Part shown: positions 1 to 64,000 of the stretch, one piece after another | Numbering within the stretch: position 1 is the stretch's first letter | How the letters are laid out: the number at the start of each line of letters is the position of its first letter | DNA from: Minisyncoccia bacterium | GTDB lineage: Bacteria; Patescibacteriota; Minisyncoccia; Phycocordibacterales; DATDWN01 | Assembly: GCA_049297675.1 (NCBI GenBank) | Contig: JBAQUS010000004.1 | Coordinates: 13,188 to 77,187, forward strand | DNA length: 64,000 bases | Reading direction: 5' to 3' | Notes under the pieces: model-generated | Told to the model about the DNA's origin: nothing | Database searches by the model: none | The model's input: the letters and a program-made list of their open reading frames with translations, nothing else | Made by a program: the position numbers and the translations under genes

Positions 1-813
1 AGTATATTCAACCCTGTCAACCTGTTCAGCTTTTGCTCGAGTAAGTCTCTCCAGCTGACTACTTGCATTTATCCCCTCGTCTGTAAGTCTTTGAATGATC
101 TGGATTTTTCCCTCGATTATTTTTGCTAAACTAAAGGCATCTTGGGTTTTAGTAGCTAACTGAGTTATCTCATCGTATGCCCTAAGAGCACTTGTCATAG
201 TCCTATCTATTGAATCTATTTTTTTCTTCAAAATCTCAATCTCACTTGTAAAATCCTCAACTTGCTTTTTTATTGTATATGTATTTTCTGAGAAATCTCT
301 AGGGTTAAGACTTTTTATTACCTCGACAACCTCTGGGACATTTTTGTGCAATACTTTGAACGTGTAGTTACAGCTCGTCTCAGACTCTGTGTTGTTTTCA
401 AAGACAACATAGGCTAGTGATTTGAGCTTCAAAATCTCCTGACAATCTCTCGACTTGTTTCTGGTTTCAATATTTGCGTTATAATCCGTCACTTCAAAAT
501 CTTCTGCTCCGTCACCTACCCCACCTCCACCACCGCCAACTGGTGGATATATCATGTTTCGAGTTGAAAGAGTAGGAGCGGATTTTTCATACATTTCATC
601 TGCATACGAATCATAGACAGGCATCTCAGCCATTCCACCATATCCAGGTGCTATTGAACTAACACTAGGATAACTTCCAGTAGTCAAAGTCGAAGGAAAA
701 CTAGAGTTAAAAAGATTATACGAGAAAACAATAACAAAAAGGCTTACGAACAGAACACCAAGAGCCTTAAGTACGTTTATGGGTGTGAAAGTGAAGTTTT
801 TAATGAAATCCAT
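1..813 (-). CDS. DUF4349-like membrane-anchored protein; C-terminus runs off the window start
   Basis: Absent from the ORF track. My hand translation from the ATG (811-813) stays open to base 1: MDFIKNFTFTPINVLKALGVLFVSLFVIVFS (TM), then a GGGGGG linker, then the coiled-coil-like EDFTSEIEILKKKIDSIDRT. The family call is from remembered architecture only. Confidence 0.5.
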   Translation of the reverse strand, partial: MDFIKNFTFTPINVLKALGVLFVSLFVIVFSYNLFNSSFPSTLTTGSYPSVSSIAPGYGGMAEMPVYDSYADEMYEKSAPTLSTRNMIYPPVGGGGGGVGDGAEDFEVTDYNANIETRNKSRDCQEILKLKSLAYVVFENNTESETSCNYTFKVLHKNVPEVVEVIKSLNPRDFSENTYTIKKQVEDFTSEIEILKKKIDSIDRTMTSALRAYDEITQLATKTQDAFSLAKIIEGKIQIIQRLTDEGINASSQLERLTRAKAEQVDRVEYT

Positions 814-841
814 AGGTAATTATATTATAATTATAATATCA

Positions 842-1969
842 CTATCTCCATTCTTTGACGATCTGGTGTTTTATAGAACCTATAACACCAACTGAAAGTA
901 ACATCATAATCACCTGGAAGATAAAACCGAAGAACGGAACTAATCCCAAAACCTTAAAGACGACGACACCAATAAATATTGTTTTCAAACTGATTTCCGT
1001 TTCATCTTTTTTAAAGTAACCATAAACCAAACTTCCGACAATTATAGGTGAGATTACCCATCCAAACAAAAGTAGAGAAACGAATGCTATTATCCCCATA
1101 AGCCCAAGTGGAGCTCCTATAATAGTCATAATCAAAAGAACTGAAAGTAGTGGTAATAGAAGTAGAATAAGTAAACCTCTTCCAATCTCAAGCATTGGAC
1201 GCTCCATTGCCTTACTTACAACTTCGCTACTGTATCGTTTCAAATTTAGCCCGATTACAGAAGCGGTAACAAATAGTGCCAGGAATTTCCCAATAACCCA
1301 TAGTGACAGAACTCCCAGGAGTACATCTTTAGGAATCTGCCTTTTAGTTTGAGGCTTAAATTCAATCTCTCCTAAAACTACTGCTCCATCCTCTTTTATT
1401 AGTTCACTATTGGCCTTGTATGACAACTTGCCTTTAATAATTGCTGATTTACCTAGAGTTACAGACTCAGCCATAATACTAATCTCGCCTTCAATCGGTG
1501 AATTAATATAAACTTCTCCTCCAGCAATTTTTACTTTCCCGGAAACCGGCGCGTCAATTCTGATGCTCCCCGCACCCACAGTGACATCCCCTCCTACACC
1601 ACTTCCTCCTATGGTAACCTGGCCACCGGCTATTACAACATCCCCAGAAACTTTTCCTTGTATAACAATATTGCCACCAGCTATGCGTAAGTCATCTAAT
1701 ACATTTGAGACCACAGTCACACTACCTCCGCCAGCCAAAAGATCTGCTCCGACCGTACCACTGACCAAAACATTTCCACCACCAACTATGAGATCTCCCG
1801 TTACTTCTCCCATGCTTGTAACACTTCCCCCACCCAAATAAGCATCTCCAGTAATTTTCTCCCCCGATCCGATAGTGGGCTGTTCTCCACCTCGAAACTC
1901 AGCACTAAAGGCAAGTAAAGGGATGAAAACAAACAAAATCGACAAGAAATAAAGATATGATTTTTTCAT
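842..1969 (-). CDS. Secreted/membrane protein with bactofilin-like beta-helical G-rich repeats and a C-terminal multi-TM domain
   Basis: Signal peptide MKKSYLYFLSILFVFIPLLAFSA. Repeated GD..(V/I)(A/G)GG.V.(V/I).G units. Hydrophobic C-terminal third. Confidence 0.5.
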   Translation of the reverse strand: MKKSYLYFLSILFVFIPLLAFSAEFRGGEQPTIGSGEKITGDAYLGGGSVTSMGEVTGDLIVGGGNVLVSGTVGADLLAGGGSVTVVSNVLDDLRIAGGNIVIQGKVSGDVVIAGGQVTIGGSGVGGDVTVGAGSIRIDAPVSGKVKIAGGEVYINSPIEGEISIMAESVTLGKSAIIKGKLSYKANSELIKEDGAVVLGEIEFKPQTKRQIPKDVLLGVLSLWVIGKFLALFVTASVIGLNLKRYSSEVVSKAMERPMLEIGRGLLILLLLPLLSVLLIMTIIGAPLGLMGIIAFVSLLLFGWVISPIIVGSLVYGYFKKDETEISLKTIFIGVVVFKVLGLVPFFGFIFQVIMMLLSVGVIGSIKHQIVKEWR

Positions 1970-2070
1970 GTTCTAATAGTTAATTTTAATGTTTATATTA
2001 TACACCCACATCTTTTTCATTCAAGACAAACCTAATCCCATGAATACCTGCAACAAATATGTAAAAATTC

Positions 2071-2098
2071 ATTCCAAAATTCTCAAGAATTTTGGAAT
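2071..2098. promoter_or_regulatory. 13+2+13 inverted repeat (attccaaaattct ca agaattttggaat); putative operator
   Basis: Verified by hand. It shares the 16-nt core aaattctcaagaattt with the repeat at 2471-2508. It overlaps the ArsR stop codon and lies about 100 nt upstream of the 842-1969 gene start. Confidence 0.45.
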
Positions 2099-2454
2099 TC
2101 AGTTAAAAATTTGACAAATCTTTCTCCGTAAGGAGTTAGAGAGTGAACAACATTATGACCTTTATAATTTTTATTTATTAGTCCTGCGCCTGAAAGCCTA
2201 CGTAAATGTTCGGATATAGTTTTAAAATTGCCTTTTAGGCTTGACGCAATATTTTCAACACTTGCTCCCTTTTCTTTTGATACTAGAAGTAAAATGGCTA
2301 TTCTCCAATGATTTGCGATTCCTTTTAAGTGCCTTTCCATTTGTTTGGCTGTTTTTGGAACACGATAAAAAGATGCTCCTCCATTAGATGATTTTTTTGA
2401 TTTACTTTTTTTGAAGGCTAATCCCGCTCCCATAGATTGACAGCATCCTAGCAC
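2083..2454 (-). CDS. ArsR/SmtB-family winged-helix transcriptional regulator
   Basis: HWRIAILLLVSKEKGASVENIASSLKGNFKTISEHLRRLSGAGLINK is an ArsR-type HTH. The true start may be an internal Met. Confidence 0.65.
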   Translation of the reverse strand: MLGCCQSMGAGLAFKKSKSKKSSNGGASFYRVPKTAKQMERHLKGIANHWRIAILLLVSKEKGASVENIASSLKGNFKTISEHLRRLSGAGLINKNYKGHNVVHSLTPYGERFVKFLTEFQNS

Positions 2455-2470
2455 AATTCCATATATTGTA

Positions 2471-2508
2471 AACTTATTCTTAAATTCTCAAGAATTTAAG
2501 AATAAGTT
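2471..2508. promoter_or_regulatory. 18+2+18 perfect inverted repeat upstream of the ArsR gene; putative auto-operator
   Basis: aacttattcttaaattct ca agaatttaagaataagtt, arms verified as reverse complements. It lies 17 nt upstream of the ORF start. Confidence 0.5.
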
Positions 2509-2567
2509 ATATTTGGATATTTATAATGAATAATTCTGACTACAAAAATTTCGATACTGACGTTTAC

Positions 2568-2882
2568 TCACTTAAACTCGAAAACAATTTTTTTAAAATT
2601 TATTATTTTGCCTTTTTCGACTTCTATTTTCTCTTTCTTGTACAATGCCATCCTCTCTTTTCTGTGTTTATTGTCCGTCCAGAACTTGCCGTCAGTATAA
2701 ACTATCCTATGCCATGGGATTTTATGATTGCCCTCCTGCCAAGCCTTGTACAAAATGCCTGTGATACTTCTCGAAGCCATGCTTCCCCCACCCCCTGCCT
2801 TAGCAATTTTACCGTAAGTCGTCACTCTGCCTTTTGGAATAGACATTGCCAGTTTTACAACTCTTTCTGAAAAAGTTTGCAT
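2568..2882 (-). CDS. Alkyltransferase-like (ATL) protein; MGMT DNA-binding domain without the catalytic Cys
   Basis: PWHRIV replaces the MGMT PCHRV motif. Upstream is the helix-turn-helix region TTYGKIAKAGG. Confidence 0.65.
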   Translation of the reverse strand: MQTFSERVVKLAMSIPKGRVTTYGKIAKAGGGGSMASRSITGILYKAWQEGNHKIPWHRIVYTDGKFWTDNKHRKERMALYKKEKIEVEKGKIINFKKIVFEFK

Positions 2883-2898
2883 GATATTTAAAAAAATC

Positions 2899-3768
2899 TT
2901 ATTTAACTATCATTTCTAAAAATTTAGAAAGTGAGATGAATGCTGCAGCGGCTTTTTTGTGACCATTTCCTCCCAAAATCTGAGCCAAGGTCAAGGCGTT
3001 TGGCTCATGACCATCTCTTCCTCGAAAACTTATTTTGACAGTGTTACCACTTATTCCAAATATACCTACGGTTTTGTTTTGTTGGCTAGAGAGAATATTT
3101 CCTCCAACCGATCTCAAACCAGAGTCAATGTTGTAAACTGGGACTTCAAAATCACCTATTTTTATAGTAATTGGCAGTTTCTCGAGCTCTTTAGTCAGCC
3201 TCTTGTCTTCGTATATGGATATCATTCTACCCTTATCCTTTTTTTCATCTAAATCAGAATTTATCAAACCAGCTACAGCTTTTGAATCATTTTGAAATAT
3301 TGATAAATAATTCCCCATATCTTTTGTATCATCTCTGTATTTCAACTTAAACAAGTCAGCATCTTCAACCAGTTTTATTAGTTCTGGAACTTCATCATCA
3401 GGGAAAAAATATGACCATGATAATGATGCCCCCGACTTATCATTATCAAAAATGAAAGTGAAATTTTTGTTTTCAATCGCCAACTTTTCGTATTCTTCCT
3501 TTGCACCTATATGATGATCTATTGATGTAACCTTAAAACCTAGACTCAAAATTTCCTTAACGCCCAAAACATTATCAACTGTATAGACATCTGTGCCTTC
3601 ATCAATCAAAGACAAAATATTCTCCAACTCTTCCCTCGTGTGTGAGTGAGATAGTGGAAAAACTTTTGCCTCAGGAAATTTCCTCAAAACCACCGCTCCG
3701 GCAGTTGTCCCGTCATTGCAATCCTTATGATATATGGCTATTACTTTTTTCATGATTTTTTCCTCCAT
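2899..3768 (-). CDS. DHH-family phosphoesterase (DHH/DHHA1)
   Basis: Motifs HKDCNDGTTAG, SIDHHIG and the C-terminal GGNGHKKAAAA. Confidence 0.65.
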   Translation of the reverse strand: MEEKIMKKVIAIYHKDCNDGTTAGAVVLRKFPEAKVFPLSHSHTREELENILSLIDEGTDVYTVDNVLGVKEILSLGFKVTSIDHHIGAKEEYEKLAIENKNFTFIFDNDKSGASLSWSYFFPDDEVPELIKLVEDADLFKLKYRDDTKDMGNYLSIFQNDSKAVAGLINSDLDEKKDKGRMISIYEDKRLTKELEKLPITIKIGDFEVPVYNIDSGLRSVGGNILSSQQNKTVGIFGISGNTVKISFRGRDGHEPNALTLAQILGGNGHKKAAAAFISLSKFLEMIVK

Positions 3769-3789
3769 CTTGGAGCAAAACCTGTAGAA

Positions 3790-4083
3790 CTACCAAACCT
3801 GGAATATTTCTCTTGAGCCGGTCAGGTACATCTCAGTATAACCCTTCATTTTCTCCATAGCCTTTTTCATTTCTTTTGTCGGATTTTTGTATTTTTCCCA
3901 ACTTTTTTCATAAGCTGTCAGATCTTTATATTTTGAAACCATAATCACTCTGTTATATTGACCAGTCATGTCGGTCATTATGTTGACCAGATTCTTGTCA
4001 CTAGCCATCACCCCTTTAAATAACTTAGCCATTTTCGAAGCATTACCAGGCTTACAAACAAATACATCATGTACGATAATCAT
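3790..4083 (-). CDS. Hypothetical small protein
   Basis: Clean 97-aa ORF in a gene-dense minus-strand run. No motif recognised. Confidence 0.35.
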   Translation of the reverse strand: MIIVHDVFVCKPGNASKMAKLFKGVMASDKNLVNIMTDMTGQYNRVIMVSKYKDLTAYEKSWEKYKNPTKEMKKAMEKMKGYTEMYLTGSREIFQVW

Positions 4084-4142
4084 AATTATTTTGGTTAATG
4101 ATAATTATTTATTATACACCTTTTAGATAAATACAAAGTGAA

Positions 4143-5330
4143 CTATATAAAAGTTAGTGCCTTACCAAGCTTTCCGGCTCTCCCTGTTCGTCCTATTCTA
4201 TGTATGTAGTCTTCATGCGTGCCCGGTACATCGAAGTTAATAACGTGGCTTACATTTGGAATGTCCAAGCCTCTTGCCGCCACGTCTGTTGCAACGAGTA
4301 CTTTAGTTTTGTTTGCTTTAAAATCATTTAGAGCTCTCTGTCTTTGAGTTTGGTTTTTATTTCCATGTATTGCTGTGGAAGAGACTCCTCTTTTTGAGAG
4401 CTCATCAGATAGTTTTTGAACACCATGTTTTGTTCTAGCAAAAACCAAAACCTTCTCGAATTCATCTTTTGAGAGTAATCCGTGTAACACATCAACTTTT
4501 GGCAAATCGTTAACCCGTACAACATCTTGATGAACATTTTTTGCAGTATCACCTGTTTTAACAGAAATTCTAACAGGATTATTCAAAAATTCAGAAATAA
4601 GTTTTTCGATCTCATTTGAGAGCGTTGCTGAAAAGAAAAGGGTTTGTCTTTCTTTTGGCATTTTAGACATAACAAGTCTCATGTCGTTTATAAAACCCAT
4701 GTCTAGCATCCTATCTGCTTCATCCAAAACCACAGATCTATAATTTGAAATATTCAGAACTCCTCTTTCCATTAAATCTTTTATTCTTCCGGGTGTACCG
4801 ATTACAAATTGATTGTGAAATCGTAGCTGTCTTATTTGCCCGCCAATAGGTACTCCTCCAACAGCACAAACCGAATGAATGCCTACATTGCCAACAAATC
4901 CTTTAAGTTCATCGTTTATCTGTACTGCCAGTTCACGTGTCGGAGCTATGATAAGAACCTGCTCATTGACACCGTTGTAAACTTTATGAATAAGCGGAAT
5001 AAGAAAAGCCGCAGTTTTGCCTGTACCTGTATTTGCAATTCCAACAATATCTCTGCCAGCTAAAATCTCTGGAATGGCACCGTCTTGAATAGGTGTAGGT
5101 GTTACGTAACCTTTTTTTATAATGTTACCCTTCAAACCTTCCACAATTTTAAAGTCAGCAAAACTATGCTTAGGCACGAATGGTATTTCCTTCGCTACTT
5201 CAACTTTAGTATTTATATATCTAGAGACATCAATGCTTTTTTGTGCAAATTTTCCTCTACCTCTACCTCTTCCATTAAATCGTGGACTGGAAAAACTTCC
5301 ACGTCCAAAATTTCCATTATTTCTGTACAT
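4143..5330 (-). CDS. DEAD-box ATP-dependent RNA helicase with an N-terminal RG-rich tail
   Basis: Motifs NTGTGKTAAF, PTRELA, LDEADRMLD, FSATL and HRIGRTGRAG. Confidence 0.9.
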   Translation of the reverse strand: MYRNNGNFGRGSFSSPRFNGRGRGRGKFAQKSIDVSRYINTKVEVAKEIPFVPKHSFADFKIVEGLKGNIIKKGYVTPTPIQDGAIPEILAGRDIVGIANTGTGKTAAFLIPLIHKVYNGVNEQVLIIAPTRELAVQINDELKGFVGNVGIHSVCAVGGVPIGGQIRQLRFHNQFVIGTPGRIKDLMERGVLNISNYRSVVLDEADRMLDMGFINDMRLVMSKMPKERQTLFFSATLSNEIEKLISEFLNNPVRISVKTGDTAKNVHQDVVRVNDLPKVDVLHGLLSKDEFEKVLVFARTKHGVQKLSDELSKRGVSSTAIHGNKNQTQRQRALNDFKANKTKVLVATDVAARGLDIPNVSHVINFDVPGTHEDYIHRIGRTGRAGKLGKALTFI

Positions 5331-5562
5331 ATTATTTAGCGAATACTCGCTATAACCCTGAGCGTTATATTAAAATCTTGCTCCGACTCAAGGGTTTTAT
5401 GAAGGTCTAGCCTTCGCAATTAGAGAGTTAAAAGTCCCTGAAACCACTGAGATATTAAGTTATCCCACCATTATAGCAAATCCACATATTTTTGTCAAAT
5501 AAGCCGAAATAAACGCTTTGTTAGTAAATAAAAATGATATAATTCTTAACATACTTTGAACT

Positions 5563-5688
5563 ATGAAACTCGACGAAAACACATGTTTTCTGGCGTATCT
5601 CGGAATGCGTGTAGCATGAGAGTTAAGGAAAATTTTCAGCAGAAAATTATTCCGGCACCATAAAATATGTGTTGAGTAAGAGTTTCAT
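5563..5688. ncRNA. Candidate structured RNA or repeat, copy A (related to 26279-26401)
   Basis: Closing stems atgaaactc/gagtttcat and aacacat/atgtgtt. The conserved centre ..tcggaa..gag.ttaaggaaaatttt cagcag aaaatta.. is shared with copy B. An extended -10-like tgatataat lies about 20 nt upstream. Confidence 0.3.
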
Positions 5689-5706
5689 GTTCCATAACAA
5701 AAAACA

Positions 5707-6897
5707 ATGCAATTTGGTTATACCAACATCTTTCCCTACTTTGTAATCAGTGCCTTTATGGTCGCATTTTCTATTTTTGTGTTAAAAAGAAGTAGTTTTT
5801 TTCAAAAAATAGCCGAGGCTGAAGTATCTGAGAGATACGAAGCCTTGGATGGTTTACGTGGGTTTCTAGCTATCGGGGTTTTCTTTCAGCATGCTGTACA
5901 AAATTTCTCTTTCTTTCAAACTGGTGTTTGGGTAATCACCGACTCACGGTTTTACAGATTTTTAGGGGGAGAAGCTGTTATATTATTTTTCATTACCACA
6001 AGCTTTTTATATTGGACAAAACTGGTCTTAGTAAAAAGTCACGGTGAAAATCAAATGTTTCGGTTGTATCGAAGCCGGTTACTTAGATTAGCTCCTCTTT
6101 ATCTTTTTTCGGGACTATTGGTCAGTATTATTGCCCTGTATAATGTTGACTTCAGTATTATTTCAATAAGTGGTTTTTTTAGAGATATTTTTTATTGGCT
6201 AACACTTGGACTACACACCATCCAAAGCTTTAACGGCACTGACATAATACCTATCAATGCCGGAATACACTGGACACTAAGATACGAATGGGCATTTTAT
6301 CTCTTACTACCCCTAGTAGCATTTTTGATGAAAAATTCACTTGGTAAAATTGCTTCAGTTCTTATTTTGATAGGAATATTCTCCCTTCCCGACAGAGGAT
6401 ACTGGGCAATATTTCTTTTTGGCATTCTCTCCGCCTATATTGTAAGTTACTACCCATCTATTCCATGGTTTAAGAAAAATAATTGGTCAGCTTTGGTTCC
6501 ACTCGTGGGCCTGTTTCTTGTGTACTCAATAAATTACAAACCATACTCTTATGTTCAATATTTTATCAGTATGATAGTCTTTCTGTGTTTCGTATATGGC
6601 AACAATTTATTTGGATTGTTGAAAACGCCTTTCGCAAAATTTTTGAGCACTATTAGTTACAGTGTCTATCTTTTACATGGAATAGTCCTGTATATTGTTC
6701 TAAATATTGTAAACAAGTTCTATCCCGTAGCATCTCTTAGTCCGCTTCAGTATTGGACTGTCATTCTCTTTGCTGGAATAATAGTTATTGTTGTTTCGGC
6801 TCTATCTTATAGGTTCATTGAACACAGGTTCATAGAGAAAATCAAACTTGGTAAGAAAGGGTCGTCGCCTACACCTGTAATAGAAAAAGTTATTTGA
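5707..6897 (+). CDS. Acyltransferase family 3 integral membrane protein
   Basis: Multi-TM protein. The N-terminal LDGLRGFLAIGVFFQH motif is typical of acyltransferase_3. Confidence 0.7.
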   Translation: MQFGYTNIFPYFVISAFMVAFSIFVLKRSSFFQKIAEAEVSERYEALDGLRGFLAIGVFFQHAVQNFSFFQTGVWVITDSRFYRFLGGEAVILFFITTSFLYWTKLVLVKSHGENQMFRLYRSRLLRLAPLYLFSGLLVSIIALYNVDFSIISISGFFRDIFYWLTLGLHTIQSFNGTDIIPINAGIHWTLRYEWAFYLLLPLVAFLMKNSLGKIASVLILIGIFSLPDRGYWAIFLFGILSAYIVSYYPSIPWFKKNNWSALVPLVGLFLVYSINYKPYSYVQYFISMIVFLCFVYGNNLFGLLKTPFAKFLSTISYSVYLLHGIVLYIVLNIVNKFYPVASLSPLQYWTVILFAGIIVIVVSALSYRFIEHRFIEKIKLGKKGSSPTPVIEKVI

Positions 6898-7910
6898 TTA
6901 TGCAACACCATATTCATCACAATCATAAAAGGAAAAGGAGAAAAGTTTTTTGGCTTGTCTCACTTTTGGTTATTTCAACTATTTTGATAGCAATGTATTT
7001 TAGCAATAAGGATTCACTCGTAGTAAACGAAAAAATTGCTGTTGCCACTACAACAAAAATAACAAAACCAAAAACAACAGTTAAACCTGAAAAAATCAAA
7101 CCACAGACAAATGGCGAAATGAGTATCTCCGTTTTTCCAGATTCTATTATGCAGGGAGAACCAGCTATTATAAAAGTAAATGGATTGTCATCGACAACAA
7201 ACGTAAAGTCTTTCACGTTCGACAGTCGCCCTCTTATCTTTTTTCTCTATGAGGATGAAGTTACAGCCTTTCTCGGTGTAGATCTAAACTATGCAACCGG
7301 TACTTTTCCACTTGTACTAACCATGAAAGACGGTAAGCAAATTCGTCAAGATTTTGTCATAAAGACACGCCCCGTGGTCAGAATTCCTTTTGATATTCCT
7401 GAAAAACTCGGCGGTAATACACCGCAGAGCGTCAAAATTCTTTTCGCAACACTTGCGCAGGAGGCAAAAATTGTTAACGCCATTCCAACCGGTTACACTA
7501 GACTCTGGACAGATAAATTTAGATCGCCATTAGACACTCCTATTGTTGTAGAAGATCCTTATGGCTACACAAGAATTACCGGAAACTCCACCATGCCTCA
7601 CAAAGGTACGGATATAAGAGCACCTATCGGCACCCCCGTCTATGCTATGAATCGCGGCTTGGTTAAATTTACAGACAATCTTCGCAACTACGGTAACACA
7701 GTGGTTATAGATCATGGACTGGGATTGCAAACTGTCTATATGCATCTTTCAGAAATTAAAGTAGCCAAAGACCAGATGGTAGAAAGAGGAGACATGATTG
7801 CCCTAAGTGGTGACACTGGTTATGTTCTAAACCCACATCTTCATCTGACAGTCAGAATTTGGGATATTTCCATAGACGCCATGAAATTTTTAGAACTTTT
7901 AGGTGAGTAA
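6894..7910 (+). CDS. M23-family metallopeptidase, membrane anchored
   Basis: HKGTDIRAPIGTPV ... DHGLGLQTVYMHLS ... GDTGYVLNPHLHL. There is a 4-nt overlap with the upstream gene. Confidence 0.8.
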   Translation: MIMQHHIHHNHKRKRRKVFWLVSLLVISTILIAMYFSNKDSLVVNEKIAVATTTKITKPKTTVKPEKIKPQTNGEMSISVFPDSIMQGEPAIIKVNGLSSTTNVKSFTFDSRPLIFFLYEDEVTAFLGVDLNYATGTFPLVLTMKDGKQIRQDFVIKTRPVVRIPFDIPEKLGGNTPQSVKILFATLAQEAKIVNAIPTGYTRLWTDKFRSPLDTPIVVEDPYGYTRITGNSTMPHKGTDIRAPIGTPVYAMNRGLVKFTDNLRNYGNTVVIDHGLGLQTVYMHLSEIKVAKDQMVERGDMIALSGDTGYVLNPHLHLTVRIWDISIDAMKFLELLGE

Positions 7911-7928
7911 AATTATCTGAGTGTTAAT

Positions 7929-8855
7929 TTAATTCTTTTTTGACTCCATTAGGTCGTAAATCTCTCTTGAGAGTTTTTTCAGTGAAAATTCCTGCCAAGG
8001 CCACTTAGTTTTAGTAATGGTCAGAACAGCAATAGCATAATGTGAATTTTTACCTTCCACAACTCCTGCATCTCCACTATATTTAATAACAGCATAGCCT
8101 TTATTAAAAGCAGTTCTAATACCATGGTATATGTTCCATTTATATCCATTAATTACTAACCATCCTCCTTTACGGTAGTAACTCTTAAAATCTTTGAGAT
8201 TTAAACCACCCCTTCTGTCCCTGTTCCATCTTAGTAAATAGCTTTTTAATTTTTCTGATACCCACGGATTAACTAATTGTCCTTGCTCCACTTTATAGAA
8301 AAATTCAGCTAAATGACGTGCATTGGATACTGTAATCTTAGAAACACGATATTCACCTTCCTCTTTTAATCTGTCTAGGAACTTTCTAGTTACATCACTC
8401 CCATTCCATCCATTCGGTAAAATTATATTGTTATTAATATTTTCTCTATTGGCTATATCAATAAGTACATTTGAGGCGGTGTTATCACTCCTTGTAAGCA
8501 TGAGGTCTAAAAGGTAGTCTGTGGTGACTTTATCTCCTGTTTTAAGTAGAGGTCTATAATCTTTGTGGGTACATTTTGGGAAAAATCTTACGTTTTTATC
8601 AACCTCATTTACAAGAGTAATCTCTACGACATCTTCAAGTTTTCTCAAACCAGCATTTATTTGTCTCAATATTTCAGCTCCAACAAAAACCTTGTATATA
8701 CTTGCTGGGTAAATAAAGTGATCCATATTAAATCCAGCAATTTGTGCTTCAGGATTTTTTAAATCAATGATGGCCAAAGATATTTCGTTTGGTTTTGGAT
8801 GGAAATTTTCAACAATTTCTTTTATTTTTTGACTAAGTTGTAGATTTTCTTTCAT
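7929..8855 (-). CDS. Class A beta-lactamase-like serine hydrolase
   Basis: SxxK (SIYK) and SDN (RSDNTASN) motifs. Confidence 0.6.
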   Translation of the reverse strand: MKENLQLSQKIKEIVENFHPKPNEISLAIIDLKNPEAQIAGFNMDHFIYPASIYKVFVGAEILRQINAGLRKLEDVVEITLVNEVDKNVRFFPKCTHKDYRPLLKTGDKVTTDYLLDLMLTRSDNTASNVLIDIANRENINNNIILPNGWNGSDVTRKFLDRLKEEGEYRVSKITVSNARHLAEFFYKVEQGQLVNPWVSEKLKSYLLRWNRDRRGGLNLKDFKSYYRKGGWLVINGYKWNIYHGIRTAFNKGYAVIKYSGDAGVVEGKNSHYAIAVLTITKTKWPWQEFSLKKLSREIYDLMESKKN

Positions 8856-8960
8856 GCTTTTTAATCATTTCCATTTCAGGTAATATTGCTCCACTTCTCA
8901 TCCTAAACCTTTCATCATTAAATCTTCTTCCTGTGTCTACAAAACCAAGTTTGTTGGGAG

Positions 8961-8983
8961 TAGTGGACACCGAGTGTCCACTA
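8961..8983. repeat. Orphan palindrome tagtggacac cga gtgtccacta
   Basis: 10-bp perfect arms with a 3-nt centre. About 50 nt further on is the motif cccctcgcttattcgctta, also seen at 59124-59142. Confidence 0.5.
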
Positions 8984-9060
8984 TTCGACTACATTTTATG
9001 GTTATTTTAGGATTTTGAACAGTAGTAGTGGGAATCCCCTCGCTTATTCGCTTAGACTGT

Positions 9061-9552
9061 TTAGAGCTCTATACGAAAAAATACTTGTGGTCCCCATTTT
9101 GATTCCAAGGGAAAACTTTTAATAATCCTCTCCTTATAATGCCTGGATATATTTTCAGCAAAGTCATTTGCAATAAGAGCATTTCTTTCTAGATATTTAA
9201 AGCCACGAATCTTTAATTCATTTTCCAATTTATCCATAATAACCCCGAGTAGACCCTTACCCCTATAATCTTTTTTAATCACCGTGTCCCACATCCATGC
9301 AGTTTCTCCAGGTAAGGCTGGACTACCAGATGTTTCTGGTTCCATTGGTTTAGCATAAGCAAAGCCAATTATTTCTTGATTATCAAGATTTTTTAATAAT
9401 ACAATGGTATTTTCAGAATTTATAAAATCTTTCTCCAGTTCATCTTCAGTAAAAGGATGTTGTTCAAAAGCCTCATTTTCCAAAGAAATAATAGAATCTT
9501 TTGTTTCATTCCAACTAGATTGGTTACTATTAAATACCTCTGCCAAAATCAT
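9061..9552 (-). CDS. GNAT-family N-acetyltransferase
   Basis: IKKDYRGKGLLGVIMDKLENELKIRGFKYLERNA is an acetyl-CoA-binding Q/RxxGxG-like segment. Confidence 0.7.
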   Translation of the reverse strand: MILAEVFNSNQSSWNETKDSIISLENEAFEQHPFTEDELEKDFINSENTIVLLKNLDNQEIIGFAYAKPMEPETSGSPALPGETAWMWDTVIKKDYRGKGLLGVIMDKLENELKIRGFKYLERNALIANDFAENISRHYKERIIKSFPLESKWGPQVFFRIEL

Positions 9553-9601
9553 GTATACATTATATCAGTTTTATTCTGCTAATGTTTCTGTTTCGTTTAT
9601 T

Positions 9602-10666
9602 TTAATTTTCCCTCTTAGCTTCATTATTTGCTCTTTCAACCATAAATTTCACTGATTCATTCATATTAATATCCTGTATCTGAATACTAGGTCTCTTATT
9701 TTTAAAAACTCTATAAATCTCATCTGCAAAAGCTTGTCCAACCGTAGGAACTTTATCGTAATCCATAATAATCACCTTAAATTTCTCAAGACCAGAAAGA
9801 ACTCTGCGGGCTTGTGATCGAGATATGTGTACTCCGCCCATAACATACAATCTAACTCTTATTTCAGTTTTATCAAATCCGTAGTCACTATTTTCACCTA
9901 CGTTTGTATACTTTTTAAATATATCACTCAGATGATGTCTATCACCAACATTCACACGAAAAGTAACCTTCGTGCCCTGTTTCTGACCTTTGACTTTTTT
10001 AATAAAAATATCTTTTATTACATTATTAGCAATAAATTGATAACCATAACTATTTAGTATAAACTCGTCACCAATTTTCGAAGTGAAAAAAATACCCTCA
10101 CCGGAGTGAAGCTTAGGGGCTGTTGTAGTTTTACCTTTAAGTAAATCTTGTATAGCTTCAATTTCAGAGTGTAAGTGTTTTTTTTGCATAATATTTCTAA
10201 AAGCACCAATACCAAAGTCGTCAACAATGAAAGTTAAGACATTTTTATTAAGAGAAACAAATATCTTTATTTTCTTTGAAGTTGAGTGTTCAATGGCATT
10301 ATTTAGCATTTCGGAAAACGCATATTCAAAAATACTTTTTACATTTTCAGATATTTTTAACACTGGAAGAAATTGCTTTTCAATATCATTAAAAATTTTA
10401 TGTTCTTCTAAATTTTTATTTGTTAGGATTTTTGAGTATGAGTTTGGCGCAAGTTTTGTATTCTTTTGCAAAAATTCTTCAGTAGTATAAAAGGCTGATC
10501 GTGTTGAGCCAATCTTAATAATCATGTTTTCATACACCAAACTTGATAGAAGTTTTGAAACGTACTGCCTAGACACACCAAAAGGCTCAATAAAATCCGA
10601 AGACCTTACCGTTCCCTTTTCTTTTATCTCTTGTATTATTTTTGCTTTAGTAAGCATTGTAAACAT
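9602..10666 (-). CDS. wHTH + histidine-kinase-like ATPase (HATPase_c) + C-terminal STAS-like (DUF4325-type) domain protein
   Basis: N-terminal FGVSRQYVSKLLSSL HTH. N-box EMLNNAIEHS, G-box DDFGIG. The C-terminal GQAFADEIYRVF segment is STAS-like. Confidence 0.5.
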   Translation of the reverse strand: MFTMLTKAKIIQEIKEKGTVRSSDFIEPFGVSRQYVSKLLSSLVYENMIIKIGSTRSAFYTTEEFLQKNTKLAPNSYSKILTNKNLEEHKIFNDIEKQFLPVLKISENVKSIFEYAFSEMLNNAIEHSTSKKIKIFVSLNKNVLTFIVDDFGIGAFRNIMQKKHLHSEIEAIQDLLKGKTTTAPKLHSGEGIFFTSKIGDEFILNSYGYQFIANNVIKDIFIKKVKGQKQGTKVTFRVNVGDRHHLSDIFKKYTNVGENSDYGFDKTEIRVRLYVMGGVHISRSQARRVLSGLEKFKVIIMDYDKVPTVGQAFADEIYRVFKNKRPSIQIQDINMNESVKFMVERANNEAKREN

Positions 10667-10667
10667 A

Positions 10668-10707
10668 ATTGTAAACTAATGCTTTTCAATTGTCAACCAA
10701 TTGTCAA
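10668..10707 (-). promoter_or_regulatory. Sigma70-like promoter with a duplicated -35 box
   Basis: On the minus strand: TTGACAattggTTGACA-17 nt-TACAAT-t-ATG. The -10 box ends 1 nt before the annotated ATG, so the transcript may be leaderless from Met4. Confidence 0.45.
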
Positions 10708-10725
10708 CCAATTCTACATCCTCTG

Positions 10726-11328
10726 TTAAATCCAGTTATTTTCCGTTAGAAAACCCTTAACCTTCTCATATATTTTACGATGTCCTTCAGCATTGGGATG
10801 CAGACCATCATCAAAGTCCTCATTTTCAAGTAACCCTACATCTAGAAAAGGAACGTTGTTTTCTCTACAAACCTCTTCCATTATCTTGCTATATTTCTTT
10901 ATATTCTCATTTGTGTAATAAATAGGAATCCAAGGTACTGGGGTTGTTTTAGATTCATCACAGTTTTTCAAATCCATAAAAACAATTTTGTCAGTAATCT
11001 TTTTTGCTCTTTTGATTATTTCTTCAAGATTACTCCTGAATTTCTCTGGCTGAACCATAAAATTACCTGGTTTATCATAAGAAGCATCATTACCACCAGT
11101 TTGAAATATAATTGCATCAGCACCTCTTATCTTTGCTTCATTTTCAAATCTCTCCAAAATTGTCTCTGTTGTTCCTCCAGAAATACTTTGATTATATATT
11201 TCTACATAATCTTCGTCTCTTTTTGCAACATAAAACCAAAGACGATTTACCCATCCACCTTTTTCCATATCCCAAGCGCCCCAAGCTGTGCTATCTCCAA
11301 ATATACAAATAGATTCTGGCTTTTTCAT
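10726..11328 (-). CDS. SGNH/GDSL hydrolase
   Basis: Block I ICIFGDSTAWG, block III GGND and block V DGLHPN. Confidence 0.8.
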   Translation of the reverse strand: MKKPESICIFGDSTAWGAWDMEKGGWVNRLWFYVAKRDEDYVEIYNQSISGGTTETILERFENEAKIRGADAIIFQTGGNDASYDKPGNFMVQPEKFRSNLEEIIKRAKKITDKIVFMDLKNCDESKTTPVPWIPIYYTNENIKKYSKIMEEVCRENNVPFLDVGLLENEDFDDGLHPNAEGHRKIYEKVKGFLTENNWI

Positions 11329-11413
11329 ATAGTTTCTAAAGGATAAATATCAATACCCCCGCAACATTTTCTTCAGTTTCTCCATGTCTAACTAAAAATA
11401 ATTTCATATAAAT

Positions 11414-11977
11414 TTATATATCTAAGTTAATTACTTTGTACTCATATTCCTTAAGAAATAAATTCTCTAAGTCTTGTGCTATATCTTTGAATACATCCTT
11501 ATATTCCTCTTTATAATGGGGAATGATTTTAAGAGGAAGAATACCAAGACCTTCCATTATTTGATTTGCACTTGGACTAAAGAAGAATCTACCAAATACA
11601 TTCGCACCAGCTGACTCTCCAGCTACGGTTTTTCCTTTCAATGAGTCTTTCAATTCAGGAAACTTTTTCAATGCCTCTAGTAGTTTTAGAGAAGTGCCAC
11701 CTTGAAAATATATAATATCCGCATATTTTACCTGTTCAATAAAAGACTCTTCATTCGCAACCTCAAAGTTAAGTTTCTCTTGGTGTTTATTTTGATTAAA
11801 TTCACCCTTAACTCTTTCTGTGGTGATATGTATTCGTTCAATATCTTTTGCAAAAGGAACAATCAAAACCTTTGCATTTTCAGGAGCATCTTTCAGGATT
11901 TCCTTATAGAAATCTGAATTATTCTCTTCTTGATTACCAGGAGTGAACCCCCCATGGAGAATAAACTTTGTTTTCAT
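11414..11977 (-). CDS. Peptidase S51 (dipeptidase E)-like protein
   Basis: FQGGTSLKLL ... GESAGANVF is the nucleophile-elbow pattern of the S51 family. Confidence 0.55.
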   Translation of the reverse strand: MKTKFILHGGFTPGNQEENNSDFYKEILKDAPENAKVLIVPFAKDIERIHITTERVKGEFNQNKHQEKLNFEVANEESFIEQVKYADIIYFQGGTSLKLLEALKKFPELKDSLKGKTVAGESAGANVFGRFFFSPSANQIMEGLGILPLKIIPHYKEEYKDVFKDIAQDLENLFLKEYEYKVINLDI

Positions 11978-12381
11978 ATAACTTTACCTAAATTACCATT
12001 CAAAATAATAGCGTCATAAGCCTGGAGTTCATCGTCAATGTATTTTTGATGTGGTAAAGAATTAAGAACAAAAATTTTCTTATCTCTATAATGAGCAAAC
12101 GCCATTTCAAGAAAAGTGCTAGCGCCAATATAATTTTCGATATCTCCTTTTGTATAATTACAGACTAATATAGCATCTGAGGCTTCAATTTTGTCTAAAT
12201 GTACTTTTGCTAAATTTAAACTTTTCTTTGCTTCCACACGACTCGAGCCATCTTCACTGAAATAATCTACATTTTCAACCTTTATTGGTCTGTACACTTC
12301 ATGACCATTGGCCTCAAGTTGTTTTTGAATTTCAATCATATTATCAAAAAACTTTATTGATCCACAAAGCGTAATTTTCAT
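11974..12381 (-). CDS. Nucleoside 2-deoxyribosyltransferase-like protein
   Basis: MKITLCGSIKF ... ASTFLEMAFA ... KIFVLN is a Rossmann-like pattern of that fold. There is a 4-nt overlap with the downstream gene. Confidence 0.45.
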   Translation of the reverse strand: MKITLCGSIKFFDNMIEIQKQLEANGHEVYRPIKVENVDYFSEDGSSRVEAKKSLNLAKVHLDKIEASDAILVCNYTKGDIENYIGASTFLEMAFAHYRDKKIFVLNSLPHQKYIDDELQAYDAIILNGNLGKVI

Positions 12382-12384
12382 AAG

Positions 12385-12945
12385 TTATGATTTTAATCCG
12401 AATAATTTTTGACCCTCATCAAACAAATCGAGCATATCCTTCGAAAGAATGAGTGGGATAAACTTTTGTCTATCTTCTGGAGTAAGATTGTTTAGAGAAT
12501 CAATCTTCCAAGCTTCAAAGCCTATCGCTTTACCGGACTCGACCTGAAGGTCGCTGACCTTACCATCAAAAAGATAAACGTATTGTGAACGAATAGTATT
12601 ATTCGTAAGTTTTGTTACTTCATCAAAACTTTTCTTAAACATCTTTTTTACTAGCTTTAATTTTGAAAGATCTACATTAATTCCAGTTTCTTCTTTACAT
12701 TCTTTAACCGCTGTCTCATCATAAGTCATTTTTGGATCAACATGCCCACCAACAGTTGCATCAAGAAGATCTGGATATGTGTCTTTATCTTTTGCTCGAT
12801 GTTGGAAAACAATCTCCCTATCTGGAGTTATAAACCAAATATGAATTTCGCGATGCAATAATCCTTTTTCATGAACAGTTTTCCTTGGTTCAAGACCAAT
12901 TATTTCATCATTTTCATTTACAACTTCAAGCATTTCTTCTTTCAT
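12385..12945 (-). CDS. NUDIX hydrolase
   Basis: Nudix box GGHVDPKMTYDETAVKECKEETGI. Confidence 0.8.
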   Translation of the reverse strand: MKEEMLEVVNENDEIIGLEPRKTVHEKGLLHREIHIWFITPDREIVFQHRAKDKDTYPDLLDATVGGHVDPKMTYDETAVKECKEETGINVDLSKLKLVKKMFKKSFDEVTKLTNNTIRSQYVYLFDGKVSDLQVESGKAIGFEAWKIDSLNNLTPEDRQKFIPLILSKDMLDLFDEGQKLFGLKS

Positions 12946-12960
12946 ATTTAGTATAATAAC

Positions 12961-12992
12961 AAAAAATCACCGAGTTGTATCGGTGATTTTTT
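12961..12992. terminator. Bidirectional hairpin aaaaaatcaccga-gttgta-tcggtgatttttt
   Basis: 13-bp stem flanked by A and T runs, downstream of tRNA-Gln. A near-identical copy lies at 33933-33964. Confidence 0.6.
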
Positions 12993-13085
12993 GTCTTGAA
13001 TACTGCACTCAGCAGGTATGCTATGTCGGAATAGGTACTTGAGCCATTTCGACCCTCCTCGGAGTCCGAAACTATCTCAAGCTGG

Positions 13086-13156
13086 CTGGGGGGGAAGGAA
13101 TCGGACCTTCATTAGAAGCTTCAAAGGCTCCTGTCCTACCATTAGACGACCCCCCA
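13086..13156 (-). tRNA. tRNA-Gln (anticodon TTG)
   Basis: Hand-folded cloverleaf: TGGGGGG/CCCCCCA acceptor (U1-A72), anticodon arm GGAGC-CTTTGAA-GCTTC, T arm GAAGG-TCCGATT-CCTTC. CCA is encoded after the discriminator. Confidence 0.85.
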
Positions 13157-13266
13157 AATTTCTAGAATCAGGAAATCGGTCACAAATAATTTTCTGATGA
13201 AAATTTTCGCGACCCCGCCTCCTTCGTCTTCACTCAGTCCGGCCTTGCAAAAACATAACATGTTTT

Positions 13267-13319
13267 CTCACCCCTCTAAAGGCTTCAAAGGCCTCTGTTC
13301 TAGCGTGGGGCGTCTCCCA
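13267..13319 (-). pseudogene. Degenerate tRNA-Gln-like fragment
   Basis: The minus strand reads TGGGAGAC...GAGGC-CTTTGAA-GCCTT. The anticodon arm and 5' acceptor resemble the adjacent tRNA-Gln, but there is no foldable T arm or 3' acceptor. Confidence 0.35.
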
Positions 13320-13435
13320 ATATGCAATACAGTAACACTTTTTTTTGTCATCCTCAACTATTAGTCTAATCCAATTCACAATTACATACAAATATAAATT
13401 GATTAAACTTTAACTACTAATTAATTTACTTTGCT

Positions 13436-13473
13436 ATACACTTAACTTATGCTATAGCATAAGTTAAGTGTAT
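13436..13473. promoter_or_regulatory. 38-nt perfect palindrome atacacttaacttatgcta|tagcataagttaagtgtat
   Basis: Verified base by base. It lies 26 nt downstream of the PaaX-like stop and is related to the repeat at 14082-14131. Confidence 0.5.
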
Positions 13474-13498
13474 GTAGTCTTAGTATAGTATTTTAAGT

Positions 13499-14071
13499 TC
13501 AATCGAGAGAAAGAGAAAATAATTTTCTAATTCTCTTATCACCTTCGATAGAATCTGCAATTATGTAAAGTAGATCCTTCCCTATTTTGAAATCAGCTTT
13601 CAGTAAATTAATAAAGTCCTCACAATCGTAAGGGTAAATCCAGACACTATCTTGTAATCTCAGAAAACCAACACTACTAAGAGTCAACCTGACCTTGTTT
13701 CTAAGAATTTTTCTTGTTTCGGGAATATCAAAAATGAGCATTCTCCATCTTTTATCCCATTTCTTTGGTTTGCTAATTTTCCAATCCCTTATTTCCATGC
13801 CTTCTAAATATTTTAGTCCCTTTTCAGTTATTCTTATTAACCCGTTCTCACGTCCTAAAAATCCATTTTGTAGCAATTTATCACGAGATCTAGCCATTAC
13901 TTCTCTCTGCCTCTTTATCGGCTTAAAACCTGCTTTCTCTAGATACTGAACGGCATTAGGAGCAAGCAGTGCGAGACTGACATACCCCGCTAACTTTACT
14001 GAGGTTAGTATTATTTTTTTGAGATCATTTCTTGCCTTCCTTTTTCTTGATTTATTCTCTATATCCCCCAT
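13499..14071 (-). CDS. PaaX-like transcriptional regulator (wHTH + PaaX C-terminal-type domain)
   Basis: WDKRWRMLIFDIPETRKILRNKVRLTLSSVGFLRLQDSVWIYP is the characteristic PaaX-family segment. Confidence 0.55.
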   Translation of the reverse strand: MGDIENKSRKRKARNDLKKIILTSVKLAGYVSLALLAPNAVQYLEKAGFKPIKRQREVMARSRDKLLQNGFLGRENGLIRITEKGLKYLEGMEIRDWKISKPKKWDKRWRMLIFDIPETRKILRNKVRLTLSSVGFLRLQDSVWIYPYDCEDFINLLKADFKIGKDLLYIIADSIEGDKRIRKLFSLSLD

Positions 14072-14081
14072 TATTCGAATA

Positions 14082-14131
14082 TATCATATACACTTAACTA
14101 GTGCTATAGCACTGATTAAGTGTATATGATA
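14082..14131. promoter_or_regulatory. 50-nt inverted repeat (two mismatched pairs) immediately upstream of the PaaX-like gene
   Basis: tatcatatacacttaactagtgctat|atagcactgattaagtgtatatgata. It shares the atacacttaa arms and the gctatagc centre with 13436-13473. Confidence 0.5.
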
Positions 14132-14280
14132 GTTACGTAATATGCGTTAGTGTGTCTAATTCGTGTGCTAATATGTTTGTCTAGGACTATCAATAATATA
14201 TTATGAATCTATAATCAGTTTATTTATTCTGCTATTATTACAAATGTTACTAATCCTTCGTAGAATTCAAGAAAACGATA

Positions 14281-14958
14281 ATGCAAACTAATGTGGACCA
14301 AGTAGAGAAATTAAAAAATAAATTAATTGGTAGTAGGATTTCAGGTTTAGCTCTAGACATAGATGAAACACTTGCAGATTCAAACACACATTGGTTCGAA
14401 AATATGTTTAAATTCCACGCACCAGAGGGACTGAATCTAAAGGACGTCATGAGTAAACATAAATTTGTGGAGGAGGTTCCTGAATGGTCTACTGTAGAAG
14501 CTTTTGAATTCATGCAGGAAATGCTCCATTCGGAAGAATTCAATGAGTCAGTTCCTCTAATTGAAGATTCTAACCATATTGTAAATAAAATAGACAAGCT
14601 AATTCCAATAGTTGCTTATATAACAGCAAGACCTAGCACTGTGATTAACGCCACAAATAGATGGCTAAAAAGACATGACTTTCCTGCGGTTGACTTGATA
14701 ACTCGCCCACATGACATACAAGCTACTGTAACTGATATTATAGACAGAAACAAATGGAAAGCGAAAATCCTAATTGATCTCTTTCCATATGTTTCAGGAA
14801 TTATCGATGACAACTTGCTATTAGCACAATCACTTGACGATCTAGGTTACAAAGGTACGCTCTATCTTTATGGAACCAAAACAACAAAGTTTGATCACAT
14901 GAATCATGTTATAACATGCCCTACATGGAATGATGTTTTAGATAATATAGTAAAATAA
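14281..14958 (+). CDS. HAD-superfamily hydrolase, 5'(3')-deoxyribonucleotidase-like
   Basis: DxDxT motif LDIDETLAD and a later IIDDN motif. Confidence 0.5.
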   Translation: MQTNVDQVEKLKNKLIGSRISGLALDIDETLADSNTHWFENMFKFHAPEGLNLKDVMSKHKFVEEVPEWSTVEAFEFMQEMLHSEEFNESVPLIEDSNHIVNKIDKLIPIVAYITARPSTVINATNRWLKRHDFPAVDLITRPHDIQATVTDIIDRNKWKAKILIDLFPYVSGIIDDNLLLAQSLDDLGYKGTLYLYGTKTTKFDHMNHVITCPTWNDVLDNIVK

Positions 14959-15005
14959 ATAAAAAAAATAATAATTACAATTGTCTTAATTTTACTAGGA
15001 AGTGA

Positions 15006-16025
15006 CTAACTATTTATAATATTTATAAGAGCAAGTTCAAGTGGAAGAGATGGAATATATGAGGTTCCCACTCTCTCATAAGAATTTAGAAGTTCAATAA
15101 GTGTTTTGGATGAAAAATCCCCTGAAGCTTTGGCTATTTTAGATACAAACTCAAATTCCTTTTCTGATAGTTTGTTTTTGACTGAATTTTCTGTCCCAAA
15201 GCGGACAAGTAATACTGCTCTGGTAGTTTGTAGTATTAGTTTCAAAAATACAGACATATCTATGTTTTGTGATACAGCTTTTTTTACTGCATTAAGTCCA
15301 TTTTCAAGTTTCTTTTCGCTAATTGACTCAAGTATTTCATGAACTAACTCAACAGATGGTGCTCCTGTAACAAGCCGGACTTCTTCTTCTGAAATTTTTT
15401 TGTCCTTTGTATAAGACAAGACTTTTTGTAAAATTCCTTGAGTATCACGAAAAGAACCATCTCCCAAAAGTGCGATGAGCTCGGCAGAAGAATCTTCAAT
15501 CGAATACCCTTCTTTTTTGGATATATTCAATGCAACCTTTTTCAATGTTTCTTCACTTGGTTTTTTGAAAGTAAAGACTTCACAGCGTGAGAGAACAGTT
15601 TCTGGAATTTTGTGCGTTTCCGTGGTGGCTAAAATGAAAACAACATGAGAGGGTGGCTCCTCCAAAGTTTTTAGTAGTGCATTTGAAGCGGACTTTGAGA
15701 GCATGTGAACTTCATCCAAAATGTAAACTTTGTATTTTGACTCAAAAGGTAATGTAAAAACTGATTCGTTCAGTGACCTAATATCATCTACTGAAGTATT
15801 TGAAGCGGCATCAATCTCATATATATCGTTTTGAGTTGTGCCAATTTCCTTTGCAAATATTCTGGCAACCGAAGTCTTACCGGTCCCCCTAGTACCAGAA
15901 AAAAGATAGGCGTGGGAGATGTTACCTGAGCCTACTTCAGCCTCTAAAACCTTTACAACATGGTCCTGACCAATAACATCTTTAAATTTTGCTGGGCGAT
16001 ATTTACGATATAGTGACTCTGACAT
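15006..16025 (-). CDS. dnaX: DNA polymerase III gamma/tau subunit (short form)
   Basis: Walker A GTRGTGKTS, Walker B ILDEVHML and sensor SRC. Confidence 0.85.
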   Translation of the reverse strand: MSESLYRKYRPAKFKDVIGQDHVVKVLEAEVGSGNISHAYLFSGTRGTGKTSVARIFAKEIGTTQNDIYEIDAASNTSVDDIRSLNESVFTLPFESKYKVYILDEVHMLSKSASNALLKTLEEPPSHVVFILATTETHKIPETVLSRCEVFTFKKPSEETLKKVALNISKKEGYSIEDSSAELIALLGDGSFRDTQGILQKVLSYTKDKKISEEEVRLVTGAPSVELVHEILESISEKKLENGLNAVKKAVSQNIDMSVFLKLILQTTRAVLLVRFGTENSVKNKLSEKEFEFVSKIAKASGDFSSKTLIELLNSYERVGTSYIPSLPLELALINIINS

Positions 16026-16088
16026 GAAAGTAGTATAAACGAATCAGACCGCGGAGTACACACGCGGTCTGATAATCTGAATGCTGAA

Positions 16089-16271
16089 CTACATAGGCGG
16101 CTTCTTCTCTACCCTGAGACCACGAAGTGTGTGATTACGTCGGAAACGCACCATTATGACATTTCCGTTTCGTTTGATGTATCTAAATGGAATATTGCGC
16201 TTTTTTGTGAAAACATGTGCAACACAATCCATTCTGGGGAAACTGGTTTTGAACACCAAAGGTGATCTCAT
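16089..16271 (-). CDS. Hypothetical basic 60-aa protein; GC-richer orphan
   Basis: AGGGGG sits 6 nt upstream of the ATG. A GC-rich 11-bp hairpin terminator (atcagaccgcg...cgcggtctgat) lies at about 16044-16074. Confidence 0.35.
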   Translation of the reverse strand: MRSPLVFKTSFPRMDCVAHVFTKKRNIPFRYIKRNGNVIMVRFRRNHTLRGLRVEKKPPM

Positions 16272-16394
16272 GATGGCCCCCTGTTTCTAGTAGAACAGTA
16301 ACATTGTATTAAAAATAAAGTCAAACAATTTTGTGTAAAAAAACAAAGAGGTCTAGTGACCCCTTGAAACAGACAAAACAAAACTGAATAAAAC

Positions 16395-16476
16395 GACTCG
16401 GTGCACAAAGCCCTCACCACCCCTGGTTATGGACAGCTTTGCGGAGAATCCCGCCGGACTGCCAATGCACCGAGTC
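16395..16476 (-). ncRNA. Candidate small structured RNA of unknown class
   Basis: A GC-rich 82-nt block closed by a perfect 11-bp stem, gactcggtgca/tgcaccgagtc. On the minus strand it is followed by a small hairpin plus T-run near 16345-16370. The strand assignment is tentative. Confidence 0.3.
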
Positions 16477-16500
16477 AATTACACACTACTATAAAAAATA

Positions 16501-17493
16501 TTAGTCGTCAATTTTTTTAATATATTTTTCGATTACCTTTTCTACATCTAGGGAATTATTAGTTTCCATGAGTTTAATTCTTAACTCCTTTGCACTCCAT
16601 CCACTTAGATGAACATCAAAACCCGTCACATATGCTTTGAAATGTTTTTTCATAATTGAAAAATTTTTATGAGGTAGCATTTCTTCAAATAGTTTTGTGT
16701 GCTCAATCAGAATTTTCAGTTTTTCTTCTACATTAATTGGTAATTTCGATTCAGAAAAAAGCCATGGGTTTCCAAAAATAGCTCTTCCGAGCATTGCACC
16801 ATCACAACGATTCTCAAGACACTTTCTTCTAGCGTCCTCAATATCAATCAAGTCACCATTTCCAAAAATTAGAGTTTTACTTTTCTTACCATTTGAGTTT
16901 ACAAACGCATTTCGAATCTTAACAGCTCTTTTTACATGTTCCCATCTAGCTGGCACGAGTGACATCTCCTTTCGGGTACGTGCGTGAATTGTTATAACAG
17001 CAGGCTCCGCTTCAAGCAAAGTAGGTAGCCACGTTTCGAGTTCATTTTTATTGTATCCAATTCTAGTTTTGACAGAAACAGGAAGATCTCCCGCACCCCT
17101 CTTAGCTGACAAAATTAACTCTTGAGCAAGTTTTGGGTTTTTAATGAGTGCGGCACCAGCACCCTGCTTCTCAACACTTTTATCTGGACAACCAATATTT
17201 ATGTCCACTCCGTCAAAACCAAGTTCATTAGCTAATCTTCCAGCCTTCTCCATCATCTCAAGACTTGATGTAAAGAACTGAGCAACAATTGGTCTTTCAC
17301 TTTCATCAAAAGCTAAATCTTTTATTAATACATCATAGCCACCTTTAAACAAACCATCAGCAGAGACAAACTCAGTCCACATTACATCGGGTTTACCATA
17401 TTTTGCAATAATATACCTAAAGGCCGGATCAGTAACGTCCGCCATAGGTGCTAGAGTCATTATCGGTTTTTTAAGTTGATCCCAAAAACTCAT
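16501..17493 (-). CDS. dus: tRNA-dihydrouridine synthase
   Basis: LAPMADVTD motif and TIM-barrel FMN motifs. I moved the start to Met28 (MSFWDQ), which overlaps the folD stop within ATATGA. Confidence 0.85.
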   Translation of the reverse strand: MSFWDQLKKPIMTLAPMADVTDPAFRYIIAKYGKPDVMWTEFVSADGLFKGGYDVLIKDLAFDESERPIVAQFFTSSLEMMEKAGRLANELGFDGVDINIGCPDKSVEKQGAGAALIKNPKLAQELILSAKRGAGDLPVSVKTRIGYNKNELETWLPTLLEAEPAVITIHARTRKEMSLVPARWEHVKRAVKIRNAFVNSNGKKSKTLIFGNGDLIDIEDARRKCLENRCDGAMLGRAIFGNPWLFSESKLPINVEEKLKILIEHTKLFEEMLPHKNFSIMKKHFKAYVTGFDVHLSGWSAKELRIKLMETNNSLDVEKVIEKYIKKIDD

Positions 17494-18290
17494 ATGTTTA
17501 AAAACAAACAAGATAAAGTTACCGGACCAACTCCCCCAGGAACAGGAGTCACGAGTAGAGCCTTTGGAAAACAATCTGGATCAACATCACCAACAATTTT
17601 TCCCTCTGACTCACTTGTTCCTGCGTCAATTAAGATCACTCCTTCCTTTATCATGTCGGGTTTAATAAAATGAGAATCACCAGCACCAGAAATAATAATG
17701 TCAGAAGTTTTAAGTAATTCATCTTTTTTTGTTGGATCAGTATTTTTATCTATTTGAGCATAGTTTATTTTCTTCATACTAAGCATGTTTGAAACAGGCT
17801 CACCCACCAATTTTCCAGAACCAATAATCAAAATTTTTTTGTCACTTAAATCAATACCGTGATATTTTATTATTTCTTCAACGGCTCTCGAAACAGGTGG
17901 GACTTTATCTGTTTGTCCTAACTTGTATTGTCTTTTAGCATTTTCACTTAGAACATCAATATCTAAATCAACTGGAACTAGATTTAAAACTTGATCAGTG
18001 TCAAGATTTTTAGGTAATGGAAGCTGTATAACAATACCAGAATAATTTCTCAATGTAATTTCATCAATAATTCTTTTTACATCTGTAAAAGTAACGTTCT
18101 CCGGATGTTCTGAAACAATTGCTTTAATACCCAAACCTTCAGCAAAACGACATTTCATATTTATAAACTGTCTACTACCTGGATCATTTCCAAATATAAT
18201 AAAGCAAACCTTCTTTTGAGAAGCTTTTGATAGATTATTTATTATTTGCTCTTTTAACAAAGAAGCGACTTGTTTTCCGTCAGCGATCAT
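17490..18290 (-). CDS. folD: Methylenetetrahydrofolate dehydrogenase/cyclohydrolase
   Basis: Short FolD: GNDPGSRQF, VIQLPLP, GSGKLVGEP and PVPGGVGPVT. Confidence 0.85.
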   Translation of the reverse strand: MIADGKQVASLLKEQIINNLSKASQKKVCFIIFGNDPGSRQFINMKCRFAEGLGIKAIVSEHPENVTFTDVKRIIDEITLRNYSGIVIQLPLPKNLDTDQVLNLVPVDLDIDVLSENAKRQYKLGQTDKVPPVSRAVEEIIKYHGIDLSDKKILIIGSGKLVGEPVSNMLSMKKINYAQIDKNTDPTKKDELLKTSDIIISGAGDSHFIKPDMIKEGVILIDAGTSESEGKIVGDVDPDCFPKALLVTPVPGGVGPVTLSCLFLNI

Positions 18291-19165
18291 TATTCTCCCT
18301 TAAGTTTATAGAACAACTTATTACCATACCTCAAATCAATGTATTGTACAGGCAAATCCCCATCATTAGTTAAATTCAGATCTGGAGTTTTTAGTAAAGC
18401 CTCGAGATTATCATAAACTTTGGTGAGCGACTCGGCTGTGTCAAAATATATCTCCGTTCCACCAGAAAGAGTTAATGTAAACTCACCATTATCATTTCCG
18501 ACTATGTATAACGGATTTAGAGATAGCTCTTTGATTTTTGAAACAAAAATGTTTATGTCCCTAAACAAAGTGCTAGATGCCATATACTCCTTTCCTAAGA
18601 TAGATTCACCTGAAATTATTCCGTAATACTTAAAATAAGCGTCCCCGGAAAAATTTGGTGCCATGGCAAAAATAGTGCTATTTTGATCAATGAAATAACA
18701 ATTCTCCAAACTAGCAACCTCACTTATCACACCTTCAATTGTAGCATTATCCCTTCCAGGAACTGTGTTGCACCAAATAGCATAGGGCTTTCTCTCTCTA
18801 ATACTGACTATAAGTGTTTTAAAACCAGTTAATGAGATATCAATTTCTTCAATCCTTTTAAATGATTCCTTTAAATGATTATTTAAACCAGTCTTTGAGT
18901 ACCAAAAAAAGTTGTCTTTTGGAAAAAGCCACAGGTATGATCCTTCCAGATATTCTTTTGATTTTTTTCCTACTTCCTCCTCTGTCACTAAAACACCCCC
19001 AGAAAGCTTGATCTTTGATATTCGAAATTCAGAACGATGAGATATGTAGGAGAAGGCAGAAATAAAAATAATGACAAGCAAAACAGAAAGTCCTAATTTT
19101 ATCTGTCTTTGTTTTCTTTTTTTTCTTAAATATTCCTCTCTGTGTGTTAAATTGCTTATTGGCAT
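18290..19165 (-). CDS. FtsQ/DivIB-like POTRA-domain cell-division protein
   Basis: Basic N-terminus, one TM, then FRISKIKLSGGVLVTEEEV, a POTRA-like start. Confidence 0.5.
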   Translation of the reverse strand: MPISNLTHREEYLRKKRKQRQIKLGLSVLLVIIFISAFSYISHRSEFRISKIKLSGGVLVTEEEVGKKSKEYLEGSYLWLFPKDNFFWYSKTGLNNHLKESFKRIEEIDISLTGFKTLIVSIRERKPYAIWCNTVPGRDNATIEGVISEVASLENCYFIDQNSTIFAMAPNFSGDAYFKYYGIISGESILGKEYMASSTLFRDINIFVSKIKELSLNPLYIVGNDNGEFTLTLSGGTEIYFDTAESLTKVYDNLEALLKTPDLNLTNDGDLPVQYIDLRYGNKLFYKLKGE

Positions 19166-19230
19166 GTGACTAATTTCAAATTTTAATGAGTGTTTTTTAG
19201 AAATTAAAAATTAGAAATTAGAAATTTAGA

Positions 19231-20502
19231 TTATTTTCTTGAAATAATTTTCCTCCCTCCCATGTAAGGCACTAGTACTTCAGGAATTTTTACGGAGCCA
19301 TCTGCCTGCTGATAATTCTCAATAATCATTATGAGTGGTCTACCAGAGAGAGCAGTATTGTTTAGAGAGTGAACAAATCTCATTTTCCCGTTGTCATCTT
19401 TGTAGCGAATATTTAGTCTCCTAGTTTGAAAATCATGGAAATACGAAGCTGAACCAGTTTCTCTATATGTATTCTCACTTGGAAGCCATACCTCGATGTC
19501 ATATTTTTTTACCTGACCTAATCCCAAATCACCTCCACAATTTGCTACAACATGATAAGGAAGTCCGAGTACTTCTGTCATTTCTTCAGTATTTCTTTGA
19601 ACCTCCTCATGTAATCTTACTGACTCCTCGTGACTTGCTTCACACAAAACAACCTGCTCAAACTTGTAAAATTCATGGACTCTTAGAATTCCTTTTGTAT
19701 CTTTTCCATGACTCCCCGCTTCTCTTCTGAATGAGTCAGAAAATGACAAAAACTTCATGGGTAAACTTTTCTTGTCTATTACTTCGTCCATAAAATAACC
19801 CATTGTGGCAACCTCTGCAGTTCCTGAGAGGTATTCTCCATCTTGAGTTTTGTACAAATCCTCCTCTCCCTGTGGAATGTATCCAGTTCCTAGTAATAAT
19901 TCACGTTTTAAAAGTGAAGGAACGATCATCGGAGTAAATCCACTTTTTTTTGCAAAAAAATCTTGAACAAATCTCCACAAGGCAAACTGCAGACTTGCTC
20001 CATCGCCTTTCAAAAAATACCCTCTAAACCCAGCGATCTTTGTCCCTCTTTCCAAATCAAGCATATCTAAGTTTTGCATAATCTCAATGTGACTTTTGGG
20101 AATAAAATCAAACTTTGGAATTTCTCCCCAAACTTTAACTTCCTTATTATCTTTATCATCCAACCCTTCTGGCACAGAAATATCTGGAACGTTAGGAACT
20201 GCAATCATCAGAGTCTGCCATTCATGCATTACTGTTTTTAGTTCCTCCTCCTCTTTTTGCATTTCTTGCTTAAGTGATTGCATTTTTACAATCATCTCAT
20301 TTTTTTCATTTTCATTACTAATATTTACAATTTTTTGACTTACTTCATTTTGCTCTGAACGTTTTTTTTCAACTGAGGTAAGCAAATCCTTTCTTTTATC
20401 ATCAACTAAAATAAGTTTATCAACATCAAAATCAAGGTGTTTTTTTTTGGCACCCATAACCACTGTATCTTTATTTTCTCGAATAAATTTAATATCTAGC
20501 AT
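19231..20502 (-). CDS. serS: Seryl-tRNA synthetase
   Basis: N-terminal coiled-coil arm and class II motifs (FRREAGSHGKDTKGILRVHEF, GSASYFHDFQ). Confidence 0.9.
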   Translation of the reverse strand: MLDIKFIRENKDTVVMGAKKKHLDFDVDKLILVDDKRKDLLTSVEKKRSEQNEVSQKIVNISNENEKNEMIVKMQSLKQEMQKEEEELKTVMHEWQTLMIAVPNVPDISVPEGLDDKDNKEVKVWGEIPKFDFIPKSHIEIMQNLDMLDLERGTKIAGFRGYFLKGDGASLQFALWRFVQDFFAKKSGFTPMIVPSLLKRELLLGTGYIPQGEEDLYKTQDGEYLSGTAEVATMGYFMDEVIDKKSLPMKFLSFSDSFRREAGSHGKDTKGILRVHEFYKFEQVVLCEASHEESVRLHEEVQRNTEEMTEVLGLPYHVVANCGGDLGLGQVKKYDIEVWLPSENTYRETGSASYFHDFQTRRLNIRYKDDNGKMRFVHSLNNTALSGRPLIMIIENYQQADGSVKIPEVLVPYMGGRKIISRK

Positions 20503-20582
20503 GATTCTATCAGTTTAACAAAATTTCACTAATATGAGAACCCCCGCAGAGGTTGGTAGAAAATGAACATTCTCTACCAAAC

Positions 20583-20828
20583 TCATGCGGGGGAAAACAA
20601 ACGAAACAAAAACAGTAGTCCACCTGAAAAAATTAACCAGACAGTAAGACCGGCCAGTAGCGAGACAACTAGGCTTATCACTACGGCCATGCAACCCATT
20701 ACAACTGCCTGATTATCTCCTCTTGACATATACTCTCGACCCTCCTCAGAGCCGATTATGTTTCGCATCGACGCCACAAAAACCAGAATCGCCACTACTG
20801 ACAGAAAAATGTAAGCCTTGGGTTCCAT
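20583..20828 (-). CDS. Small two-TM membrane protein; GC-richer orphan
   Basis: GGAGG sits 5 nt upstream of the ATG (gaaggaggcagtATG). Nested GC-rich hairpins overlap the 3' end. Confidence 0.45.
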   Translation of the reverse strand: MEPKAYIFLSVVAILVFVASMRNIIGSEEGREYMSRGDNQAVVMGCMAVVISLVVSLLAGLTVWLIFSGGLLFLFRLFSPA

Positions 20829-20908
20829 ACTGCCTCCTTCTATATTTCAGCAGTTTTTAGTAATAAAATCAACTTCAAAGTCTCGGGAATTTGTGTACTA
20901 TTTAGTTC

Positions 20909-21763
20909 ATGATAATTAAGAACCTACCAAGAGAAGACTTTCCGCCCTTACTCCTCCAAATCAACGACCCGCCGAAGTCCTTGAGAATCGTCGGAGAATT
21001 ACCTAAAACCGAAAAATACTTGGCAGTGGTCGGCTCAAGAAAATACAGTGAGTATGGCAAAAATGTTTGTGAAAAACTTATCGAGGGACTTTCTGGATAC
21101 TCTATTACAATAGTATCTGGCTTGGCTCTTGGTATTGATTCAATCGGACACAGGTCGGCGATAAGAGCGGGACTCCCAACAATCGCTATCCCAGGGTCAG
21201 GTTTAGCAGAAGAAGTCCTGTATCCACACAGTCATAAAAATTTAGCAAAAGAGATCGTTGAGAAAGGCGGATGTTTGCTTTCTGAATTCCCTGATACTTA
21301 TCCATCTCTACCAAAAAATTTTCCTGAAAGAAACAGGATCATTGCTGGAATGTCACATGCTACCCTGGTTATTGAAGCGGAACTACAATCAGGTACACTC
21401 ATCACATCCAAACTAGCCACAGAATATAACAGGGACGTCTTTACAGTTCCAAATTCCATTTTTTCCAAAACATCTGAAGGTCCACACATGCTCCTGCGTC
21501 TTGGTGCAACACCAATAACACAGTCAGCAGATATTGTTTCAGCACTTGGGCTAACTCCCCACGATAACTTATTTCAAAAGAGAGATTATAAAAATTGTTC
21601 ATCTGATGAACATGAAGTCATTTCACTACTTTCTGAACCGTTTTCCCGCGATGAAATAATTCGTAAACTAGAAAAGCCTGTTTACGTAACTCAGACCATA
21701 CTAGCCACAATGGAGATCAAAGGACTAATAGAGGAAACAATGGGAGAAATACACTTAAAATAA
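20909..21763 (+). CDS. dprA: DNA-processing protein DprA (Smf)
   Basis: VVGSRKYSEYG ... SGLALGIDSIGH ... ERNRIIAG. Confidence 0.85.
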   Translation: MIIKNLPREDFPPLLLQINDPPKSLRIVGELPKTEKYLAVVGSRKYSEYGKNVCEKLIEGLSGYSITIVSGLALGIDSIGHRSAIRAGLPTIAIPGSGLAEEVLYPHSHKNLAKEIVEKGGCLLSEFPDTYPSLPKNFPERNRIIAGMSHATLVIEAELQSGTLITSKLATEYNRDVFTVPNSIFSKTSEGPHMLLRLGATPITQSADIVSALGLTPHDNLFQKRDYKNCSSDEHEVISLLSEPFSRDEIIRKLEKPVYVTQTILATMEIKGLIEETMGEIHLK

Positions 21764-21803
21764 ATTTCTAATTAACATAATTTCTAATTTCTAAATAAAA
21801 ACA

Positions 21804-22154
21804 ATGAACAACAACTCAAAATATGATCTCGAAGAGAGGACTGCAAAGTTTGGAGAAAATATAATAGTATTTTGTAAAGACTTGCCTAAAAATGAAATAA
21901 CCAAACCCTTAATCAATCAACTAATAAAATGTGGCACCAGTGTTGGTGCAAATTATTGCGAAGCAGACGATGCAGAGAGTAAAGCTGATTTTAAACATAA
22001 AATTGGAATTTGTAAAAAAGAAGCAAGAGAATCAAAACATTTCTTAAGAATGGTGGTTACAGCAGCACCAGAAACTAAATCGAGTGCAACAAAACTTTGG
22101 TTAGAGGCAAAAGAAATAAACTTAATTTTTAATTCGATATACAAAAAGTGCTAA
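21804..22154 (+). CDS. Four-helix-bundle protein (23S rRNA intervening-sequence / Avd family)
   Basis: LINQLIKCGTSVGANYCEADDAESKADFKHKIGICKKEARESKHFL is the family signature. Confidence 0.7.
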   Translation: MNNNSKYDLEERTAKFGENIIVFCKDLPKNEITKPLINQLIKCGTSVGANYCEADDAESKADFKHKIGICKKEARESKHFLRMVVTAAPETKSSATKLWLEAKEINLIFNSIYKKC

Positions 22155-22266
22155 TTGAGTATTGTGACTTATTTAGAAATTAGGTTAATTAGAAATTAGA
22201 AATTTAAATATAAATTTGCTTTTTATAATATTTTTCTGTAATACTTAGTAAACAAAATAAAATAGT

Positions 22267-24516
22267 ATGAAATTACTTATTGTCGAATCCCCTGCCAAAG
22301 CTAAAACCATTTCAAAATATTTGGATGGCAAATATAAAGTGGTCGCATCTGTTGGTCATATTCGCGATTTGCCAAAATCAAACAAAAAAGCCATCGACAT
22401 CGAGGGTGGGTTTATTCCGCATTACGAAATATCCAAAGGTAAAGAACGTATTGTAAAAGAACTCCATGATCTTGCAGACAAAGCAGATGAGATACTTTTG
22501 GCAACTGACCCCGACCGAGAAGGCGAAGCTATCGCCTGGCATATTGCCCAAGCCACAAAGCTCAAAAATCCGAAGAGAGTAGTTTTTAACGAAATCACTA
22601 AAGAGGCAGTGACTGAAGCGGTAGAGCATCCTAGAAAGATAGATATGAATCTCAAGGAAGCACAGGAAGCAAGGAGAGTCTTAGATCGCTTAGTGGGTTA
22701 CGACCTATCCGGACTTATTTGGAAAAAGGTTCGTTACGGTCTGTCAGCTGGTAGAGTTCAATCCCCTGCTCTTCGAATAATAATGGAGCGTGAGCGTGAA
22801 ATCCGAGCTTTCAAACCTGAAGATTACTGGGTTATCTCCGCCTTAGTTTCCCCTACTTCGGATATAGGGGAAAAATTCACAACAATATGTGAGGAAGAGC
22901 CGAGAGATAAGAAGGAGTTTGAAAAAATTGTTGAGCTTACGGAAAAAGCCGGAAAGGAAAAAAGATGGAGAGTTGTAGATGTTAAAGAAACTGAAGCCAA
23001 AAAAACTCCAAAGCCTCCTTTTATTACTTCAACACTTCAGCAGTCAGCTTCTTCGAGACTAGGATTTTCTCCATCGAGAACAATGGGTATCGCTCAGAAA
23101 CTTTATGAAGCTGGATATATTACATACATGAGAACAGACTCTACAAATCTTTCAAATCAAGCTCTGGGAGATATTGGTCAAACTGTTGAGAAAAAATATG
23201 GAAAGGAGTTTTTACAAATTAGAAAATATGCAACAAAAAGTAAAAACGCACAGGAAGCCCATGAAGCTATCCGCCCAACACACTTTAGTGTAGAAAACGC
23301 CGGTCACAACGAAGAGCAGATAAAACTTTACAAACTTATATGGCAGAGGACCTTATCATCACAGATGGTTGATGCACAAATGATAAGAACAAAAATTTCA
23401 ACTAACGTTCACAATACTAATATACGAATTAATGCGAATGAAACGAATGAAAGTCAAATTCCGGACTTTTCAATAACTGGTTCGAGAGTTAAATCACCTG
23501 GGTGGCTTTTGGCAGATCCAGCCTCTCGTGGTGAAGAAGTGGAACTACCAAAAGTAGTGAAAGATGAAAAATTAGATTTAATAAAAATAAATACTGAGGA
23601 AAAACAAACCGAGCCACCAGGAAGATATTCGGAGGCTGGGCTAGTAAAGGAGCTTGAAAAAAGAGGTATCGGCAGACCTTCTACGTACGCATCAATCATT
23701 AAGACTTTGGAGGATAGAGGTTATGTTGAGAAAATAAACAAAGCTTTAGTGCCAACAGATACGGGTGATGTGGTTTCGTCTTTTCTTGAGGACAACTTCC
23801 CTACTTATATAAGTGATGATTTTACGGCACACATGGAAGATGATTTAGATGAGATAGCTCTAGGTAAGAAAGAGTACATCAAAACTCTAAGTGATTTTTA
23901 TAAACCATTTTCTAAGGAAGTTAAGAGCAAAGAAAAAATGGATAAAGTCACAAACATGGGTGATGCTGATCCGAAAATGAAATGCCCAACTTGCGGAGAC
24001 TCTATGATAATAAAACTTTCCAGAAATGGAAAATTTTTATCGTGTTCTCGATATCCTGAATGCGAGGGAGCACTGACGATGGATGGATTAGAGATAAAGA
24101 AAGATGAACCAATTGGTATCGACCCTGAGTCAGGACTGCAAGTTTTTATTCAAGTCGGGAAATATGGTCCATATGTTCAGTTGGGTGAAAGGGTGAAAGG
24201 AAAAGGAAGCAAGAAAGCATTGAAACCCAGGATGGCAAGCATCCCGAAAGAGAAACCTCTAAACGAAGTATCAATGGAAGATGCTATGAAATATCTCTCT
24301 CTTCCAAAAGTTTTAGGTTCACACCCAGAGACTGGTGAGACCATTACTGCAAATATAGGTCGCTTTGGGCCTTACATAGCTCATAATACCAAACCTAAAG
24401 CTGACTTCCGTTCGCTTAAAGTGGATGATGTTTACGAAATCGAGCTTCCTCGAGCACTAGAAATTCTGAAGGAAGAGAAAAAAAAGCGTGGATTTTTGAG
24501 AAAAAAGAAAGCTTAG
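22267..24516 (+). CDS. topA: DNA topoisomerase I
   Basis: TOPRIM start MKLLIVESPAKAKTI, active-site region YITYMRTDS and a C-terminal CPTCG...CSRYPEC zinc ribbon. Confidence 0.95.
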   Translation: MKLLIVESPAKAKTISKYLDGKYKVVASVGHIRDLPKSNKKAIDIEGGFIPHYEISKGKERIVKELHDLADKADEILLATDPDREGEAIAWHIAQATKLKNPKRVVFNEITKEAVTEAVEHPRKIDMNLKEAQEARRVLDRLVGYDLSGLIWKKVRYGLSAGRVQSPALRIIMEREREIRAFKPEDYWVISALVSPTSDIGEKFTTICEEEPRDKKEFEKIVELTEKAGKEKRWRVVDVKETEAKKTPKPPFITSTLQQSASSRLGFSPSRTMGIAQKLYEAGYITYMRTDSTNLSNQALGDIGQTVEKKYGKEFLQIRKYATKSKNAQEAHEAIRPTHFSVENAGHNEEQIKLYKLIWQRTLSSQMVDAQMIRTKISTNVHNTNIRINANETNESQIPDFSITGSRVKSPGWLLADPASRGEEVELPKVVKDEKLDLIKINTEEKQTEPPGRYSEAGLVKELEKRGIGRPSTYASIIKTLEDRGYVEKINKALVPTDTGDVVSSFLEDNFPTYISDDFTAHMEDDLDEIALGKKEYIKTLSDFYKPFSKEVKSKEKMDKVTNMGDADPKMKCPTCGDSMIIKLSRNGKFLSCSRYPECEGALTMDGLEIKKDEPIGIDPESGLQVFIQVGKYGPYVQLGERVKGKGSKKALKPRMASIPKEKPLNEVSMEDAMKYLSLPKVLGSHPETGETITANIGRFGPYIAHNTKPKADFRSLKVDDVYEIELPRALEILKEEKKKRGFLRKKKA

Positions 24517-24549
24517 TAACTTTCCTTTAAAGTTATATAATTATATCTT

Positions 24550-25953
24550 GTGAATGATCTAAAAGAAATAACCTCTTTGATGCTAAATCCGACGGAGAAT
24601 GATATTTCTCTTGTCGAAAAAGCCTTTAGTTTTGCTAAAAAGGCTCATGAAGGTAGTATGAGAAAAAGTGGTGAACCTTATTTTAACCATGTTTTTGGCA
24701 CCGCGAAAAATATTGCTGAGATTGGCATGGGAGCTACCACAATAGCTTCTGGACTTTTGCATGACACTATTGAGGACACAAAAGTAACCGAGGAGGAAAT
24801 CGAGAGAGAATTCGGAAGTGAGATATTGTTCCTAGTTGAAGGTGTAACCAAGCTCGGTAAATTGAAATATCACGGTACTGAGAGATATAACGAGAGTCTA
24901 AGAAAGCTTTTTGTGGCAACTTCAAAAGATATTAGGGTTCTTATCATAAAACTCTGTGACAGGCTTAATAATATGCAAACTCTTTCTGCCATTCCGAAGG
25001 AGAAACAAATTCGTATTGCTAAAGAAACTCTTGAGATATATGCACCTATCGCCTACCGGCTGGGCATAAAGAAACTCCAGAGAGATCTAGAGGACACTTC
25101 TTTCGGCTACGTATATCCAAAAGAATATGAGGAAATAAAAAAGATTTTGAATGTAAAGAAGAACGAAGTCGAGAAACATCTTGATAAATTTCAAAAGTCA
25201 TTAAAAAAGGAGTTGGCAAAAAACGATATTACAGATTTTAAGATTGATTACAGAGTAAAAAGCCTATACTCACTTTATAAAAAATTACAAAAATACAAAT
25301 GGAATGTTGAATCAGTTTACGATATTTCAGCCATTCGCATAACTGTTCCAGAGATTTCCGATTGTTATAGAGTTTTAGGAGTAGTTCACGGATCATGGAG
25401 ACCACTTCCTGAGAGAATAAAAGACTACATTGCATCCCCTAAGCTAAACGGGTATAGATCGATACACACGACTATTTTCACAGGAGATGGTGGAATTATA
25501 GAGGTCCAGATCCGAACTGAGGAGATGCATAAGGAAGCGGAGTACGGTATCGCTTCTCATTTATCGTACAAGCAAGGAGGAAAATCCGCCACTGGCTGGA
25601 TAAAAGACTTGATAGAATATCAAAAAGAAGCTGGCGACGAATTCATTGAAAACATAAAGACTGACTTTTTCGAGGAGAGAATTTTTATTTTCACCCCCAT
25701 AGGAGACGTCATGGACCTACCCAAAGGCTCATCAGTTATAGACTTTGCCTATGCTGTTCACACTGATATTGGAGACCACATGTCGGGGGCAAAAATAAAC
25801 GGTAAATTTGTGGCAATCACTACCACGCTTCAAAACGGCGACAGGGTTGAGATAGAAACCAAAAAATCCGCCAAGCCAAGCTCCAAGTGGCTAGAGTTCT
25901 GCAAGACTACCGTTGCCCGTCGAAAAATCCAACATTCACTCGAGAGAAAATAA
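24550..25953 (+). CDS. rel: RelA/SpoT-homologue (p)ppGpp synthetase/hydrolase (HD + synthetase + TGS)
   Basis: GTG start. HD domain LLHDTIEDT, synthetase region GYRSIHTTI, and a TGS-like C-terminus. Confidence 0.85.
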   Translation: MNDLKEITSLMLNPTENDISLVEKAFSFAKKAHEGSMRKSGEPYFNHVFGTAKNIAEIGMGATTIASGLLHDTIEDTKVTEEEIEREFGSEILFLVEGVTKLGKLKYHGTERYNESLRKLFVATSKDIRVLIIKLCDRLNNMQTLSAIPKEKQIRIAKETLEIYAPIAYRLGIKKLQRDLEDTSFGYVYPKEYEEIKKILNVKKNEVEKHLDKFQKSLKKELAKNDITDFKIDYRVKSLYSLYKKLQKYKWNVESVYDISAIRITVPEISDCYRVLGVVHGSWRPLPERIKDYIASPKLNGYRSIHTTIFTGDGGIIEVQIRTEEMHKEAEYGIASHLSYKQGGKSATGWIKDLIEYQKEAGDEFIENIKTDFFEERIFIFTPIGDVMDLPKGSSVIDFAYAVHTDIGDHMSGAKINGKFVAITTTLQNGDRVEIETKKSAKPSSKWLEFCKTTVARRKIQHSLERK

Positions 25954-25961
25954 TCACTACA

Positions 25962-26042
25962 CAAAATTTCTTTCTCACTATTTATTTTTCCAGACCGCAT
26001 AAATCCTTGGTAGGATTTTGCTTAGCCTCGGCACTCTAAGAG
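25962..26042 (+). repeat. Conserved ~82-nt post-stop element, copy X1
   Basis: caaaatttctttctcac...tttttccagaccgcataaa-[hairpin]-ttgcttagcctcg...tctaaga. About four-fifths identical to 63919-64000 by hand alignment. Confidence 0.55.
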
Positions 26043-26278
26043 ACTCATCAAAGGATTACCTTTGTGATTCTCTAAAGTGCCTGCGGAGTCTTCCGAAGAG
26101 TTCACACTGACTACTGCGTCGGATATAAGACTTCGCATGCTAAACCTCCCTGTTCTTGCAAAAGGATACCAATCAAATCTAGTTTTGTCAAAAAATATTT
26201 TACAAATAAATAAACGAAGACTCCCATCGCTTGTTCACAATTGTGGCAAAAAATTCTCACAATGAGAACATGATGAAT

Positions 26279-26401
26279 AAAATCTCGTTGACTTGTAATT
26301 TTTTCAGAATATGTCGGAAGCCGAAGAGACCGAGACTTAAAGGAAAATTTCAGCAGAAATTTATCATGGTTCTGAAAAAATTATAAGGAAAAAGAGATTT
26401 T
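26279..26401. ncRNA. Candidate structured RNA or repeat, copy B (related to 5563-5688)
   Basis: Outer stems aaaatctc/gagatttt and ttgtaattttttcagaa/ttctgaaaaaattataa. The centre tcggaagcc..gagacttaaaggaaaattt cagcag aaatttatc is conserved with copy A. Confidence 0.3.
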
Positions 26402-26414
26402 GTAATTGAAGTTT

Positions 26415-27461
26415 TTATATGCTGAAGTTTTTGATGGAGTATAATTCTTCATCACTGCTATTTTCATCTCGAGACTTCTCTAGAGGTGTTCGGTCGTCCA
26501 TTTCCTTTAGGTCGCTTATAGTAAGGTCAACTGCAGTTGAGTCGTTAATATAGTTTGGAACATTTTCGTTTTTTGGGGGAATGGGATTTTCTACAATATG
26601 TTTATCTAACATTTCTGTGCCAGTCATTTTTTGATTGGATTTTATAAGTTCGAGAATTTGATGGAGGTCTTCGTTTGAGAAATAATCTATAAGAATTTTC
26701 CCGCCATTTTCTCTTTTCTCGATCGAAACCCTTGTTCCTAGTGTCTCTGTTAGTCTCTCTTCCATCTCCTGCGTTTCAGGATCTAGTGTAGCTCCCTTCT
26801 TTTTTATTTTGTCATAGGCAATCCTCCTACCAATTGCTTCGGTTTCCCTAACGGTCAATTTTTTATACATTATTTCCTTAAACAGTGTTTGTTGTTCGTC
26901 TGGTCTGTCACCCAGCATCATGAGGGGTCTTGCATGACCCTCTGTGATCTTGCCTTGAGAGATAGCATCTAGAATCTCCTTGGGAAGGGCTAAGAGCCTT
27001 ACGGAGTTTGAAACATATTCACGGCTCTTTCCAACTTTCTTGCCAATCTCATGGTGTTTAAAACCAAACTCATCAATAAGTCTTTGAAAAGCTCTGGCTC
27101 TATCAACAGGATTTAGATCCTCTCTTTGGATATTTTCTATTATTGCTAACTCAAGCTTCAATAAATCATTTTCTTCATCCCCTACTTTTATAAGTGCAGG
27201 CACTTGAGAAAGCCCGGCTATCTTCGATGCTCGAAGTCGTCTTTCGCCCGCTATGAGTTCATACTGAACATCGAGTCCTCCATCTTCTTTTTGAATCTCC
27301 TTTCGAGTGACAACGAGTGCTTGCAAAACTCCGTACTGCCTTATTGAATCTGCAAGAGACTGGAGTTCAGCTTCGTTAAATTCCCTTCTAGGTTGAAAGG
27401 GGTTAGGAATTATTTTGTCTACATCTATCCAGAAAATTGAATCCTTATAAAACTGGGACAT
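26415..27461 (-). CDS. parB: ParB/Spo0J partition protein
   Basis: LIAGERRLRASK ParB box, an HTH region and an acidic C-terminal extension. Confidence 0.85.
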   Translation of the reverse strand: MSQFYKDSIFWIDVDKIIPNPFQPRREFNEAELQSLADSIRQYGVLQALVVTRKEIQKEDGGLDVQYELIAGERRLRASKIAGLSQVPALIKVGDEENDLLKLELAIIENIQREDLNPVDRARAFQRLIDEFGFKHHEIGKKVGKSREYVSNSVRLLALPKEILDAISQGKITEGHARPLMMLGDRPDEQQTLFKEIMYKKLTVRETEAIGRRIAYDKIKKKGATLDPETQEMEERLTETLGTRVSIEKRENGGKILIDYFSNEDLHQILELIKSNQKMTGTEMLDKHIVENPIPPKNENVPNYINDSTAVDLTISDLKEMDDRTPLEKSRDENSSDEELYSIKNFSI

Positions 27462-27535
27462 AAAATAGTTAAAGTTTGTAAAGTTATAAAGTTTGTAAAG
27501 TTATGAGATCATTTTATCACATAAGAAAATCTGGC

Positions 27536-28618
27536 TCAATCAAAATCTCCGACTAGTTCTGGCTCTATCCTAAGCCTTATTCCAAATTCTTTATACACTT
27601 TTTCTGACACCTCTTTTGAAAGATTGTAAATATCCTTGGCCTTAGCACGACCAGTAAAGTTATTTATTACCCCAGCATGACTCTCTAAAATCTTTGCACC
27701 CCCTCTGGATTTTCCTCTGTAGCCAAGTATCTCCACAAACAATCCTGGTGTAACTTTCATACCCTGCTTAACCCTAAATACACTTTTTTTGTCTACCATT
27801 TCTTGTGCCTTTTTATTGTGACCCATCTTTCTTAATTTATGAATTATTGAATCGAATGTTTTTGAATTTACGGATTTGGCATTCCAGAAACTGCCGACAG
27901 AACCATTCTTAGGACTGCCGGGAAATGGAAATTTGTTATCTCTTACTGAAATAATTGCCATCCTCAATGTTTTTAAACTAGGAATAATTTTAGGATGATT
28001 CTCAAAGTACTTCTTTAGATCGTTGTATTCAAAATTTAGTTTTCCTTTTTTCCATAATCGAAAGACTATACTTGTTACAACATATTTATTTTTATATTTT
28101 CTAGGATCATTTAAACAACTTTTTCTATAAGAAAATTTTATTTCTTTTCTGGATAAGATTTTCTCTTTTAGGGTTTTTCTATTTATTACTTTCACAAAAA
28201 CAACACTACTTGAAACTTCCTGACCGTATGCGCCTATATTCTGGACAACTGAAGCACCAACAGTTCCAGGAATATGTGAGAGATTTTCAACTCCATATAG
28301 TTTCTGATTTACTGAAAACTTAGCAAAATCATCCCAAATTTCACCGGAAAAAACCTCATAATCCCTATACTTACTACTCTCTCTCACAACCTTCACACCT
28401 CTCAAATTTACTTTTATAACTAATCCAGAAAAACCACTATCTGAAACAATAATATTACTTCCTCCCCCAAGAATAAAAACTGGAACTCTTTTTTCTTTTG
28501 CAAAAATTAAAGCCATTTTTAGTTCAGCGAGACTAGATACTGATGCAAAAAACCTTGCTTTACCTCCTACATGCATGCTTGTTAGAGGTTTAAGACTATG
28601 ATTTTCTTTAATCTTCAT
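27536..28618 (-). CDS. murB: UDP-N-acetylenolpyruvoylglucosamine reductase
   Basis: FAD-binding GGGSNI motif and the MurB C-terminal domain. Start moved to MKIKENHSL. Confidence 0.8.
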   Translation of the reverse strand: MKIKENHSLKPLTSMHVGGKARFFASVSSLAELKMALIFAKEKRVPVFILGGGSNIIVSDSGFSGLVIKVNLRGVKVVRESSKYRDYEVFSGEIWDDFAKFSVNQKLYGVENLSHIPGTVGASVVQNIGAYGQEVSSSVVFVKVINRKTLKEKILSRKEIKFSYRKSCLNDPRKYKNKYVVTSIVFRLWKKGKLNFEYNDLKKYFENHPKIIPSLKTLRMAIISVRDNKFPFPGSPKNGSVGSFWNAKSVNSKTFDSIIHKLRKMGHNKKAQEMVDKKSVFRVKQGMKVTPGLFVEILGYRGKSRGGAKILESHAGVINNFTGRAKAKDIYNLSKEVSEKVYKEFGIRLRIEPELVGDFD

Positions 28619-28657
28619 ATTCAGCCCAAATATACCATATATGATATAATCGCCAAC

Positions 28658-29980
28658 GTGGAAAAAACTCAAAAAAACACAGACGATTTTGAGATAGAGG
28701 GCGGGAGAAAACTTTCTGGAACAATAAAAACTAACTACTCCAAAAACGGTGCAATGGGTCTTTTTTGCGCATCTCTTTTAAACAAAAGTACTACTATTCT
28801 TCATGGAATTCCTAGGATAGAGGAAATCGCTAGAGCAATGGAGATATTTGAAAGCATTGGGGTAAAAACCGAATGGATAGCAAAAAATTCTGTAAAAATC
28901 ACACCGCCGAAAAGATTTAAACTCCACAATATAAATATGAAATCTGCTGGGAGAATACGATCGGTGCTTATGATGATCGGTTCACTTATCCATTCTGAAA
29001 AAAAATTTAAAATTCCTCATGAAGGTGGATGCAAAATGGGTCAGAGAACAATCGCTGCGCACAGGTTCGGACTAGAATCCCTCGGAGTAAAAATTGTTAC
29101 CAAAGAATCATATTATGAGATAAGTCGTGGAAACCTTAAACCTGGAGAGATAGTGATGTATGAAGCTAGCGACACAGCTACAGAAAACTTGCTTATGGCA
29201 TCTTCACTTATACCAGGTAAAACCACTATAAAGTTTTGCCCATCAAACTATCAGGTTCAGGAGATTTGTTTTTTTCTGGAAAAATGTGGAGTAAAGATAG
29301 AAGGTATCGGAACAACCACACTAACAGTTCACGGCATAAAAAGAATAAACAAAAAAATCGAGTATCACAATAGTGAAGACCCTATTGAATCCATGATGTT
29401 TATTTCCTCCGCTATCGTTACAAAATCAAAACTAAAAATAACACGATGTCCTATTGATTTTCTTTCTCTAGAACTCCTGAAGTTAGAAAAAATGGGTTTA
29501 AAATTTTTAAAATCAAAGGAATACACTTCAGAAAATGGAAGAACCAAACTTGTCGATATTACAGTTTACCCATCAAAGCTTAAGGCTTTGTATGACAAAA
29601 TTCACGCCTCAGCCTACCCAGGAATAAATTCAGACAATCTTCCTTTCTTTGTGCCTATCGCCACACAAGCTAAGGGAACGACTCTTATTCACGATTGGAT
29701 GTGGGAAAACCGAGCTATATACTTTACAGAACTGAATCGCCTCGGAGCCAATATTGTCTTAGCCGATCAGCATAGGGTTTTTGTAAACGGCCCGACGGAA
29801 CTCAAAGCTAATCAGGTTATTTGTCCACCAGCCCTCAGGCCTGCCATGATAGTTTTCGTAGCAATGCTAGGAGCAAAGGGCACATCAATTCTAAGAAATG
29901 TATACTCTATAAAGCGCGGATACGAGAACGTAGCAGAGAGACTAAATGTAATCGGCGCAAAAATAAAACTATTGGAGTAA
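28658..29980 (+). CDS. murA: UDP-N-acetylglucosamine 1-carboxyvinyltransferase
   Basis: FEIEGGRKLSGTIKTNYSKNGA N-terminus and the active-site loop HEGGCKMGQRTI. The start is uncertain; an in-frame GTG at 28658 avoids overlap with murB. Confidence 0.8.
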   Translation: MEKTQKNTDDFEIEGGRKLSGTIKTNYSKNGAMGLFCASLLNKSTTILHGIPRIEEIARAMEIFESIGVKTEWIAKNSVKITPPKRFKLHNINMKSAGRIRSVLMMIGSLIHSEKKFKIPHEGGCKMGQRTIAAHRFGLESLGVKIVTKESYYEISRGNLKPGEIVMYEASDTATENLLMASSLIPGKTTIKFCPSNYQVQEICFFLEKCGVKIEGIGTTTLTVHGIKRINKKIEYHNSEDPIESMMFISSAIVTKSKLKITRCPIDFLSLELLKLEKMGLKFLKSKEYTSENGRTKLVDITVYPSKLKALYDKIHASAYPGINSDNLPFFVPIATQAKGTTLIHDWMWENRAIYFTELNRLGANIVLADQHRVFVNGPTELKANQVICPPALRPAMIVFVAMLGAKGTSILRNVYSIKRGYENVAERLNVIGAKIKLLE

Positions 29981-29985
29981 AAGCA

Positions 29986-30273
29986 CTATTTTATTTCATC
30001 TTTTTTCACAATACCAGCCTCCCTAAGTGTGTCGATTTCCGCAGAAACAGTGGTATCATACACTGATTCATCGTTAGCTTTTTTTTTAACTGTAGCAGAC
30101 AAACTATCTTCTGACACGTATAAATAGTACAAGTTTGGTTCGTATATAAGATGTTTTATTGCAGAACTAAATGCACCTAAAATACTCTCTTCTGACTCCA
30201 TTGGACCTTCAAGTTCAGACTGGATTTGATCTGGTTTCAATTCCTCTATATTCCTTATTTGTTCATTATTCAT
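29986..30273 (-). CDS. Hypothetical acidic 95-aa protein
   Basis: Clean ORF adjacent to a tRNA. No motif recognised. Confidence 0.3.
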   Translation of the reverse strand: MNNEQIRNIEELKPDQIQSELEGPMESEESILGAFSSAIKHLIYEPNLYYLYVSEDSLSATVKKKANDESVYDTTVSAEIDTLREAGIVKKDEIK

Positions 30274-30301
30274 ATCTTTCTATTTTAACATAAAAACTTG
30301 G

Positions 30302-30384
30302 TGCCGGGAGAGAGAATCGAACTCTCAATGGATTGCTCCGCACGATTTTGAGTCGTGTGCGTCTACCAATTCCGCCATCCCGGC
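30302..30384 (-). tRNA. tRNA-Leu (anticodon CAA)
   Basis: Hand fold: GCCGGGA/TCCCGGC acceptor, CACGA-CTCAAAA-TCGTG anticodon arm, long variable arm, GAGAG-TTCGATT-CTCTC T arm. Confidence 0.85.
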
Positions 30385-30464
30385 ATTTGTAAAATAAATA
30401 TATCACAAGTCTTAAAAAAGTTCAGGGTCAGCTCTCGCTAACCCTTAAACATCTTATAATTATC

Positions 30465-30872
30465 TCACTCTTTCCTTCTTCTCCGCAATTTCTTGTTGAG
30501 TGAATTGATCTCAGAAACTATCTCGGGCTTCATGCAATTGATCGAAGAGACTCTCAAGACAAGGCCACGAATTCCAGGACCAGCATTTGACGTCCCCTTT
30601 TGCTCTTGATTCCAGCTAAAGATCATGCCCACTTGAGCATGTGGACCCCTTTGCTTTAACATTATCCCACTAACAACTATTACCGCTTGACGTGATGCAT
30701 CCTCAAGTCTTTTGAGACTGGGAAGATTAAGTAGTGGACTTTCAATTCTTTCCTCAAAGATTCGAACTACAGCCACTTTCTGCCCCCTCCTACTTCCTAT
30801 CCAAACTGCATTGAGCAGTTTAGTTAGAATCGACTTGTTCAAAACATCCTGTGACTCAATTTTCTTGATCAT
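30465..30872 (-). CDS. Hypothetical 135-aa protein; GC-richer orphan
   Basis: ggaggaaaaATG gives the start at MIKKIES. The C-terminus is basic (KKLRRRRKE). No family recognised. Confidence 0.4.
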   Translation of the reverse strand: MIKKIESQDVLNKSILTKLLNAVWIGSRRGQKVAVVRIFEERIESPLLNLPSLKRLEDASRQAVIVVSGIMLKQRGPHAQVGMIFSWNQEQKGTSNAGPGIRGLVLRVSSINCMKPEIVSEINSLNKKLRRRRKE

Positions 30873-30930
30873 TTTTCCTCCAATCAACGTTGCGGGAATC
30901 TACAATCCATTGTAAAGTATCTCTTAATTT

Positions 30931-31845
30931 ATGAAAAAATCAAGTGTTAAAAATGGACTTCCGAAAGTCCTTGTTATTCTCGGACCAACTTCAATGGGAA
31001 AAAGTGACCTAGCTGTTAGGCTTGCAAAAAAATTTAATGGTGAAATTATTTCCGCTGACTCAAGACAGGTTTATAAAGGACTAAACATTGGCACTGGAAA
31101 AATCACAGAAAAGGAAATGCTAGGTGTCCCCCATCATCTCCTGGACGTGGTTTCTCCTAAAAAAATTTTTTCTGTGTCAGATTTTCAAAAAATAGCAATC
31201 GAGAGAATCGAGAATATTTTATCAAGAGGTAAACTGCCCATAATCTGTGGCGGTACTGGATTTTATATCGACTCAATCGTCCACGGCATAGTTTTACCAG
31301 AAGTTCCACCAAATCCTAAATTGAGAAAAATCTTAGAGAAAAAAAGTCTGGAGGAATTAGTAAAAATATTAAAAAAATTAGACAAAAATAGACTGGAAAA
31401 TATTGATCAAAAAAACAAAGTCAGGTTAATCCGTGCTATTGAGATAGCAAAAAGTCTTGGTAAAGTACCAAAAGTTAAAAAGGAGGAAAGTAAGTATGAT
31501 TTTTGCCAAATAGGACTGAGGATTGATGACTATAATTTGAAAAAAAAGATTCGTAACAGGCTATTTTTGAGAATAAAAAAAGGAATGATAAAAGAAGCTG
31601 AAAATATTCACAAAAATGGGCTCACATACAAGCGAATGAAAGAGCTCGGTCTTGAATATAGGTTTTTAACTGACTTTTTAGAGAAGAAAATTACAAAAGT
31701 GGAATTGTTTAAAAAAATTATGGATGGAAATTGGAACTATGCCAAGAGACAAGTAACTTGGTTTAAAAGAGATGAAAAAATAAAGTGGTTCAAACCCACA
31801 GAGGAAAACTCAATTAAAAGAACTGTGGAAAAATTTTTGACATAA
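30931..31845 (+). CDS. miaA: tRNA dimethylallyltransferase
   Basis: P-loop GPTSMGKS, then ISADSRQVYKGLNIGT. Confidence 0.9.
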   Translation: MKKSSVKNGLPKVLVILGPTSMGKSDLAVRLAKKFNGEIISADSRQVYKGLNIGTGKITEKEMLGVPHHLLDVVSPKKIFSVSDFQKIAIERIENILSRGKLPIICGGTGFYIDSIVHGIVLPEVPPNPKLRKILEKKSLEELVKILKKLDKNRLENIDQKNKVRLIRAIEIAKSLGKVPKVKKEESKYDFCQIGLRIDDYNLKKKIRNRLFLRIKKGMIKEAENIHKNGLTYKRMKELGLEYRFLTDFLEKKITKVELFKKIMDGNWNYAKRQVTWFKRDEKIKWFKPTEENSIKRTVEKFLT

Positions 31846-31884
31846 ATTCGTAACACATATAAAATCAAAAAGGAGGTCTTCAGA

Positions 31885-32433
31885 ATGAAGTTGCCGACTG
31901 TATCAGCGAATACTATCGTCCGAAGTTGGGATGGTAGACTAGTCATTGTCAAACACAAACAGAAAGCCTACGACATTAGGCTCGAATGTCCGTGGGGTCT
32001 GCCAGGAGGTGGACTTGAAGACGGTGAAACTCCAATCGAAAATGCGATAAGAGAAACGAGACAAGAGATTGGAGTGGATATCAAAGCTCCAAAACTCATC
32101 GGAACGTTCATCCAGAGAGTTAGGGATGACGAAGCTCCGGGTGGCTTCGTCAGTGGCGTACTCCACCTTTTTGTATCAATTGAGTCAGATTTGGAAGGAA
32201 GGATCAGATGGGAAGGATGTGACGAAATAGAGGAGATTGCCCTTCTTGCACCCAAATCCATCTGCGAAAAACGACAGGAGATCGGACTCGGCTACTTTCG
32301 CATGATTCTCAAGTACATGAGATGCATCGACGGTGCTGACAGGTACGGATTCCAAAACCTCCGACTGTCCTTACCTGTTGAGTATCCACGATTCGGACTA
32401 AAAGACAAAGACCAACTTGTTCTTCAGACTTAA
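31885..32433 (+). CDS. NUDIX hydrolase; GC-richer, with SD and GC-rich terminator
   Basis: Nudix box GGGLEDGETPIENAIRETRQEIGV. aaaggaggtcttcagaATG start. Hairpin aaggggtgtgcc...ggcacgcccctt at 32433-32467. Confidence 0.75.
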   Translation: MKLPTVSANTIVRSWDGRLVIVKHKQKAYDIRLECPWGLPGGGLEDGETPIENAIRETRQEIGVDIKAPKLIGTFIQRVRDDEAPGGFVSGVLHLFVSIESDLEGRIRWEGCDEIEEIALLAPKSICEKRQEIGLGYFRMILKYMRCIDGADRYGFQNLRLSLPVEYPRFGLKDKDQLVLQT

Positions 32434-32617
32434 GGGGTGTGCCAGTAATCTCGGCACGCCCCTTAAAATTTTACATGAAATTTAATATGAATTAGTGTAG
32501 ATTAATATATATGAATCCCGTTAGAAGTTGTAATATAAAACAATTCTTGAGAAATAATTATCAACTAGATTTAATTTTTGTACCAAAGAGTTAACAGCTA
32601 CTGGTACTTCTAACGGG

Positions 32618-33295
32618 ATGAAATCTGTGATACTTTGTGCAGGCGAAGGAACGAGAATGAGACCACTTACCTTTACTTTGCCTAAACCACTCATTGACGT
32701 ATCTGGCAAAACAATAATTGAAAGAATTTTAGAGTCTCTTCCAGAGGAAATCGATGAAGTTATTTTGGTTGTGGATTATTTGAGAGAGAAAATCATATCT
32801 CATCTTGTAGAAAACTTTTTAGGAAGAAAAATAAGCTATGCCATTCAAGGAGAAAAAAGGGGTACATTTGGTGCACTACTTAGTGCAAAAAATTTTATAG
32901 AGGAAAATGAAAGATTTCTTGTTCTAAATGGTGATGACATACATGATAAGTTTGAGTTAAGAGAATATTTAAAACACCCAAGAAGTTTCGGTATACAGAA
33001 AATGATAATGCCAAACTATTATAGTGTTTCAGTGGATGAGAACAAACATGTTATTGGTTTTGCCAAACAAACAGATAAGGAAAAACTATATGGAACCTTT
33101 GTCGCAACTGGAGCTTATGTTTTGGATTCAAATATATTTAAACATCCTGGAGTGATAGTTTTTGGCGGAGAATTAGGGCTTCCTCAAACTATTCTTGCCC
33201 AAAAAGACTACCCTATCAATGCAGTAGTCACAGAAAGGTGGGTACCTATAAACTCGTTTGAGGATCTAGAAAAAGCTAAAAAAATATTTTCTTAA
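32618..33295 (+). CDS. Sugar-phosphate nucleotidyltransferase
   Basis: LCAGEGTRMRPLTFTLPKPL signature. Confidence 0.75.
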   Translation: MKSVILCAGEGTRMRPLTFTLPKPLIDVSGKTIIERILESLPEEIDEVILVVDYLREKIISHLVENFLGRKISYAIQGEKRGTFGALLSAKNFIEENERFLVLNGDDIHDKFELREYLKHPRSFGIQKMIMPNYYSVSVDENKHVIGFAKQTDKEKLYGTFVATGAYVLDSNIFKHPGVIVFGGELGLPQTILAQKDYPINAVVTERWVPINSFEDLEKAKKIFS

Positions 33296-33349
33296 TTTAC
33301 AGACGATCTTGTCCTGTGTGAATCCACTCTTTTCTGGATCATGAGTTTC

Positions 33350-33397
33350 CTAAATAGCACTATCTCCAAATATGCAAATTCATTCTGGTTTTTTCAT
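33350..33397 (-). pseudogene. Remnant of an SGNH-hydrolase paralogue (first ~16 codons only)
   Basis: About 42 nt align with the 5' end of the gene at 10726-11328 (6 mismatches by hand). It reads MKKPE*ICIFGDSAI*. Confidence 0.6.
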
Positions 33398-33401
33398 ACT
33401 T

Positions 33402-33917
33402 TCATTTTAAGATCTTGTAATGTAGCTGGATCGTATCCTCATTAAGTTTGTTAACTTCCATAAGTTTTAGATCGTATTCAAAATCAGCCTCAGAAAAAAC
33501 TTTTATTCCTTTTCCAAATATCAATGGTTCAACATCTAAATAAATCTCATCTATTAAGTTTTCTTTAAGAAAAGAACTATTTAATTGACCTCCTCCAGCC
33601 ACAAACGCTGTTTTAAAGTTTTTTGTTTCTAATAAATTCAATATATCTTTTGGTGACTTTTTTGTAATCAAAACATTGTCACCCCATTTATTTTCTATCT
33701 CCTGGTTAGATACTACAATATTCAAAGCATCTGGAAATGGAAAATATCCATACTTAGAAGTTTCTATATATGTATTTTTACCCATTATTGTATTTCCTGC
33801 TGATTTACTATGTTCGTAAAATCCTTTCAAGTCTTCTTCTTAAGTAAACTCTGAATTACCATTTTCTCTAGCAATATAACCATTAGCAGATATTCCCATA
33901 TAGATAATTGTCTTCAT
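33402..33917 (-). pseudogene. RibD-C/dihydrofolate-reductase-like gene interrupted by an in-frame TAA
   Basis: My translation from the ATG at 33915-33917 gives MKTIIYMGISANGYIARENGNSEFT-TAA(33840-33842)-EEDLKGFYEHS... This is in frame with the 142-aa ORF, whose first codon is TTG. Confidence 0.6.
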
Positions 33918-33932
33918 AATCATCATAATAAC

Positions 33933-33964
33933 AAAAAATCACTGATTTGTATCGGTGATTTTTT
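33933..33964. terminator. Bidirectional hairpin aaaaaatcactga-tttgta-tcggtgatttttt
   Basis: Second copy of the 12961-12992 hairpin, within a shared ~50-nt block, downstream of tRNA-Trp. Confidence 0.6.
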
Positions 33965-34030
33965 GTCTCAAATATTGCTTTACTTTCTCGCAAAAACGTC
34001 ACATTGACGCGTCTCGTGCGACGCTCGACT

Positions 34031-34104
34031 TGGCGGGGGGTGGAAGAATCGAACTCCCGACAACGGTTTTGGAGACCGTAGTTATACCACTTAACTAACC
34101 CCCC
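34031..34104 (-). tRNA. tRNA-Trp (anticodon CCA), CCA end encoded
   Basis: Hand fold: GGGGGGT/ACCCCCC acceptor, ACGGT-CTCCAAA-ACCGT anticodon arm, GGGAG-TTCGATT-CTTCC T arm. Confidence 0.85.
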
Positions 34105-34162
34105 AGATTTACAAAATATAGCAAAAAAACGCCTGATTGGCGAATAAAAAAACAAAATATAG

Positions 34163-35296
34163 CTAAATAACTATCCTCTCTATTAGTGGATTAAGTCGAG
34201 TAACAAATTCATAGTTTGTAGTTCCAGATACTTCTGCTAATTCATTTACTAAAACAGACAAACTGCCGGATCTACCCAAGAGAATAACTTCATCAAAAAT
34301 TTTTGCATTTTTTACATCTGTAACATCTACAACTATCATATCCATTGAAACTCTCCCTAAAACTTTGCAAAATTTATTTCCTATTATTACAACCCCTTTG
34401 CTTGAAAGACTTCTGGAATATCCATGCCAGTAACCAATAGGAATAATAGCAATTTTGGAGTCTCTTTTTAATTTTTCGGTTAGATCATATCCGACGCCAC
34501 TACCTTTTGGAACGTTTTTTATCTGGGAAATAATACTTTTCCAAGTTAACACAGGTTTAAGTATTACTTTATTTTTGTAATATTCTTCGATTTTTTTCGA
34601 TGGCCACAAACCGTAAATACCGATACCAATTCTAAGCATATCCATTTTATTACTTATAAGTATCGCTCCGCTTGTGGATTGACTATGAGTAATAAAATTT
34701 TTAAACCTAGCTTCTTTAAAAAAGTCGACGGCTATTTGGAATTTTTTTACCTGCAGCTCCGTCTGAGTTTTATCATCAGGATCTTTGGCTGAGGAAAAAT
34801 GCGTGTAAATCCCTTCTAACTTTATATTTTTTGATACTTTAATTAGCTCAATTACTTTTGGAATTTCCTCTAGAAAAAAACCTTGTCTGTGCATGCCTGT
34901 ATCAACTTTGACGTGAACGTTAATTTTTTCCTTAGACTTTCTAAGTTTATTTAAAGATTCGAAATCAGAAACGGTAATAGAAACACGATTCTTTATGGCC
35001 TCCTTAACTCTATCCGGAAGTGTAAAACCTAAAACAAGTATTGGTTTTCTTATCCCATTTTCTCTCAAAGCACTTGCTTCAACAATAGAATCCACTCCTA
35101 AAAAATCCACAGCAAGGTTTTGAAGTATACTAGAAATTGTGAGAAGTCCGTGACCATAAGCGTTTGATTTAACCACTCCCATGAGTTTCATTCCTTTAGC
35201 AATTTTTCTAAAAGTTTTGTAGTTACTTTTTATCGCCTTTTCGTCAATTTCAATCCAAGTTCTTAGCTTTTTTTTAATATTTACTGATTTAATCAT
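34163..35296 (-). CDS. alr: Alanine racemase
   Basis: PLP-lysine motif VVKSNAYGHG and the C-terminal beta domain. Confidence 0.85.
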   Translation of the reverse strand: MIKSVNIKKKLRTWIEIDEKAIKSNYKTFRKIAKGMKLMGVVKSNAYGHGLLTISSILQNLAVDFLGVDSIVEASALRENGIRKPILVLGFTLPDRVKEAIKNRVSITVSDFESLNKLRKSKEKINVHVKVDTGMHRQGFFLEEIPKVIELIKVSKNIKLEGIYTHFSSAKDPDDKTQTELQVKKFQIAVDFFKEARFKNFITHSQSTSGAILISNKMDMLRIGIGIYGLWPSKKIEEYYKNKVILKPVLTWKSIISQIKNVPKGSGVGYDLTEKLKRDSKIAIIPIGYWHGYSRSLSSKGVVIIGNKFCKVLGRVSMDMIVVDVTDVKNAKIFDEVILLGRSGSLSVLVNELAEVSGTTNYEFVTRLNPLIERIVI

Positions 35297-35338
35297 TTAA
35301 TATTATGTTGAAAGTAAAAAAACGCTATTAAGCGTTTT

Positions 35339-35494
35339 TTACTTTTTTGCCTCTTTGAAAGCAACTCTCTTACGGAGTTTTTTGCTGTACTTTTTGAGTT
35401 CGATTTTTCTCTCGACTTTTTTCTTGTTTTTCCTGGTCCAGTATACTTCCCCAGATTCTTTATTTCGAAGTGGTATTAATCTATCTTGTGACAT
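35339..35494 (-). CDS. rpmG: 50S ribosomal protein L33 (non-zinc type)
   Basis: Absent from the ORF track at 51 aa. Hand translation: MSQDRLIPLRNKESGEVYWTRKNKKKVERKIELKKYSKKLRKRVAFKEAKK. A hairpin terminator aaaaaacgct-atta-agcgtttttt follows. Confidence 0.7.
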   Translation of the reverse strand: MSQDRLIPLRNKESGEVYWTRKNKKKVERKIELKKYSKKLRKRVAFKEAKK

Positions 35495-35711
35495 AGTACC
35501 TTGAGATTAATATAAAATTAGAGAAAATGCAAGGAGACCAACCCGTTCGGATTGGCCTCTAGAAATCACAAACCATCGTCTGGAAAAACTCCTGGCAGTA
35601 TGAGCTGAATACTTCTGACAAATTTCTCGTACTCAGTAATGAATACATAGGAAATTCCTATGTAAGTGCCGTACGAAAAAATCCCAAGCAGTTGGGATTT
35701 GTTTCGTCGTG

Positions 35712-35857
35712 TGCGCCGGGTTGGAATTTCTCCCTCGCCTCTCAAGTTTGCCGTCGCAAACTCTCGGGCTGGTCACCGACTCGCGTTCGGCTTTTACTAA
35801 AGCCGAAATCGCTCCGTCGTTCGAATCCAACACGCAAAGCATGCTTTGCTCCGGCAC
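35712..35857 (-). ncRNA. tRNA-like structured RNA candidate carrying a duplicated tRNA-Tyr 3' end
   Basis: 5' GUGCCGG pairs with 3' CCGGCGC+A, and GUUGG...CCAAC form a T-stem identical to that of tRNA-Tyr. About 95 nt of GC-rich hairpins are inserted in the T-loop position, and a palindrome gcaaagcatgctttgc replaces the D and anticodon arms. It has its own terminator hairpin at 35680-35700. Confidence 0.3.
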
Positions 35858-35889
35858 ACACGAAAAAATCCCTTGCGGGATTTGTCGTG

Positions 35890-35972
35890 TGCGCCGGGTT
35901 GGATTCGAACCAACGAAGCCCGAGGGCGACAGATTTACAGTCTGTTGTGATAGACCACTCCACCACCGACGC
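35890..35972 (-). tRNA. tRNA-Tyr (anticodon GTA), long variable arm
   Basis: Hand fold: GCGTCGG/CCGGCGC acceptor, ACAGA-CTGTAAA-TCTGT anticodon arm, GTTGG-TTCGAAT-CCAAC T arm. Confidence 0.85.
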
Positions 35973-36027
35973 AACAGTTAGAGAATATCATAAAGCAACA
36001 CAATTTCAAATTTTTATATTCACAAAC

Positions 36028-38712
36028 TTACGCCATAGTAGATTCTGGAATGAAGCTTTCTGAAACAAATGAGCCGTTTCTTCCCTTCTTTACGTTGAAA
36101 TTAAACTCACCTCCCTTTAAATCAACATGAATTGTTCCGCCTTTTGAAATGCCTTTGCTGACCATGAGGGATGCAATGGGTGTTAGAATTTTGGACTGAA
36201 TCAGACGCTTCAGAGGTCTCGCCCCATATTGTGGGTTATAACCCTCTTTTGCTAGATGCTCTATAACGGAATTTGAAAACACCAGCTTTATTTCTTTTTG
36301 CAAGAGTCTATCTTTGACTTGTTCTACCTGAATATTAACAATTTCTGCTATGGCTTCTTTGGATAAAATATCAAATATTATTATCTCATCCAATCTGTTT
36401 AAAAATTCTGGTCTAAAGTGATCCTTAAGAGCTGACATGACATTAGTTTTGGCATTTTCATAATTTGCCTTCTCTCCACTACCAGAGGCAAAACCGATTT
36501 TCTCCATTTTGTCTATGAATCTCGAGCCAATATTTGATGTCAAAATAATAACTGTATTTCTAAAGTTTACCACCCTGCCCTTTGAGTCTGTTAGTTTGCC
36601 ATTATCAAGCACCTGAAGCAGAATATTGAAAACCTCTGGATGAGCCTTTTCTATCTCGTCGAAAAGAATAACCGAATATGGTCTGTGTCGAACCATTTCC
36701 GTAATGGTTCCTCCTTCATCATGACCTACATAACCTGGTGGAGCACCTATAATTTTTGAAACTGAGTGCTTTTCCATAAACTCCGACATATCGATACGTA
36801 TAAGAGCTTTGTCGTCGTCGAACATAAATTGGGCAAGAGCTTTAGTAAGCTCGGTCTTTCCAACCCCTGTTGGACCAAGAAAAAGAAAAGATCCTATTGG
36901 TCTGTTGGGGTCAGAAATCCCAACCCTACTTCTCTTTATAGTATCCGAAATCTTCTGCACTGGTTCGTTTTGACCGACTATTCTTTTCGTTAAGACTTCT
37001 TCCATTCTGCCAAGCTTTTCTGCCTCTTCCTCTAGCATTCTAGTAACTGGAATTCCTGTCCATTTTGAAACTATAGTTGCAATATCGTTTTCAGTTATTT
37101 CTTCTTTCAAAATTCTTCTTGACGATTGAAGTTTTTTTAATCGCTTTAACTTGCCATCTAGTTCTTTCTCAAGCGCCGGAATTTTACCATAGCGAATCTC
37201 AGCAGCACGTGAAAGGTCCGTTCTAGCCTCTGCGCTATCTGCCTCTAACCTCAAACTCTCAAGTTGTTTCTTTATTGATTTAATATCATTAACTGTTTCT
37301 TTCTCGTTATTCCATTTGAGCTCTATCTCACTAATGTCTTCCTTCAAATCGGCAACACTTTTTTCTATCTCCTTTAATCGTGTCTTTGATTTTGTGTCAG
37401 TCTCTTTTTTTAAGGCTTCTTGCTCGATCTGGAGCTTGACGATTTTTGAGTGAGCAGTCTGCAGAACTGGAGGTTTGTTCTCTAGTGCTATTTTTAAGTA
37501 GGATGAAGCTTCATCAATAAGATCGACTGCCTTGTCCGGTAAAAATCTATCAGAAATATATCTTGCTGAAAGATTTACAGCAGAAACTATTGCCTCGTCT
37601 GTGATATGAACTCCATGATACAGTTCATACTTCTCCTTAAGCCCTCGTAAAATAGTTACAGCATCATCGATAGAAGGTTCATTTACGTAAACTGGCTGGA
37701 AACGTCTTGTCAGAGCTGGATCTTTCTCGATATGCTTTTGGTACTCCTTAAGTGTCGTAGCTCCAATTGCTCTTAACTCTCCACGAGCCAAAGCAGGCTT
37801 CAGCATGTTTGAGGCATCAAGCGACCCTTCAGCCGCACCTGCTCCGACAATAGTATGAATTTCATCAACAAAAAGAACTATTTTGCCGTCAGCTCTCTCG
37901 ACTTCTTTCAAAATATTTTTAAGTCTTTCCTCAAACTCACCTCTATATTTTGTTCCAGCAATAAGAAGTCCTAGATCAAGTGAAACTAGCTCTTTATCCC
38001 TCAAAGATTCTGGCACTTCCCCCATAGACATTCTTGTAGCCAGTCCTTCAACAATGGCAGTCTTTCCCACACCAGCTTCGCCAATAAGTATCGGATTATT
38101 TTTTGTTCTTCGAGAGAGAATTTGTATTATCCTACCTATTTCATCATCTCTTCCTATAACAGGATCAAGTTTGTTTTGTTGGGCAAGTTTAGTAAGTGAC
38201 CTAGTATACTTTGAAAGAGCCTTAAATTTTTTCGGAGCCTCACTTTCAACAGTTTTAGCACTTCGAATATCTTCTAAAACCTTCAAAACCGCATCCTTGT
38301 TTATTTTAAATTTCAAAAGTAAATCTCTTGCTGAACTTTGAACTTCCGTAAGTGAAAGAAAAAGGTGTTCTGTCGATACAAACTCATCTTTCAGGCTAGA
38401 TGCTTCTTTTGCTGAAATTTCTATGGTCTGTGCCAAATCAGGTGTGAGATAAATCTGATACGAAGCAGATAAGGTTTGTCCGGCCTCAGTACCTTCTATG
38501 AGCTCAAGAAGTGAGTCCGTCAGTAATATTGTATCAATCTCCATTCTGTCCAATATAGAGGCGACTATACTCTCTTCCTGAAGAATAAGCGCTGTCAAAA
38601 GATGGTTGGTATTAACATGATTTTGACCACGTTCAATAGCCAGCTCATGAGCCTTTCTTATAGCTTCTTTAGCCTTTGTGGTAAATTTCCCAAATGGTGG
38701 CATGCTGTTCAT
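36028..38712 (-). CDS. clpB: ATP-dependent chaperone ClpB
   Basis: Clp_N domain, two AAA+ modules ([18 protein letters not shown]) and a long coiled-coil M-domain between them. Confidence 0.9.
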
Positions 38713-38750
38713 TACACCACTATATCAGAAATTATTGCAAAATCAAAAAT

Positions 38751-39599
38751 TTATTGAGTTACAGTTTTCTTTTCGGATACTGTCTCAGTAAGACTATTTA
38801 GCTCATTTTTTAATACTGAAATTGGTGTAAAAATCCTAGTTTCGTTGTTTGAAAGTTTTATCCCAACAACATCACCAGAGAGATTAAATATCGGACTACC
38901 AGATACCATATCCCTTGAAGTAATATCAGTATTTATACTTGATATAACTTTTACTGTTGAAGTCCCAACACCAGAATCTTTGGTTGAAAGTGATGTAACT
39001 CTGCCTACTGTGACCGAGTTATCCGAAGTACCACCAAGACCTATAAGAGTCTGCCCGAGCTTAACTTCTGCTTCTGATATTACACTCGGCTCTAGATTTA
39101 TTTCCGATTTCTCAGGTAGGTTAGCTAGAAATAAAATAAAGTTTGTCTGTTTATCAATACCTTGGGGAATAATTTCAACAACTTCCCCATCGCTTAGTTC
39201 CGCAGAATATTTGTTTGTCTTCAAAACAGTTTTTCTGTCAGTAGCTATGCCCCCTCCGCCAATTATTATTCCTATCCCGTAAAAACTAGCCTCTTCTGTG
39301 AAAGGATTTCTCTCCCTTATCCTGACAACACTTTTTAAATTTTTGTTGATCGAATCTATTATTCTGTCTTCTTCCTTAACTACAACAGTAGTTATCTCCT
39401 TTTGGTTCGACTGAATGATGGACGGCGTTGCTGGCACGATCGTCTCAACAGTCTTTTCCACAATACTGTTTATGTTTCGTGTTATTTCTATCGGAGCCTC
39501 TTGAAGAAGAGCATTAGTCATTATTCCTGTGGCAATCGAGGTGACAAAACTAACAAGAAGTGTCAGCAGTACAATCTGATTTTTGTTAAGGTCCTCCAT
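38751..39599 (-). CDS. Membrane-anchored trypsin-like serine protease (no PDZ domain)
   Basis: N-terminal TM and a C-terminal VSGSPIFNLSGDVVGI serine motif. Confidence 0.5.
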   Translation of the reverse strand: MEDLNKNQIVLLTLLVSFVTSIATGIMTNALLQEAPIEITRNINSIVEKTVETIVPATPSIIQSNQKEITTVVVKEEDRIIDSINKNLKSVVRIRERNPFTEEASFYGIGIIIGGGGIATDRKTVLKTNKYSAELSDGEVVEIIPQGIDKQTNFILFLANLPEKSEINLEPSVISEAEVKLGQTLIGLGGTSDNSVTVGRVTSLSTKDSGVGTSTVKVISSINTDITSRDMVSGSPIFNLSGDVVGIKLSNNETRIFTPISVLKNELNSLTETVSEKKTVTQ

Positions 39600-39665
39600 A
39601 TATGCTGCATAATATCATTTCTTTTTATAATGGTAAACGACTACATTTATGATAGTATAAAATGT

Positions 39666-40778
39666 ATGAGTTTTGAATTACATACAATTGAAAATCCGAG
39701 TAGTCGAGATGACCAAGGTCACTTAAGTAGAAAGTTGGAAAAAATTAATCCTGGGAGAGACAGGGTTGAGGCTTTTAGAGTAGCCCGAGAAAGAATTCTC
39801 GGTAACCCTGATCTATACGAGAAATTTATAAAAGGCTTCATAAAAAGCAGTGATTCAATCCCTGTTGAGCTTGCCAGTGTACAAAATGAATTTCTATCAA
39901 ACTGTGTTGAATTATCTGATCAAGAGATAGACTCTCTGGTTAGACAATTCAACAAGGGATTAGCAGATTATCTAATAAAAAATTATGCAAAATTAGGAAT
40001 AGACTCGCAAAGAAAGGAGCATCTACTTTCTTCTCTTGATAGCCTTGGGATGAATTCAGTAGGAATAATTAGTGCAGTTGAATACATTAGGTCCAGAAAA
40101 AAACTATTCGAATTGGGTCCTGAACAGGATTATGGTTTTTATTTCGAGGATAGTCTAGATGCTAGATATAAAATTGATCTAATTGAAGTTTTATATTTGG
40201 ACGGGAAAGTAAATTCAATGAATTTAGTACAAATTAAATCGCGTAAACCCGATGACAACGAGATAGAAAAAATATTAGATGACCATAGGAGTTGGGTAGC
40301 AAGTTCTATGATGGATTTAGAGACTTTTGAGAGAGAATACACTGACGGTATTCCTGATAATTTGACTATAGAAATCATGTTAGAAAATGCTCAAGATGTC
40401 GAGGATTTACTTGTGGATGTCTGTACTGATCCAGACGGATTTAAACCTGATAAATTCATTGAAAAATTAGATCTGGGAAATCTAAATAACAAACAAAAAG
40501 CGTGGTTGCTACTTAAATACGGAAAAATCATGATTGAAAAAATTGCTAGTGCTGTCAAAAACCAAGTTCTTGATGCTAATCAAGCTGAAGAAATACTAGG
40601 AGCACTTAGCAAACTAACAAATAAAGTTATTGCAAAAGCAAAACTTCCAAAAAATTTTTCAACAGTAAGAAATATAAACTCAGTAATTGCTGTTGGTCCT
40701 GAGATTATTCGTGAAGAAAGAATACATGGAGATAGTATTTCAGACATACATAAAAAAGTTGTCGGTCTAAGTAATTGA
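39666..40778 (+). CDS. Hypothetical protein with a possible PD-(D/E)xK-like motif
   Basis: The track ORF overlaps the upstream gene, so I start at MSFELHT (Met77 at 39630 is an alternative). DARYKIDLIEVLY...MNLVQIKSRK loosely fits D..(D/E)xK. Confidence 0.4.
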   Translation: MSFELHTIENPSSRDDQGHLSRKLEKINPGRDRVEAFRVARERILGNPDLYEKFIKGFIKSSDSIPVELASVQNEFLSNCVELSDQEIDSLVRQFNKGLADYLIKNYAKLGIDSQRKEHLLSSLDSLGMNSVGIISAVEYIRSRKKLFELGPEQDYGFYFEDSLDARYKIDLIEVLYLDGKVNSMNLVQIKSRKPDDNEIEKILDDHRSWVASSMMDLETFEREYTDGIPDNLTIEIMLENAQDVEDLLVDVCTDPDGFKPDKFIEKLDLGNLNNKQKAWLLLKYGKIMIEKIASAVKNQVLDANQAEEILGALSKLTNKVIAKAKLPKNFSTVRNINSVIAVGPEIIREERIHGDSISDIHKKVVGLSN

Positions 40779-40819
40779 TAAATAGACCAAATAATGATAT
40801 AAAATAAGTGGAGTCAGAC

Positions 40820-40969
40820 ATGAAAAAATCATCCTTACCTGGTCTTAAATCAATATCAGTGAATAATAAACCCACGGATAGAGGAGTGGCTAAGGTCAGG
40901 CTTGAAAAGGCGCGTGCTGAGTTCGAACGTCGCTTAGATCGTGTATTGAACGAAGGTAAGAAAAAGTGA
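40820..40969 (+). CDS. Hypothetical basic 49-aa protein; GC-richer orphan
   Basis: Absent from the ORF track. gtggagtcagacATG start. Sequence MKKSSLPGLKSISVNNKPTDRGVAKVRLEKARAEFERRLDRVLNEGKKK. A hairpin gggttactacca...tggtggtagccc follows. Confidence 0.35.
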   Translation: MKKSSLPGLKSISVNNKPTDRGVAKVRLEKARAEFERRLDRVLNEGKKK

Positions 40970-41008
40970 GGGTTACTACCAGTATGCCTTGGTGGTAGCC
41001 CTTTTCGT

Positions 41009-42217
41009 TTATTTAAAAATCTTTTTCAAGACAGAAACAAGCTCATCAATATCCCTCTTTGTGCTTTCCCTTCCTAGAGTAAACCGAAGAGAAGACATTT
41101 TGCATTCCTCCTTTCCGAGAGCCTCAACCACATACGAAGATGAATCCTCTTTTAGTGTTCGACAAGACGATGAGTATGAAGCTGAAATCCCTGCGACATC
41201 TAGTGAGATGACCCCAAACTCTGCATCCAAACCCGGAAAACAAATATTAATGTTGTTTGGAAGTCTTTCCTCCTTTGAGCCATTTAGACTAGTCTTCGGA
41301 AAGGTATTGAGAATTTTCTCAATTTCATAATCTCTAATTTCTTTAAGTCTAGTGGATTCGCTTTCTTTCATTTTTTCTGCAATTTCCAATGCCTTAGCAA
41401 ATCCTATTGCACTTGAAACGTTCTCCGTGCCACTCCTAAGCCCTCCCTCTTGTCCTCCGCCGAAAATAATAGGTGATATTTCTACTCCATTCTTTACAAA
41501 CAGAACTCCAGTGCTTCTCGGACCATAAATTTTAATGCCATCAAGTGTCATCATATCCACACCAAGTTTCAAAACGTTTACATCGAGATAAAGTGGTGCT
41601 TGGCAGGCATCTGTATGAAAATAAGGATACTCGGTGTTGTTCTTTATCCTAAAATCCTTAATCACTTTGCTGATTTCCTTTATTGGTTGGATTGTTCCAA
41701 TCTCATTGTTTGCGTACATTATTGAAACCAGAACAGTCTCTTTTTTTATTGCATCTCTTATGTCCTTAATTGAAACTAATCCCTCGGAATTTACTGAAAG
41801 TTTTGTCACCTCTCCTCCTCTTTTTTCTATTTCACTAAAAACTTCCAGGACAGACGGATGCTCGATTTGTGAAGTAATGAAATGTGGTCTAGAAATAAAA
41901 CTTTTGCTTTTTTCAAAAACTCCTAAAATAGTCATATTGTTTCCCTCAGTCCCACCACTGGTGAAATAAATAGATTTACTTTGAGTGCTTAGAATTTCTG
42001 CAACCTTTCTTCTAGCTTTTTCAAGATTTTCCTTTGCCGTAATTGCCTGACTGTAAAGTGCAGAAGGGTTAGCAAAAATTTTCTCTTCATATTCACGCAT
42101 TACTCTCACTACTTCCTTGTCTATGGGAGTGGTCGATGCATAATCTAAAAAAATCCTCTCTTTTTTACCTAATAAATTAAATAAATTCATGATTTTATGA
42201 TACAGATTATTTTGCAA
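41009..42217 (-). CDS. Cysteine desulfurase (class V aminotransferase, NifS/IscS-like)
   Basis: FLDYASTTP, HTDACQA and SASYSSSC (catalytic Cys loop). Confidence 0.8.
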   Translation of the reverse strand: MQNNLYHKIMNLFNLLGKKERIFLDYASTTPIDKEVVRVMREYEEKIFANPSALYSQAITAKENLEKARRKVAEILSTQSKSIYFTSGGTEGNNMTILGVFEKSKSFISRPHFITSQIEHPSVLEVFSEIEKRGGEVTKLSVNSEGLVSIKDIRDAIKKETVLVSIMYANNEIGTIQPIKEISKVIKDFRIKNNTEYPYFHTDACQAPLYLDVNVLKLGVDMMTLDGIKIYGPRSTGVLFVKNGVEISPIIFGGGQEGGLRSGTENVSSAIGFAKALEIAEKMKESESTRLKEIRDYEIEKILNTFPKTSLNGSKEERLPNNINICFPGLDAEFGVISLDVAGISASYSSSCRTLKEDSSSYVVEALGKEECKMSSLRFTLGRESTKRDIDELVSVLKKIFK

Positions 42218-42240
42218 ATGACAACAAATTATGACATACT

Positions 42241-42717
42241 ATGGAAATGTCATTTGATCTACTAACTATAATTTATATTACTTTAGTAATACTTGTAGTT
42301 TTAGTTGGATGGATTATAAGACTTGAAATAAAGTTAGGAAGGCTACTTTTGGGTAAAAATGCCAAAACGCTTGAAGACAGCATCTTTTTTGCCAAGGATA
42401 ATCTTGAAAAACTTAACAATTTCGAGAAGAAAACTTTGGAAAATTTCTCCCAAATGGAGAAGAAACTTAAAAGAAGCGTGCAGGCTGTTGAAACAATCCG
42501 TTTTAATCCCTTTAAAGGAAATGGGGATGGTGGAAGTCAGAGTTTTTCCACTTCTTTTTTATCTGAAGACGGAAACGGAGTGGTCATTTCCAGTCTATAT
42601 TCAAGAGATAGGGTCAGTATTTTTTCGAAACCACTTCAAAAGTTTGAGAGTAGTTTCGAACTAACGGGTGAAGAAAAAGAAGTGGTAGAAAATTCTAAGA
42701 AAGTTTTAGTAAATTAA
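42241..42717 (+). CDS. DUF4446-like membrane-anchored protein
   Basis: N-terminal TM, a coiled segment, then RFNPFKGNGDGGSQSFSTSFLSEDGNGVVISSLYSRD. Confidence 0.5.
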   Translation: MEMSFDLLTIIYITLVILVVLVGWIIRLEIKLGRLLLGKNAKTLEDSIFFAKDNLEKLNNFEKKTLENFSQMEKKLKRSVQAVETIRFNPFKGNGDGGSQSFSTSFLSEDGNGVVISSLYSRDRVSIFSKPLQKFESSFELTGEEKEVVENSKKVLVN

Positions 42718-42751
42718 TGCCAGATGGTCATGAACCAGCCCAAACACTGCT

Positions 42752-44257
42752 ATGAAAACAGAAAATCAAAATTCAGAAAAGCGTGGTCCTATCGTGGCTG
42801 TAATGGGTCATATTGATCATGGCAAGTCAACTCTCCTCTCTTTCATAAGAAAAAGTACTAAGCCTCTAGATGAAGCCGGAGGTATCACTCAACACATTTC
42901 TGCCTATGAAGTCCCCCACACAGACAAGGAGGGAAAAACAAGGAATATAACTTTTCTCGATACTCCTGGTCACGAGGCGTTTTCGGGAATAAGAAAAAGA
43001 GGGGCAAAAGTGGCTGATATAGCTGTTCTTGTTGTATCTGCAGAAGATGGAGTGAAACCTCAAACAAAAGAGGCACTGGAATCCATAAAGAACAGCAAAA
43101 CTCCATTCATTGTTGCTATAAATAAAATAGACAAGCCAGATGCAAACATAGAGAGAACTAAACAAAGTCTGGCAGAAAATGAAATTTATATTGAGGGATA
43201 TGGAGGAGATGTTCCATGTGTAAACATTTCAGCGAAGAACGGTGATGGCGTTGAAGATCTATTGGATATGATTATTCTAATTTCTGAACTTGAAAATCTT
43301 TCAGGAAACCCAGATGAAAACGCAGAAGGAATAGTAATAGAAAGTAATAGAGACTCCAAAAAAGGAATCTCTTCGACTTGTATAATAATTGATGGCAAAA
43401 TTCAAAAAGGAATGTATATTACTTCAGGAACCTCGAGTTCACCGGTTAGGATTATTGAAAACTTTCTTGGAAAACAAGTTGAATCAGCTCAATTTCCAAG
43501 CCCAGTAAAAATTATCGGTTGGGATTCGCTTCCAGAGGTTGGCGATAGTTTCCATGTTTGGAAAACAAGGGAAGAAGCAAGAGAAGCTGTACAGAAAGAG
43601 GTGGAAAATAAAAGCTCTAAGTCAATAAGTGGTGAGGACCTCAAATGTGAAAATTCCATAGCAATTGTAGTCAAGGCGGATACGGGTAGCAGTCTTGAAG
43701 CTATGATTGGTGAAATAAATAAACTTAGGCTTGAAAAAATATGTCCGGAAATTATTGCCTCAGGAATAGGAAATATTTCTGAAAATGATGTGAGACTTGC
43801 CGATGGTGGAAATAAAAAGGCTATTGTTGTTGGTTTCAATGTTGATACCGATTCTCTAGCAAAAAACTTATCGGAAAGAAACGGAACTCAAATAAAAACT
43901 TTCAACATTATTTATAAAATGAGTGAATGGTTAAGTAAGCTACTTATTGAAAACACGCCAAAGGAAAAAGTCTCTGAGAGCGTTGGTGTGGCTAAAATTT
44001 TGAAGATTTTTAGTAAAGTTCGTGACAAACAGATTGTCGGTGGGAAGGTTGAGAAAGGTAAAATCGATCTTGGCTCTCAAGTAAAAATTTTAAGGAGAGA
44101 GGCTGAAATTGCAGAAGGCAAAATAAGAGAGCTTCAAAGCCAGAAAAATCAAGTCAGTGAAGTCGTTGAGGGTAAAGAATTTGGAGCAATGATAGAATCA
44201 AAAATCGAAATAGTGCCGGGAGATAGGATTGAATGTTTTATTATTGTTGAAAAATAA
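42752..44257 (+). CDS. infB: Translation initiation factor IF-2 (lacks the long N-terminal domains)
   Basis: G domain VMGHIDHGKSTL, DTPGHEAF, NKID, then the domain II-IV pattern. Confidence 0.9.
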   Translation: MKTENQNSEKRGPIVAVMGHIDHGKSTLLSFIRKSTKPLDEAGGITQHISAYEVPHTDKEGKTRNITFLDTPGHEAFSGIRKRGAKVADIAVLVVSAEDGVKPQTKEALESIKNSKTPFIVAINKIDKPDANIERTKQSLAENEIYIEGYGGDVPCVNISAKNGDGVEDLLDMIILISELENLSGNPDENAEGIVIESNRDSKKGISSTCIIIDGKIQKGMYITSGTSSSPVRIIENFLGKQVESAQFPSPVKIIGWDSLPEVGDSFHVWKTREEAREAVQKEVENKSSKSISGEDLKCENSIAIVVKADTGSSLEAMIGEINKLRLEKICPEIIASGIGNISENDVRLADGGNKKAIVVGFNVDTDSLAKNLSERNGTQIKTFNIIYKMSEWLSKLLIENTPKEKVSESVGVAKILKIFSKVRDKQIVGGKVEKGKIDLGSQVKILRREAEIAEGKIRELQSQKNQVSEVVEGKEFGAMIESKIEIVPGDRIECFIIVEK

Positions 44258-44580
44258 TGAGTAACAGAAATCAAAGACTAAGTGAAATTCTAAGAGATTT
44301 AGGTGCCCGTTTTCTGCTTCTTAATGGAAACAAATCCTCGCTTTTAACCGTGACAAAATTGGAATTAACAAGGGATGGAAAAAATGCTACTATTTTCTTT
44401 ACGGTTTTTCCAAATAGTTTTGAAAAAACTGCTCTTGAGTTTGCCAAGAGAAAAAGAAGTGATTTTAGAGAATTCGTTAAGGAAAATTCAAAACTAGGAC
44501 ACCTCCCCCAGTTTGATTTTGAAATTGATCTAGGAGAGAAAAACCGTCAAAAAATTGACGGATTATTAAATGAAAAATGA
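44257..44580 (+). CDS. rbfA: Ribosome-binding factor A
   Basis: RLSEILRDLGARFLLL...LTVTKLELTRDGKNATIFF. The ATGA overlap with infB couples the two genes. The gene ends in TGA. Confidence 0.75.
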   Translation: MSNRNQRLSEILRDLGARFLLLNGNKSSLLTVTKLELTRDGKNATIFFTVFPNSFEKTALEFAKRKRSDFREFVKENSKLGHLPQFDFEIDLGEKNRQKIDGLLNEK

Positions 44581-44650
44581 CCTAGTCGCCAAGTGGTAAG
44601 GCAAAGCTCTGCAAAAGCTTTATACGGCGGTTCGATTCCGCCCTAGGTCT
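44579..44650 (+). tRNA. tRNA-Cys (anticodon GCA)
   Basis: Hand fold: GACCTAG/CTAGGTC acceptor, AAGCT-CTGCAAA-AGCTT anticodon arm, GGCGG-TTCGATT-CCGCC T arm. It starts inside the rbfA stop codon. Confidence 0.85.
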
Positions 44651-44719
44651 CCCTAAAACATTTACACAGTAAGTGTTTGGGTGAACAATTCATCCAGAGA
44701 GTTGTTGTAACCAAATTTT

Positions 44720-44801
44720 GCTCGGGTGGCGGAACTGGTATACGCGTTCGACTTAAAATCGAATCCCGAAAGGGGTATGGGTTCGATTCCCATCCCGAGC
44801 A
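44720..44801 (+). tRNA. tRNA-Leu (anticodon TAA)
   Basis: GCTCGGG/CCCGAGC acceptor, TTCGA-CTTAAAA-TCGAA anticodon arm, long variable arm, ATGGG-TTCGATT-CCCAT T arm. Confidence 0.85.
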
Positions 44802-44850
44802 CAAAATTGAAATAAACTAAAATTAATGTTATAAATTTAAAGTAAAATTT

Positions 44851-44923
44851 GCGCCTATAGCTCAGCTGGTAGAGCAGATCCCTCTTAAGGATAAGGTCCC
44901 AGGTTCGATCCCTGGTGGGCGCA
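44851..44923 (+). tRNA. tRNA-Lys (anticodon CTT)
   Basis: GCGCCTA/TGGGCGC acceptor, GCTC-AGCTGGTA-GAGC D arm, CTCTTAA anticodon loop, CCAGG-TTCGATC-CCTGG T arm. Confidence 0.85.
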
Positions 44924-45119
44924 CAAGCCGAAATAATCTAAACTGCTTTAGATTATTTCGGACTTGTGCGCAACCAGAATATACCTTTAGGTGATTCTGG
45001 TTGAGGTTTCGGGCTTGTGCGTTATTAAAACATGTTTACTAAATAGTTTGAATCGTGGTTTCAAATTTGTGTGTGAAAGTAAGATAGCAATATAATGTTT
45101 TAGTTTCAAGTTAACAATT

Positions 45120-45203
45120 GGGCGAGTGGCGTAACAGTAGCCGCGCCAGTCTTAGGAACTGGTCCCGTAAGGGGTGGAGGTGCGATTCCTCTCTCGCCCA
45201 CCA
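45120..45203 (+). tRNA. tRNA-Leu (anticodon TAG), atypical D and T loops, CCA encoded
   Basis: GGGCGAG/CTCGCCC acceptor, perfect CCAGT-CTTAGGA-ACTGG anticodon arm, long variable arm. The D loop lacks GG, and the T loop is TGCGATT rather than TTCGA.. . Confidence 0.6.
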
Positions 45204-45490
45204 ATAAGGAACTAAAGGGTTCTGAATGCGAACCCAAGCGGAACGCCCGAAGGGCGTGCCAAGGATTTTCGCCTGATTCTGCAAGAGAATTCGGGAATTT
45301 TGGTGTGCAAGCGTGCAAGGTTTTTTCGTCGAGACGCAGGTTCGAGCCAAAGATTTCTTTGGCATAGACCTTTTTAGTAAAAAGATCTGAATCAGAAGCG
45401 ATTCTGTCCAATGATTCCGCGTCTTTTAGCCATTGTTGGAAAGGTGCGAGCCAATCATTCTACTTGTGTGAAAGAGAGGTCATTTCTCAT

Positions 45491-46277
45491 CTGTCAAACA
45501 TCCGATGTTTGACAGTAAGTTAGGGGTAGATTATTACCGAAAATGTTAAAACTTTTTATACTTCAAAAGTTTTGGTGTCAGCTTTTACCCCGCTATTTTT
45601 TACAAATTTATAATATTCATATTTATCCTCAAATTGGTCTAATACTACTTCCCTTTTTAATATTTCCTTCCAACGATTTTCTGTAACGTAATCCTGATAG
45701 CTAGACCACTCATATTTTTCTGGATTATTACTCCAATGTGAAAGCTCTTTTGGATTTAAATGAACATACGCAGATAAATGTAGTAGTTGTTCATTACTTT
45801 CAACATGAACTGCTTTATACGGACCTTCAAAAAGATGCCCCGAAATTTTATATTTAGTATTGAAGTATTTTGTATACGAGTTAAGTACACGTTGCATATA
45901 TTTCCCAGTTCCACCTTCTTCATTTTCACGAACTATTAGATGAAAATGGTTAGTCATCATCGCAAAAGAAACTAGGTCAACGTATCTTTTCGAAATTATC
46001 TTTTCGTAATCATCACTGTTAATGTCAAACATCCGATGTTTGACATAATTCGAGATCATTCTTGAAACTTGAGGAAAAATAACATTTGCTTGAAAGTATA
46101 AAATGAGAAATAAAAATCTAATTCTATCTCTATCATCCTTGAAGATGATTTTCTTCCCAACTCCCCGATTATATATATGATAGTGTTCCCCAATTTCAAT
46201 ATTATCTCTTCTCATAACCTCTCATCCTACATGGACAACTATCCATCTGTCAAACATCGGATGTTTGACAGATGGAT
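45491..46277 (-). mobile_element. RAYT/IS200-like unit 1: Y1 gene bracketed by copies of the palindrome tgtcaaacatc-N-gatgtttgaca
   Basis: Palindromes at 45491-45515 (12+c+12), 46022-46046 (inside the CDS) and 46241-46277 (18+g+18). The centre base is complemented in the third copy. Confidence 0.6.
45556..46215 (-). CDS. HUH/Y1 tyrosine transposase-like protein (REP-associated, IS200-like domain)
   Basis: HYHIYNRGVGK, HUH motif TNHFHLIV and the catalytic-Tyr region LSAYVHLNP. Confidence 0.75.
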   Translation of the reverse strand: MRRDNIEIGEHYHIYNRGVGKKIIFKDDRDRIRFLFLILYFQANVIFPQVSRMISNYVKHRMFDINSDDYEKIISKRYVDLVSFAMMTNHFHLIVRENEEGGTGKYMQRVLNSYTKYFNTKYKISGHLFEGPYKAVHVESNEQLLHLSAYVHLNPKELSHWSNNPEKYEWSSYQDYVTENRWKEILKREVVLDQFEDKYEYYKFVKNSGVKADTKTFEV

Positions 46278-46367
46278 AAGATCGATTATTAGAAAGGCTT
46301 GTGATTTTTTTAAAATCGATCTTGTTGCAAATAACGGCTTAATGGTGGGGGTTTTTTGACGACACCC

Positions 46368-46401
46368 TTGACTTGACTTTTGGATTTAATTGTGATAGAA
46401 T
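46368..46401 (+). promoter_or_regulatory. Consensus sigma70-type promoter of the GC-rich cassette
   Basis: TTGACTTGACT (overlapping -35 boxes), then a 17-nt spacer, then TAGAAT (46396-46401) preceded by tgtga. Confidence 0.5.
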
Positions 46402-46499
46402 GGTGAGCAGAACGGGAGCGGCAATTCTTGCCCCTTTCGTCGCTCCTTGACACTCTAGTTTTTAGTTTACAAGCGCTTAAATGCGCAGAAGAGGTTAGC

Positions 46500-48038
46500 A
46501 TGTTTTACACTATCGCAATTTCCGTTCTCGTTGCAGTGACAATCTCGGTCCTGATCGTCGTCGGTTGGCTTATCTTCCGTGTCGTACAGACACGGAGGAG
46601 GACACCAGTCATTCATGATTGGGCGCGGAGGGATGATAGTCGCGAGACGACACCCTCCCCGACTCCTACCACGACATCCGGAATTGATGTCGACCTCACA
46701 CTGAATCCTCCCCGCCATACTCCGAAAGGAAATAGCGGAAGAGAACCCGAACCGTTGCCTCCATGTAAATGGAAAAAAGGCACGTTTCGTATCATCTACT
46801 GGGCGGTAATAATTCCGCTCGGAATGATATCTGTCTTCGTTCTGGAGTGGGGTATCCTATCGGGTCTGCCACTCACGTGGAATACCCTGTTGGAATTCAA
46901 CGCAACTTCAGTTGGGCTGACCCTTGTTGTTCTCTGGGTAGCCTACTTCTTGGACACATTCAAGATCGTCAAGTTCAATGAACTCGGCGGTCGTGTGGTA
47001 CTTGGTAGTTTCGAGTCCTACTCTGACGGGATAACTCTCGCACCGAGATGGATTACCGATCTGGTCAAGGTAACGAGAGCAACTGAAGAACTTGATCAAC
47101 CTCACAGTGACCCGTCAAAAATTTTCTGGGGAGACCTAAGCAAACTTCCAGACGGGAAAATCCCGGACGGTATGGTACTACCAATTCGTGTGCCATTCCT
47201 CCAGAGGTCAAGCGATGAAGACTTCGAAGTTCGCTGGCCACTTGAAACAGGAGAGGTCAAAACCAGAATTACAAAGGGCTATGACCTTCTTAGTGCAACG
47301 GATGCTCCTGTCGAGTATTCGATCGGAATCAGATTCATCGACATCCAACGTGTTATCGTTCGACTCAGGTCACTCAAAGCAGCCTACGACTTGGCAACAG
47401 ACTATGCAGAGACGCTCATAACGGGCACTTTGCAGAAAATGTCCGCTGCCGAAGCCCAAGTACTGAAACAGGAAATTTCAGTACATCTTGAGGAACAGAC
47501 GGACAACCGTGTTTTCCAATCGTACGGCTTCGTGATCGACTTCGTGACTTTGAAGTCAATCGGGACTTCGCACACAATCGCGGAATCGCGAGCGCAGGCG
47601 GCAGCAGCTGTCAACCTTGCGAATAAAACGGTTAGAGACGCAAAAGCTACAGCTAAGGCAACCGAACTTCAAGGTGCTTCTGTGGCTGGAGCTGAATTGG
47701 CACTACTCAACGCGAGGTCAGTAGGACTACGCAACATCGTCGACGCTGCGACTTCACGGTCAGGGGGAGTTGAACTCGCCAAAGCTATGGAAGCGGCACG
47801 CGCTATTCAGTTTGGCGCAGATTCGACAGTTGTTGTCCCAGGTGGAAACACTGGGGACGGTCTCGGACTCTTTGGCGCAGCGGTCGGTACAGCAATTAGT
47901 GCTTCGGCCGCACTTGGGAGAAAACCAGCTGGTGAAAAAGCTCTAACAGAGACCCAACCAGCACAACCAACAACTACTACAACACCCCCTGCACGTGGCG
48001 ACAGACGTGGCCATAAGAAAGGGGGTAAGAGGAGTTAG
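46500..48038 (+). CDS. Multi-TM SPFH/band-7 (prohibitin/HflK-like) domain protein with Ala-rich coiled C-terminus and basic P/T tail
   Basis: Start set at MFYTIAIS (GAGG 5 nt upstream). FKIVKFNELGGRVVLGSF ... YSIGIRFIDIQRVI ... YGFVIDFVTLKSIGTSHTIAESRAQAAAA fits the SPFH pattern. The DNA is GC-rich. Confidence 0.6.
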   Translation: MFYTIAISVLVAVTISVLIVVGWLIFRVVQTRRRTPVIHDWARRDDSRETTPSPTPTTTSGIDVDLTLNPPRHTPKGNSGREPEPLPPCKWKKGTFRIIYWAVIIPLGMISVFVLEWGILSGLPLTWNTLLEFNATSVGLTLVVLWVAYFLDTFKIVKFNELGGRVVLGSFESYSDGITLAPRWITDLVKVTRATEELDQPHSDPSKIFWGDLSKLPDGKIPDGMVLPIRVPFLQRSSDEDFEVRWPLETGEVKTRITKGYDLLSATDAPVEYSIGIRFIDIQRVIVRLRSLKAAYDLATDYAETLITGTLQKMSAAEAQVLKQEISVHLEEQTDNRVFQSYGFVIDFVTLKSIGTSHTIAESRAQAAAAVNLANKTVRDAKATAKATELQGASVAGAELALLNARSVGLRNIVDAATSRSGGVELAKAMEAARAIQFGADSTVVVPGGNTGDGLGLFGAAVGTAISASAALGRKPAGEKALTETQPAQPTTTTTPPARGDRRGHKKGGKRS

Positions 48039-48040
48039 TC

Positions 48041-49396
48041 ATGCCTATCGTCGCAATCGTTATCGTACTCCTCTTTCTCGTCTTCGGACGAAGGAAAGGA
48101 AACGATAGCAAATACATTCGAGAGTCAGAGGTCGTTGATACCAAGCCAAATGGTAAAACAGAGACGGAAAAACACACTCTGTGGTGGCACGTCGGCCACT
48201 ACAAACTCGTGTGGCTACAGCACTGGAGGAGGTCAACAACCCTCCGTGTCTCCGCCGGACTGCTTGCTTTCGGGCTGGGAGTCTGGATCTTCCCTCTAAC
48301 GAGGGAATGGTGGAGTTCGCAGTGGGTTAGCTTCGGCCTTTACCTAATTGCCGCTCTGGCCATTATCTGCCTTGGGTTCATGTTGGGCCCGGCGCAGAAA
48401 GTGCCGTTCGAGTACAGGCTCCGGCCTTTATTGCTCATCATTGGAATTGCGATCGCAGTCTACGGACTCGGTGCGAACACCAAGTTCGGTCAGAGCACCT
48501 GGTCGTGGATCGCCTCTCACTTCGGGAGAACAGATGGAAACATCGGTCTAACTCCAGAGGAGACAGCTGACCTACCGGACGGGTTCGTCGAGAGCGACAA
48601 TCCGAACCACTGGTCAAACCACGTCACCGATGAAAATCGTGATGTGGTCAACATGGTCCGGGCTGCCGTCCAGAGCGAACTTGTCCCAACCCATTGGGAC
48701 CTCGCCATGCAGATCTGCGGTATGGAATCGGCATGGTTTCGTCAGTTCGATGAGGACGGTAATGTTCTCAGAAACGTCAAAAACAATGACGGGTCAATCG
48801 ACTACGGAGTCTGTCAGATCAACTCCATATGGATGAAAAAGTCCAAGGAGTTGGGAGATGGTTTCCGGATCGACGGGCCGGCTGACGAAAACATTCGAAT
48901 GGCCATGTGGATCTGGACGAATCCAGAAACACGTGGGCCACGCGAGTGGACCGGTACGTACAACACAGCTCTTGCTGTTGTCCGCAATGCGCGGACAACG
49001 CCAGAGACTGTGAACGCACGTCGAACTCCAGAGAGGTCACCGGCTGAACAGGAGACTGTTCAGGCTGGGATCGCACTGGTCTCACAAACTGAGCCAATTC
49101 ACCAGCAACGCAACCCACAAAGAGAGGTGTCTGTCACAGCCATGTTTCCAGGATGGGTCACCGACAAGTCCTCCATGACCTGCGACCTCGAAGAGGACGC
49201 AGAAATCGAGGCGGTCGGTGAGCCTGGAATATTTTACTGGAGTGACACAAACTTCAGTACGAACATCCTAAAGCCTGGAGAAACTGCTTCACTTGCTGGA
49301 TTCAAATGCGTTGCAGTCAGATACTTTTCCCCAACGTTTGGGGGAAAACTGACTGAGGGTCAGAGCCCTTACGCAATCGTGAGACGATACAAATAA
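48041..49396 (+). CDS. Membrane-anchored lytic transglycosylase (SLT domain) with a C-terminal domain of unknown function
   Basis: Four to five N-terminal TMs. ICGMESAWFRQFDEDGNV ... DYGVCQINSIW contains the SLT catalytic E-S and the Q-I-N motif. AGAGGAG SD. The ATG lies 2 nt after the upstream stop. Confidence 0.7.
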   Translation: MPIVAIVIVLLFLVFGRRKGNDSKYIRESEVVDTKPNGKTETEKHTLWWHVGHYKLVWLQHWRRSTTLRVSAGLLAFGLGVWIFPLTREWWSSQWVSFGLYLIAALAIICLGFMLGPAQKVPFEYRLRPLLLIIGIAIAVYGLGANTKFGQSTWSWIASHFGRTDGNIGLTPEETADLPDGFVESDNPNHWSNHVTDENRDVVNMVRAAVQSELVPTHWDLAMQICGMESAWFRQFDEDGNVLRNVKNNDGSIDYGVCQINSIWMKKSKELGDGFRIDGPADENIRMAMWIWTNPETRGPREWTGTYNTALAVVRNARTTPETVNARRTPERSPAEQETVQAGIALVSQTEPIHQQRNPQREVSVTAMFPGWVTDKSSMTCDLEEDAEIEAVGEPGIFYWSDTNFSTNILKPGETASLAGFKCVAVRYFSPTFGGKLTEGQSPYAIVRRYK

Positions 49397-49430
49397 ACTA
49401 GAGTTAGAGAGGAGTACACATGTTCGCATG

Positions 49431-49466
49431 AGGCCGTTACCCGATAAGGGAACGGCCTCTTTTTAT
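49431..49466 (+). terminator. Rho-independent terminator of the GC-rich cassette
   Basis: aggccgtt...aacggcct stem followed by ctttttat. Confidence 0.6.
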
Positions 49467-49492
49467 GCATGATGATATATAAAATTTCTCTA

Positions 49493-49525
49493 CAGAAAAC
49501 CGCTCAAGTTGTGAGCGGTTTTCTG
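49493..49525. terminator. Bidirectional 14-bp hairpin cagaaaaccgctca-agttg-tgagcggttttctg
   Basis: Perfect arms, verified. It lies between the convergent cassette and the pilin operon. Confidence 0.6.
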
Positions 49526-49536
49526 TGACTAACTTG

Positions 49537-49827
49537 TTAATAGTTTCGTATTATAGCGTTGACTGCTGCGTTATTAGGTGCCACCCCGAAAGTGTTAAGG
49601 ACGAAGTGAACCAACCCATAAACCGAAAACATTATGACCATTCCCACTATTCCCCAGACCATGGAATCTCTGGACTCCTTTCTGGTATTTCCTTTATCGT
49701 CTGCATCAGAAGATAAAAACTTGATGGCCCCCCATACAAAGTACAGAAAGGCTATAGCAAACATGAGGAAAATCAATGGATTCAGTATAACGTTTGCTAC
49801 ATTACGTAGAAAAGGAACAATAGTCAT
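49537..49827 (-). CDS. VirB2/TrbC-like mini-pilin paralogue a (no signal peptide; possibly truncated)
   Basis: Core YFVWGAIKFLSSDADDKGNTRKESRDSMVWGIVGMV (TM-loop-TM). It lacks the leader present in the other six copies. Confidence 0.5.
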   Translation of the reverse strand: MTIVPFLRNVANVILNPLIFLMFAIAFLYFVWGAIKFLSSDADDKGNTRKESRDSMVWGIVGMVIMFSVYGLVHFVLNTFGVAPNNAAVNAIIRNY

Positions 49828-49852
49828 GTACTAGTTTCGTTAACTAGACTGA

Positions 49853-50206
49853 TTACAGACCTGTAACTGTTGGAACTGTACCAGTTGTGATGTTTTGAAC
49901 ACCAAATGTAGATTGTAACCATGCAACCAATCCGTAGATTGAGATCATGACTGCTATTGCAATCACACCCCAAATCATCTGGTTTCTACCTGCCTCCTGT
50001 GCCTTAGGATCCCCAGCTGAACGTAGGAATGTAACCAAGCCCCAGAAGAAGAACACTATCGCTAGACCGAAAACTATAGGGATAAGTGTTCTAACTGTTG
50101 TTGCAATGAAAGTAAGAAGTGCTTGCAAACCTGTTAAGTTTGGAGTCTGGGCGAAAGCCAAGACTGGAGCAAGAAAAGATCCTACTGAAATGACAATTTT
50201 TTTCAT
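49853..50206 (-). CDS. VirB2/TrbC-like mini-pilin paralogue b
   Basis: Leader ...PVLAFAQ. Core FFFWGLVTFLRSAGDPKAQEAGRNQMIWGVIAIAVM. Confidence 0.6.
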   Translation of the reverse strand: MKKIVISVGSFLAPVLAFAQTPNLTGLQALLTFIATTVRTLIPIVFGLAIVFFFWGLVTFLRSAGDPKAQEAGRNQMIWGVIAIAVMISIYGLVAWLQSTFGVQNITTGTVPTVTGL

Positions 50207-50311
50207 TTTTTTGTTAATATTACGATTAATAATGCTATTATAGTACTTTTTAAAAATAATGCAAGTCCTCGGTCAAATAGACTCTGTGGATTAGTTTACT
50301 TCCAGTTATAC

Positions 50312-50689
50312 TTAGTTTGGACTAAAACATGTTTCAAAGTTAGTACAAGACTCAATACTAAAGACATTTCCAAGAAATGCCACTATTCCAAATAATGATA
50401 GAATGATGAACATGCCTATAATACCCCATAACATCCTTTGTTTTCCTTCCTCACGGGATTTAGAATCACCAGAATTTAGTACAAATTGTGCCACACCCCA
50501 TATAAAGAAAAGCAAAGCAACACTGCCTAGGATTGGTACTAATATATCAACTAAATCCTTAAATTCCTGAGCAAAAGTCTGAATAGTTTGAGCCGAAAGA
50601 ATGGTTGGAAAAATAGACCAAGACAAAGACACTACAAAAAATATTCTGCTGGTGTAACCATGAGAAAATATAAATTTTCTTACCATCAA
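50312..50689 (-). CDS. VirB2/TrbC-like mini-pilin paralogue c
   Basis: Leader ...ILSAQ. Core FFIWGVAQFVLNSGDSKSREEGKQRMLWGIIGMF. The C-tail has a Cys pair. Confidence 0.6.
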   Translation of the reverse strand: MMVRKFIFSHGYTSRIFFVVSLSWSIFPTILSAQTIQTFAQEFKDLVDILVPILGSVALLFFIWGVAQFVLNSGDSKSREEGKQRMLWGIIGMFIILSLFGIVAFLGNVFSIESCTNFETCFSPN

Positions 50690-50711
50690 AATAGTTAATG
50701 TTACAAAATTA

Positions 50712-51071
50712 TTATAAAGAAGTACAGATCATTGACCCGATTGGACACCCTGTTTGTGGTATCCCTAGAGCAGTATTTATAAATGCCACTATTCCGAATA
50801 TAGACATTATTACGAACATACCAACTACACCCCATATCATCCTTTGTTTTCCCTCTTCTCTCAGTTTGGTATCGCCAGCATTTAGAATAAATGTAGCTAC
50901 ACCCCACATAAAGAACATAAAAGCCAAACCGAAGACGATGGGTATAAGAAGTCGAACTATATTTCCGAATTCAGTCACTAGTGTTCTTACCACGGCTAGA
51001 CTCTGGGCAAAAATAAAAACAGGAAATAAAAGTTGTGGTGCATAAATTAAAAATTTTAGATTTTTCTTCAT
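50712..51071 (-). CDS. VirB2/TrbC-like mini-pilin paralogue d
   Basis: Leader ...FIFAQ. Core FFMWGVATFILNAGDTKLREEGKQRMIWGVVGMF. The C-tail has a Cys pair. Closest to paralogue c at the DNA level. Confidence 0.6.
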   Translation of the reverse strand: MKKNLKFLIYAPQLLFPVFIFAQSLAVVRTLVTEFGNIVRLLIPIVFGLAFMFFMWGVATFILNAGDTKLREEGKQRMIWGVVGMFVIMSIFGIVAFINTALGIPQTGCPIGSMICTSL

Positions 51072-51140
51072 ATTTTTTATTTATTTCTATTTATTACTAT
51101 CAGTTATGCATTATAATACATACAACACAAAAGTACAAGG

Positions 51141-51524
51141 CTAAAATCTAATGAAAACAAAGGCAGGATCAGCATCAGTAGAGCCATTCAACCCTACAGC
51201 GTTTATAACAACACCAATGATTGCTCTTACAGATAGTAGGACAAATAAAGCAATTGTTCCCCAAAGCATATATTTTCTTCCATTTTCTATTTCCGTTTTA
51301 TTTCCAGATCGAATAAAAAATTTAGAAAGACCCCAAATAAATACTAAAACAGCTAAAGAAAGAAAGGCTGGCAGGATTGTGTTGTAAATAAGTTCTCCTG
51401 TGGTGAAGGCGGCATCTCCAAATGTGCCACCCGGAGGTATAAGTTGGGCATAAGCAATAATCGGAAAAACACTGACAACAAGGTTTGAAATGAACCTGTA
51501 GTGCTTTAAAAAAAAAGTTTTCAT
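51141..51524 (-). CDS. VirB2/TrbC-like mini-pilin paralogue e
   Basis: Leader ...IIAYAQ. Core VFIWGLSKFFIRSGNKTEIENGRKYMLWGTIALF. Confidence 0.55.
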   Translation of the reverse strand: MKTFFLKHYRFISNLVVSVFPIIAYAQLIPPGGTFGDAAFTTGELIYNTILPAFLSLAVLVFIWGLSKFFIRSGNKTEIENGRKYMLWGTIALFVLLSVRAIIGVVINAVGLNGSTDADPAFVFIRF

Positions 51525-51536
51525 TATTGATAAATT

Positions 51537-51899
51537 TTAACCAACAGTGATTAGTTGACTAACCGTATTTCTAACCAGCTCTGATATGGCCACAGCTCCG
51601 AGGAGAATTCCTCCGCCTATGAGAGCCCAGAGAAGTCTCTGTTTTGCCTCGCCAAGTTTTTTCTCATTACCTTGGGCAGTTACAAAAGTAAAGCCTGCAT
51701 AAATAATGTACATTACAACCACCACGGCTCCTATAGGCAAAACCACGTTGTTAAGGAGTGCAGTTAAAATATCAATGAGATTGCTTCCTGCTTTGGTGGC
51801 CGGATTGGTAATGGTAATATTTTGAGCGAACAAAACTACTGGCAAAATAATATTAGCGAGTATCAGAAGAATTTTTGTGTATTTTTTATATATTTTCAT
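51537..51899 (-). CDS. VirB2/TrbC-like mini-pilin paralogue f
   Basis: Leader ...VVLFAQ. Core IYAGFTFVTAQGNEKKLGEAKQRLLWALIGGG. Confidence 0.55.
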   Translation of the reverse strand: MKIYKKYTKILLILANIILPVVLFAQNITITNPATKAGSNLIDILTALLNNVVLPIGAVVVVMYIIYAGFTFVTAQGNEKKLGEAKQRLLWALIGGGILLGAVAISELVRNTVSQLITVG

Positions 51900-51903
51900 A
51901 TTA

Positions 51904-52314
51904 TTAACCTAGAAAAGTTGGAATATTATCATCTAATAATGCTGTGGTGATAAGTCTAACTAACACCCAGGCGATTATTATAATAGCAATACCCTGTACA
52001 ACTTTAAGAAGCATACCCGCGGCTTTTGCCCGCTCCGAAGCACTCTCTCCACCCATCATAAACCTAAAGCCAGCCCAAGCGATAACTATAACAGAAAAAC
52101 CTAGGGCAAACTTAGTTCCTTCGTTTGTCACTCGTCTTACGGCTCTTATCAGGTCATCAAATGTACACTCTCCTGCTATCCCACCAACTCCGGGACACTC
52201 GTAAACAAACTGGGCATGGCTTACTAGTGGTGTAAAAAGAAAAAGAAAAACAAGAAACAGGAGAATTTTTGATGCCAAATTATTTAAAAATGTACTTCTC
52301 ATTTTGTTAAACAT
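51904..52314 (-). CDS. VirB2/TrbC-like mini-pilin paralogue g (most divergent)
   Basis: Leader ...LVSHAQ. The mature N-terminus has CPGVGGIAGEC. Core IAWAGFRFMMGGESASERAKAAGMLLKVVQGIAII. Its start overlaps the stop of the upstream gene. Confidence 0.5.
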   Translation of the reverse strand: MFNKMRSTFLNNLASKILLFLVFLFLFTPLVSHAQFVYECPGVGGIAGECTFDDLIRAVRRVTNEGTKFALGFSVIVIAWAGFRFMMGGESASERAKAAGMLLKVVQGIAIIIIAWVLVRLITTALLDDNIPTFLG

Positions 52315-53603
52315 TATGATTTGATTAGAGCAGTCAGTTCTGTTTCCGCTCTGTTTAAGGCATCAGATGCTCTAGACCTTCCACTAGTTATGCTCTCAAT
52401 CATATCACGAAACAGATTTGAAGTTGCCTGTGGTTCAGGATCAATCCACGACCTGGAGATTAAGGCAGAATCATAGAATACTTGCATGTGAGCCTCTGGA
52501 GGCTTCACAGAAAGCATGTCTCTTCTTACAGGAGGTAGGTTTGTAATGCCACCTATTCCCTTTATAGCTTCGACCTCTGTCAGAGCGTTTAGGGCTATAA
52601 AGGAGGCCTGGATATTTTTGGATTGCTTTACAATGGATATACCGTAGAGATGTCCGAAAACTACTTTCTTTTTGCTATCTCTTATTTGTGGAACCGAAGT
52701 GACACCGTAATTTAGATTTGGATTTTTTTGTTGAATACCAACTAGCTCACTAGCAAAACCAAAATAAATAGCCAAATTTCCGGAGAGAAAGAAGTTGGAT
52801 GAAGATGGAAGGGACCTATTCCAGGAATATGAGACAAGGTTTGGATTAGAAAATTGGATGTAAAAATCTGTTGCTGACTGGCTCGGAGTCCTAGGATATC
52901 CGAACTGAAGGTTAAGCACTGTATCAAGCCCATTTTCCTCCCTCTGTATTATTGGTGTTCCAGCTTGGAGCATGAGCATTATGAGTAACTCCTTGGCACT
53001 TGTGATATTTCTCCATTCACCGAAAGCTATAGTTGATTGAGAAATATTGGCCTGACCGTCTTTTTTGGTGATCTTTGGAACCAAGTCTGGAATCTCGTCC
53101 CAGTATTTAGGAGGGGACGCAATAAAGTTGCTGGAGAATAAGTCTCTATTCCAATACATAACCATGGGATCAATAATGAATGGCAAAGCTAATATGCCTT
53201 CTGGAGTAAGAAACAATTCCCCTTCTTCTATAAACCTGTCCTTGAAATCCCTCTCTGGATAAAATTCCGATGGTATTGGATAAAGTTTATTTCTATTTTT
53301 GTAAACCAAATCCTCTCTAAGAATAACTATGTCTGGCCCTCTACCTTCTGCCAGAGCCTCGACAAAGTCTCTATCAAAATCTGATGGGTCCTTTCTGACA
53401 TACATCACTCTTATGTTTTTATTTCCAGAAAGTGACGAAGCTATATAAGCATTTGTAAATGCATCGTCCGAAATAGTTCCCCATGCGACTAGACCAGCAG
53501 ATACATTTGCTGTACCGGTATTTTTACTCAAGGCAAAAACCATAATACCTGCAACTATGGCCACAGAGAAGACGGCTATGACAGCTATTTTAAACGTACT
53601 CAT
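52314..53603 (-). CDS. Membrane-anchored extracellular solute-binding-fold protein (orphan; no permease or ATPase nearby)
   Basis: N-terminal TM, then ...PDIVILREDL...ALPFIIDPMVMYWNRDLF...PPKYWDEIPDL..., an SBP family-1-like pattern. Confidence 0.55.
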   Translation of the reverse strand: MSTFKIAVIAVFSVAIVAGIMVFALSKNTGTANVSAGLVAWGTISDDAFTNAYIASSLSGNKNIRVMYVRKDPSDFDRDFVEALAEGRGPDIVILREDLVYKNRNKLYPIPSEFYPERDFKDRFIEEGELFLTPEGILALPFIIDPMVMYWNRDLFSSNFIASPPKYWDEIPDLVPKITKKDGQANISQSTIAFGEWRNITSAKELLIMLMLQAGTPIIQREENGLDTVLNLQFGYPRTPSQSATDFYIQFSNPNLVSYSWNRSLPSSSNFFLSGNLAIYFGFASELVGIQQKNPNLNYGVTSVPQIRDSKKKVVFGHLYGISIVKQSKNIQASFIALNALTEVEAIKGIGGITNLPPVRRDMLSVKPPEAHMQVFYDSALISRSWIDPEPQATSNLFRDMIESITSGRSRASDALNRAETELTALIKS

Positions 53604-53640
53604 ATTCGCTGATTATAACAAGAAATCATTTTTTCTAAAA

Positions 53641-54168
53641 TTACATCTTCTTAAAGATTAATCCGTAGTGATGTGCTCCGGCGGAAATTTCCCTGTCTAT
53701 ACTAAAGCCCTGCTTTTCAAAAAGCTCTTTGGCTTTTGGTTTTTTAACAACATCGATCGGTTTTGGACCAATTCCACCGAATGAATCTGACCAGTCTATT
53801 ACCAATACCCTTCCCCCGGGTTTTAAAATTCTTTTGGCCTCTTTTATTGCCCCGACTTTATCATCTAGCTGAAAAAGAAGATTGCAAATAAAAACCAGAT
53901 CAACAGAAGAATCCCTAAGTTTTGCTCCATTTGGCTTTTCGACATTACCCCATACTACTTCTATGTTATAAAGGCCTTCTTTTGTTGAGTTATTTTTCAA
54001 TCTGGTCAGTAGCTCTTTATCTACGTCAATAGCGTAAACCCTACCAGTTGAAATGAGCGCCCTTGAAGCAGCCATGGAGTAATGTCCCGAGCCAGAACCA
54101 AAATCTGCAATATCCATCCCGGCCTGTATTCCACACTGCTCTATGTTTTTTATTGGATCGGAGAACAT
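53641..54168 (-). CDS. Class I SAM-dependent methyltransferase
   Basis: Motif I IADFGSGSGHYS and post-I/II LKPGGRVLVIDW. Confidence 0.75.
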   Translation of the reverse strand: MFSDPIKNIEQCGIQAGMDIADFGSGSGHYSMAASRALISTGRVYAIDVDKELLTRLKNNSTKEGLYNIEVVWGNVEKPNGAKLRDSSVDLVFICNLLFQLDDKVGAIKEAKRILKPGGRVLVIDWSDSFGGIGPKPIDVVKKPKAKELFEKQGFSIDREISAGAHHYGLIFKKM

Positions 54169-54341
54169 TGGCTAGTTATGAAGTTGAAAGTAAAAAGTTA
54201 GAAGTAATACAAACAGTATACTAACAAAATTACGTGCTATTTATTATACAACCAAAAAACCAAATCAACACTATAGTTGTTCACAAATTAGAGTTTAAAT
54301 TTTGTTAATTTTATATAAGGACTCAATATAAAAAACCTGTT

Positions 54342-55076
54342 TTACTAGGGTAACCCTAGTAATTACTAGTAACTATCTTTATATTCTAACCAATCAGTTA
54401 TATTATCATTAAAATCAAAGATACTTGAAAAATACTCAGGGAAATTAGTTTTGTCTAAAATCATACCCGCTTCCCTCTTTTGTCCGACATAATCTAAATA
54501 ACTAGAACAATCATAATTCGATAGAAATTTTTTAGCTTTACTAATGTTTTTTATTCCAGATTCTTTCCAGTCATATTCAATTAATTTAACTGGATTAAGA
54601 TGAATGTAAGAAAATAAATATTTCAAATATTCATCAGAGTCAGCATGTTCTGCTTTATATGTACCCTGAAACAACGAACCCACTCTATCATTTAATTTAT
54701 TAAAGTAGGTAGAATAGCCCGTAGTCAATTTTTCCATAAACATAGCTGTACCGCCCTCAACAATTTCTCTAACAAGAATATGAAAATGATTTGGCATTAA
54801 AACCCATGCTCCTATTGCAACGAGTTGCTCGCCCCTGTTAATATCTTTCAATGGTAAGTCTATTGTTGTGCTGTACCTATAAGGAAGAGTATTGTTTGCA
54901 AGATATAAGAGTCTAATAAATCTCTTATAATCATTCTGTGAAATAAAAATATCGCGCTTTTCAACTCCTCGATTATATATATGGTAAAACTCGCCTTCAG
55001 ATATGACTATTTTTCTTTGCATAGAAGCACTATATACTAACAACTCTCATCTTACTAGGGTAACCCTAGTAAGATG
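54342..55076 (-). mobile_element. RAYT/IS200-like unit 2: Y1 gene bracketed by the palindrome ttactagggt-a-accctagtaa
   Basis: 21-nt copy at 54342-54362 and an extended 29-nt copy (catcttactagggt a accctagtaagatg) at 55048-55076. Confidence 0.6.
54366..55022 (-). CDS. HUH/Y1 tyrosine transposase-like protein (second, divergent paralogue)
   Basis: FYHIYNRGVEK, HUH motif PNHFHILV and Tyr region LFSYIHLNP. Start moved to MQRKIVIS by analogy with paralogue 1. Confidence 0.75.
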   Translation of the reverse strand: MQRKIVISEGEFYHIYNRGVEKRDIFISQNDYKRFIRLLYLANNTLPYRYSTTIDLPLKDINRGEQLVAIGAWVLMPNHFHILVREIVEGGTAMFMEKLTTGYSTYFNKLNDRVGSLFQGTYKAEHADSDEYLKYLFSYIHLNPVKLIEYDWKESGIKNISKAKKFLSNYDCSSYLDYVGQKREAGMILDKTNFPEYFSSIFDFNDNITDWLEYKDSY

Positions 55077-55133
55077 AAATTTTGATACCATGAAGCCCTG
55101 AGACTTCATGGTCCCAGGGCTGTTACCTGCTTT

Positions 55134-55343
55134 TTATTCTTCCTTCTCAGGTTTTTGTGGTGTGAAAGTGACAGAACCTGGGAGTTGACCTGAGGCACGT
55201 CTTTGCTGACGCACGGCTTCTTTGTAAAGTAGACATTGACGGTCAGCCTCAGCAGCATCACCACGTTCCCGTGCTTCTGACGCTCTGCACATACGAGTGA
55301 GCCACTCTGGGTTTGGTTCTGGATCAGTACCACGATTCGCCAT
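55134..55343 (-). CDS. Hypothetical 69-aa helical protein; GC-rich orphan
   Basis: gaggaggttaatcATG start. Sequence MANRGTDPEPNPEWLTRMCRASEARERGDAAEADRQ... A hairpin gccctgaga...tcccagggc lies downstream. A hand-counted 60-nt line (55201-55260) is 50% G+C. Confidence 0.5.
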   Translation of the reverse strand: MANRGTDPEPNPEWLTRMCRASEARERGDAAEADRQCLLYKEAVRQQRRASGQLPGSVTFTPQKPEKEE

Positions 55344-55372
55344 GATTAACCTCCTCAAATTTTCCACATACA

Positions 55373-57841
55373 TTATAAACAAATAAGTGAGGCAATACTA
55401 TCTCCTTCGCGGAGTTTCATGATACGGACACCTTGAGTTTGACGACCAAGAACTGGGATTTCTTTGCTGTCCACTCGGATGACTTGTGATTTTTTAGATA
55501 TTGCCACAATTTCACCTTCAACACTAGCAAAAACTTTAGCGGAAATCAGACTACCTGTTTTTGGAGTAACTTTGGCAGTTTTTATTCCCGAGCCACCGCG
55601 GTTTTGGATTTTGTATTCATCAATATCTGTGCACTTGCCATACCCGTTTGCAGAGATGACCATAACGTTTGCATTGTCTAGATCATTTGGAACTGTCTCA
55701 GCAGAAATAATCTCATCACCCTTTTTTAGTTTAATAGCCCGCACTCCCATAGCGGTTCTTCCCATCTCACGAATATCTGATTCTTTGAAATGAATGGCCT
55801 GTCCCTTGCTTGTTACAACGATAACTGTATCTTTTTTTCTAGTAAATGAAGCTGAGATGAGTGCGTCACCGTCATCTAGCTTTATTGCAATAATACCCGA
55901 AATTCGTACATCGTGAAAACTAGCAGTGGCTACTTTTTTTACTGAGCCTTGTTTAGTAACCATCATTGTTGAAGACTCTTCGCCCTTAACTTTCTTTGGC
56001 ATTGGCAAAATAGAAGTGATTTTCTCACCTTCTGAAAGTGGTAAAAAGTTCATGATTGATTTCCCACGAGTAGCCCTGCGTCCCTCTGGAATGTCATACA
56101 TTTTTGTCTGATAAACTTTTCCTCTGTTAGTAAAGAAAAGCAAATCGGAGTGAGTAGAAGTTATGAGTAGATTTGTAACAAAGTCTTCTTCTTTTGTGTC
56201 CAGGTCAATCACCCCGACTCCCCCACGTTTTTGTTTTCTAAACTCATCTGGATTGGTTCGCTTTATGTATCCACCAGCGGTCAATACTAGCGCGTTTTCC
56301 TCATCAGGAACGAGATCTTCGACGGAAAGTACTTGTGCTCCACCCTTTATTATTTTTGTGCGCCTCTCGTCACCATATTTTTCCTTAATATCTTCCGACT
56401 CTTTTTTTATTATTAAAATAACTTTCTTTGGAGAGTTTAATATGGACTTTAGTTCCTCAATCATAATCTGCACTGCCTTGAGTTCATCCTCTATCTTCTT
56501 TCTCTCAAGTCCGGCCAAACGTGAAAGCTTCATTTCCAAAATAGCATTGGCTTGAATTGACGAGAATTTAAACTCTTTCATCAATCTCATGTGAGCCTCG
56601 GGAGTATCTTTGGAAGATTTGATGAGTTTAATAATGGCATCAATATGATCGAGTGCTTTTTTCAATCCCAAAAGAATATGCTCTCTTTCCAGTGCTTTTT
56701 TGAGATCAAACTCTGTTCGTCTTTTTATTACTGTTACTCTGTGAGAAATAAATTCCTCCAAAATATCTTTTAGGGAGACTGTCTCTGGTATCCCTTTTAC
56801 GAGACCAACCATATTGTAATGAAAAGTGTCTTCGAGTTGAGTATGTTTATATAAATAATTCAGAACTGTTTGAGGATGAGCTGTACCTTTTAACTCAATA
56901 ACTATTCTTATATCTTTTGCAGACTCATCACGAATGTCTTTTATTCCCTCGACTTTTTTCTCCTTGTGAAGATCAACTATTTTTAATATTAGGTCAGCCT
57001 TGTTTACTCTAAATGGTAGCGAAGTAATAACGATTTGATACTGTCCAGATTTTGTCTCAACAACTTCTGCCATACCACGCACAACTACACCACCTTTTCC
57101 TGAAGAATAAGCATGATGCATGTCCTTAGCTCCAAAAGCTATTGCTCCTATCGGAAAATCTGGACCTTTGACGAACTGCAGAAGATCCTCTGTTGTAGCA
57201 TCTTTATTATCTGCCAAATGGATAACCGCATCCATCACTTCGTTTAGGTTATGAGGCGGAATATTTGTTGCCATTCCAACGGCAATACCTAGTGTGCCGT
57301 TTAGAAGCAAGTTAGGTACAGCGGTTGGCAAAACTTTCGGCTCCTTTTTTGTGCCGTCGTAATTTGGCACAAAATCAACAGTTTCTTTTTCAATATCGTG
57401 CAGAAGTTCGGATGCCAATTTAGTCATTTTTGCCTCCGTATAACGCATGGCTGCCGCATTGTCTCCATCAATCGAACCAAAATTTCCCTGACCTAATATG
57501 AGAGGGTAACGCATAGTAAAATCCTGCGCCATCTTAACCATTGAATCATAAACTGCTACATCACCATGCGGGTGATAATTTCCCAAAACTTCTCCGACTA
57601 CCGCAGCAGATTTTCTGGATTTGGCACCAGATGTCAATCCGAGTTCTGACATAGCAAAAAGAATTCTCCTATGCACAGGTTTTAGTCCATCACGAACATC
57701 TGGTAATGCACGATCGGTAATAACAGACATTGCATAATCTATAAAAGATGTCTTCATCTCAGAAGTTATTTCCTGCGAGATAACATTTTTTACAGCTAAA
57801 GCCGAATTGGTCTCTTCTGGATTATTTTTTTTACCTGACAT
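55373..57841 (-). CDS. gyrA: DNA gyrase subunit A
   Basis: [10 protein letters not shown] active-site Tyr region, YHPHGD and C-terminal beta-pinwheel repeats. Confidence 0.95.
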
Positions 57842-57905
57842 TTAGGTGGTAAGTTAAATTAATCAGTGGATTATAGCACAACAAAAAGGCAAATTCAAAG
57901 CTTTT

Positions 57906-58274
57906 TTAATCGGAGGAAGGATTATTTTCTATTAGTAAATCTGAGGTACTAGAGGTATTTTTTGGAATATTTTCTGAATTGTTTTGAACGTAAGTCTCAG
58001 AACCAGACAAACCACCTAGAGAATTTTTAAAATTTGCCACCTCTCCTCCAAATGTCAAAAGGGATGAATAAACCAAATCAGAAAATGCCGATAAAGGACT
58101 TGGTTCACTATTTATGGCCTCAATGTCTCTTTTCTCTTGTTCCCTAAAACTGGGATATATAACAATTGCCCACATAAGCAAGATTATCCCAGAAAAAGTA
58201 ACAGCAATAAGTAAAGCAATTTTTTTTCTTATTTTATGGGGTTTTTCTCTTAATCTCTCAATGAGGTTGAGCAT
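57906..58274 (-). CDS. Hypothetical single-TM protein
   Basis: N-terminal basic stretch plus TM (IALLIAVTFSGIILLMWAIVIY). Confidence 0.4.
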   Translation of the reverse strand: MLNLIERLREKPHKIRKKIALLIAVTFSGIILLMWAIVIYPSFREQEKRDIEAINSEPSPLSAFSDLVYSSLLTFGGEVANFKNSLGGLSGSETYVQNNSENIPKNTSSTSDLLIENNPSSD

Positions 58275-58322
58275 TTAATAGTTATAAAGTTTAAAGTAGA
58301 AAGTTATAAAGTTGGTATTAAA

Positions 58323-58958
58323 TCAGATGGATTCGAGGACTAGTACGTCGCCTTCCTTGCCTTCTAGATCTTTTCTTTTGACAGTCAGTTTGTCGACAGG
58401 TTTTATTCCTTCCTCACCAGACTCCTTTAGAAATTTTTTCAATGAATCTTTTTCACCTACTTCCTCAAAATGACTAGGAATTATTATTTTTGGTTCAAAC
58501 TGCACAGCCACCTTGTGAGCTACAGCGGGATCTAAGACATCTCCACCACCTATTGGCACAAAAAGAATATCCACGCCGTCGATTCCCTCCTTTGTCTCAG
58601 AGGATAATTCCTTCTCTGAAAGTGCTCCAAGAAAACAAAGACTTATTCCCTCAAGTGAGACAGTATATATCGTGTTAATCCTTTCCTTGCCTCCGTAGTT
58701 GGACTTTGATAAAAAACCTTTTATGAAAACGCCAGAGACTTCATACTCACCCGGACCGTTTATAAGAAATGATTCCTTTTCTCCACGAGAAGTTGAGTCA
58801 GAGCCGTTGTGCTCCGGAGAATTGAGGGAAACAAGAGTAATGTCGCTTCCAAAACTCTTGCCTTTTATTTCGGAGTCCTTGGAAATTGGATTAACAGCAA
58901 TGGTGGTCTCACCAAAAGAAACCTTAAAAAAATCCGCTCCGTGGTATGTGATTATCAT
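58323..58958 (-). CDS. MBL-fold metal-dependent hydrolase (UPF0173-like)
   Basis: MIITYHGADFFKV start and later D/H-rich segments. The family call is moderate. Confidence 0.5.
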   Translation of the reverse strand: MIITYHGADFFKVSFGETTIAVNPISKDSEIKGKSFGSDITLVSLNSPEHNGSDSTSRGEKESFLINGPGEYEVSGVFIKGFLSKSNYGGKERINTIYTVSLEGISLCFLGALSEKELSSETKEGIDGVDILFVPIGGGDVLDPAVAHKVAVQFEPKIIIPSHFEEVGEKDSLKKFLKESGEEGIKPVDKLTVKRKDLEGKEGDVLVLESI

Positions 58959-59023
58959 AACGTTAGTCTAACAGAAAAATTTATTTTTTCAAACTGAGAA
59001 ATTTCAAAATTAAATTTCTTAAC

Positions 59024-59054
59024 AGGTACTTGGCGGTTTAACCGCCAAGTACCT
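59024..59054. repeat. Orphan 31-nt perfect palindrome aggtacttggcggtt-t-aaccgccaagtacct
   Basis: All 15 pairs verified. About 70 nt further on is cccctcgcttactcgctta (59124-59142). Confidence 0.55.
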
Positions 59055-59220
59055 AAGAATTTTGAAAGTTATTTATTTGACTACTCAGTTGTAGAAATCA
59101 GTCGTAGAAAATAAAGCGAGGACTCCCCTCGCTTACTCGCTTAAAATACTTAGAGAAACAGAAAACCCGCCGACCGATGCCGACGGGTTTCATAATCGTC
59201 GCTTGAGGTGATTTCCATTG

Positions 59221-59424
59221 TCAGTACGAATCGCTCATTGTTTTCCACCCGCAATATGTACAAGTTGAGTAGACAAACGTGTACATCTTGTCTTCAGTAT
59301 TACGTGCCTCCTGGCTAATCTTTCTAGAAAAGCACTCAGGGCACGACTTGATTTTGAGGGACGGGGGAACTCCAATCCCAAGACCCTTCGACAAATCTTC
59401 GATCAAATCTCTGACGATGCTCAT
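59221..59424 (-). CDS. Small zinc-ribbon protein (67 aa); GC-richer orphan
   Basis: gcggaggtttcaaccATG start at MSIVRDL. CPEC...(22 aa)...CTYC motif. Confidence 0.5.
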   Translation of the reverse strand: MSIVRDLIEDLSKGLGIGVPPSLKIKSCPECFSRKISQEARNTEDKMYTFVYSTCTYCGWKTMSDSY

Positions 59425-59696
59425 GGTTGAAACCTCCGCAACCATTATACACCCAAACACAACGCTTGTCAAGATGGTAAAAATGTGTTACTTCTGTATA
59501 CTGTTTGGGTATTTTACAAGCAGAGTCTAAAAGGAGTTAAACCATCACATTTGTGTAATCCCCTAGGTGTCACCTAGGGGAAAATGTGATAGCCTCCTCT
59601 CTAAAATACTCAAGAATACTAATGTCAAGAAAAATAAAGGAGGAAGTTAAGAGCGAAGCGCTTGAAAAAGAAGCCAAGCAAAAGGAGGAGGGGGTA

Positions 59697-60740
59697 ATGT
59701 CAAAAATGCTAAACGACGACATGATCCCCCCGGGAATTGATGATGTTGTCGAAGGAAAAGTCATAGGAATTGAAAAATCAAAAGTTTACATAGATATTCC
59801 CCCATTCGGTACGGGAATCATTTTCGGTAAGGAATATATAAACGCAAGAGACATTATAAAAAAAATAAATGTTGGTGATTCTGTTGCTGGAAAAGTAATA
59901 TCACTTGGAAACACGGAAGGCTACATTGAAATTTCCCTTAAGGAAGCTCGTCAGGCACTTATATGGTCTGAAGCAGAAGATGCAATAAGGGATAAGAAAG
60001 TTTTTGAACTCTCAGTCACAGAAGCAAATAAGGGTGGTCTTATACTTTCATGGCAAGGTATTTCAGGATTTCTACCAGCCTCACAACTGAAAACCGAACA
60101 CTACCCAAGAGTTTCCGATGGCGATAAAGACAGAATCCTAGAGGAGCTTAAGAAACTTGTTGGTCAGAGAATTTCCGTAACCATAATCGGAGCCAGTCCA
60201 AAAGAGGGAAAACTTATTTTCTCTGAAAAAAGTCCGGAGCAGAAAAATAAAGACTACATTATCGGAAAGTACGAGCTTGGTGAGGAAGTTGCTGGAGAAG
60301 TAACTGGTATGGTTGACTTCGGAGTTTTCGTAAAGCTTGAGGAGGGACTGGAAGGTTTGGTACACATATCAGAAATTGATTGGGCGCTAGTAGAGAATCC
60401 GAAGCTTATGTTTCATATTGGCGAAAAAGTCAGAGTAAAAATAATTGAAATAAAGGATGGGAAGATTTCCCTTTCAATAAAGGCTCTCAAAGAAAATCCT
60501 TGGAAAGATGCAGAAAAGAAATACAAAAAAGACGACATTGTGGATGGTGTGGTTATTAAGTTCAATAAACACGGAGCTCTAGCATCCATAGAAGAAGGCA
60601 TTGCAGGCTTGGTTCATATTTCAGAGTTCGGAAGTGACCAAACACTACATGAAAAACTTGAGCTAGGTAAGAACTACAAGTTCAAGATTAGTATGTTCGA
60701 CTCAAAGGAACAGAAAATGACATTAAATTTTGTAGGATAA
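59697..60740 (+). CDS. rpsA: 30S ribosomal protein S1-like (four S1 domains)
   Basis: Repeated G.V.G.V..i..fG.FV units. Start placed at MSKMLNDD, after ggaggagggggta. Confidence 0.75.
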   Translation: MSKMLNDDMIPPGIDDVVEGKVIGIEKSKVYIDIPPFGTGIIFGKEYINARDIIKKINVGDSVAGKVISLGNTEGYIEISLKEARQALIWSEAEDAIRDKKVFELSVTEANKGGLILSWQGISGFLPASQLKTEHYPRVSDGDKDRILEELKKLVGQRISVTIIGASPKEGKLIFSEKSPEQKNKDYIIGKYELGEEVAGEVTGMVDFGVFVKLEEGLEGLVHISEIDWALVENPKLMFHIGEKVRVKIIEIKDGKISLSIKALKENPWKDAEKKYKKDDIVDGVVIKFNKHGALASIEEGIAGLVHISEFGSDQTLHEKLELGKNYKFKISMFDSKEQKMTLNFVG

Positions 60741-60762
60741 TCTCCACTCTACTAGTGGCATG

Positions 60763-60787
60763 AAGGGCGACCTTGTGGGTCGCCCTT
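60763..60787. terminator. Bidirectional GC-rich hairpin aagggcgacc-ttgtg-ggtcgccctt
   Basis: 10-bp perfect stem between convergent genes. Confidence 0.65.
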
Positions 60788-60799
60788 TGGCACGAATAC

Positions 60800-60988
60800 T
60801 TACTTCGTCCTGATAACTGCCTCTAGAATTTTTACGAGAGATTGCTTGGCAGTAGAAATGACTTCGGCAGCTTCGTTGCTTGTGACCTGATCCGACCTTC
60901 GCCAGGTTGGAGGGTGAGACAAGAGAGACTTGGATGATTCTTGTGAACTACCTCTCCTCCACATTTTTTCGATTTCTTGATGTGACAT
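60800..60988 (-). CDS. Hypothetical 62-aa protein; second gene of a GC-richer pair
   Basis: The start lies 8 nt after the upstream stop. A G-rich stretch (agggggaaat) precedes the ATG. Confidence 0.4.
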   Translation of the reverse strand: MSHQEIEKMWRRGSSQESSKSLLSHPPTWRRSDQVTSNEAAEVISTAKQSLVKILEAVIRTK

Positions 60989-60996
60989 ATTTCCCC

Positions 60997-61224
60997 CTAT
61001 CTTTCCTCAACTCCAAAACGTCTCAGGACTATACCATGGAAATTTTCTATTCTCCCCCATGATTTAGGGTCAAGTGTGAGAGTAGTCAAGAATGCCATCT
61101 CATACGAGGAAAAGCCAATTTCTACTACTTTCCACTCGCCTACAGACGATCTAGGGTCAGGAATGTAGTAAAAGAGTATTACTGGATCACTCTGAGACTC
61201 ACTAGAACGAGAATTCATACACAT
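60997..61224 (-). CDS. Hypothetical 75-aa protein; first gene of a GC-richer pair
   Basis: gaggagggtgaaaATG start at MCMNSRS. No family recognised. Confidence 0.4.
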   Translation of the reverse strand: MCMNSRSSESQSDPVILFYYIPDPRSSVGEWKVVEIGFSSYEMAFLTTLTLDPKSWGRIENFHGIVLRRFGVEER

Positions 61225-61306
61225 TTTCACCCTCCTCAGGATGAAGTTCTGACATAGACTATGCCACAACATAACACCAAAAACAAGGGAGTCTAACGAT
61301 TTAGAT

Positions 61307-61894
61307 TCAATTAAACCCTGTCATGGTTTTCTCCAGTCCCATAGTGACGAAAGTCTCTAATGACTCGTTTACTTTCTTTGATAACTTTTTCAGTTCCTTA
61401 ATTTCCTCGTCCTTAAACTTTCCTAATATAACTTTTGTTACAGCTTCATCACCACTTGGTTTTTTGATTTTTCCGCTAGAGGTCACAGGCGAAATCCCAA
61501 CACGAATACGTGCAAATTTTTCTGTTTTGACAGCCTTTATTATTGATTCCAGTCCCTTGTGTCCGCCGGAAGATTTGTTAAAGGAAATTTTAGATTTTCC
61601 AAAAGATAAATCGAGATCATCGTATATCACAACCATTTTTTCTGCTCCCTTAATACTAGATACAAGATTCTTTATGCTACTCCCTGATTTATTCATGAAA
61701 GTTTCTGGCAAAACAAGAGTCACAGGTGATTTACCCACTTTTACCTTAGCCAATGTAGCATTCTGCTTTTTATCAAAATTCCACTCTGCATCAAGGGTCT
61801 TTCCAAACCATGTGAGGAGCATCCGTCCAGTGTTATGACGAGTGTCTTTGTATTCTTCTCCCGGATTACCAAGACCTACAAAAATATATGACAT
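61307..61894 (-). CDS. pth: Peptidyl-tRNA hydrolase
   Basis: IFVGLGNPGEEYKDTRHNTG and GGHKGLESI. Confidence 0.9.
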   Translation of the reverse strand: MSYIFVGLGNPGEEYKDTRHNTGRMLLTWFGKTLDAEWNFDKKQNATLAKVKVGKSPVTLVLPETFMNKSGSSIKNLVSSIKGAEKMVVIYDDLDLSFGKSKISFNKSSGGHKGLESIIKAVKTEKFARIRVGISPVTSSGKIKKPSGDEAVTKVILGKFKDEEIKELKKLSKKVNESLETFVTMGLEKTMTGFN

Positions 61895-61921
61895 TTGATT
61901 ATCTTAGCATAAGATAATCAA
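61895..61921. promoter_or_regulatory. 12+3+12 perfect inverted repeat abutting the pth start codon
   Basis: ttgattatctta gca taagataatcaa. It begins 1 nt upstream of the pth ATG. Confidence 0.45.
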
Positions 61922-62052
61922 AAATTTCCAATTACTAATTTCTAATTGCTAATTACTAAAATTACGTGTCTAAGTTTAAAAATTATAAATTTGAAATTAA
62001 AAATTAACTTTTTCTATTGTGTCAAACGAGCTTTGCTTGTATACTTCTTTTT

Positions 62053-62652
62053 ATGAATTCTGAAAATCCAGATAAAATTGTTGTTGAAAAAAATCAGGAA
62101 AAGAAAAGTACTTGGAAAGACATTGTCAAAGAAATAGTTATTTTTGTAATCATTGCTTTTGGTATTGTCTTACCTTTTAGAATGTATGTGGCTGAGCCGT
62201 ATTTAGTTGATGGCAGGTCAATGGATCCGACATTTAAAACAGGAGACTATCTGATAGTCAACAAAATACTTTACAGATACAAGACTCCAGAAAGAAATAC
62301 AGTTCTAGTCTTCAAATACCCAAACGATCCCAAAAAAAGCTTTATAAAAAGAGTGATTGGGCTTCCTGGTGAGACTGTAGAAATCAAGGGCAACACTGTC
62401 ACAATAAAAAACAAGGAAAATCCAGAGGGTTTGGTTTTAGACCAATCTTATGTTATACATACCTCTCAACAGGATATTAAGAGGGTGCTCTCCGAAGATG
62501 AATATTTTGTTATGGGAGATAATAGAACTGAAAGCTTTGACTCGAGAGCTTGGGGTCCGCTTAACAAAAAATACGTATCTGGTGAGCCACTTATTAGGCT
62601 TTGGCCACTAAATAAAATTGAACTTTTGCCAGGCATTTTGCAAGTTAAGTAA
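62053..62652 (+). CDS. lepB: Signal peptidase I
   Basis: DGRSMDPTF (catalytic Ser), KRVIGLPGE and GDNRTESFDSR. The track ORF begins at a TTG, so I use the first ATG. Confidence 0.85.
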   Translation: MNSENPDKIVVEKNQEKKSTWKDIVKEIVIFVIIAFGIVLPFRMYVAEPYLVDGRSMDPTFKTGDYLIVNKILYRYKTPERNTVLVFKYPNDPKKSFIKRVIGLPGETVEIKGNTVTIKNKENPEGLVLDQSYVIHTSQQDIKRVLSEDEYFVMGDNRTESFDSRAWGPLNKKYVSGEPLIRLWPLNKIELLPGILQVK

Positions 62653-62674
62653 TTAGGCAAGTAATTAGAAAAAG

Positions 62675-63910
62675 ATGACAAAAAAATTAGGAAAAAACTC
62701 CGGTGAAAAGCAGTCTAAATCGCACTTAGAGAGTGTTACTGATAAGGTTGGTGAAACAGCAATTCACTATGGATTTACGGTTGTCAGACCTCCCCAAATA
62801 ACATCTGATGATATTTCAAAGTATAAACAATTCAAAGAATCCGATCACTACGGTGACGCACTAGAAAAAATAGCTTTGACTCGCTGGTATATAGAAAACA
62901 GACTTGAAACAGAAGCCCAACCTATTACAATTCATTATAAACGGCCTCTTCTGGGAGGACACTTAAAGAAAAAACCAAACATTGAGATGTATGGCTTTGA
63001 AGTAATGGGTAACACCAAAGCTACTTCTGAAGCTCTGATTTTAAAAACCATTTTGGCAGTTTTAGACGATTTGGGATATAGGGATTTGTATTTAGACATA
63101 AATAGTATAGGTGACAGAGAATCTATTTCAAGATTTGAAAGAGAGCTTCAGTCATACTTTAGAAAAAATCAACACATACTACCAGCCAAACTACGTAATG
63201 ATTTTAAAAAGAATCATTACTCTTTTGTCATAGAAAACCACCCTGAATCAAAAGAGTTTTTAAAAAATGCTCCACAAACCGTCGGCACTCTCTCTGAAGC
63301 AGGCCGTCTTCACTTTAAAGAAGTTTTAGAGTCAATTGAAGCTTTTGACGTGTCCTACAAAATTAAGCCACACGCAATAGCAAGCAAACATTATGCTTCC
63401 TATACAATATTTGAAGTTAGACAAATTTCAGAGAAAAAAGAGGAGGATGGAATCCTTTTGGCTTACGGTTACAGATACAACCACTTGGCCAAGAAAATAG
63501 GAGGAAAAAAGGATATATCAAGTGTCGGTGGCACAATCCTTGTAAAAAAGCACCCCTCATTTACAAAAAAAGTAGCTATAAAAAATATAAAGAAACCAAG
63601 ATTTTACTTGGTTCAGCTAGGCTCCATTGCTAAACTAAAAGTTCTAAACGTTGTTGAAATGCTTCGTAAAAATAAAATCGGCGTTTATCACTCTATAACT
63701 AAAGACAAAATCACGGGACAACTAAATGGGGCTGAATACATGAAAGCCTCTCACGTTCTCATAATGGGTCAGAAGGAAGCCATAGAAAACAGTATCGTTG
63801 TCAGAAACCTAATAAACCGAGAACAAGAAACTGTCTCACTTGAGAAACTACCTGAGTTTTTAAAAAGTTTGGATAAAGATGAGGTAAAGAAGAAAAAGAT
63901 GAAGAAATAG
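62675..63910 (+). CDS. Histidyl-tRNA synthetase-like protein (divergent class II core + HGTP anticodon-binding-type domain)
   Basis: LDINSIGDRE and YGYRYNHLAKKIGGKKD resemble HisRS-specific blocks. The C-terminus FYLVQLGS...HVLIMGQKE is anticodon-binding-like. Motif 2 looks degenerate. Confidence 0.5.
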   Translation: MTKKLGKNSGEKQSKSHLESVTDKVGETAIHYGFTVVRPPQITSDDISKYKQFKESDHYGDALEKIALTRWYIENRLETEAQPITIHYKRPLLGGHLKKKPNIEMYGFEVMGNTKATSEALILKTILAVLDDLGYRDLYLDINSIGDRESISRFERELQSYFRKNQHILPAKLRNDFKKNHYSFVIENHPESKEFLKNAPQTVGTLSEAGRLHFKEVLESIEAFDVSYKIKPHAIASKHYASYTIFEVRQISEKKEEDGILLAYGYRYNHLAKKIGGKKDISSVGGTILVKKHPSFTKKVAIKNIKKPRFYLVQLGSIAKLKVLNVVEMLRKNKIGVYHSITKDKITGQLNGAEYMKASHVLIMGQKEAIENSIVVRNLINREQETVSLEKLPEFLKSLDKDEVKKKKMKK

Positions 63911-63918
63911 TTGATTTT

Positions 63919-64000
63919 CAAAATTTCTTTCTCACCAAATCTTTTTCCAGACCGCATAAAAGTTTGCTAACTTTTTGCTTAGCCTCGAAAATCTAAGAAA
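63919..64000 (+). repeat. Conserved post-stop element, copy X2 (runs to the window end)
   Basis: Aligns over 82 nt with 25962-26042. The internal hairpin changes from AAATCC/GGATTT to AAAAGTT/AACTTTT. Confidence 0.55.

Follow-up and report, generated by a model that had tools for sequence, protein, structure and literature searches.

Copies A and B, two palindromic hairpins in the window (the whole 64,000-nucleotide stretch of DNA analysed here), belong to a repeat family found across the ultrasmall Patescibacteria (CPR), and are probably non-coding palindromic interspersed elements, that is, MITE-like non-autonomous mobile DNA equipped with a conserved RNA (or single-stranded DNA) module. 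Both sit where a preliminary description of the sequence had placed them and both are real as hairpins. Its claim of a two-copy element does not hold, because the window contains three weaker relatives and about 100 members lie outside it.

A word scan recovered 111 stretches, mostly from Patescibacteria MAGs and several per MAG. A covariance model, R1, was built from 13 relatives with A and B included in the seed, which somewhat inflates the R1 scores of these two copies. It returned 108 hits from 89 sources, among which 61 have E<1e-5; some 8-kb loci contribute a second or third copy. By this model, and with MAG taxonomic labels used as deposited, at least 25 Patescibacteria MAGs contain about 100 further copies, and other phyla contain none; the loci outside Patescibacteria match the P3 word only, at no more than 26 bits, and the restriction to Patescibacteria holds in this sample. 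Roughly one copy is met every 30-40 kb, with 2 found in the 64-kb window, 9 across 375 kb of parB loci and 1 across 35 kb of acyltransferase loci; single 8-kb loci contain up to 3-4 copies. The elements measure 125-150 nt and carry no consistent ORF.

Members of the family share one architecture: an outer helix P0 (AAAUCUC/GAGAUUU), a conserved asymmetric internal loop (GUYGA/GARAAA), a sequence-variable P1 rod of 15-30 bp, and an apical three-way junction bearing P2, with its purine GGA/GA loop (tandem-GA), and P3. The latter, an A/U-rich hairpin with a bulged A and an AGCA loop, is near-invariant across classes (GGAAAAUUU(U)C-AGCA-GAAA(A)UUUAUCC), and the unpaired loops are also conserved across distant lineages. 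The P2 loop differs by subtype, being 5'-GGA/3'-GA (1-nt bulge) in 1a, GA/GA in 1b and GCAA/GA in 1c. A kink-turn has a bulge of three nucleotides and, after it, tandem sheared G.A/A.G pairs; here the loop between P0 and P1 measures 5 x 6 nt, and tandem G.A pairs are possible, with a non-canonical geometry. The parts of the two copies are as follows.

5563-5688, plus strand: copy A, full element; R1 match 108.9 bits, E 6e-26, model positions 1-125; fold -44.3 kcal/mol, MFE z -6.3
5563-5571, plus strand: copy A, P0 5' strand AUGAAACUC, partner GAGUUUCAU at 5680-5688; model helix 1, 8/8 pairs covary
5572-5576, plus strand: copy A, conserved internal loop, 5' side GACGA (family GUYGA), from family alignments
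5674-5679, plus strand: copy A, internal loop, 3' side GAGUAA (family GARAAA), from family alignments
5577-5595, plus strand: copy A, P1 5' strand of the variable rod, partner 5655-5673, one G.U at 5585/5666; helices 2-3 covary 18/18
5599-5622, plus strand: copy A, P2 hairpin CUC-GGA-AUGC-GUGUA-GCAU-GA-GAG (3-bp base stem, GGA/GA purine loop, tip hairpin); helices 4-5 covary 6/6
5627-5653, plus strand: copy A, P3 hairpin GGAAAAUUUUC-AGCA-GAAAAUU-A-UUCC, bulged A at 5649; the family's most conserved module
26278-26402, plus strand: copy B, full element; R1 match 106.9 bits, E 2e-25; fold -36.7 kcal/mol, MFE z -5.2
26279-26286/26394-26401, plus strand: copy B, P0; internal loop GUUGA/GAAAAA
26292-26309/26370-26387, plus strand: copy B, P1
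26313-26336, plus strand: copy B, P2, tip unpaired
26342-26366, plus strand: copy B, P3, closing pair a G.A mismatch

None of 200 shuffles folded as well as copy A, and none of 200 as well as copy B; pairing in copy A reaches out further, to 5558-5692, via GAAC/GUUC. The common centre noticed initially is borne out by 65% identity across 103 aligned nt, and an 18-nt core word occurs three times in the window against 0.21 expected. The outer arms are indeed unlike in sequence and paired in both copies, and the pairs quoted for them are correct: AUGAAACUC/GAGUUUCAU and AACACAUGUUUU/AAAAUAUGUGUU in A, AAAAUCUC/GAGAUUUU and CUUGUAAUUUUUUCAGAA/UUCUGAAAAAAUUAUAAG, with one G.U each, in B.

Conservation of pairing under changing sequence, proposed from the two copies, extends to the whole family: in an alignment fitted to R1, all 43 modelled pairs show double-sided changes, and 91.7% of cells are paired, as against 59% for shuffles and 37-53% with the partners slid. 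An orthologous pair of elements (L087/L089) shows a compensatory U-A to C-G change in P2. Long inverted-repeat arms can also covary at the DNA level, through template-switch "quasipalindrome correction", and arm covariation is therefore weaker evidence for an RNA function than it looks. Folding is strand-specific: on the given strand A scores 109 bits with R1 and B 107, on the opposite one the scores are 17-21 bits, for 74 of 87 elements the more stable fold is that of the given strand, and G.U outnumbers A.C at paired columns by 100 to 42.

The three weaker relatives in the window fall into two further types.

13183-13243, minus strand: copy C, type 2, P2-P3 module only; R1 23.8 bits, E 0.002, model positions 36-90
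25962-26074, minus strand: element D, type 3; R1 26.7 bits, E 3e-4; fold z -4.7
63919-64000, minus strand: element E, second type 3 copy, 5' end cut by the window end; R1 32.8 bits, E 8e-6

Copy C reads GCC-GGA-..-GA-GGC, then GGUCGC-GAAAAUUUUCAUCAGAAAAUUAUUU-GUGACC, and lies inside a structured stretch of about 165 nt just upstream of tRNA-Gln (13083-13156, minus strand). Beyond the window, type 2 copies follow tRNA genes of many isotypes; those linked to tRNAs have three invariant G.U pairs, in line with the strand-specific folding, one other copy sits behind its own TGTATAAT box, and in four MAGs the position after tRNA-Glu is conserved, with compensatory changes in the flanking hairpin. 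Element D (..GAGGCUAA-GCAAAAUCCU-ACCA-AGGAUUU-A-UGC-GGUCUGG..GUGAGAAAGAAAUUUUG) has the P3 geometry and the 3' tail in common with the family; element E reads GAGGCUAA-GCAAAAAGUU-AGCA-AACUUUU-A-UGC-GGUCUGG..GUGAGAAAGAAAUUUUG; no homologue of this type was found in the fetched loci. A fourth copy between tRNA-Lys and tRNA-Leu(tag), where locus L031 has one, is absent from the window.

The family is apparently previously undescribed. The Rfam comparison suggested at the outset matched no Rfam 15 family to the element: only tRNAs reach the gathering score in the whole window, and at E<=10 nothing meaningful appears over either of the A and B intergenic regions or for type 2 loci. The passages returned by full-text literature searching likewise contain no description of it. 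These elements are not tRNA or tmRNA. Hammerhead, SRP helix 8, group II D5/D6 and RNase P CR-I were set aside on core motifs that mismatch by eye, judged against their consensus sequences, and Rfam would have reported them. A phage origin was dismissed on 3 word matches and no full element in IMG/VR, and a role of the arms as guide or target copies on arm 14-mers whose matches in the fetched loci are confined to copies that are orthologous or paralogous and to chance hits in A/T-rich sequence. [quoted passage not shown]

The gene context had been described correctly. Copy A is flanked by two divergent genes, for a DEAD-box helicase (4143-5330, minus strand) and an acyltransferase (5707-6897, plus strand), and lies 15-18 nt ahead of the start codon of the latter, downstream of a -10 box; copy B occupies the parB/relA convergent spacer, starting 13 nt past the stop of parB (26415-27461, minus strand) on the opposite strand. 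This parB is also present in the samples SRR28011841 and SRR28011830. Three promoter features surround them.

5535-5543, plus strand: TGATATAAT, extended -10 box, likely acyltransferase promoter; same box (TGATATACT) in relative L197
5470-5498, minus strand: TTGACA-17-TATAAT, promoter of the DEAD-box helicase gene, outside element A; 12/12, TG extension
26163-26191, minus strand: TTGACA-17-TATCCT, promoter aimed at element D, outside copy B; 10/12, TG extension

The likely promoter box at 5535-5543 places copy A in the acyltransferase 5' leader, where it would be passively transcribed. In the relative L197, which has no element at this site, the TGATATACT box stands 21 nt before the ATG. The upstream motif ttttgtcaaa..aaataaacg, originally listed with both copies, is present at both but is no part of the element: it is the -35 box of the two minus-strand promoters, which point away from A and B (element D lies downstream of the one at 26191-26163), and it is missing upstream of other family members. 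Neither A nor B has a dedicated promoter or terminator. Across the family, -10-like boxes are no commoner on the sense than on the antisense flank (28 against 26 of 71). A search for intrinsic terminators (a G+C-rich stem followed by a U-run) found no terminator-like site at A and none overlapping B. A general tie to such terminators was rejected, with just 5 of 76 elements having one within 90 nt upstream; a few copies, together with most of those of type 2, do lie just downstream of a same-strand canonical intrinsic terminator. A Pfam scan of neighbouring genes (DEAD-box helicase, acyltransferase, ParB and RelA/SpoT in the window) detected no reverse transcriptase.

Evidence for mobility comes from orthologous sites, copy bursts and flanking repeats. 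The parB/relA spacer is empty and about 25-45 nt long in L117, L119, L123, L127 and L128, and holds an orthologue of B only in L118, an opposite-orientation member in L121 and variants in L122, L124 and L126. None of seven acyltransferase-orthologue loci has an upstream element; in the closest, L197, the kept -10 box is followed directly by the ATG, and L197 has a core-deleted derivative elsewhere. A and B are absent in relatives whose flanking proteins are 83-84% identical, a pattern of presence and absence that could partly reflect deletion rather than insertion. The MAG JAUYJM01 shows a burst of six near-identical copies with conserved 35-nt arms. Direct repeats of at least 7 bp flank 5 of 69 elements against 0.55 expected, a count reached in none of 1000 shuffles; in JAUYJM01, exact 7-bp repeats flank L028 (AGCGCTG) and L055 (AAAACTC), and L049 has a 6/7 match (TAATTAG/TAATTAA).

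The preliminary description had preferred a structured RNA to a MITE and had named conserved termini and target-site duplications as signs of the latter. The covarying, strand-specific fold stands, but the dichotomy is not supported, and its proposed refutation is borne out in part by the enriched 7-bp repeats, the JAUYJM01 burst and the empty orthologous sites. As in a MITE, the copies are small, non-coding, numerous and dispersed, they are polymorphic for presence at the parB/relA spacer and the acyltransferase leader, and a minority carry clear target-site duplications of fixed length. Terminal inverted repeats conserved among copies are lacking: arm sequence differs from copy to copy and across genomes, is conserved only within the JAUYJM01 burst, and in CAZQKU01 is unlike among copies with identical cores (L032, L056, L067, L075 and L093).

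The elements mostly abut gene 3' ends: 24 begin no more than 60 nt from the stop codon of an upstream gene in the same orientation, and 19 finish no more than 60 nt from the 3' end of a convergent gene. Their orientation is only weakly biased (18 co-oriented tandem, 12 anti-oriented, 11 convergent and 6 divergent). In the MITE-like scheme, a trans-acting factor would make a staggered 7-bp cut in permissive intergenic DNA, typically at gene 3' ends, in convergent spacers, in leaders or in tRNA trailers; copy A would have landed downstream of the acyltransferase -10 box and copy B after the parB stop. The internal loop and the P2-P3 apex would be single-strand recognition parts (RNA or ssDNA) for the mobilising factor or for a conserved host protein, and arm pairing may be kept by compensatory change, DNA template switching or both. 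P2-P3 also occurs in type 2, putative small RNA genes that are stable and conserved in position, and by analogy the mobile form probably carries a real RNA module. Against this reading, no transposase or autonomous partner appears in the fetched loci (about 200 loci held no pair of element ends enclosing 0.25-5 kb), the termini vary although in classical MITEs the terminal repeats are the recognition site, and clear target-site duplications are confined to that minority. The near-identity of P3 across class- or phylum-level lineages is, in addition, odd for selfish DNA and fits a cellular RNA function better.

A further possibility is that the P2-P3 junction and the GUYGA/GARAAA loop form a Patescibacteria-specific RNA module that binds a conserved protein, present both as the type 2 stable small RNA (co-transcribed with tRNA or self-promoted) and as some 25-30 dispersed type 1 copies per genome, serving either mobilisation, in the manner of a bacterial SINE, or as a protein-binding handle on mRNA leaders and trailers; this proposal is put forward tentatively. 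Rather unlikely is the view that the elements are conventional, immobile structured RNAs in many copies, acting as trans sRNAs or as cis UTR or intercistronic modules that bind a conserved Patescibacteria protein via P3 and the GA loops; on this view the copies would be old paralogues, patchily present because genes are gained and lost in the ordinary way. Covariation throughout the helices, the short P2 and P3 among them (with the L087/L089 change in P2), the strand asymmetry, the near-invariant P3 with its cross-lineage loop conservation, and type 2 copies fixed in position after tRNA-Glu with compensatory flanking-hairpin changes, or equipped with their own TGTATAAT box, all argue for it. 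It is hard to reconcile, however, with the absence of a conserved promoter (the -10-like boxes have no strand preference), near-random orientation to neighbouring genes, enriched target-site duplications and a near-identical burst in one MAG, or with different members in different orientations in the same spacer of close relatives, the absence of A and B beside 83-84% identical proteins and the decayed, core-less derivatives.

Two other accounts appear improbable. In one, the fold would act in single-stranded DNA, where a structure-specific recombinase or transposase (of the HUH/Y1 or integron-integrase kind, or a similar one) would recognise it on one strand while DNA is replicated or transformation takes place, with RNA irrelevant. 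One-strand asymmetry, bulged bases, loops tolerant of G.A and G.T, conservation of structure over sequence like that of attC sites and REP hairpins, the missing dedicated promoter and the occurrence of both orientations relative to transcription are consistent with this, but 7-bp duplications are enriched although Y1/HUH and integron recombination are not known to leave any, the attC R-box GTTRRRY is absent from the element ends, type 2 copies in tRNA operons or behind a -10 box suggest transcription, and no such enzyme gene is seen beside any copy. Nor do we attach much more than slight probability to host-beneficial 3'-end hairpins, terminators or barriers to exonuclease or RNase III, that would shield upstream mRNAs or separate operon transcripts and spread through their usefulness. 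The 24 and 19 copies near co-oriented stop codons and convergent 3' ends, the very stable rods and a P0 that pairs an A-tract with a U-tract (AAAUCUC/GAGAUUUU) would suit that role; yet A and B have no terminator-like stem and U-run, copy A stands in a 5' leader rather than at a 3' end, a few copies and most type 2 copies already follow a canonical intrinsic terminator, the orientation bias is weak, and a plain stabiliser would not need an asymmetric, sequence-conserved three-way junction.

Patescibacteria have tiny, streamlined genomes that are thought to be poor in repetitive or mobile DNA. At about one copy per 30-40 kb, the element would rank among their commonest non-coding features. It would mark insertion-tolerant sites, perturb the leaders and 3' ends of housekeeping genes (here the O-acyltransferase leader and the parB/relA spacer) and could confound assembly and binning; the covariance model is ready for annotating Patescibacteria genomes. 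If the apex is an RNA-protein module, it poses a testable question of RNA biology in organisms that are now culturable and genetically tractable, and the protein-binding-module proposal, if true, would mean that the largest uncultured bacterial radiation has an abundant class of RNA that is new. If the element is purely selfish, its conserved interior and free termini represent an unusual MITE design, and the mobilising enzyme would be worth finding.

Among known systems, hairpin-forming bacterial MITEs that are co-transcribed with their neighbours include Correia/NEMIS of Neisseria, ERIC/IRU of enterobacteria, RUP and BOX of pneumococci, and the Rickettsia palindromic elements. The present family resembles them in its length of 100-150 nt, its tens of dispersed non-coding copies in intergenic DNA, mostly at gene ends, the long inverted-repeat arms that form a stable hairpin, target-site duplications in a subset, presence/absence polymorphism between relatives and passive co-transcription with flanking genes. 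Unlike classical MITEs, in which the arrangement is reversed, it has variable termini and a conserved interior; this interior is an asymmetric covarying three-way junction kept nearly unchanged across class- or phylum-level lineages rather than within one genus, and no parent insertion sequence was found. REP/BIME and REPIN sequences are likewise abundant extragenic palindromes at gene 3' ends with strand-specific hairpins, and a single-copy RAYT (Y1) transposase is believed to mobilise them in trans. REPs are 20-40 nt long with a conserved GTAG head and conserved arms, and a target-site duplication is not expected of Y1 enzymes; the present element is three times longer with a branched apex, and no RAYT-like gene was seen.

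Integron attC sites also conserve structure over sequence, fold as single strands with extrahelical bases and an unpaired central spacer, and lie just after genes. Here, in contrast, the RYYYAAC/GTTRRRY core sites are absent (the bases are AAAUCUC ... GAGAUUU with the GUYGA/GARAAA loop), the apex is conserved rather than variable, cassette arrays are lacking and target-site duplications are present. Retron msr-msd regions share the flanking inverted repeats (a1/a2) of variable sequence around conserved hairpins; a retron ncRNA was rejected because no reverse-transcriptase gene lies beside any copy, and the family further differs in its tens of copies per genome.

SINEs (tRNA-derived, or Alu from 7SL RNA) differ in that the present family offers no evidence of an RNA intermediate, of a poly-A or other 3' tail or of a reverse transcriptase; group II introns are reported absent from Patescibacteria in a survey (PMC13011429). 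The fixed 7-bp duplication better fits a transposase or integrase. Like SINEs, the copies have short target-site duplications, and the mobile repeat appears to share a module, P2-P3, with a stable small RNA gene, type 2. By this analogy the mobile form would contain a genuine RNA module, just as tRNA or 7SL modules are found in SINEs.

Copies A and B are most likely copies of a non-autonomous mobile element, the full (type 1) form of which is 125-150 nt long and relatives of which, types 2 and 3, occur in the same window. A preliminary description had placed the two copies and their gene neighbours correctly, as a re-reading of the sequence confirmed. The window belongs to the Patescibacteria (CPR), judging by its genes and by an acyltransferase 100% identical to one annotated 'Minisyncoccia bacterium'.

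Family members in the window
5563-5688, + strand: copy A, type 1, between a DEAD-box helicase gene (-) and an Acyl_transf_3 gene (+)
26278-26402, + strand: copy B, type 1, between ParB (-) and a RelA/SpoT homologue (+)
13183-13243, - strand: copy C, type 2, within a ~165-nt structured stretch just upstream of tRNA-Gln
25962-26074, - strand: element D, type 3, downstream of the strong minus-strand promoter adjoining B
63919-64000, - strand: element E, type 3, cut by the window end, with its 5' part beyond it

Copy A folds with an MFE of -44.3 kcal/mol (z -6.3) and copy B with -36.7 kcal/mol (z -5.2); none of 200 dinucleotide shuffles was equally stable in either case. Alignment of their centres gave 65% identity across 103 nt, and the outer arms, as first noticed, are dissimilar in sequence and paired in each copy. 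Copy B is slightly degenerate, with the P2 tip unpaired and a G.A mismatch as the closing pair of P3.

The pair is not alone, contrary to its original designation as a two-copy element. When one genome per GTDB species was scanned for a core word of 20 nt, GGAAAATTT(N)CAGCAGAAA(N)TT, at least 111 stretches matched. Among the matches listed, the majority lie in MAGs labelled Saccharibacteria, Paceibacterota, Parcubacteria, Minisyncoccia, Taylorbacteria, Zambryskibacteria or Adlerbacteria, frequently on several contigs of a single MAG, and those outside these phyla are unrelated sequence in which the word alone matched (R1, the covariance model described below, <=26 bits). Rfam 15 contains no family matching A or B, at either the gathering score or E<=10. 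Side-by-side comparison of the scan hits revealed a common architecture.

Architecture of the type 1 element, from the outside inwards
P0: typically AAAUCUC/GAGAUUU, commonly extended outward
Internal loop: conserved and asymmetric, 5'-GUYGA / 5'-GARAAA
P1: rod of 15-30 bp, distal part free in sequence, junction-proximal part with a U-rich 5' strand and an A-rich 3' strand
Three-way junction: between P1, P2 and P3
P2: 3-bp base stem, then a purine loop (GGA/GA, GA/GA or GCAA/GA by subtype), then a small variable hairpin
P2-P3 linker: short, mostly CGA
P3: GGAAAAUUU(U)C-AGCA-GAAA(A)UUUAU(U)CC, with a bulged A in the 3' strand

R1 was built on this architecture from 13 full-length copies, and the wider search that had been proposed as a check did find further members: 108 matches across 89 sources, with E<1e-5 in 61 sources, including many copies without the exact search word that share an 8-kb locus with a first copy. 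In the window it scored A at 108.9 and B at 106.9 bits, values somewhat inflated by the presence of both in the seed, and their reverse complements at 17.3 and 21.5 bits. In DNA not picked for the element, copies occur roughly every 30-40 kb (parB-orthologue loci, 9 hits in 375 kb; acyltransferase-orthologue loci, 1 in 35 kb; the 64-kb window, 2 strong hits). At an Adlerbacteria locus (L023, 4977-5072) and at L047 and L109, P3 stands first in the element ahead of other hairpins, or beside a reversed tRNA T-arm-like sequence, which suggests further architectures around the same hairpin.

In an alignment fitted to R1, where kinship of the sequences inflates the counts, two-sided changes occur at 43 of 43 pairs, and standard pairs fill 91.7% of cells, as against 59.0% after column shuffling and 37-53% with partners slid by 1-3 columns (covariation score 0.618 vs 0.146). 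P3 covaries too (A-U/U-A flip 62:35; A-U/G-C 47:42). Of 87 elements, 74 fold more stably on the given strand, with a mean difference of 6.8 kcal/mol; G.U exceeds A.C at paired columns (100 vs 42); R1 scores are 4-5 times lower on the reverse strand; and three G.U pairs invariant in four MAGs in the tRNA-linked variant are A.C mismatches on the opposite strand. It follows that constraint falls on a single strand, RNA or ssDNA, and not on duplex DNA.

DNA template switching turns quasipalindromes into perfect palindromes. Five copies in MAG CAZQKU01 (L032, L056, L067, L075, L093) have an identical 62-nt core; their arms, palindromes of 29-31 bp that are perfect or nearly so, are unrelated to one another, and identity switches sharply from 100% to background at the core/arm boundary. 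Core gene conversion, arm homogenisation by template switching, or new arms acquired at insertion are possible origins of that boundary. Strong structural selection or template switching could each account for perfect arms flanking an identical core, and given the second route P0/P1 covariation alone is no proof of RNA function; that route less readily explains the covariation of the short helices P2 and P3, the conservation of unpaired nucleotides and the strand asymmetry.

Evidence of mobility begins with orthologous sites, which revealed gain and loss. Among 80 metagenomic loci with ParB orthologues (54-84% identity), the B site is empty in L117, L119, L123, L127 and L128, where the parB stop and the convergent relA/spoT stop lie within ~25-45 nt. 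It is occupied by a B orthologue in the same position and orientation in L118, by a family member of 121 bits in the opposite orientation in L121, by other element variants in L122, L124 and L126, and by unrelated inserts in L120 and L125. Several relatives with different inserts (L121, L124, L125) have a shared word, (C)TTC(C)AAATCTG(R)C(S)AA, just after the parB stop; it may be part of another small element or a conserved 3' signal. At the A site, no element was found upstream in the loci of five acyltransferase orthologues (67-83% identity). In the closest of these, L197, 21 nt separate the extended -10 box TGATATACT from the ATG, whereas in the window copy A stands between the same box (TGATATAAT, 5535-5543) and the conserved ATG (5707); this argues that A is a lineage-specific insertion in the 5' leader, in sense orientation, 15-18 nt before the start codon. 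L197, from the closest relative of the window genome, also carries a decayed, core-less derivative (4240-4327, -), with P0, the GUCGA/GAGUAA loop and P1 intact and the apex cut to ~19 nt that still read ..CAGCAAAAUAUUC.., apparently through loss of P2 together with the 5' half of P3.

Six near-identical copies in MAG JAUYJM01 (C24_metabat.bin.140; L024, L028, L042, L049, L055, L073), with conserved 35-nt arms CCTATCCCCTGACGGCATRATTTTCGGAAC and asymmetric tips CTT... / ...TCTGGA, are a recent burst of one sublineage. Exact 7-bp direct repeats flank two of them (L028, AGCGCTG; L055, AAAACTC) and a 6/7 match a third (L049, TAATTAG/TAATTAA). Two of the six have their P2-P3 core flipped with respect to the tips, the arrangement expected when recombination or template switching acts across inverted arms. 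Across the family, with a non-palindromic tip of 0-6 nt allowed, such target-site duplications are enriched: repeats of >=7 bp occur at 5 of 69 elements (0.55 expected), a count reached by none of 1000 partner shuffles, and repeats of >=6 bp at 6 (1.67 expected; P = 0.003), with examples from different MAGs including TACTTAC, ATGTAAG and TTAATAT. Copies chiefly abut gene 3' ends (11 convergent vs 6 divergent spacers), with a weak orientation bias in tandem contexts (18 vs 12), a distribution that fits selection against harmful insertions.

The sequence ttttgtcaaa...aaataaacg, initially noted ahead of both copies, is real; it proved to be a minus-strand promoter, and no similar motif was found upstream of other family members.

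Promoter at A, - strand: TTGACA-17-TATAAT, 12/12, TG extension; faces the DEAD-box helicase gene
Promoter at B, - strand: TTGACA-17-TATCCT, TG extension; faces leftward

Over 71 copies, -10-like boxes are equally common in the sense upstream (28) and antisense downstream (26) flanks, so the element has no dedicated promoter. An intrinsic terminator lies within 90 nt upstream in just 5 of 76 copies, and terminator-like character is absent from A and B themselves. Two DnaA-box-like nonamers, TTATCCCAC and AAATCCACA (consensus TTATCCACA), overlap the helicase promoter region (5460-5486, +) ~21 kb from parB, and could be chance in A/T-rich DNA.

Type 2 relatives have no long rod: a P1 of 5-7 bp and GCC-GGA-[hairpin]-GA-GGC precede a G+C-rich P3 extension. 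A tRNA gene, of any of many isotypes (Glu, Lys, Ile, Asp, Ala, Gly, Tyr), lies 50-100 nt upstream on the same strand, usually with a U-run hairpin in between. Behind tRNA-Glu the type is almost invariant across four MAGs, and the preceding hairpin has compensatory changes; the L046 member has no upstream tRNA and stands behind a TGTATAAT box. A long-range helix, CUAGAA.. / ..UUCUAG, encloses the stretch around copy C (13165-13335, -), upstream of tRNA-Gln(ttg). Inside it are a degenerate, tRNA-like piece whose anticodon stem is Gln-like (GAGGCCUUUGAAGCCUU), a hairpin, and P2-P3 in its type 2 form; ARAGORN calls no tRNA there. Between tRNA-Lys and tRNA-Leu(tag) (44925-45030, +), where the relative L031 has a type 2 copy, the window has no family member; it has a hairpin CCGAAAUAAUCUAAA..UUUAGAUUAUUUCGG and then one flanked by a repeated CUUGUGCG word.

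Type 3 has the geometry of P3 in common with the family, its stem sequence being different (GCAAAA-NNNN-ANCA-NNNN-UUUAUGC), together with the 3' tail GUGAGAAAGAAAUUUUG. E and D are closely similar from GAGGCUAA to that tail, with a differing but compensated P3 upper stem, and words specific to them have no homologue in ~200 fetched loci. The strong promoter adjoining B (TTGACA-17-TATCCT, TG extension) leads into a ~200-nt structured stretch (25955-26191, -; MFE z -4.7) that ends in D, in which GGGAGG-N6-ATG opens a 38-codon ORF (26022-26138, -); it matches no Rfam family and may be either a new small RNA or a tiny gene.

How the element works can be proposed from these patterns. It would insert in permissive intergenic DNA via a 7-bp staggered cut, and inserted copies would be carried passively in neighbouring transcripts, A within a leader in sense orientation and B between convergent genes, antisense to parB. 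The probable handle, recognised on one strand by a mobilising factor or a conserved host protein, would be the conserved loop and apex. We think that the P2-P3 module works as RNA, mainly because small RNA genes that appear to be stable and transcribed contain it too. These genes would suit a purely cellular multi-copy RNA family too, an explanation that site gain and loss and the duplications make rather unlikely. A structure for ssDNA recombination would share the single-strand constraint, and is quite improbable beside a module that appears to be transcribed. Equally improbable is a 3'-end hairpin kept for its benefit to the host, as the position of most copies might suggest, given the place of A before a start codon.

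The preference first expressed for a structured RNA over a MITE is supported in part: pairing kept despite changed sequence holds across the family, and gain and loss at orthologous sites, the burst and the enriched 7-bp duplications speak against treating the two as alternatives. Retrons, attC sites, terminators, group I introns and all Rfam families were rejected as identities for the element. A full-text literature search found no earlier description of the element, and no autonomous partner was found among the fetched loci. Because its termini are unconserved and its asymmetric interior is conserved across lineages in different classes or phyla by deposited labels, the element is not an ordinary MITE. 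REP/REPIN elements are among the closest in workings, with a REP head and a RAYT gene that the element lacks. Likewise among the closest are the hairpin-forming bacterial MITEs (Correia, ERIC, BOX, RPE), from which it is set apart by the conserved termini that are theirs.

Follow-up and report, generated by a model that had tools for sequence, protein, structure and literature searches.

The 64,000-nucleotide stretch of DNA analysed here (the window), part of the tiny genome of a member of the Paceibacteria (Parcubacteria/'Minisyncoccia', CPR), carries small GC-rich cassettes, each led by a Shine-Dalgarno (SD) sequence, in spacers between AT-rich core genes. The cassettes share a common anatomy, differ from the core genes in initiation signature and in composition, turn over at hot-spot spacers, and keep their GC and SD in orthologues. 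The pattern is not simply that of recent foreign DNA; the cassettes probably form a distinct, SD-dependent accessory gene class that stands beside an apparently leaderless core and recurs in the sampled relatives. A sequence-only reading of the window had proposed repeated import from a GC-richer source and, as the alternative, a distinct expression class; the alternative is favoured here, in the form of an SD-less core with a leaderless signature and leadered, SD-led cassettes.

Composition and anatomy of the cassettes

The nine loci listed in the sequence-only reading are all real, and the higher G+C claimed for them was confirmed (0.41-0.52 versus 0.372 window-wide); the list missed a cassette at 26022-26138 (minus strand) and a module at 16346-16480 (minus strand). 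The SD motifs ascribed to the loci were present at 9/9, the GGAG ahead of 40820-40969 being the weakest. Hairpins 3' of the ORFs were found at most loci, as had been claimed, some without a T tail. The placement between conserved housekeeping genes was verified with Pfam (flanks dnaX/dus, serS/dprA, murA-tRNA-Leu/miaA, miaA/NTP-transferase, class-V aminotransferase, gyrA, S1 and pth); the 458-aa ORF at 39402-40778 had no significant Pfam match, only NLBH at E=6e-4, below the cutoff. The features are as follows.

16043..16339, minus: cassette between dus and dnaX (promoter, SD, ORF, hairpin)
16339-16312, minus: its weak promoter-like pair (9/12)
16281-16277, minus: SD GGGGG, gap 5, of the 60-aa ORF
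16271-16089, minus: 60-aa ORF
about 16071-16045, minus: hairpin
16346-16480, minus: GC-rich, ~85-nt long hairpin with its own terminator, outside the earlier list
20541..20838, minus: cassette between serS and dprA (SD, ORF, hairpin)
20838-20834, minus: SD AAGGAGG, gap 4, of the 81-aa ORF
20828-20583, minus: 81-aa ORF, predicted to span the membrane twice
20593-20541, minus: 53-nt hairpin overlapping the stop codon of the 81-aa ORF
25992..26191, minus: additional cassette (promoter, SD, ORF, hairpin)
26191-26163, minus: its promoter TTGACA-17-TATCCT, TG-extended
26149-26145, minus: SD GGGAGGT of the 38-aa ORF
26138-26022, minus: putative 38-aa ORF
26028-25992, minus: hairpin
30415..30937, minus: cassette between tRNA-Leu and miaA (promoter, SD, ORF, terminator)
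30937-30909, minus: promoter-like TTTTCA-17-TACAAT
30881-30877, minus: SD GGAGG, gap 4, of the 135-aa ORF
30872-30465, minus: 135-aa ORF
30445-30424, minus: terminator with T-run
31837..32462, plus: Nudix cassette after miaA (promoter, SD, ORF, terminator)
31837-31865, plus: promoter TTGACA-17-TAAAAT, overlapping the miaA 3' end
31871-31877, plus: SD AGGAGGT, gap 7-9, of the Nudix gene
31885-32433, plus: 182-aa Nudix ORF (Pfam NUDIX, 1e-13)
about 32434-32462, plus: terminator hairpin
40810..41003, plus: cassette between the 458-aa ORF and a class-V aminotransferase gene (SD, ORF, terminator)
40810-40813, plus: SD GGAG, gap 6, of the 49-aa ORF
40820-40969, plus: 49-aa ORF
40968-41003, plus: terminator with 15-bp stem
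46373..49459, plus: two-gene GC-rich unit between a Y1-transposase-like gene and a T4SS-pilin gene array
46373-46401, plus: its promoter TTGACT-17-TAGAAT
46500-48038, plus: SPFH/stomatin-like membrane protein, SD GAGGT, gap 4 (stomatin profile, E=1e-8)
48041-49396, plus: lysozyme/SLT-like membrane protein, SD AGGAG, gap 6 (lysozyme C profile, E=0.007)
about 49430-49459, plus: terminator
55094..55377, minus: cassette directly downstream of gyrA (-10, SD, ORF, hairpin)
55377-55372, minus: -10 TATAAT, within the gyrA 3' end
55357-55350, minus: SD GAGGAGGT, gap 5-7, of the 69-aa ORF
55343-55134, minus: 69-aa ORF
about 55121-55094, minus: hairpin
59162..59472, minus: cassette between a metallo-beta-lactamase-fold gene and rpsA (promoter, SD, ORF, terminator)
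59472-59444, minus: perfect promoter TTGACA-17-TATAAT
59437-59432, minus: SD GGAGGT, gap 7-8, of the 67-aa ORF
59424-59221, minus: 67-aa zinc-ribbon ORF (CxxC...CxxC)
59191-59162, minus: terminator
60763..61237, minus: two-ORF unit downstream of pth (SDs, ORFs, terminator)
61224-60997, minus: 75-aa ORF, SD GAGGAGGG
60988-60800, minus: 62-aa ORF, SD GGGGG
about 60788-60763: bidirectional rpsA/cassette terminator AAAGGGCGACC..GGTCGCCCTT

For classes drawn from a curated gene list of the window, the G+C of 12 SD-led ORFs was 0.41-0.53 and that of 55 core genes 0.28-0.42 with a mean of 0.358 (Mann-Whitney p=4.7e-8), a near-complete separation; GC3 was 0.446 versus 0.289 (p=2.9e-7). The shift is present at all three codon positions, with both G3 and C3 raised, and in most units the G+C is 0.23-0.27 upstream, 0.41-0.47 in the ORF and 0.22-0.35 downstream. 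The best consensus promoters ahead of cassettes matched at 12/12 (one), 11/12 (one) and 10/12 (two) positions; a sigma-70-like promoter was recognisable for about half of the cassettes, and several had no convincing -35/-10 pair in the upstream regions inspected. These promoters are AT-rich and native-style, and the leader, where a promoter could be placed, is ~12-30 nt long and holds little beyond the strong SD.

Native genes under translational selection for C- and G-ending codons at very high expression would account for consensus promoters and for the strength of the SDs and hairpins, as well as for the rise in the C fraction of NNY codons from 0.30 in the core to 0.41-0.67 in cassette ORFs. 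However, the G-ending codon fraction also rises (0.33 to 0.47), GC1 and GC2 are elevated, and window core genes that are presumably highly expressed are not rich in GC3 (S1, 0.34; the IF-2-sized gene, 0.31; pilins, 0.26-0.43). Since it is also unusual for highly expressed genes to be lost often and for their proteins to evolve fast, this explanation is very improbable.

Initiation signatures of core and cassette genes

The statement that native AT-rich genes lack an SD was borne out. Inspection revealed none ahead of the core genes of the window, and only 3.3% of 1124 core genes from 160 related loci had a strong SD, whatever the G+C of the genome. A -10-like hexamer at exactly 6 nt upstream of the start occurred 87 times in core genes, against a background of ~10 (n=698); this spacing is the signature of leaderless mRNA. 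The core housekeeping genes appear, from these upstream sequences, to start translation from leaderless mRNAs without a ribosome-binding site.

The same 160 loci contained 79 instances of GGAGG 4-9 nt before ATG-initiated ORFs of at least 40 codons in inter-core segments, with ~26 expected, and the positional peak was absent inside core genes. The closest clade showed a 6.6x enrichment of SD 5-mers before inter-core ORFs and a GC excess of +0.11 in these SD-led ORFs; the corresponding figures were 3.5x and +0.05 for relatives with 70-80% marker identity, and 2.0x and +0.04 for distant ones. Inter-core segments taken whole showed no GC enrichment. Choosing ORFs by 'SD plus long ORF' biases the choice somewhat toward GC-rich DNA. 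In orthologues the SD core is kept while adjoining bases change.

The pattern could also have arisen by chance, with SD-like strings and ORFs occurring in any GC-richer patch and being picked out by the reader. GC-rich DNA is more likely to contain both G-rich motifs and long ORFs, and a naive test in which best SD energy was correlated with gene GC across the window gave no significant result (rho=-0.13, p=0.26). The 3x to 6.6x enrichment at the correct spacing, found only before inter-core ORFs, and the almost complete GC separation of the two classes effectively refute this reading; conservation of the SD in orthologues also speaks against it.

The anti-SD motif was detected in only 48% of Parcubacteria in a published survey (PMC9297842), and no 16S rRNA gene was present in the window or in 172 related loci. 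The SD reading would fail if this lineage were without an anti-SD; the cassette class would initiate SD-dependently, by pairing with an intact anti-SD.

Coding capacity of the cassettes

The description of the ORFs as unrecognisable held in part: five of the 12 SD-led ORFs (60, 81, 38, 49 and 67 aa) had no informative homologue, but the proteins of the Nudix, SPFH-like and lysozyme/SLT-like genes can be recognised, and several small ORFs have divergent positional orthologues. The Nudix orthologue of relative L163 is 74-75% identical, with the same promoter and SD as in the window, paired changes that preserve the terminator stem, and differences by codon position of 34/27/88; that of L171 is 42% identical. 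The 135-aa ORF has a syntenic L171 orthologue (43% identity, SD retained) and four remote homologues among 1.84 billion representatives and is, judged from these relatives, a real protein family; its single-sequence AlphaFold model was uninformative (pLDDT 36). The 69-aa ORF has an orthologue in L164 with 86% nucleotide identity (codon-position differences 7/4/19), in which the SD is conserved and the start is changed from ATG to GTG. The 75-aa ORF has an orthologue of equal length in L003 (32% identity, E=7e-7), and the same spacer of L005 holds a related 74-aa ORF that clusters with it. Related species contained 23 SPFH and 19 SLT syntenic family members, all SD-led, with ~25% identity between orthologues and an invariant E-S motif in the lysozyme/SLT-like protein. 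G+C was above that of the core in 23/23 and 19/19 members, and GC3 was 0.51/0.57 versus 0.36/0.34 for the core. The divergence of both families correlated with that of GyrA, weakly for SPFH (rho 0.20, p=1e-3) and clearly for SLT (rho 0.53, p=2e-12).

For other cassettes the ORF is less secure. Between the window and L166 the 62-aa region can be aligned only as DNA, with non-triplet indels of 4 and 5 nt and no significant protein similarity. The 60-aa ORF had no match in Pfam, PHROG, PADLOC or Rfam, and its sole database relative, in a near-identical strain, has two differences, both nonsynonymous. The coding status of the 62-aa (60800-60988) and 60-aa (16089-16271) ORFs is doubtful, the patterns looking more like those of non-coding DNA. 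The module at 16346-16480 folds at -52.1 kcal/mol (z=-3.66), has a promoter and a terminator (16365-16346), is partly conserved in relative L089 and had no Rfam match; it is probably a small RNA. The last (3') 80 nt of the 38-aa cassette are repeated at 63919-63998 with 83% identity, and the exact 49-aa protein occurs only in assemblies of the same species.

These cases raise the question of whether a substantial subset of the cassettes are structured small RNA genes, GC-rich through structure like tRNAs in AT-rich genomes, with ORFs that are mere by-products of the scarcity of stop codons in GC-rich DNA. Besides the hairpin module and the 62- and 60-aa regions, such a reading draws on the dnaX-dus spacer of L094, where four modules of promoter, GC-rich stretch and terminator stand in tandem and lack SD-led ORFs, on 450-500-nt GC-rich stretches without ORFs in L085 and L147, and on the absence of the 60-, 67- and 38-aa ORFs from a 15-billion-protein collection. 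The SD peak is nevertheless specific to ORF starts, third-position differences dominate in the Nudix and 69-aa ORFs, the 135-aa, 75-aa, SPFH and SLT ORFs and several ORFs of relatives belong to protein families, and the SD core persists while adjoining bases vary. As no known Rfam family covers the cassettes either, small RNA genes are an unlikely explanation for a substantial subset.

Turnover and origin of the cassettes

The comparison of syntenic spacers suggested in the sequence-only reading showed that those of close relatives are empty or hold other GC-rich, SD-led ORFs. Most relatives have an empty serS/dprA spacer (35-150 nt); in L082 and L085 it contains SD-led two-transmembrane ORFs of 68 and 70 aa that share no significant sequence similarity with the 81-aa ORF of the window. 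The promoter of the 67-aa cassette is conserved in L166 (88%) yet drives an unrelated 113-aa ORF, and the spacer is empty in L167. L166, L167 and L169 have kept the rpsA/cassette terminator, while their ORFs differ. A ~1-kb tract (29900-30890) holding the 135-aa cassette is 96-100% identical to L165, whereas the flanking murA and miaA are only ~83% identical, and a strain 98-99.7% identical to the window carries a further GC-rich insert, 160 nt long and with TTTATT direct repeats, that is absent from the window.

The variable spacers, the tract and the insert uphold the turnover part of the proposed influx, and are what repeated recent gain from a GC-richer, SD-using donor (a host bacterium, a phage or another lineage), with GC and SD unameliorated, would produce; the GC of SD-led ORFs also tends toward 0.45-0.55 irrespective of the GC of the host genome (slope 0.5). 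The foreign donor itself was not supported. Searches of 5.8 billion clusters and of 1.84 billion representatives gave no cassette homologues outside the lineage, and there were no cassette relatives in PHROGs, in IMG/VR except one 39%-identical, 54-residue Nudix-domain match, or in PADLOC save one weak Nudix hit. Positional orthologues of the Nudix, 135-aa, 69-aa, 75-aa and SPFH/lysozyme-like genes keep the SD and raised GC3; for the Nudix, 135-aa and SPFH/SLT genes, GC3 is ~15-25 points above the flanks with the SD kept and synonymous sites saturated, which indicates that the composition is maintained rather than a fading signature of import. In L163 the Nudix gene (74% identity) has evolved no faster than its flanks (53% and 73%), the promoters are native in style, and the sole exchange detected is between related Paceibacteria, with no distant donor. 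Import from a GC-richer donor is distinctly unlikely.

Implications for gene expression in the lineage

The cassettes, small units wedged between conserved genes, are built like phage 'morons': a sigma-70-type promoter, recognisable for about half of them, is followed by an SD leader, by one short ORF (in one unit by the SPFH and lysozyme-like genes instead) and by a GC-rich hairpin. Judged from promoters and terminators read from sequence, they would be transcribed autonomously; their G+C stands ~10 points over that of the core, synonymous sites included. As an SD-dependent accessory class they would have proteins that evolve much faster than those of their neighbours. At a recurring set of hot-spot spacers such units arrive, disappear and are exchanged for others rapidly, and recombination between related lineages accounts for at least part of this. 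GC-biased gene conversion at these recombination-prone loci is a candidate cause of the upkeep of GC; selection on the short cassette mRNAs is an alternative candidate. The AT-rich core genes have essentially no SD and many first genes are probably leaderless, and two designs of gene expression appear to coexist in the genome.

Composition and Shine-Dalgarno signal of the cassettes

The window is gene-dense, encodes 8 tRNAs and has a G+C content of 37% (0.372). The relatives identified with GyrA and TopA in public genomes and metagenomes were all CPR assemblies of the Parcubacteria/Paceibacteria ('Minisyncoccia', Zambryskibacteria-like) or were labelled Saccharibacteria or otherwise, the closest species representatives encoding a GyrA 87-88% identical to that of the window. 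The identical sequence is also present in Logan assemblies and in NCBI MAGs with the annotation Minisyncoccia bacterium. The cassettes are small GC-rich units, led by a Shine-Dalgarno (SD) sequence, between housekeeping genes. They comprise nine loci noted in a sequence-only reading and a further one at 26022-26138. Those treated individually are listed here; ORFs of 81 and 49 aa complete the twelve SD-led ORFs.

16089-16271, minus strand: 60-aa ORF
26022-26138, minus strand: 38-aa ORF, newly found
30465-30872, minus strand: 135-aa ORF
31885-32433, plus strand: Nudix gene (182 aa)
46500-49396, plus strand: SPFH gene and SLT/lysozyme-like gene
55134-55343, minus strand: 69-aa ORF
59221-59424, minus strand: 67-aa zinc-ribbon ORF
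60800-60988, minus strand: 62-aa ORF
60997-61224, minus strand: 75-aa ORF

The nine loci had been described as GC-richer than the backbone, with strong SD strings ahead of the ATG, and as lying between housekeeping genes otherwise devoid of SD sequences. All of these features were confirmed. The G+C content of the loci was 0.41-0.52 compared with 0.372 for the window, the SD motifs and their spacing matched the description, the flanking genes were identified by Pfam (dnaX, dus, folD, ftsQ, serS, dprA, topA, relA/spoT, parB, murB, murA, miaA, alr, gyrA, S1 and pth), and the core genes of the window showed no SD. From a curated gene list, the 12 SD-led ORFs (the eleven of the sequence-only reading and 26022-26138) were compared with 55 core genes. 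The G+C contents of the two classes were almost without overlap, 0.41-0.53 versus 0.28-0.42 (Mann-Whitney p=4.7e-8), and GC3 within the window was 0.446 in the SD-led ORFs versus 0.289 in the core genes. All three codon positions were GC-raised in the SD-led ORFs, with both G3 and C3 increased. In most units the G+C content rises from 0.23-0.27 upstream to 0.41-0.47 within the ORF and drops again to 0.22-0.35 past the hairpin, the 60-nt flanks on each side having 0.22-0.35. A plot of GC against SD strength over the genome had been proposed as a check. A naive version restricted to the window gave no significant correlation between best SD energy and gene GC; scoring over multiple candidate starts was too noisy, and the class comparison and positional tests were used instead.

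The positional tests were conducted with 80 related loci around gyrA and 80 around topA, analysed jointly. A strong SD 5-mer near any candidate start (first 30 codons) was present in only 3.3% of 1124 conserved core genes, a rate independent of genome G+C over the range of 0.28-0.62 found in the 160 loci; the rate per core family was 0-20%, mostly internal false positives. In the inter-core segments, GGAGG was located 4-9 nt before ATG-initiated ORFs of at least 40 codons 79 times versus ~26 expected, and no such peak was found inside the core genes of the 160 loci. Within the clade of the window the enrichment reached 6.6-fold; it fell to 3.5-fold in loci at 70-80% marker identity and to 2-fold in more distant ones, and the corresponding GC excess of inter-core SD-led ORFs was +0.11, +0.05 and +0.04. 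The positional peak, the clade-wise enrichment and the low SD rate of core genes therefore establish that the SD pattern is real, functional-looking and common to the related loci sampled. The proposal that inserts have a constant ~50% GC whatever the host genome was rejected for inter-core segments generally (slope 0.74, no mean excess); host-independent GC holds only partly for SD-led ORFs (slope 0.5).

Anatomy of the cassettes

The best promoter matches in the regions scanned were those preceding cassettes. They were TTGACA-17-TATAAT (12/12) ahead of the 67-aa zinc-ribbon ORF, TTGACA-17-TAAAAT (11/12) ahead of the Nudix gene, TTGACT-17-TAGAAT (10/12) ahead of the SPFH gene and TTGACA-17-TATCCT (10/12) ahead of the 38-aa ORF, with 9/12 pairs ahead of two more units; a convincing -35/-10 pair was missing in five units. 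In most promoter-led cases 19-40 nt separate the end of the -10 hexamer from the start codon (98 nt for the SPFH gene), and the short leaders contain little beyond the SD itself. Hairpins are located downstream of all units, most resembling intrinsic terminators and several being without a clear T tail. Transcription from pth may extend through the 62/75-aa pair, at whose end lies the bidirectional rpsA terminator. The units are 0.2-0.6 kb in size, 3 kb for the SPFH/lysozyme-like pair, and are scattered over 45 kb. At the sequence level they would qualify as autonomous transcription units, with a sigma-70 promoter and a rho-independent terminator.

Leaderless signature of the core genes

In order to locate -10 elements, core genes of related loci L002-L161 with an upstream spacer of at least 40 nt (n=698) were analysed. 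A -10-like hexamer ending exactly 6 nt before the start codon was found 87 times versus a background of ~10. The following genes of the window are examples of a TATAAT-like -10 in this position.

9061-9552, minus strand: TATAAT-like -10 ending 6 nt before the start
15006-16025, minus strand: TATAAT-like -10 ending 6 nt before the start
52314-53603, minus strand: TATAAT-like -10 ending 6 nt before the start

The 6-nt gap is the classical signature of leaderless mRNAs, and its frequency indicates apparently leaderless transcripts for core genes. Internal core genes are likewise without an SD. In the literature covered by the search, no description of a leaderless or SD-less core pattern was found for CPR bacteria. 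The gene rpsA was considered as a conserved SD-led core gene and rejected, an SD preceding the ATG in only 3 of 47 relatives. In the window a very strong SD, AAAAGGAGGAGGGGGTA, is present ahead of the ATG at 59697 (59586-59700), and gene callers and homologues place the start ~25 codons upstream; the SD within rpsA may serve an internal or alternative start.

Coding capacity and candidate small RNAs

Rfam scans of the whole window with gathering and permissive (E<=5) thresholds returned only the 8 tRNAs. No match to a known family (SRP, RNase P, tmRNA, 6S, riboswitches and others) was obtained for three cassette regions scanned on their own or for the spacers of ten loci from relatives. SRP RNA genes often adjoin dnaX in other bacteria; assignment of the GC island upstream of dnaX as a standard SRP RNA, and of the 135-aa region as RNase P RNA or tmRNA, was unsupported by these scans. 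The 60-, 67- and 38-aa ORFs (3 of the 12) were absent from a collection of 15 billion proteins.

For some units a protein-coding function is not convincing. The 60-aa ORF differs from that of the near-identical strain L172 at only two positions, both nonsynonymous. The 62-aa region can be aligned with relative L166 as DNA, but the alignment contains indels of 4 and 5 nt and the protein similarity is not significant. Upstream of dnaX, a GC-rich promoter-hairpin-terminator module without an ORF occupies 16346-16480 on the minus strand (-52 kcal/mol, z=-3.7); it is partly conserved in L089 and has no SRP model match. The dnaX-dus spacer of L094 (~4146-3065) contains four tandem modules, each with a consensus promoter, 150-230 nt of GC-rich sequence and a terminator, and no SD-led ORFs. 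Stretches of 450-500 nt, also GC-rich and without an Rfam match, are present in L085 and L147; these and the L094 modules may be small RNAs of no known family. Based on the patterns of the 60- and 62-aa regions and on the ORF-less modules at 16346-16480 and in L094, a minority of the cassette units may be small RNAs.

Turnover and exchange at the cassette loci

Inspection of the syntenic spacers of relatives, which had been suggested as a check, revealed that the cassettes are patchy. The matching spacers are either empty and AT-rich or filled with GC-richer DNA (0.3-2 kb) in which other SD-led ORFs are located. The serS-dprA, S1-pth, lactB-S1 and gyrA-methyltransferase spacers are reduced to as little as 12-150 nt in relatives, and the tRNA-Leu-miaA interval of L089 and L090 is ~20 nt, without the cassette. 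At serS-dprA, at least three unrelated ORF types occur among the six closest relatives, most other relatives having 35-150 nt. A two-TM ORF family joining the window and L085 was rejected, as only architecture and position are shared and no sequence similarity was detectable. The lactB-S1 promoter is 88% conserved between the window and L166, and drives the 67-aa zinc-ribbon ORF in the window versus an unrelated 113-aa membrane ORF in L166; the same spacer is empty (74 nt) in L167. The S1-pth terminator is conserved in four genomes, with differing ORFs.

A tract of ~1 kb (29900-30890) spans the 3' end of murA, a 95-aa ORF (29986-30273), tRNA-Leu and the 135-aa cassette. Its identity to contig L165 is 96-100%, compared with ~83% for murA and miaA on either side, in which the third-position divergence is normal. 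Other relatives lack the insert. Unless the metagenome contig is chimeric, these results indicate that related lineages recombined here recently. A 27-nt hypervariable patch is located within the shared tract at 30386-30412.

Strain L172, 98-99.7% identical to the window, contains in the dnaX-dus spacer an additional strongly folding element of 160 nt and 54% G+C (771-930) between TTTATT direct repeats. The insertion point corresponds to ~16388/16389 of the window, which is without the element. Related copies are located in other spacers of L017 (8070-8139) and L089 (9822-9886), the common core consisting of GACG(T)AGAG, a hairpin with a copy-specific stem, CGAGCCGAGGAGAGCAA and two GC hairpins. 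The element has no Rfam match and may be mobile or encode a small structured RNA.

Vertical descent of individual families

The Nudix orthologue of L163 has the same promoter and SD, and its terminator has paired changes preserving the stem. The proteins are 74-75% identical, compared with 53% for the flanking miaA and 73% for the NTP-transferase, and the nucleotide differences are distributed 34/27/88 over the three codon positions; the G+C content of the cassette in this comparison is 0.49 versus 0.32-0.36 for the flanks. In the more distant L171 (miaA 64%) both the Nudix (42%) and 135-aa (43%) cassettes are syntenic, with a GC3 of 0.42-0.47 versus 0.19-0.22 for the flanks. The 69-aa ORF has an orthologue with a conserved SD and codon-position differences of 7/4/19, and the 75-aa ORF has an orthologue of the same length and 32% identity in a species with a GyrA 87% identical.

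The SPFH-like protein matches stomatin (E=1e-8), and its lysozyme/SLT-like partner has an invariant Glu-Ser. The two genes, always SD-led, adjoin a T4SS-pilin array in 23 and 19 related species, respectively. The G+C content was above that of the core in all 23 and all 19 species, with a GC3 of 0.51 for SPFH and 0.57 for SLT versus 0.36 and 0.34. Divergence correlated with that of GyrA, the correlation being weak for SPFH (rho 0.20) but clear for SLT (rho 0.53). In the window the array next to the pair consists of six small tandem T4SS_pilin/TrbC-like paralogues at 49537-51899 on the minus strand, followed by a 136-aa ORF (51904-52314, minus strand) with no Pfam match; the array is conserved in 50-60 related loci.

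Overall, orthologues at 75%, 42-43% and ~25% amino acid identity have a GC3 of 0.42-0.57 versus 0.19-0.36 for flanks or core. Since synonymous sites are saturated at these divergences, the elevated GC appears to be maintained and is not the fading signature of an import. Several cassettes (Nudix, 135-aa, 69-aa, 75-aa and SPFH/SLT) are by these comparisons old and vertically inherited, not recent imports.

The question of a foreign donor

It had been proposed that small genes flow recurrently into these spacers from a GC-richer source. The turnover and exchange are in agreement with the proposal, as is the patchy presence among close relatives expected of recent xenologues, but homologues in a donor and a decaying composition were not found. 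With the exception of one weak Nudix-domain match each in IMG/VR and PADLOC, searches beyond the lineage and in viral contigs, PHROGs and PADLOC gave no homologues. The IMG/VR search, conducted with the SPFH, 135-aa and Nudix proteins and the L172 insert, returned a single 39%-identical match over 54 residues of the Nudix domain; Pfam, PHROGs and PADLOC searches of the small ORFs returned nothing beyond Nudix. The Nudix protein retrieved only itself and the 75% syntenic relative, the 135-aa ORF has 4 remote homologues, of which the one examined in context (P0133, L171) is syntenic in a related genome, and the 60-aa ORF was found only in its own species. No closer homologues were observed in a donor lineage, and GC3 kept in diverged orthologues argues against a composition that ameliorates with residence time. 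Single-sequence structure prediction of the 135-aa protein was unusable (pLDDT 36).

Other elements in the window

A GC-rich element of ~190 nt with tRNA-like features is located at 35650-35880 on the minus strand, just downstream of tRNA-Tyr (35889-35972). The ends can be paired as an acceptor stem, GTGTGCCGG...CCGGCGCACAC, and the 3' end repeats the T-arm/acceptor sequence of tRNA-Tyr. The element contains GGATTCGAAC, which is reminiscent of the tmRNA 5' region, and received no ARAGORN or Rfam call. An 80-nt repeat of 83% identity (25962-26041 and 63919-63998) directly follows the stop codons of relA/spoT and of the gene at 62675-63910. It contains a hairpin with a copy-specific stem between conserved flanks, and on the opposite strand the first copy makes up the 3' end of the 38-aa cassette.

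Two AT-rich paralogous genes on the minus strand, 45556-46215 and 54366-55043, both adjoin GC-rich cassettes and are both absent at the corresponding positions of closer relatives. The former is Y1-transposase-like (IS200/IS605 or RAYT; weak Pfam match to PF01797) and the palindrome CTGTCAAACATCCGATGTTTGACAG flanks it in three copies (45488, 46019 and 46244); the latter is preceded by a 35-nt perfect palindrome (55045-55079). A gene for a '23S rRNA intervening-sequence protein' (21804-22154) lies between dprA and topA, with inverted repeats of 25 nt on either side (21763-21787 and 22173-22197); of 80 related loci, only 1 contained it. The region 21763-22197 looks like another inserted unit, but is AT-rich and without an SD. 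A 190-aa ORF (13499-14071), with a 62% homologue in L089, lies between inverted repeats of 54 nt, which are 78% complementary and include palindromes; the whole, 13420-14141, may be a small mobile element.

Comparison with known systems

The phage moron is an autonomous promoter-ORF-terminator unit between conserved phage genes (PMC5567305). Like morons, the cassettes are single small ORFs or pairs with their own predicted sigma-70-type promoter and factor-independent terminator, sit between genes that are adjacent in related genomes, differ from their neighbours in composition and are patchy among relatives. Unlike morons, they are located in a cellular chromosome (dnaX, serS, miaA, gyrA, rpsA, pth) and not in a phage or prophage, several are old and vertically inherited, and they also depart from the backbone in the mode of translation initiation. 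PHROGs gave no hits, and the 39%-identical Nudix-domain match was the sole relative in IMG/VR.

In the Bacteroidia, ribosomes are blind to the SD, and a small number of genes with a strong SD, rpsU for example, are under special regulation (PMC7797042, PMC9976891, PMC13000453). In that mechanism the 16S rRNA keeps a canonical anti-SD, which is sequestered by bS21/bS18/bS6. The Bacteroidia share with the organism studied here the genome-wide paucity of SD sequences ahead of core genes, and the small strong-SD minority could likewise form a separately controlled class. The Bacteroidia are the closest functional analogue. The differences are that many core genes are apparently leaderless here, whereas those of Bacteroidia are leadered with A-rich upstream regions, and that here it is accessory cassettes, and not an autoregulatory gene for a ribosomal protein, that are SD-led. 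In group C of GeneMarkS-2 (Actinobacteria, Deinococcus-Thermus), frequently leaderless first genes are combined with SD sequences for others (PMC6028130). A Pribnow box at a fixed short distance from the first-gene start is common to both, the 6-nt peak falling in the range of ~6-10 nt for that group, and leaderless and SD starts coexist. In group C, however, the SD serves ordinary internal operon genes, whereas here core genes are without an SD, internal ones included (3.3%), the SD is tied to a compositionally distinct accessory class and the genome is AT-rich, not GC-rich.

Flexible genomic islets or hot spots, exchanged by homologous recombination via conserved flanks, resemble the cassettes in that a given spacer may be empty in one relative and hold other contents in another, and that one tract is near-identical between lineages with diverged flanks. 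The cassettes differ in their very small size, 0.2-0.6 kb or, for the pair, 3 kb, and in being GC-richer than the core, not AT-richer; accessory DNA is usually AT-richer than the core. No integrase or recombination site was recognised at the cassettes. Integron cassettes, too, are small units with one ORF and an imperfect hairpin behind it, but they are arrayed and mostly promoterless, whereas the units here are scattered and many have their own promoter. No integrase was seen among the flanking genes by Pfam, nor intI or attI nearby, and the cassette hairpins yielded no shared repeat or attC-like consensus. The cassettes combine features of known kinds, those of moron-like units and of mixed leaderless/SD genomes; noteworthy is the coupling of initiation mode, composition and evolutionary tempo.

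Discussion

The sequence-only reading had offered, as an alternative to influx, that the ORFs form a distinct expression class, and the contrast between leadered SD-led cassettes and a leaderless-looking SD-less core favours that alternative. We favour an interpretation in which GC-rich, fast-evolving accessory cassettes would be leadered and SD-dependent within an apparently leaderless SD-less core, with rapid turnover at hot spots. A 16S 3' end was present neither in the window nor in any fetched locus, and in a survey an anti-SD motif was found in only 48% of Parcubacteria, bS21 being often absent (PMC9297842). Conservation of the SD core in orthologues while neighbouring bases change, together with the positional peak, argues that an anti-SD is probably present and used in this organism.

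The high GC of the cassettes has three candidate causes: GC-biased gene conversion at recombination-prone loci, a process hypothesized for bacteria (PMC4450053), selection on the stability or structure of the short cassette mRNAs, or relaxed AT-favouring selection. Translational codon selection does not by itself account for the pattern, since G3, GC1 and GC2 rise as well.

A more far-reaching proposal, which we consider rather unlikely, is that the clade keeps the anti-SD solely for a separate regime. A fast-turnover pool of GC-rich accessory mini-genes would be translated by SD pairing, and the whole core proteome from leaderless or SD-less mRNAs. Each class could then be switched without the other, through ribosome composition, for instance, or through the availability of the anti-SD while the cell attaches to a host, and initiation mode and base composition would be mechanistically coupled, the coupling being maintained by selection. 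If so, Parcubacteria that have lost the anti-SD motif should also have lost the cassette class.

The favoured interpretation of SD-dependent cassettes in a leaderless-looking core would provide a reason for retention of the anti-SD in a lineage with an SD-less core, and leads to a testable prediction for the Parcubacteria reported to be without the motif (PMC9297842). Heterogeneity of GC within the genome is here a stable property of a gene class, and in these genomes a deviating GC content therefore cannot be taken as a sign of recent horizontal transfer. When CPR metagenome-assembled genomes are annotated with only one model of the start site, the starts of a leaderless core would be mis-called and small SD-led genes missed. 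Finally, it is plausible that the fast-evolving cassettes, among them membrane proteins and the SPFH/lysozyme-like pair, are host-interaction genes in an organism of the episymbiont type.

Follow-up and report, generated by a model that had tools for sequence, protein, structure and literature searches.

A candidate family of structured intergenic repeats found behind genes in Minisyncoccia

The analysis presented here points, with roughly even confidence, to an intergenic repeat family not described before, whose members are small, structured and non-coding and which occurs in a clade of Minisyncoccota (Parcubacteria/Paceibacteria, CPR). In the manner of bcr1, ERIC and Correia sequences, its members would behave as non-autonomous elements that come and go between genes, are co-transcribed with their neighbours and are under selection for a folded rod. 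The copies share one fold with covarying helices, are most conserved in their loops, are dispersed in multiple copies, prefer positions behind stop codons, and occupy different loci in related genomes. The family is new while its kind is known, as comparable structured interspersed repeat families exist elsewhere.

Patescibacteria/CPR have very small genomes, in which repeats and regulators are believed to be scarce. The presence of the element behind essential genes such as RSH, hisS, parB, ftsZ, serS and topA would mean either that such reduced genomes tolerate a persistent non-autonomous repeat, or that they rely on a shared RNA fold at the ends of genes. Either way, it offers a handle on how transcripts are ended, processed and stabilised in organisms that cannot be cultured alone.

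Copies in the window and the architecture of the element

The window is the entire 64,000-nt stretch of DNA that was examined, and all coordinates count from its first letter. A repeat finder and alignment identified positions 25962-26041 and 63919-63998 as a direct repeat of 80 nt with 83% identity, in which CAAAATTTCTTTCTCAC (at 25962 and 63919), the 19-mer TTTTTCCAGACCGCATAAA (at 25985 and 63942) and TTGCTTAGCCTCG (at 26018 and 63975) are exact in both stretches. With up to three mismatches allowed, 0.05 matches to TTTTTCCAGACCGCATAAA are expected in the window by chance and three were found, the third of which (at 51299, with three mismatches) lies inside coding sequence and is a chance match. 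The similarity pointed out in an earlier note on this DNA is not due to chance. Each copy begins 8 nt past a stop codon, copy 1 behind an RSH gene (HD_4-RelA_SpoT-TGS; 24550-25953) and copy 2 behind a HisRS-like gene (62675-63910). Covariation of a small internal hairpin, here named P2, had also been proposed and is borne out: both arms change together, from AAATCC/GGATTT in copy 1 to AAAAGTT/AACTTTT in copy 2, and further complementary forms occur in other copies (TCG/CGA, TTGC/GCAA, AGTC/GACT, TCAC/GTGA and CTC/GAG).

The 82 nt first taken as the unit are only the 5' part of a larger element, as copy 1 extends to ~26094-26097 and full copies elsewhere measure 157-160 nt. The size types comprise a short type of ~125 nt, the full type of 157-160 nt, and copies with insertions that reach up to ~220 nt. 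In the common architecture, an A/U-rich outer stem (AAAUCUC/GAGAUUU) is followed by a conserved, asymmetric (7x6) internal loop, with CUUWYUCA opposite UYCRAC, and by a long second stem of freely varying sequence. This leads to a three-way junction with conserved joining strands, which bears P2, a short hairpin with the loop YUGSUR, and P3, a hairpin of highly variable length. The consensus, taken from L019 5908-6066, reads AAATCTC [TTTCTCA] CCAAACCTTTT [TCC] AGAC C CGCA TAAA - P2 - TTTTGC TTAG CCTCG - P3 - CTCCGG A GTCT [TCC] AAAAGGTTTGG [TTCGAC] GAGATTT. Its outer arms are complementary (AAATCTC...GAGATTT; CCAAACCTTTT...AAAAGGTTTGG), with conserved mismatched loops breaking up the pairing. 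The sequence of the second stem is quite different in L010, copy 3, copy 4 and L019 1105-1268, so that what is conserved looks like a structure rather than a terminal repeat; in L010 the stem is kept with a wholly different sequence (CCTAATTATGATTTT/AAAATCATAATTAGG), and P3 of this copy carries an insertion of ~90 nt. Copies of the long type are bordered by A-rich sequence on the 5' side and T-rich sequence on the 3' side, such as GTAAAAAATAAATCTC...GAGGTTTATTTTTTAC in L013.

When the covariance model R1 was searched against the whole window with filters off, four members were recovered and everything else scored at or below 21 bits. Copy 1, of long type A, occupies 25962-26097 on the plus strand and is matched by R1 at 25986-26097 (118.7 bits, E 4e-30), over model positions 24-135 only. 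On the same strand it consists of the 5' strands of the outer stem, internal loop and second stem (25962-25989), block A, TTTTTCCAGACCGCATAAA (25985-26003), hairpin P2 (25997-26021), block B, TTTTGCTTAGCCTCG (26016-26030), the long hairpin P3 (26030-26081) and block C, TGCGGAGTCTTCC (26082-26094). Beyond block C it diverges, and the 3' partner strands of the two outer stems are missing: its 3' outer arm has been lost. Copy 2, likewise of long type A, lies at 63919-64000 on the plus strand (R1 match 63943-64000; 61 bits with truncation handling, model positions 1-81), and just its 5' half, up to the start of P3, falls within the window. The model flagged it as cut on the 3' side, in agreement with the earlier observation that the window end interrupts it, and it is probably complete beyond base 64000.

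The remaining two members are of the short type and match the full length of the model. Copy 3, with a minimal P3, lies at 26277-26401 on the minus strand (55.6 bits, E 6e-13), starts 13 nt behind the parB stop codon, scores 18.8 bits on the other strand and folds alone into the family architecture (z -5.2). It had been listed as a copy of a different element, a distinction that falls away now that it scores as the same family on the opposite strand. Copy 4, at 5562-5687 on the minus strand (49.3 bits, E 3e-11), sits in the divergent gap between a DEAD-box helicase gene (4143-5330, minus strand) and an acyltransferase gene (5707-6897, plus strand), and its minimum-energy fold is the family architecture (z -7.7).

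RSH and parB (26415-27461, minus strand) are convergent, and the 461-nt gap between them is built wholly from repeat material, as had been suspected. Rather than one composite unit at 25962-26401, it holds two convergent copies, the first without its 3' outer arm, with a spacer of ~180 nt (26098-26276) between them that lies outside the family consensus. Two further hairpins had been proposed downstream of the first 82 nt. The one at ~26031-26082 is real, but it is the integral helix P3 of the element rather than additional structure. The other, at ~26083-26140, can be drawn by pairing TGCGGAGTCTT (26082-26092) with AAGACTTCGCA (26127-26137), but no other copy has this pairing, and it is not part of the family. 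Block-C-like fragments occur in the spacer in minus orientation (26127-26137 and 26211-26225). Its minus strand also carries a terminator-like hairpin with a T-run (26269-26248), a promoter-like site found by a promoter scan (26191-26163) and an SD (26150-26145). An ORF of 38 aa (26138-26022, minus strand) runs antisense into copy 1; despite the promoter-like site and SD it was rejected as a small protein gene, since its frame is lost where P3 covaries (L013 and L019, by eye).

Public assemblies touch on copy 1 as well. Three Logan contigs with an identical parB all end at window position 26065, and a Logan contig with identical topA and RSH ends at 25991. If these contigs were built with 31-mers, as we assume, the two ends bracket the shared stretch as 25962-26094. 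The resulting assembly-graph breaks at 25962-25991 and 26065-26094, in three samples, suggest that at least one more near-identical copy exists in the same population, and the element would explain the recurrent assembly breaks in these metagenomes.

Fold, conservation and strand

Comparison of six copies with RNAalifold yielded 58 pairs, of which 19 are compensatory. Across 21 aligned rows, an alignment fitted to the model and thus biased toward structure, and which includes two opposite-strand rows, 93.7% of the cells are paired, compared with 36-54% when the 3' partners are slid by one to three columns; 51 of the 58 pairs change on both sides, and none of 500 shuffles reaches the observed values. 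The pairing test was also run on 12 rows. Single-sequence folds, which are independent of the model, gave the same architecture for copies 3 and 4, for L019 1105-1268 and for another seven copies, z ranging from -5 to -8.

Conserved bases concentrate in the loops, with 14 of 31 unpaired positions conserved at 90% or more as against 14 of 81 paired ones. At the RSH/parB site, the four-fold synonymous sites of the window are 23-31% identical to those of L013 and L021 (random expectation 27-29%), while the element is 71-79% identical; between L013 and L021 the corresponding values are 41-46% and 87%. This excess of identity over the flanking synonymous sites shows that the sequence of the element is constrained. 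Furthermore, exact 19-nt blocks are retained across genomes in which synonymous sites are saturated, a pattern that a function at the level of the host fits at least as well as selfish spread does.

The question of which strand folds is less simple. Among the 821 cells of the consensus helices, 758 are Watson-Crick, 11 G.U and 28 A.C, the remaining 24 being mismatches of other kinds. The A.C cells are spread over 16 pair columns and the G.U cells over nine, with several of the A.C cells located in a doubtful 2-bp helix of the internal loop. An A.C on the model strand is a G.U on the opposite strand, and in 17 of 17 copies it is the opposite strand that gives the more stable fold, with a margin of 5-16 kcal/mol; the loops of the model strand are pyrimidine-rich. 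Few wobble pairs and a better-folding opposite strand are not what a purely sense-strand RNA function predicts. Going by the orientation bias of 17:3, described below, it is the model strand that would be transcribed together with the upstream gene. Tandem-gene contexts leave little or no space for an antisense promoter, as for L019 1105-1268 ahead of mnmA, and inspection by eye found no promoter motif at a fixed distance on either side. These data fit a fold used on both strands under convergent transcription, a hairpin at the DNA level, or an RNA whose loops are pyrimidine-rich by chance.

Two uses of the sequence itself were considered and rejected. Pairing of CCAG in block A with CUGG in the P2 loop, as a loop-loop pseudoknot, does not hold up in copy 2 or L007. 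Stop-codon read-through or recoding was set aside because the frame in which the element follows the upstream stop varies: four copies share one frame and three another (by eye).

Occurrence, position and turnover among related genomes

Exact-word scans with 19-mers, conducted on a species-representative genome set and on JGI metagenomes, returned chance matches and seven distinct true copies, all in contigs of Minisyncoccia/Paceibacterota. These are L007 and L010 (from one Minisyncoccia MAG), L013 (the same as L017; a Paceibacterota MAG), L019, L021 (the same as L026), L024 and L027. In these further copies the similarity does not stop just past the hairpin but continues to ~160 nt and includes conserved unpaired blocks, which upholds the view in the earlier note that the stretches are more than a simple terminator. 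In addition, contigs around RSH homologues with 69-81% identity were fetched and searched with the model. R1 found further copies in L019, L024, L244, L245, L247 and L251; those in the last four include copies behind RSH, joined by copies that follow serS and an aminotransferase gene in L247 and topA in L245. Outside the window this amounts to ~16 more copies, mostly 0-16 nt behind a stop codon.

The position of the element relative to genes is strongly patterned. Of ~20 copies, 17 lie in sense orientation behind the stop codon of a gene; of the 16 among these with a measured distance, 14 start within 0-16 nt of the stop and two at 64 and 69 nt, and the seventeenth is L027. The L007 copy is antisense between two genes of the same strand, and copy 4 and L024 1-85 are situated in divergent promoter gaps. 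The element is found behind RSH in seven contigs from different genomes, and in L013, L021 and L247 a single copy fills the convergent gap between RSH and parB. L019 1105-1268 stops ~10 nt before mnmA, on the same strand. The neighbours of the copies are topA, RSH, parB, hisS, ftsZ, serS and similar genes, in conserved synteny.

The occupied loci differ between genomes. The 3' end of the HisRS gene has the element in the window and none in L024, where HisRS is 66% identical and only a small hairpin is seen, while the gap upstream of lepB carries the element in L024 and none in the window. Similarly, the element is present at the 3' ends of the serS, topA or aminotransferase genes in L247 or L245 and absent there in the window, and in L252 RSH and parB overlap and the element is missing. 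Thus presence and absence at orthologous loci vary across the window, L024, L245, L247 and L252. L244 is the closest relative found (RSH 81% identical), and its RSH copy is of the short type and resembles copy 4 of the window rather than copy 1. Decayed or partial copies, namely copy 1 and L024 5061-5217, also occur.

That related genomes are occupied at different loci makes a mobile or mobile-derived nature likely. The picture is one of a dispersed family with turnover, in which surviving copies keep the fold and the loop sequence. Inspection by eye of the flanks of nine full copies showed no target-site duplication or consistent TA ends, but inverted A- and T-tracts instead; as the exact ends of the element are uncertain, short duplications could escape such inspection. 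A Pfam search of 57 ORFs of the window gave no partner transposase with matching ends.

Known elements, rival explanations and possible role

Database comparisons assigned the element to no known class. With gathering thresholds, Rfam 15 reported only tRNAs for the whole window, and at E<=10 the hits for window positions 25900-26460 and for L019 5880-6100, the best full copy, were at chance level, led by StyR-44 with 15 bits against a gathering threshold of 54. The Rfam and Infernal check named in the earlier note therefore matched no family to the element, and a ribozyme, a tRNA-like element, SRP, 6S and other known RNAs were rejected, there being no Rfam signal for them. The ends of known insertion sequences, also raised in that note, gave no match. 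A phage or plasmid origin was discarded, as BLAST found no match in the phage or plasmid collections searched and word scans of viral contigs returned chance matches only. The guide-RNA end of an IS605 element encoding TnpB/IscB was dismissed because the downstream genes are parB and murB. A replication origin or terminus in the RSH/parB gap was likewise excluded, since GC skew tracks only the strand of the genes. In the literature on repeats or structured RNAs of Patescibacteria/Parcubacteria, no description of the element was found.

The bcr1 repeats of the Bacillus cereus group are ~155 bp long, form a closing stem with two stem-loops, show compensatory changes, are transcribed and have a non-conserved distribution; 5-bp direct repeats border them, and a part of the copies no longer has a stable structure (PMC3184786). 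The present element resembles them in size, in being non-coding, in the closing stem with two stem-loops, in compensatory changes, and in intergenic sites that vary among genomes. It differs in its host (Minisyncoccota rather than Bacillota), in having no direct repeats visible by eye, and in its conserved asymmetric loop and variable P3, and the two are likened by description. ERIC sequences are co-transcribed and have an orientation-dependent effect on mRNA stability that involves RNase E, and Correia RNA is cut by RNase III (PMC2229807). ERIC/IRU (127 bp) and the Correia/NEMIS elements of Neisseria are, like the present element, small imperfect intergenic palindromes, strongly conserved across species, that form long rods and have size variants with internal insertions; theirs lie in transcribed regions, and the rods form in the mRNA. 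Those elements possess terminal inverted repeats, TA termini and a TA duplication, whereas here the arms contain conserved mismatched loops, the second stem is free to vary, no TA duplication was seen, and the fold is a three-way junction instead of a simple rod. On these comparisons bcr1 would be the nearest analogue, functional rather than homologous, with ERIC and Correia next.

Two other systems share some traits with the element. REPs, as characterised in one source, are 20-40 nt long and bear a GTAG or CGTC tag (PMC3733652), and REPINs show long vertical persistence (bioRxiv 10.1101/2021.07.10.451892). REP/REPIN-RAYT systems are alike in being extragenic hairpin repeats near the 3' ends of genes, with Y1 transposase genes in the same genome. 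They are unlike in that the element is 125-220 nt long and has no tag, and in that a cognate RAYT is flanked by REPs while the Y1 genes of the window are flanked by other palindromes. The attC sites of integrons are located directly behind ORFs in a fixed orientation; in them an unpaired spacer divides the outer from the inner stem, the distal structure is variable, and one strand folds better. The element shares with them the position behind ORFs, the stem-spacer-stem layout and the strand asymmetry of folding; it lacks the core sites, no integrase was seen in the window, and its neighbours are essential housekeeping genes in place of cassettes.

In the reading given about even weight above, that of a non-autonomous repeat family, the element would come and go at intergenic sites in the course of evolution and would be transcribed within the neighbouring mRNA, most often in the 3' UTR or between cistrons. 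The folded rod would be the property under selection, and its likeliest role would be to define, protect or process the 3' ends of mRNAs, possibly as a barrier to 3'-exonucleases or as a substrate for a double-strand-specific RNase. Between convergent genes with flanking A- and T-tracts, as at RSH/parB, it could serve as a two-way terminator or insulator. A more tentative proposal is a new class of structured nucleic-acid signal specific to a CPR lineage, in which the loops of the three-way junction would be read by a dedicated factor, for example one acting in 3'-end formation or RNA decay or a new ssDNA recombinase, with selection maintaining it at each locus in place of decay as a selfish repeat, and the opposite strand as possibly the active one. 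It is rather doubtful that the element is a host-encoded structured RNA motif instead of a mobile element, whether as a 3'-UTR or intercistronic signal or as small RNAs, with loops recognised by a particular protein or RNA of these bacteria, for instance in lineage-specific 3'-end formation or decay. Conservation centred on loops within covarying helices, exact 19-nt blocks that outlast saturated synonymous divergence, and the fold shared by the deeply diverged paralogues of one genome (copies 1, 3 and 4) would all suit such a motif, as would its recurrence behind RSH in seven contigs of different genomes and the failure to find a transposase partner or target duplication. Yet the occupied loci vary widely among related genomes, and even at RSH the window and L244, the closest relative found, carry different subtypes. 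The existence of decayed or truncated copies (copy 1, L024 5061-5217), the three copies in the other orientation or in divergent promoter gaps, and the lack of preference for G.U on the sense strand also weigh against it.

The helices are nearly all Watson-Crick (758 of 821 cells) and the folding asymmetry between strands extends to 17 of 17 copies, which would accord with a folded single-stranded DNA substrate of which one strand is active, either REPIN-like and moved by HUH/Y1 enzymes of the IS200/RAYT type or an attC-like recombination site. The stem-spacer-stem layout recalls attC by analogy, REPINs likewise persist vertically (bioRxiv 10.1101/2021.07.10.451892), and the same genome encodes two Y1_Tnp proteins (IS200/RAYT-like; 45556-46215 and 54366-55043, identified with Pfam among 57 ORFs of the window). 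This explanation is nevertheless unlikely. Each Y1 gene is bracketed by its own perfect palindrome (TGTCAAACATCSGATGTTTGACA and TACTAGGGTAACCCTAGTA), unrelated to the element, which itself carries neither the REP tag GTAG/CGTC nor, at its outer stem in the alignment, the attC core RYYYAAC/GTTRRRY. Pfam detected no Phage_integrase among the scanned ORFs of the window, the flanking genes are housekeeping genes in conserved synteny instead of cassettes, and the opposite orientation of copies 1 and 3, only 180 nt apart, speaks against a replication-direction rule. Least probable is that the copies are ordinary intrinsic, possibly bidirectional, terminators that are alike merely through recent common origin. 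Their place directly behind stop codons, the A-rich 5' and T-rich 3' flanks of the long types, and the single copy that fills the convergent RSH/parB gap in L013, L021 and L247 are what recommend it. However, the similarity covers ~160 nt with conserved unpaired blocks, and the basal stem is weak, A/U-rich and set off by the 7x6 internal loop. Copy 4, L019 1105-1268 and L010 show no U-tract behind the outer stem, so termination cannot be the general role, and L019 1105-1268 ends ~10 nt before the next gene on the same strand. A scan for consensus terminators found no terminator-like site at copy 1 or copy 3, while normal short GC-stem terminators occur in the same genome (12959-12994 and 33931-33966 in the window) and copy 3 is followed by a canonical terminator hairpin of its own.

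The family, which no existing Rfam family matches, is a candidate for Rfam with good covariation support, and its covariance model can be used as a marker for the clade.

Y1_Tnp genes and a G+C-rich island

Two IS200/RAYT-like Y1_Tnp genes with 38% identity to one another are encoded on the reverse strand of the window, at 45556-46215 and 54366-55043, within 45488-46274 and 54341-55079, respectively. Each gene has a perfect palindrome on both of its sides, a different one per gene. The palindrome of the first gene, TGTCAAACATCSGATGTTTGACA, is found at 45492, 46023 and 46248, with the copy at 46023 located inside the ORF, and that of the second, TACTAGGGTAACCCTAGTA, is found at 54343 and 55053. 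Each gene with its palindromes resembles either an IS200-type unit in minimal form or a RAYT/REP pair, here in a CPR genome.

The stretch at 46000-52314 is a G+C-rich island (0.48 vs 0.36 elsewhere) and may be an acquired region. It encodes two large ORFs (46428-48038 and 48041-49396), for which there was no Pfam match, followed by six small tandem ORFs with T4SS-pilin/TrbC-like domains (49853-52314).

Repeats at tRNA genes and at RSH sites

Adjoining the tRNA-Gln gene, within 13160-13330, is the hairpin AATAATTTTCTGATGAAAATTTT. Its sequence is near P2, the short hairpin of the folded intergenic repeat (the element), in short-type copies such as that at 5562-5687(-). The covariance model built from element copies gave a match of 9.4 bits in this area, at 13185-13207, and the hairpin is followed by a tRNA-like fragment (13277-13323) that is 70% like 13113-13159. 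This area may be the remnant of an element copy. Separately, a 66-nt repeat occurs at 12941-13006 and 33913-33978 with 86% identity and includes the hairpin ACAAAAAATCACCG...CGGTGATTTTTTGT, a canonical two-way terminator; a tRNA gene (tRNA-Gln or tRNA-Trp) adjoins each copy.

In a more distant relative, a Zambryskibacteria contig (L249), the gap between the convergent RSH and parB genes is occupied by a rod-shaped palindrome of ~120 nt (11507-11640, z -7.7), which is unrelated to the element and stands in its place. The group as a whole may tend to have long palindromes in this gap. Downstream of the element copy behind RSH, the contigs of two other relatives, L244 (2430-2575) and L245 (about 11650-11675), share a further motif, GGAAAAGGCCTCGACG, which in L244 sits inside additional perfect palindromes and may represent another repeat family.

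Promoter-like sites and ORFs between inverted repeats

The reverse strand has a promoter-like site at 26191-26163 (TTGACA, 17 nt, TG-n-TATCCT), then a Shine-Dalgarno sequence, GGGAGG (26150-26145), and then a 38-aa ORF (26138-26022), which runs antisense through the element copy behind RSH (25962-26097(+)) and is not conserved in the other element copies. Within 5331-5498, a promoter that matches the consensus perfectly (TTGACA-17-TATAAT with TG; 5498-5470(-)) is separated by a leader of ~135 nt from the DEAD-box helicase gene (4143-5330); the leader may be a regulatory 5' UTR.

Two ORFs are flanked by inverted repeats. The 116-aa ORF of the 23S_rRNA_IVP family (21804-22154, within 21763-22197) has 25-nt inverted repeats, 96% complementary, on either side, and the TTAGAAATTAG-type motif of this locus also occurs at intergenic 19195-19226 and 61930-61961. 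The other, with a PaaX_M / Cas2-like domain (13499-14071(-), within 13420-14141), lies between 54-nt inverted repeats at 13420-13473 and 14088-14141.
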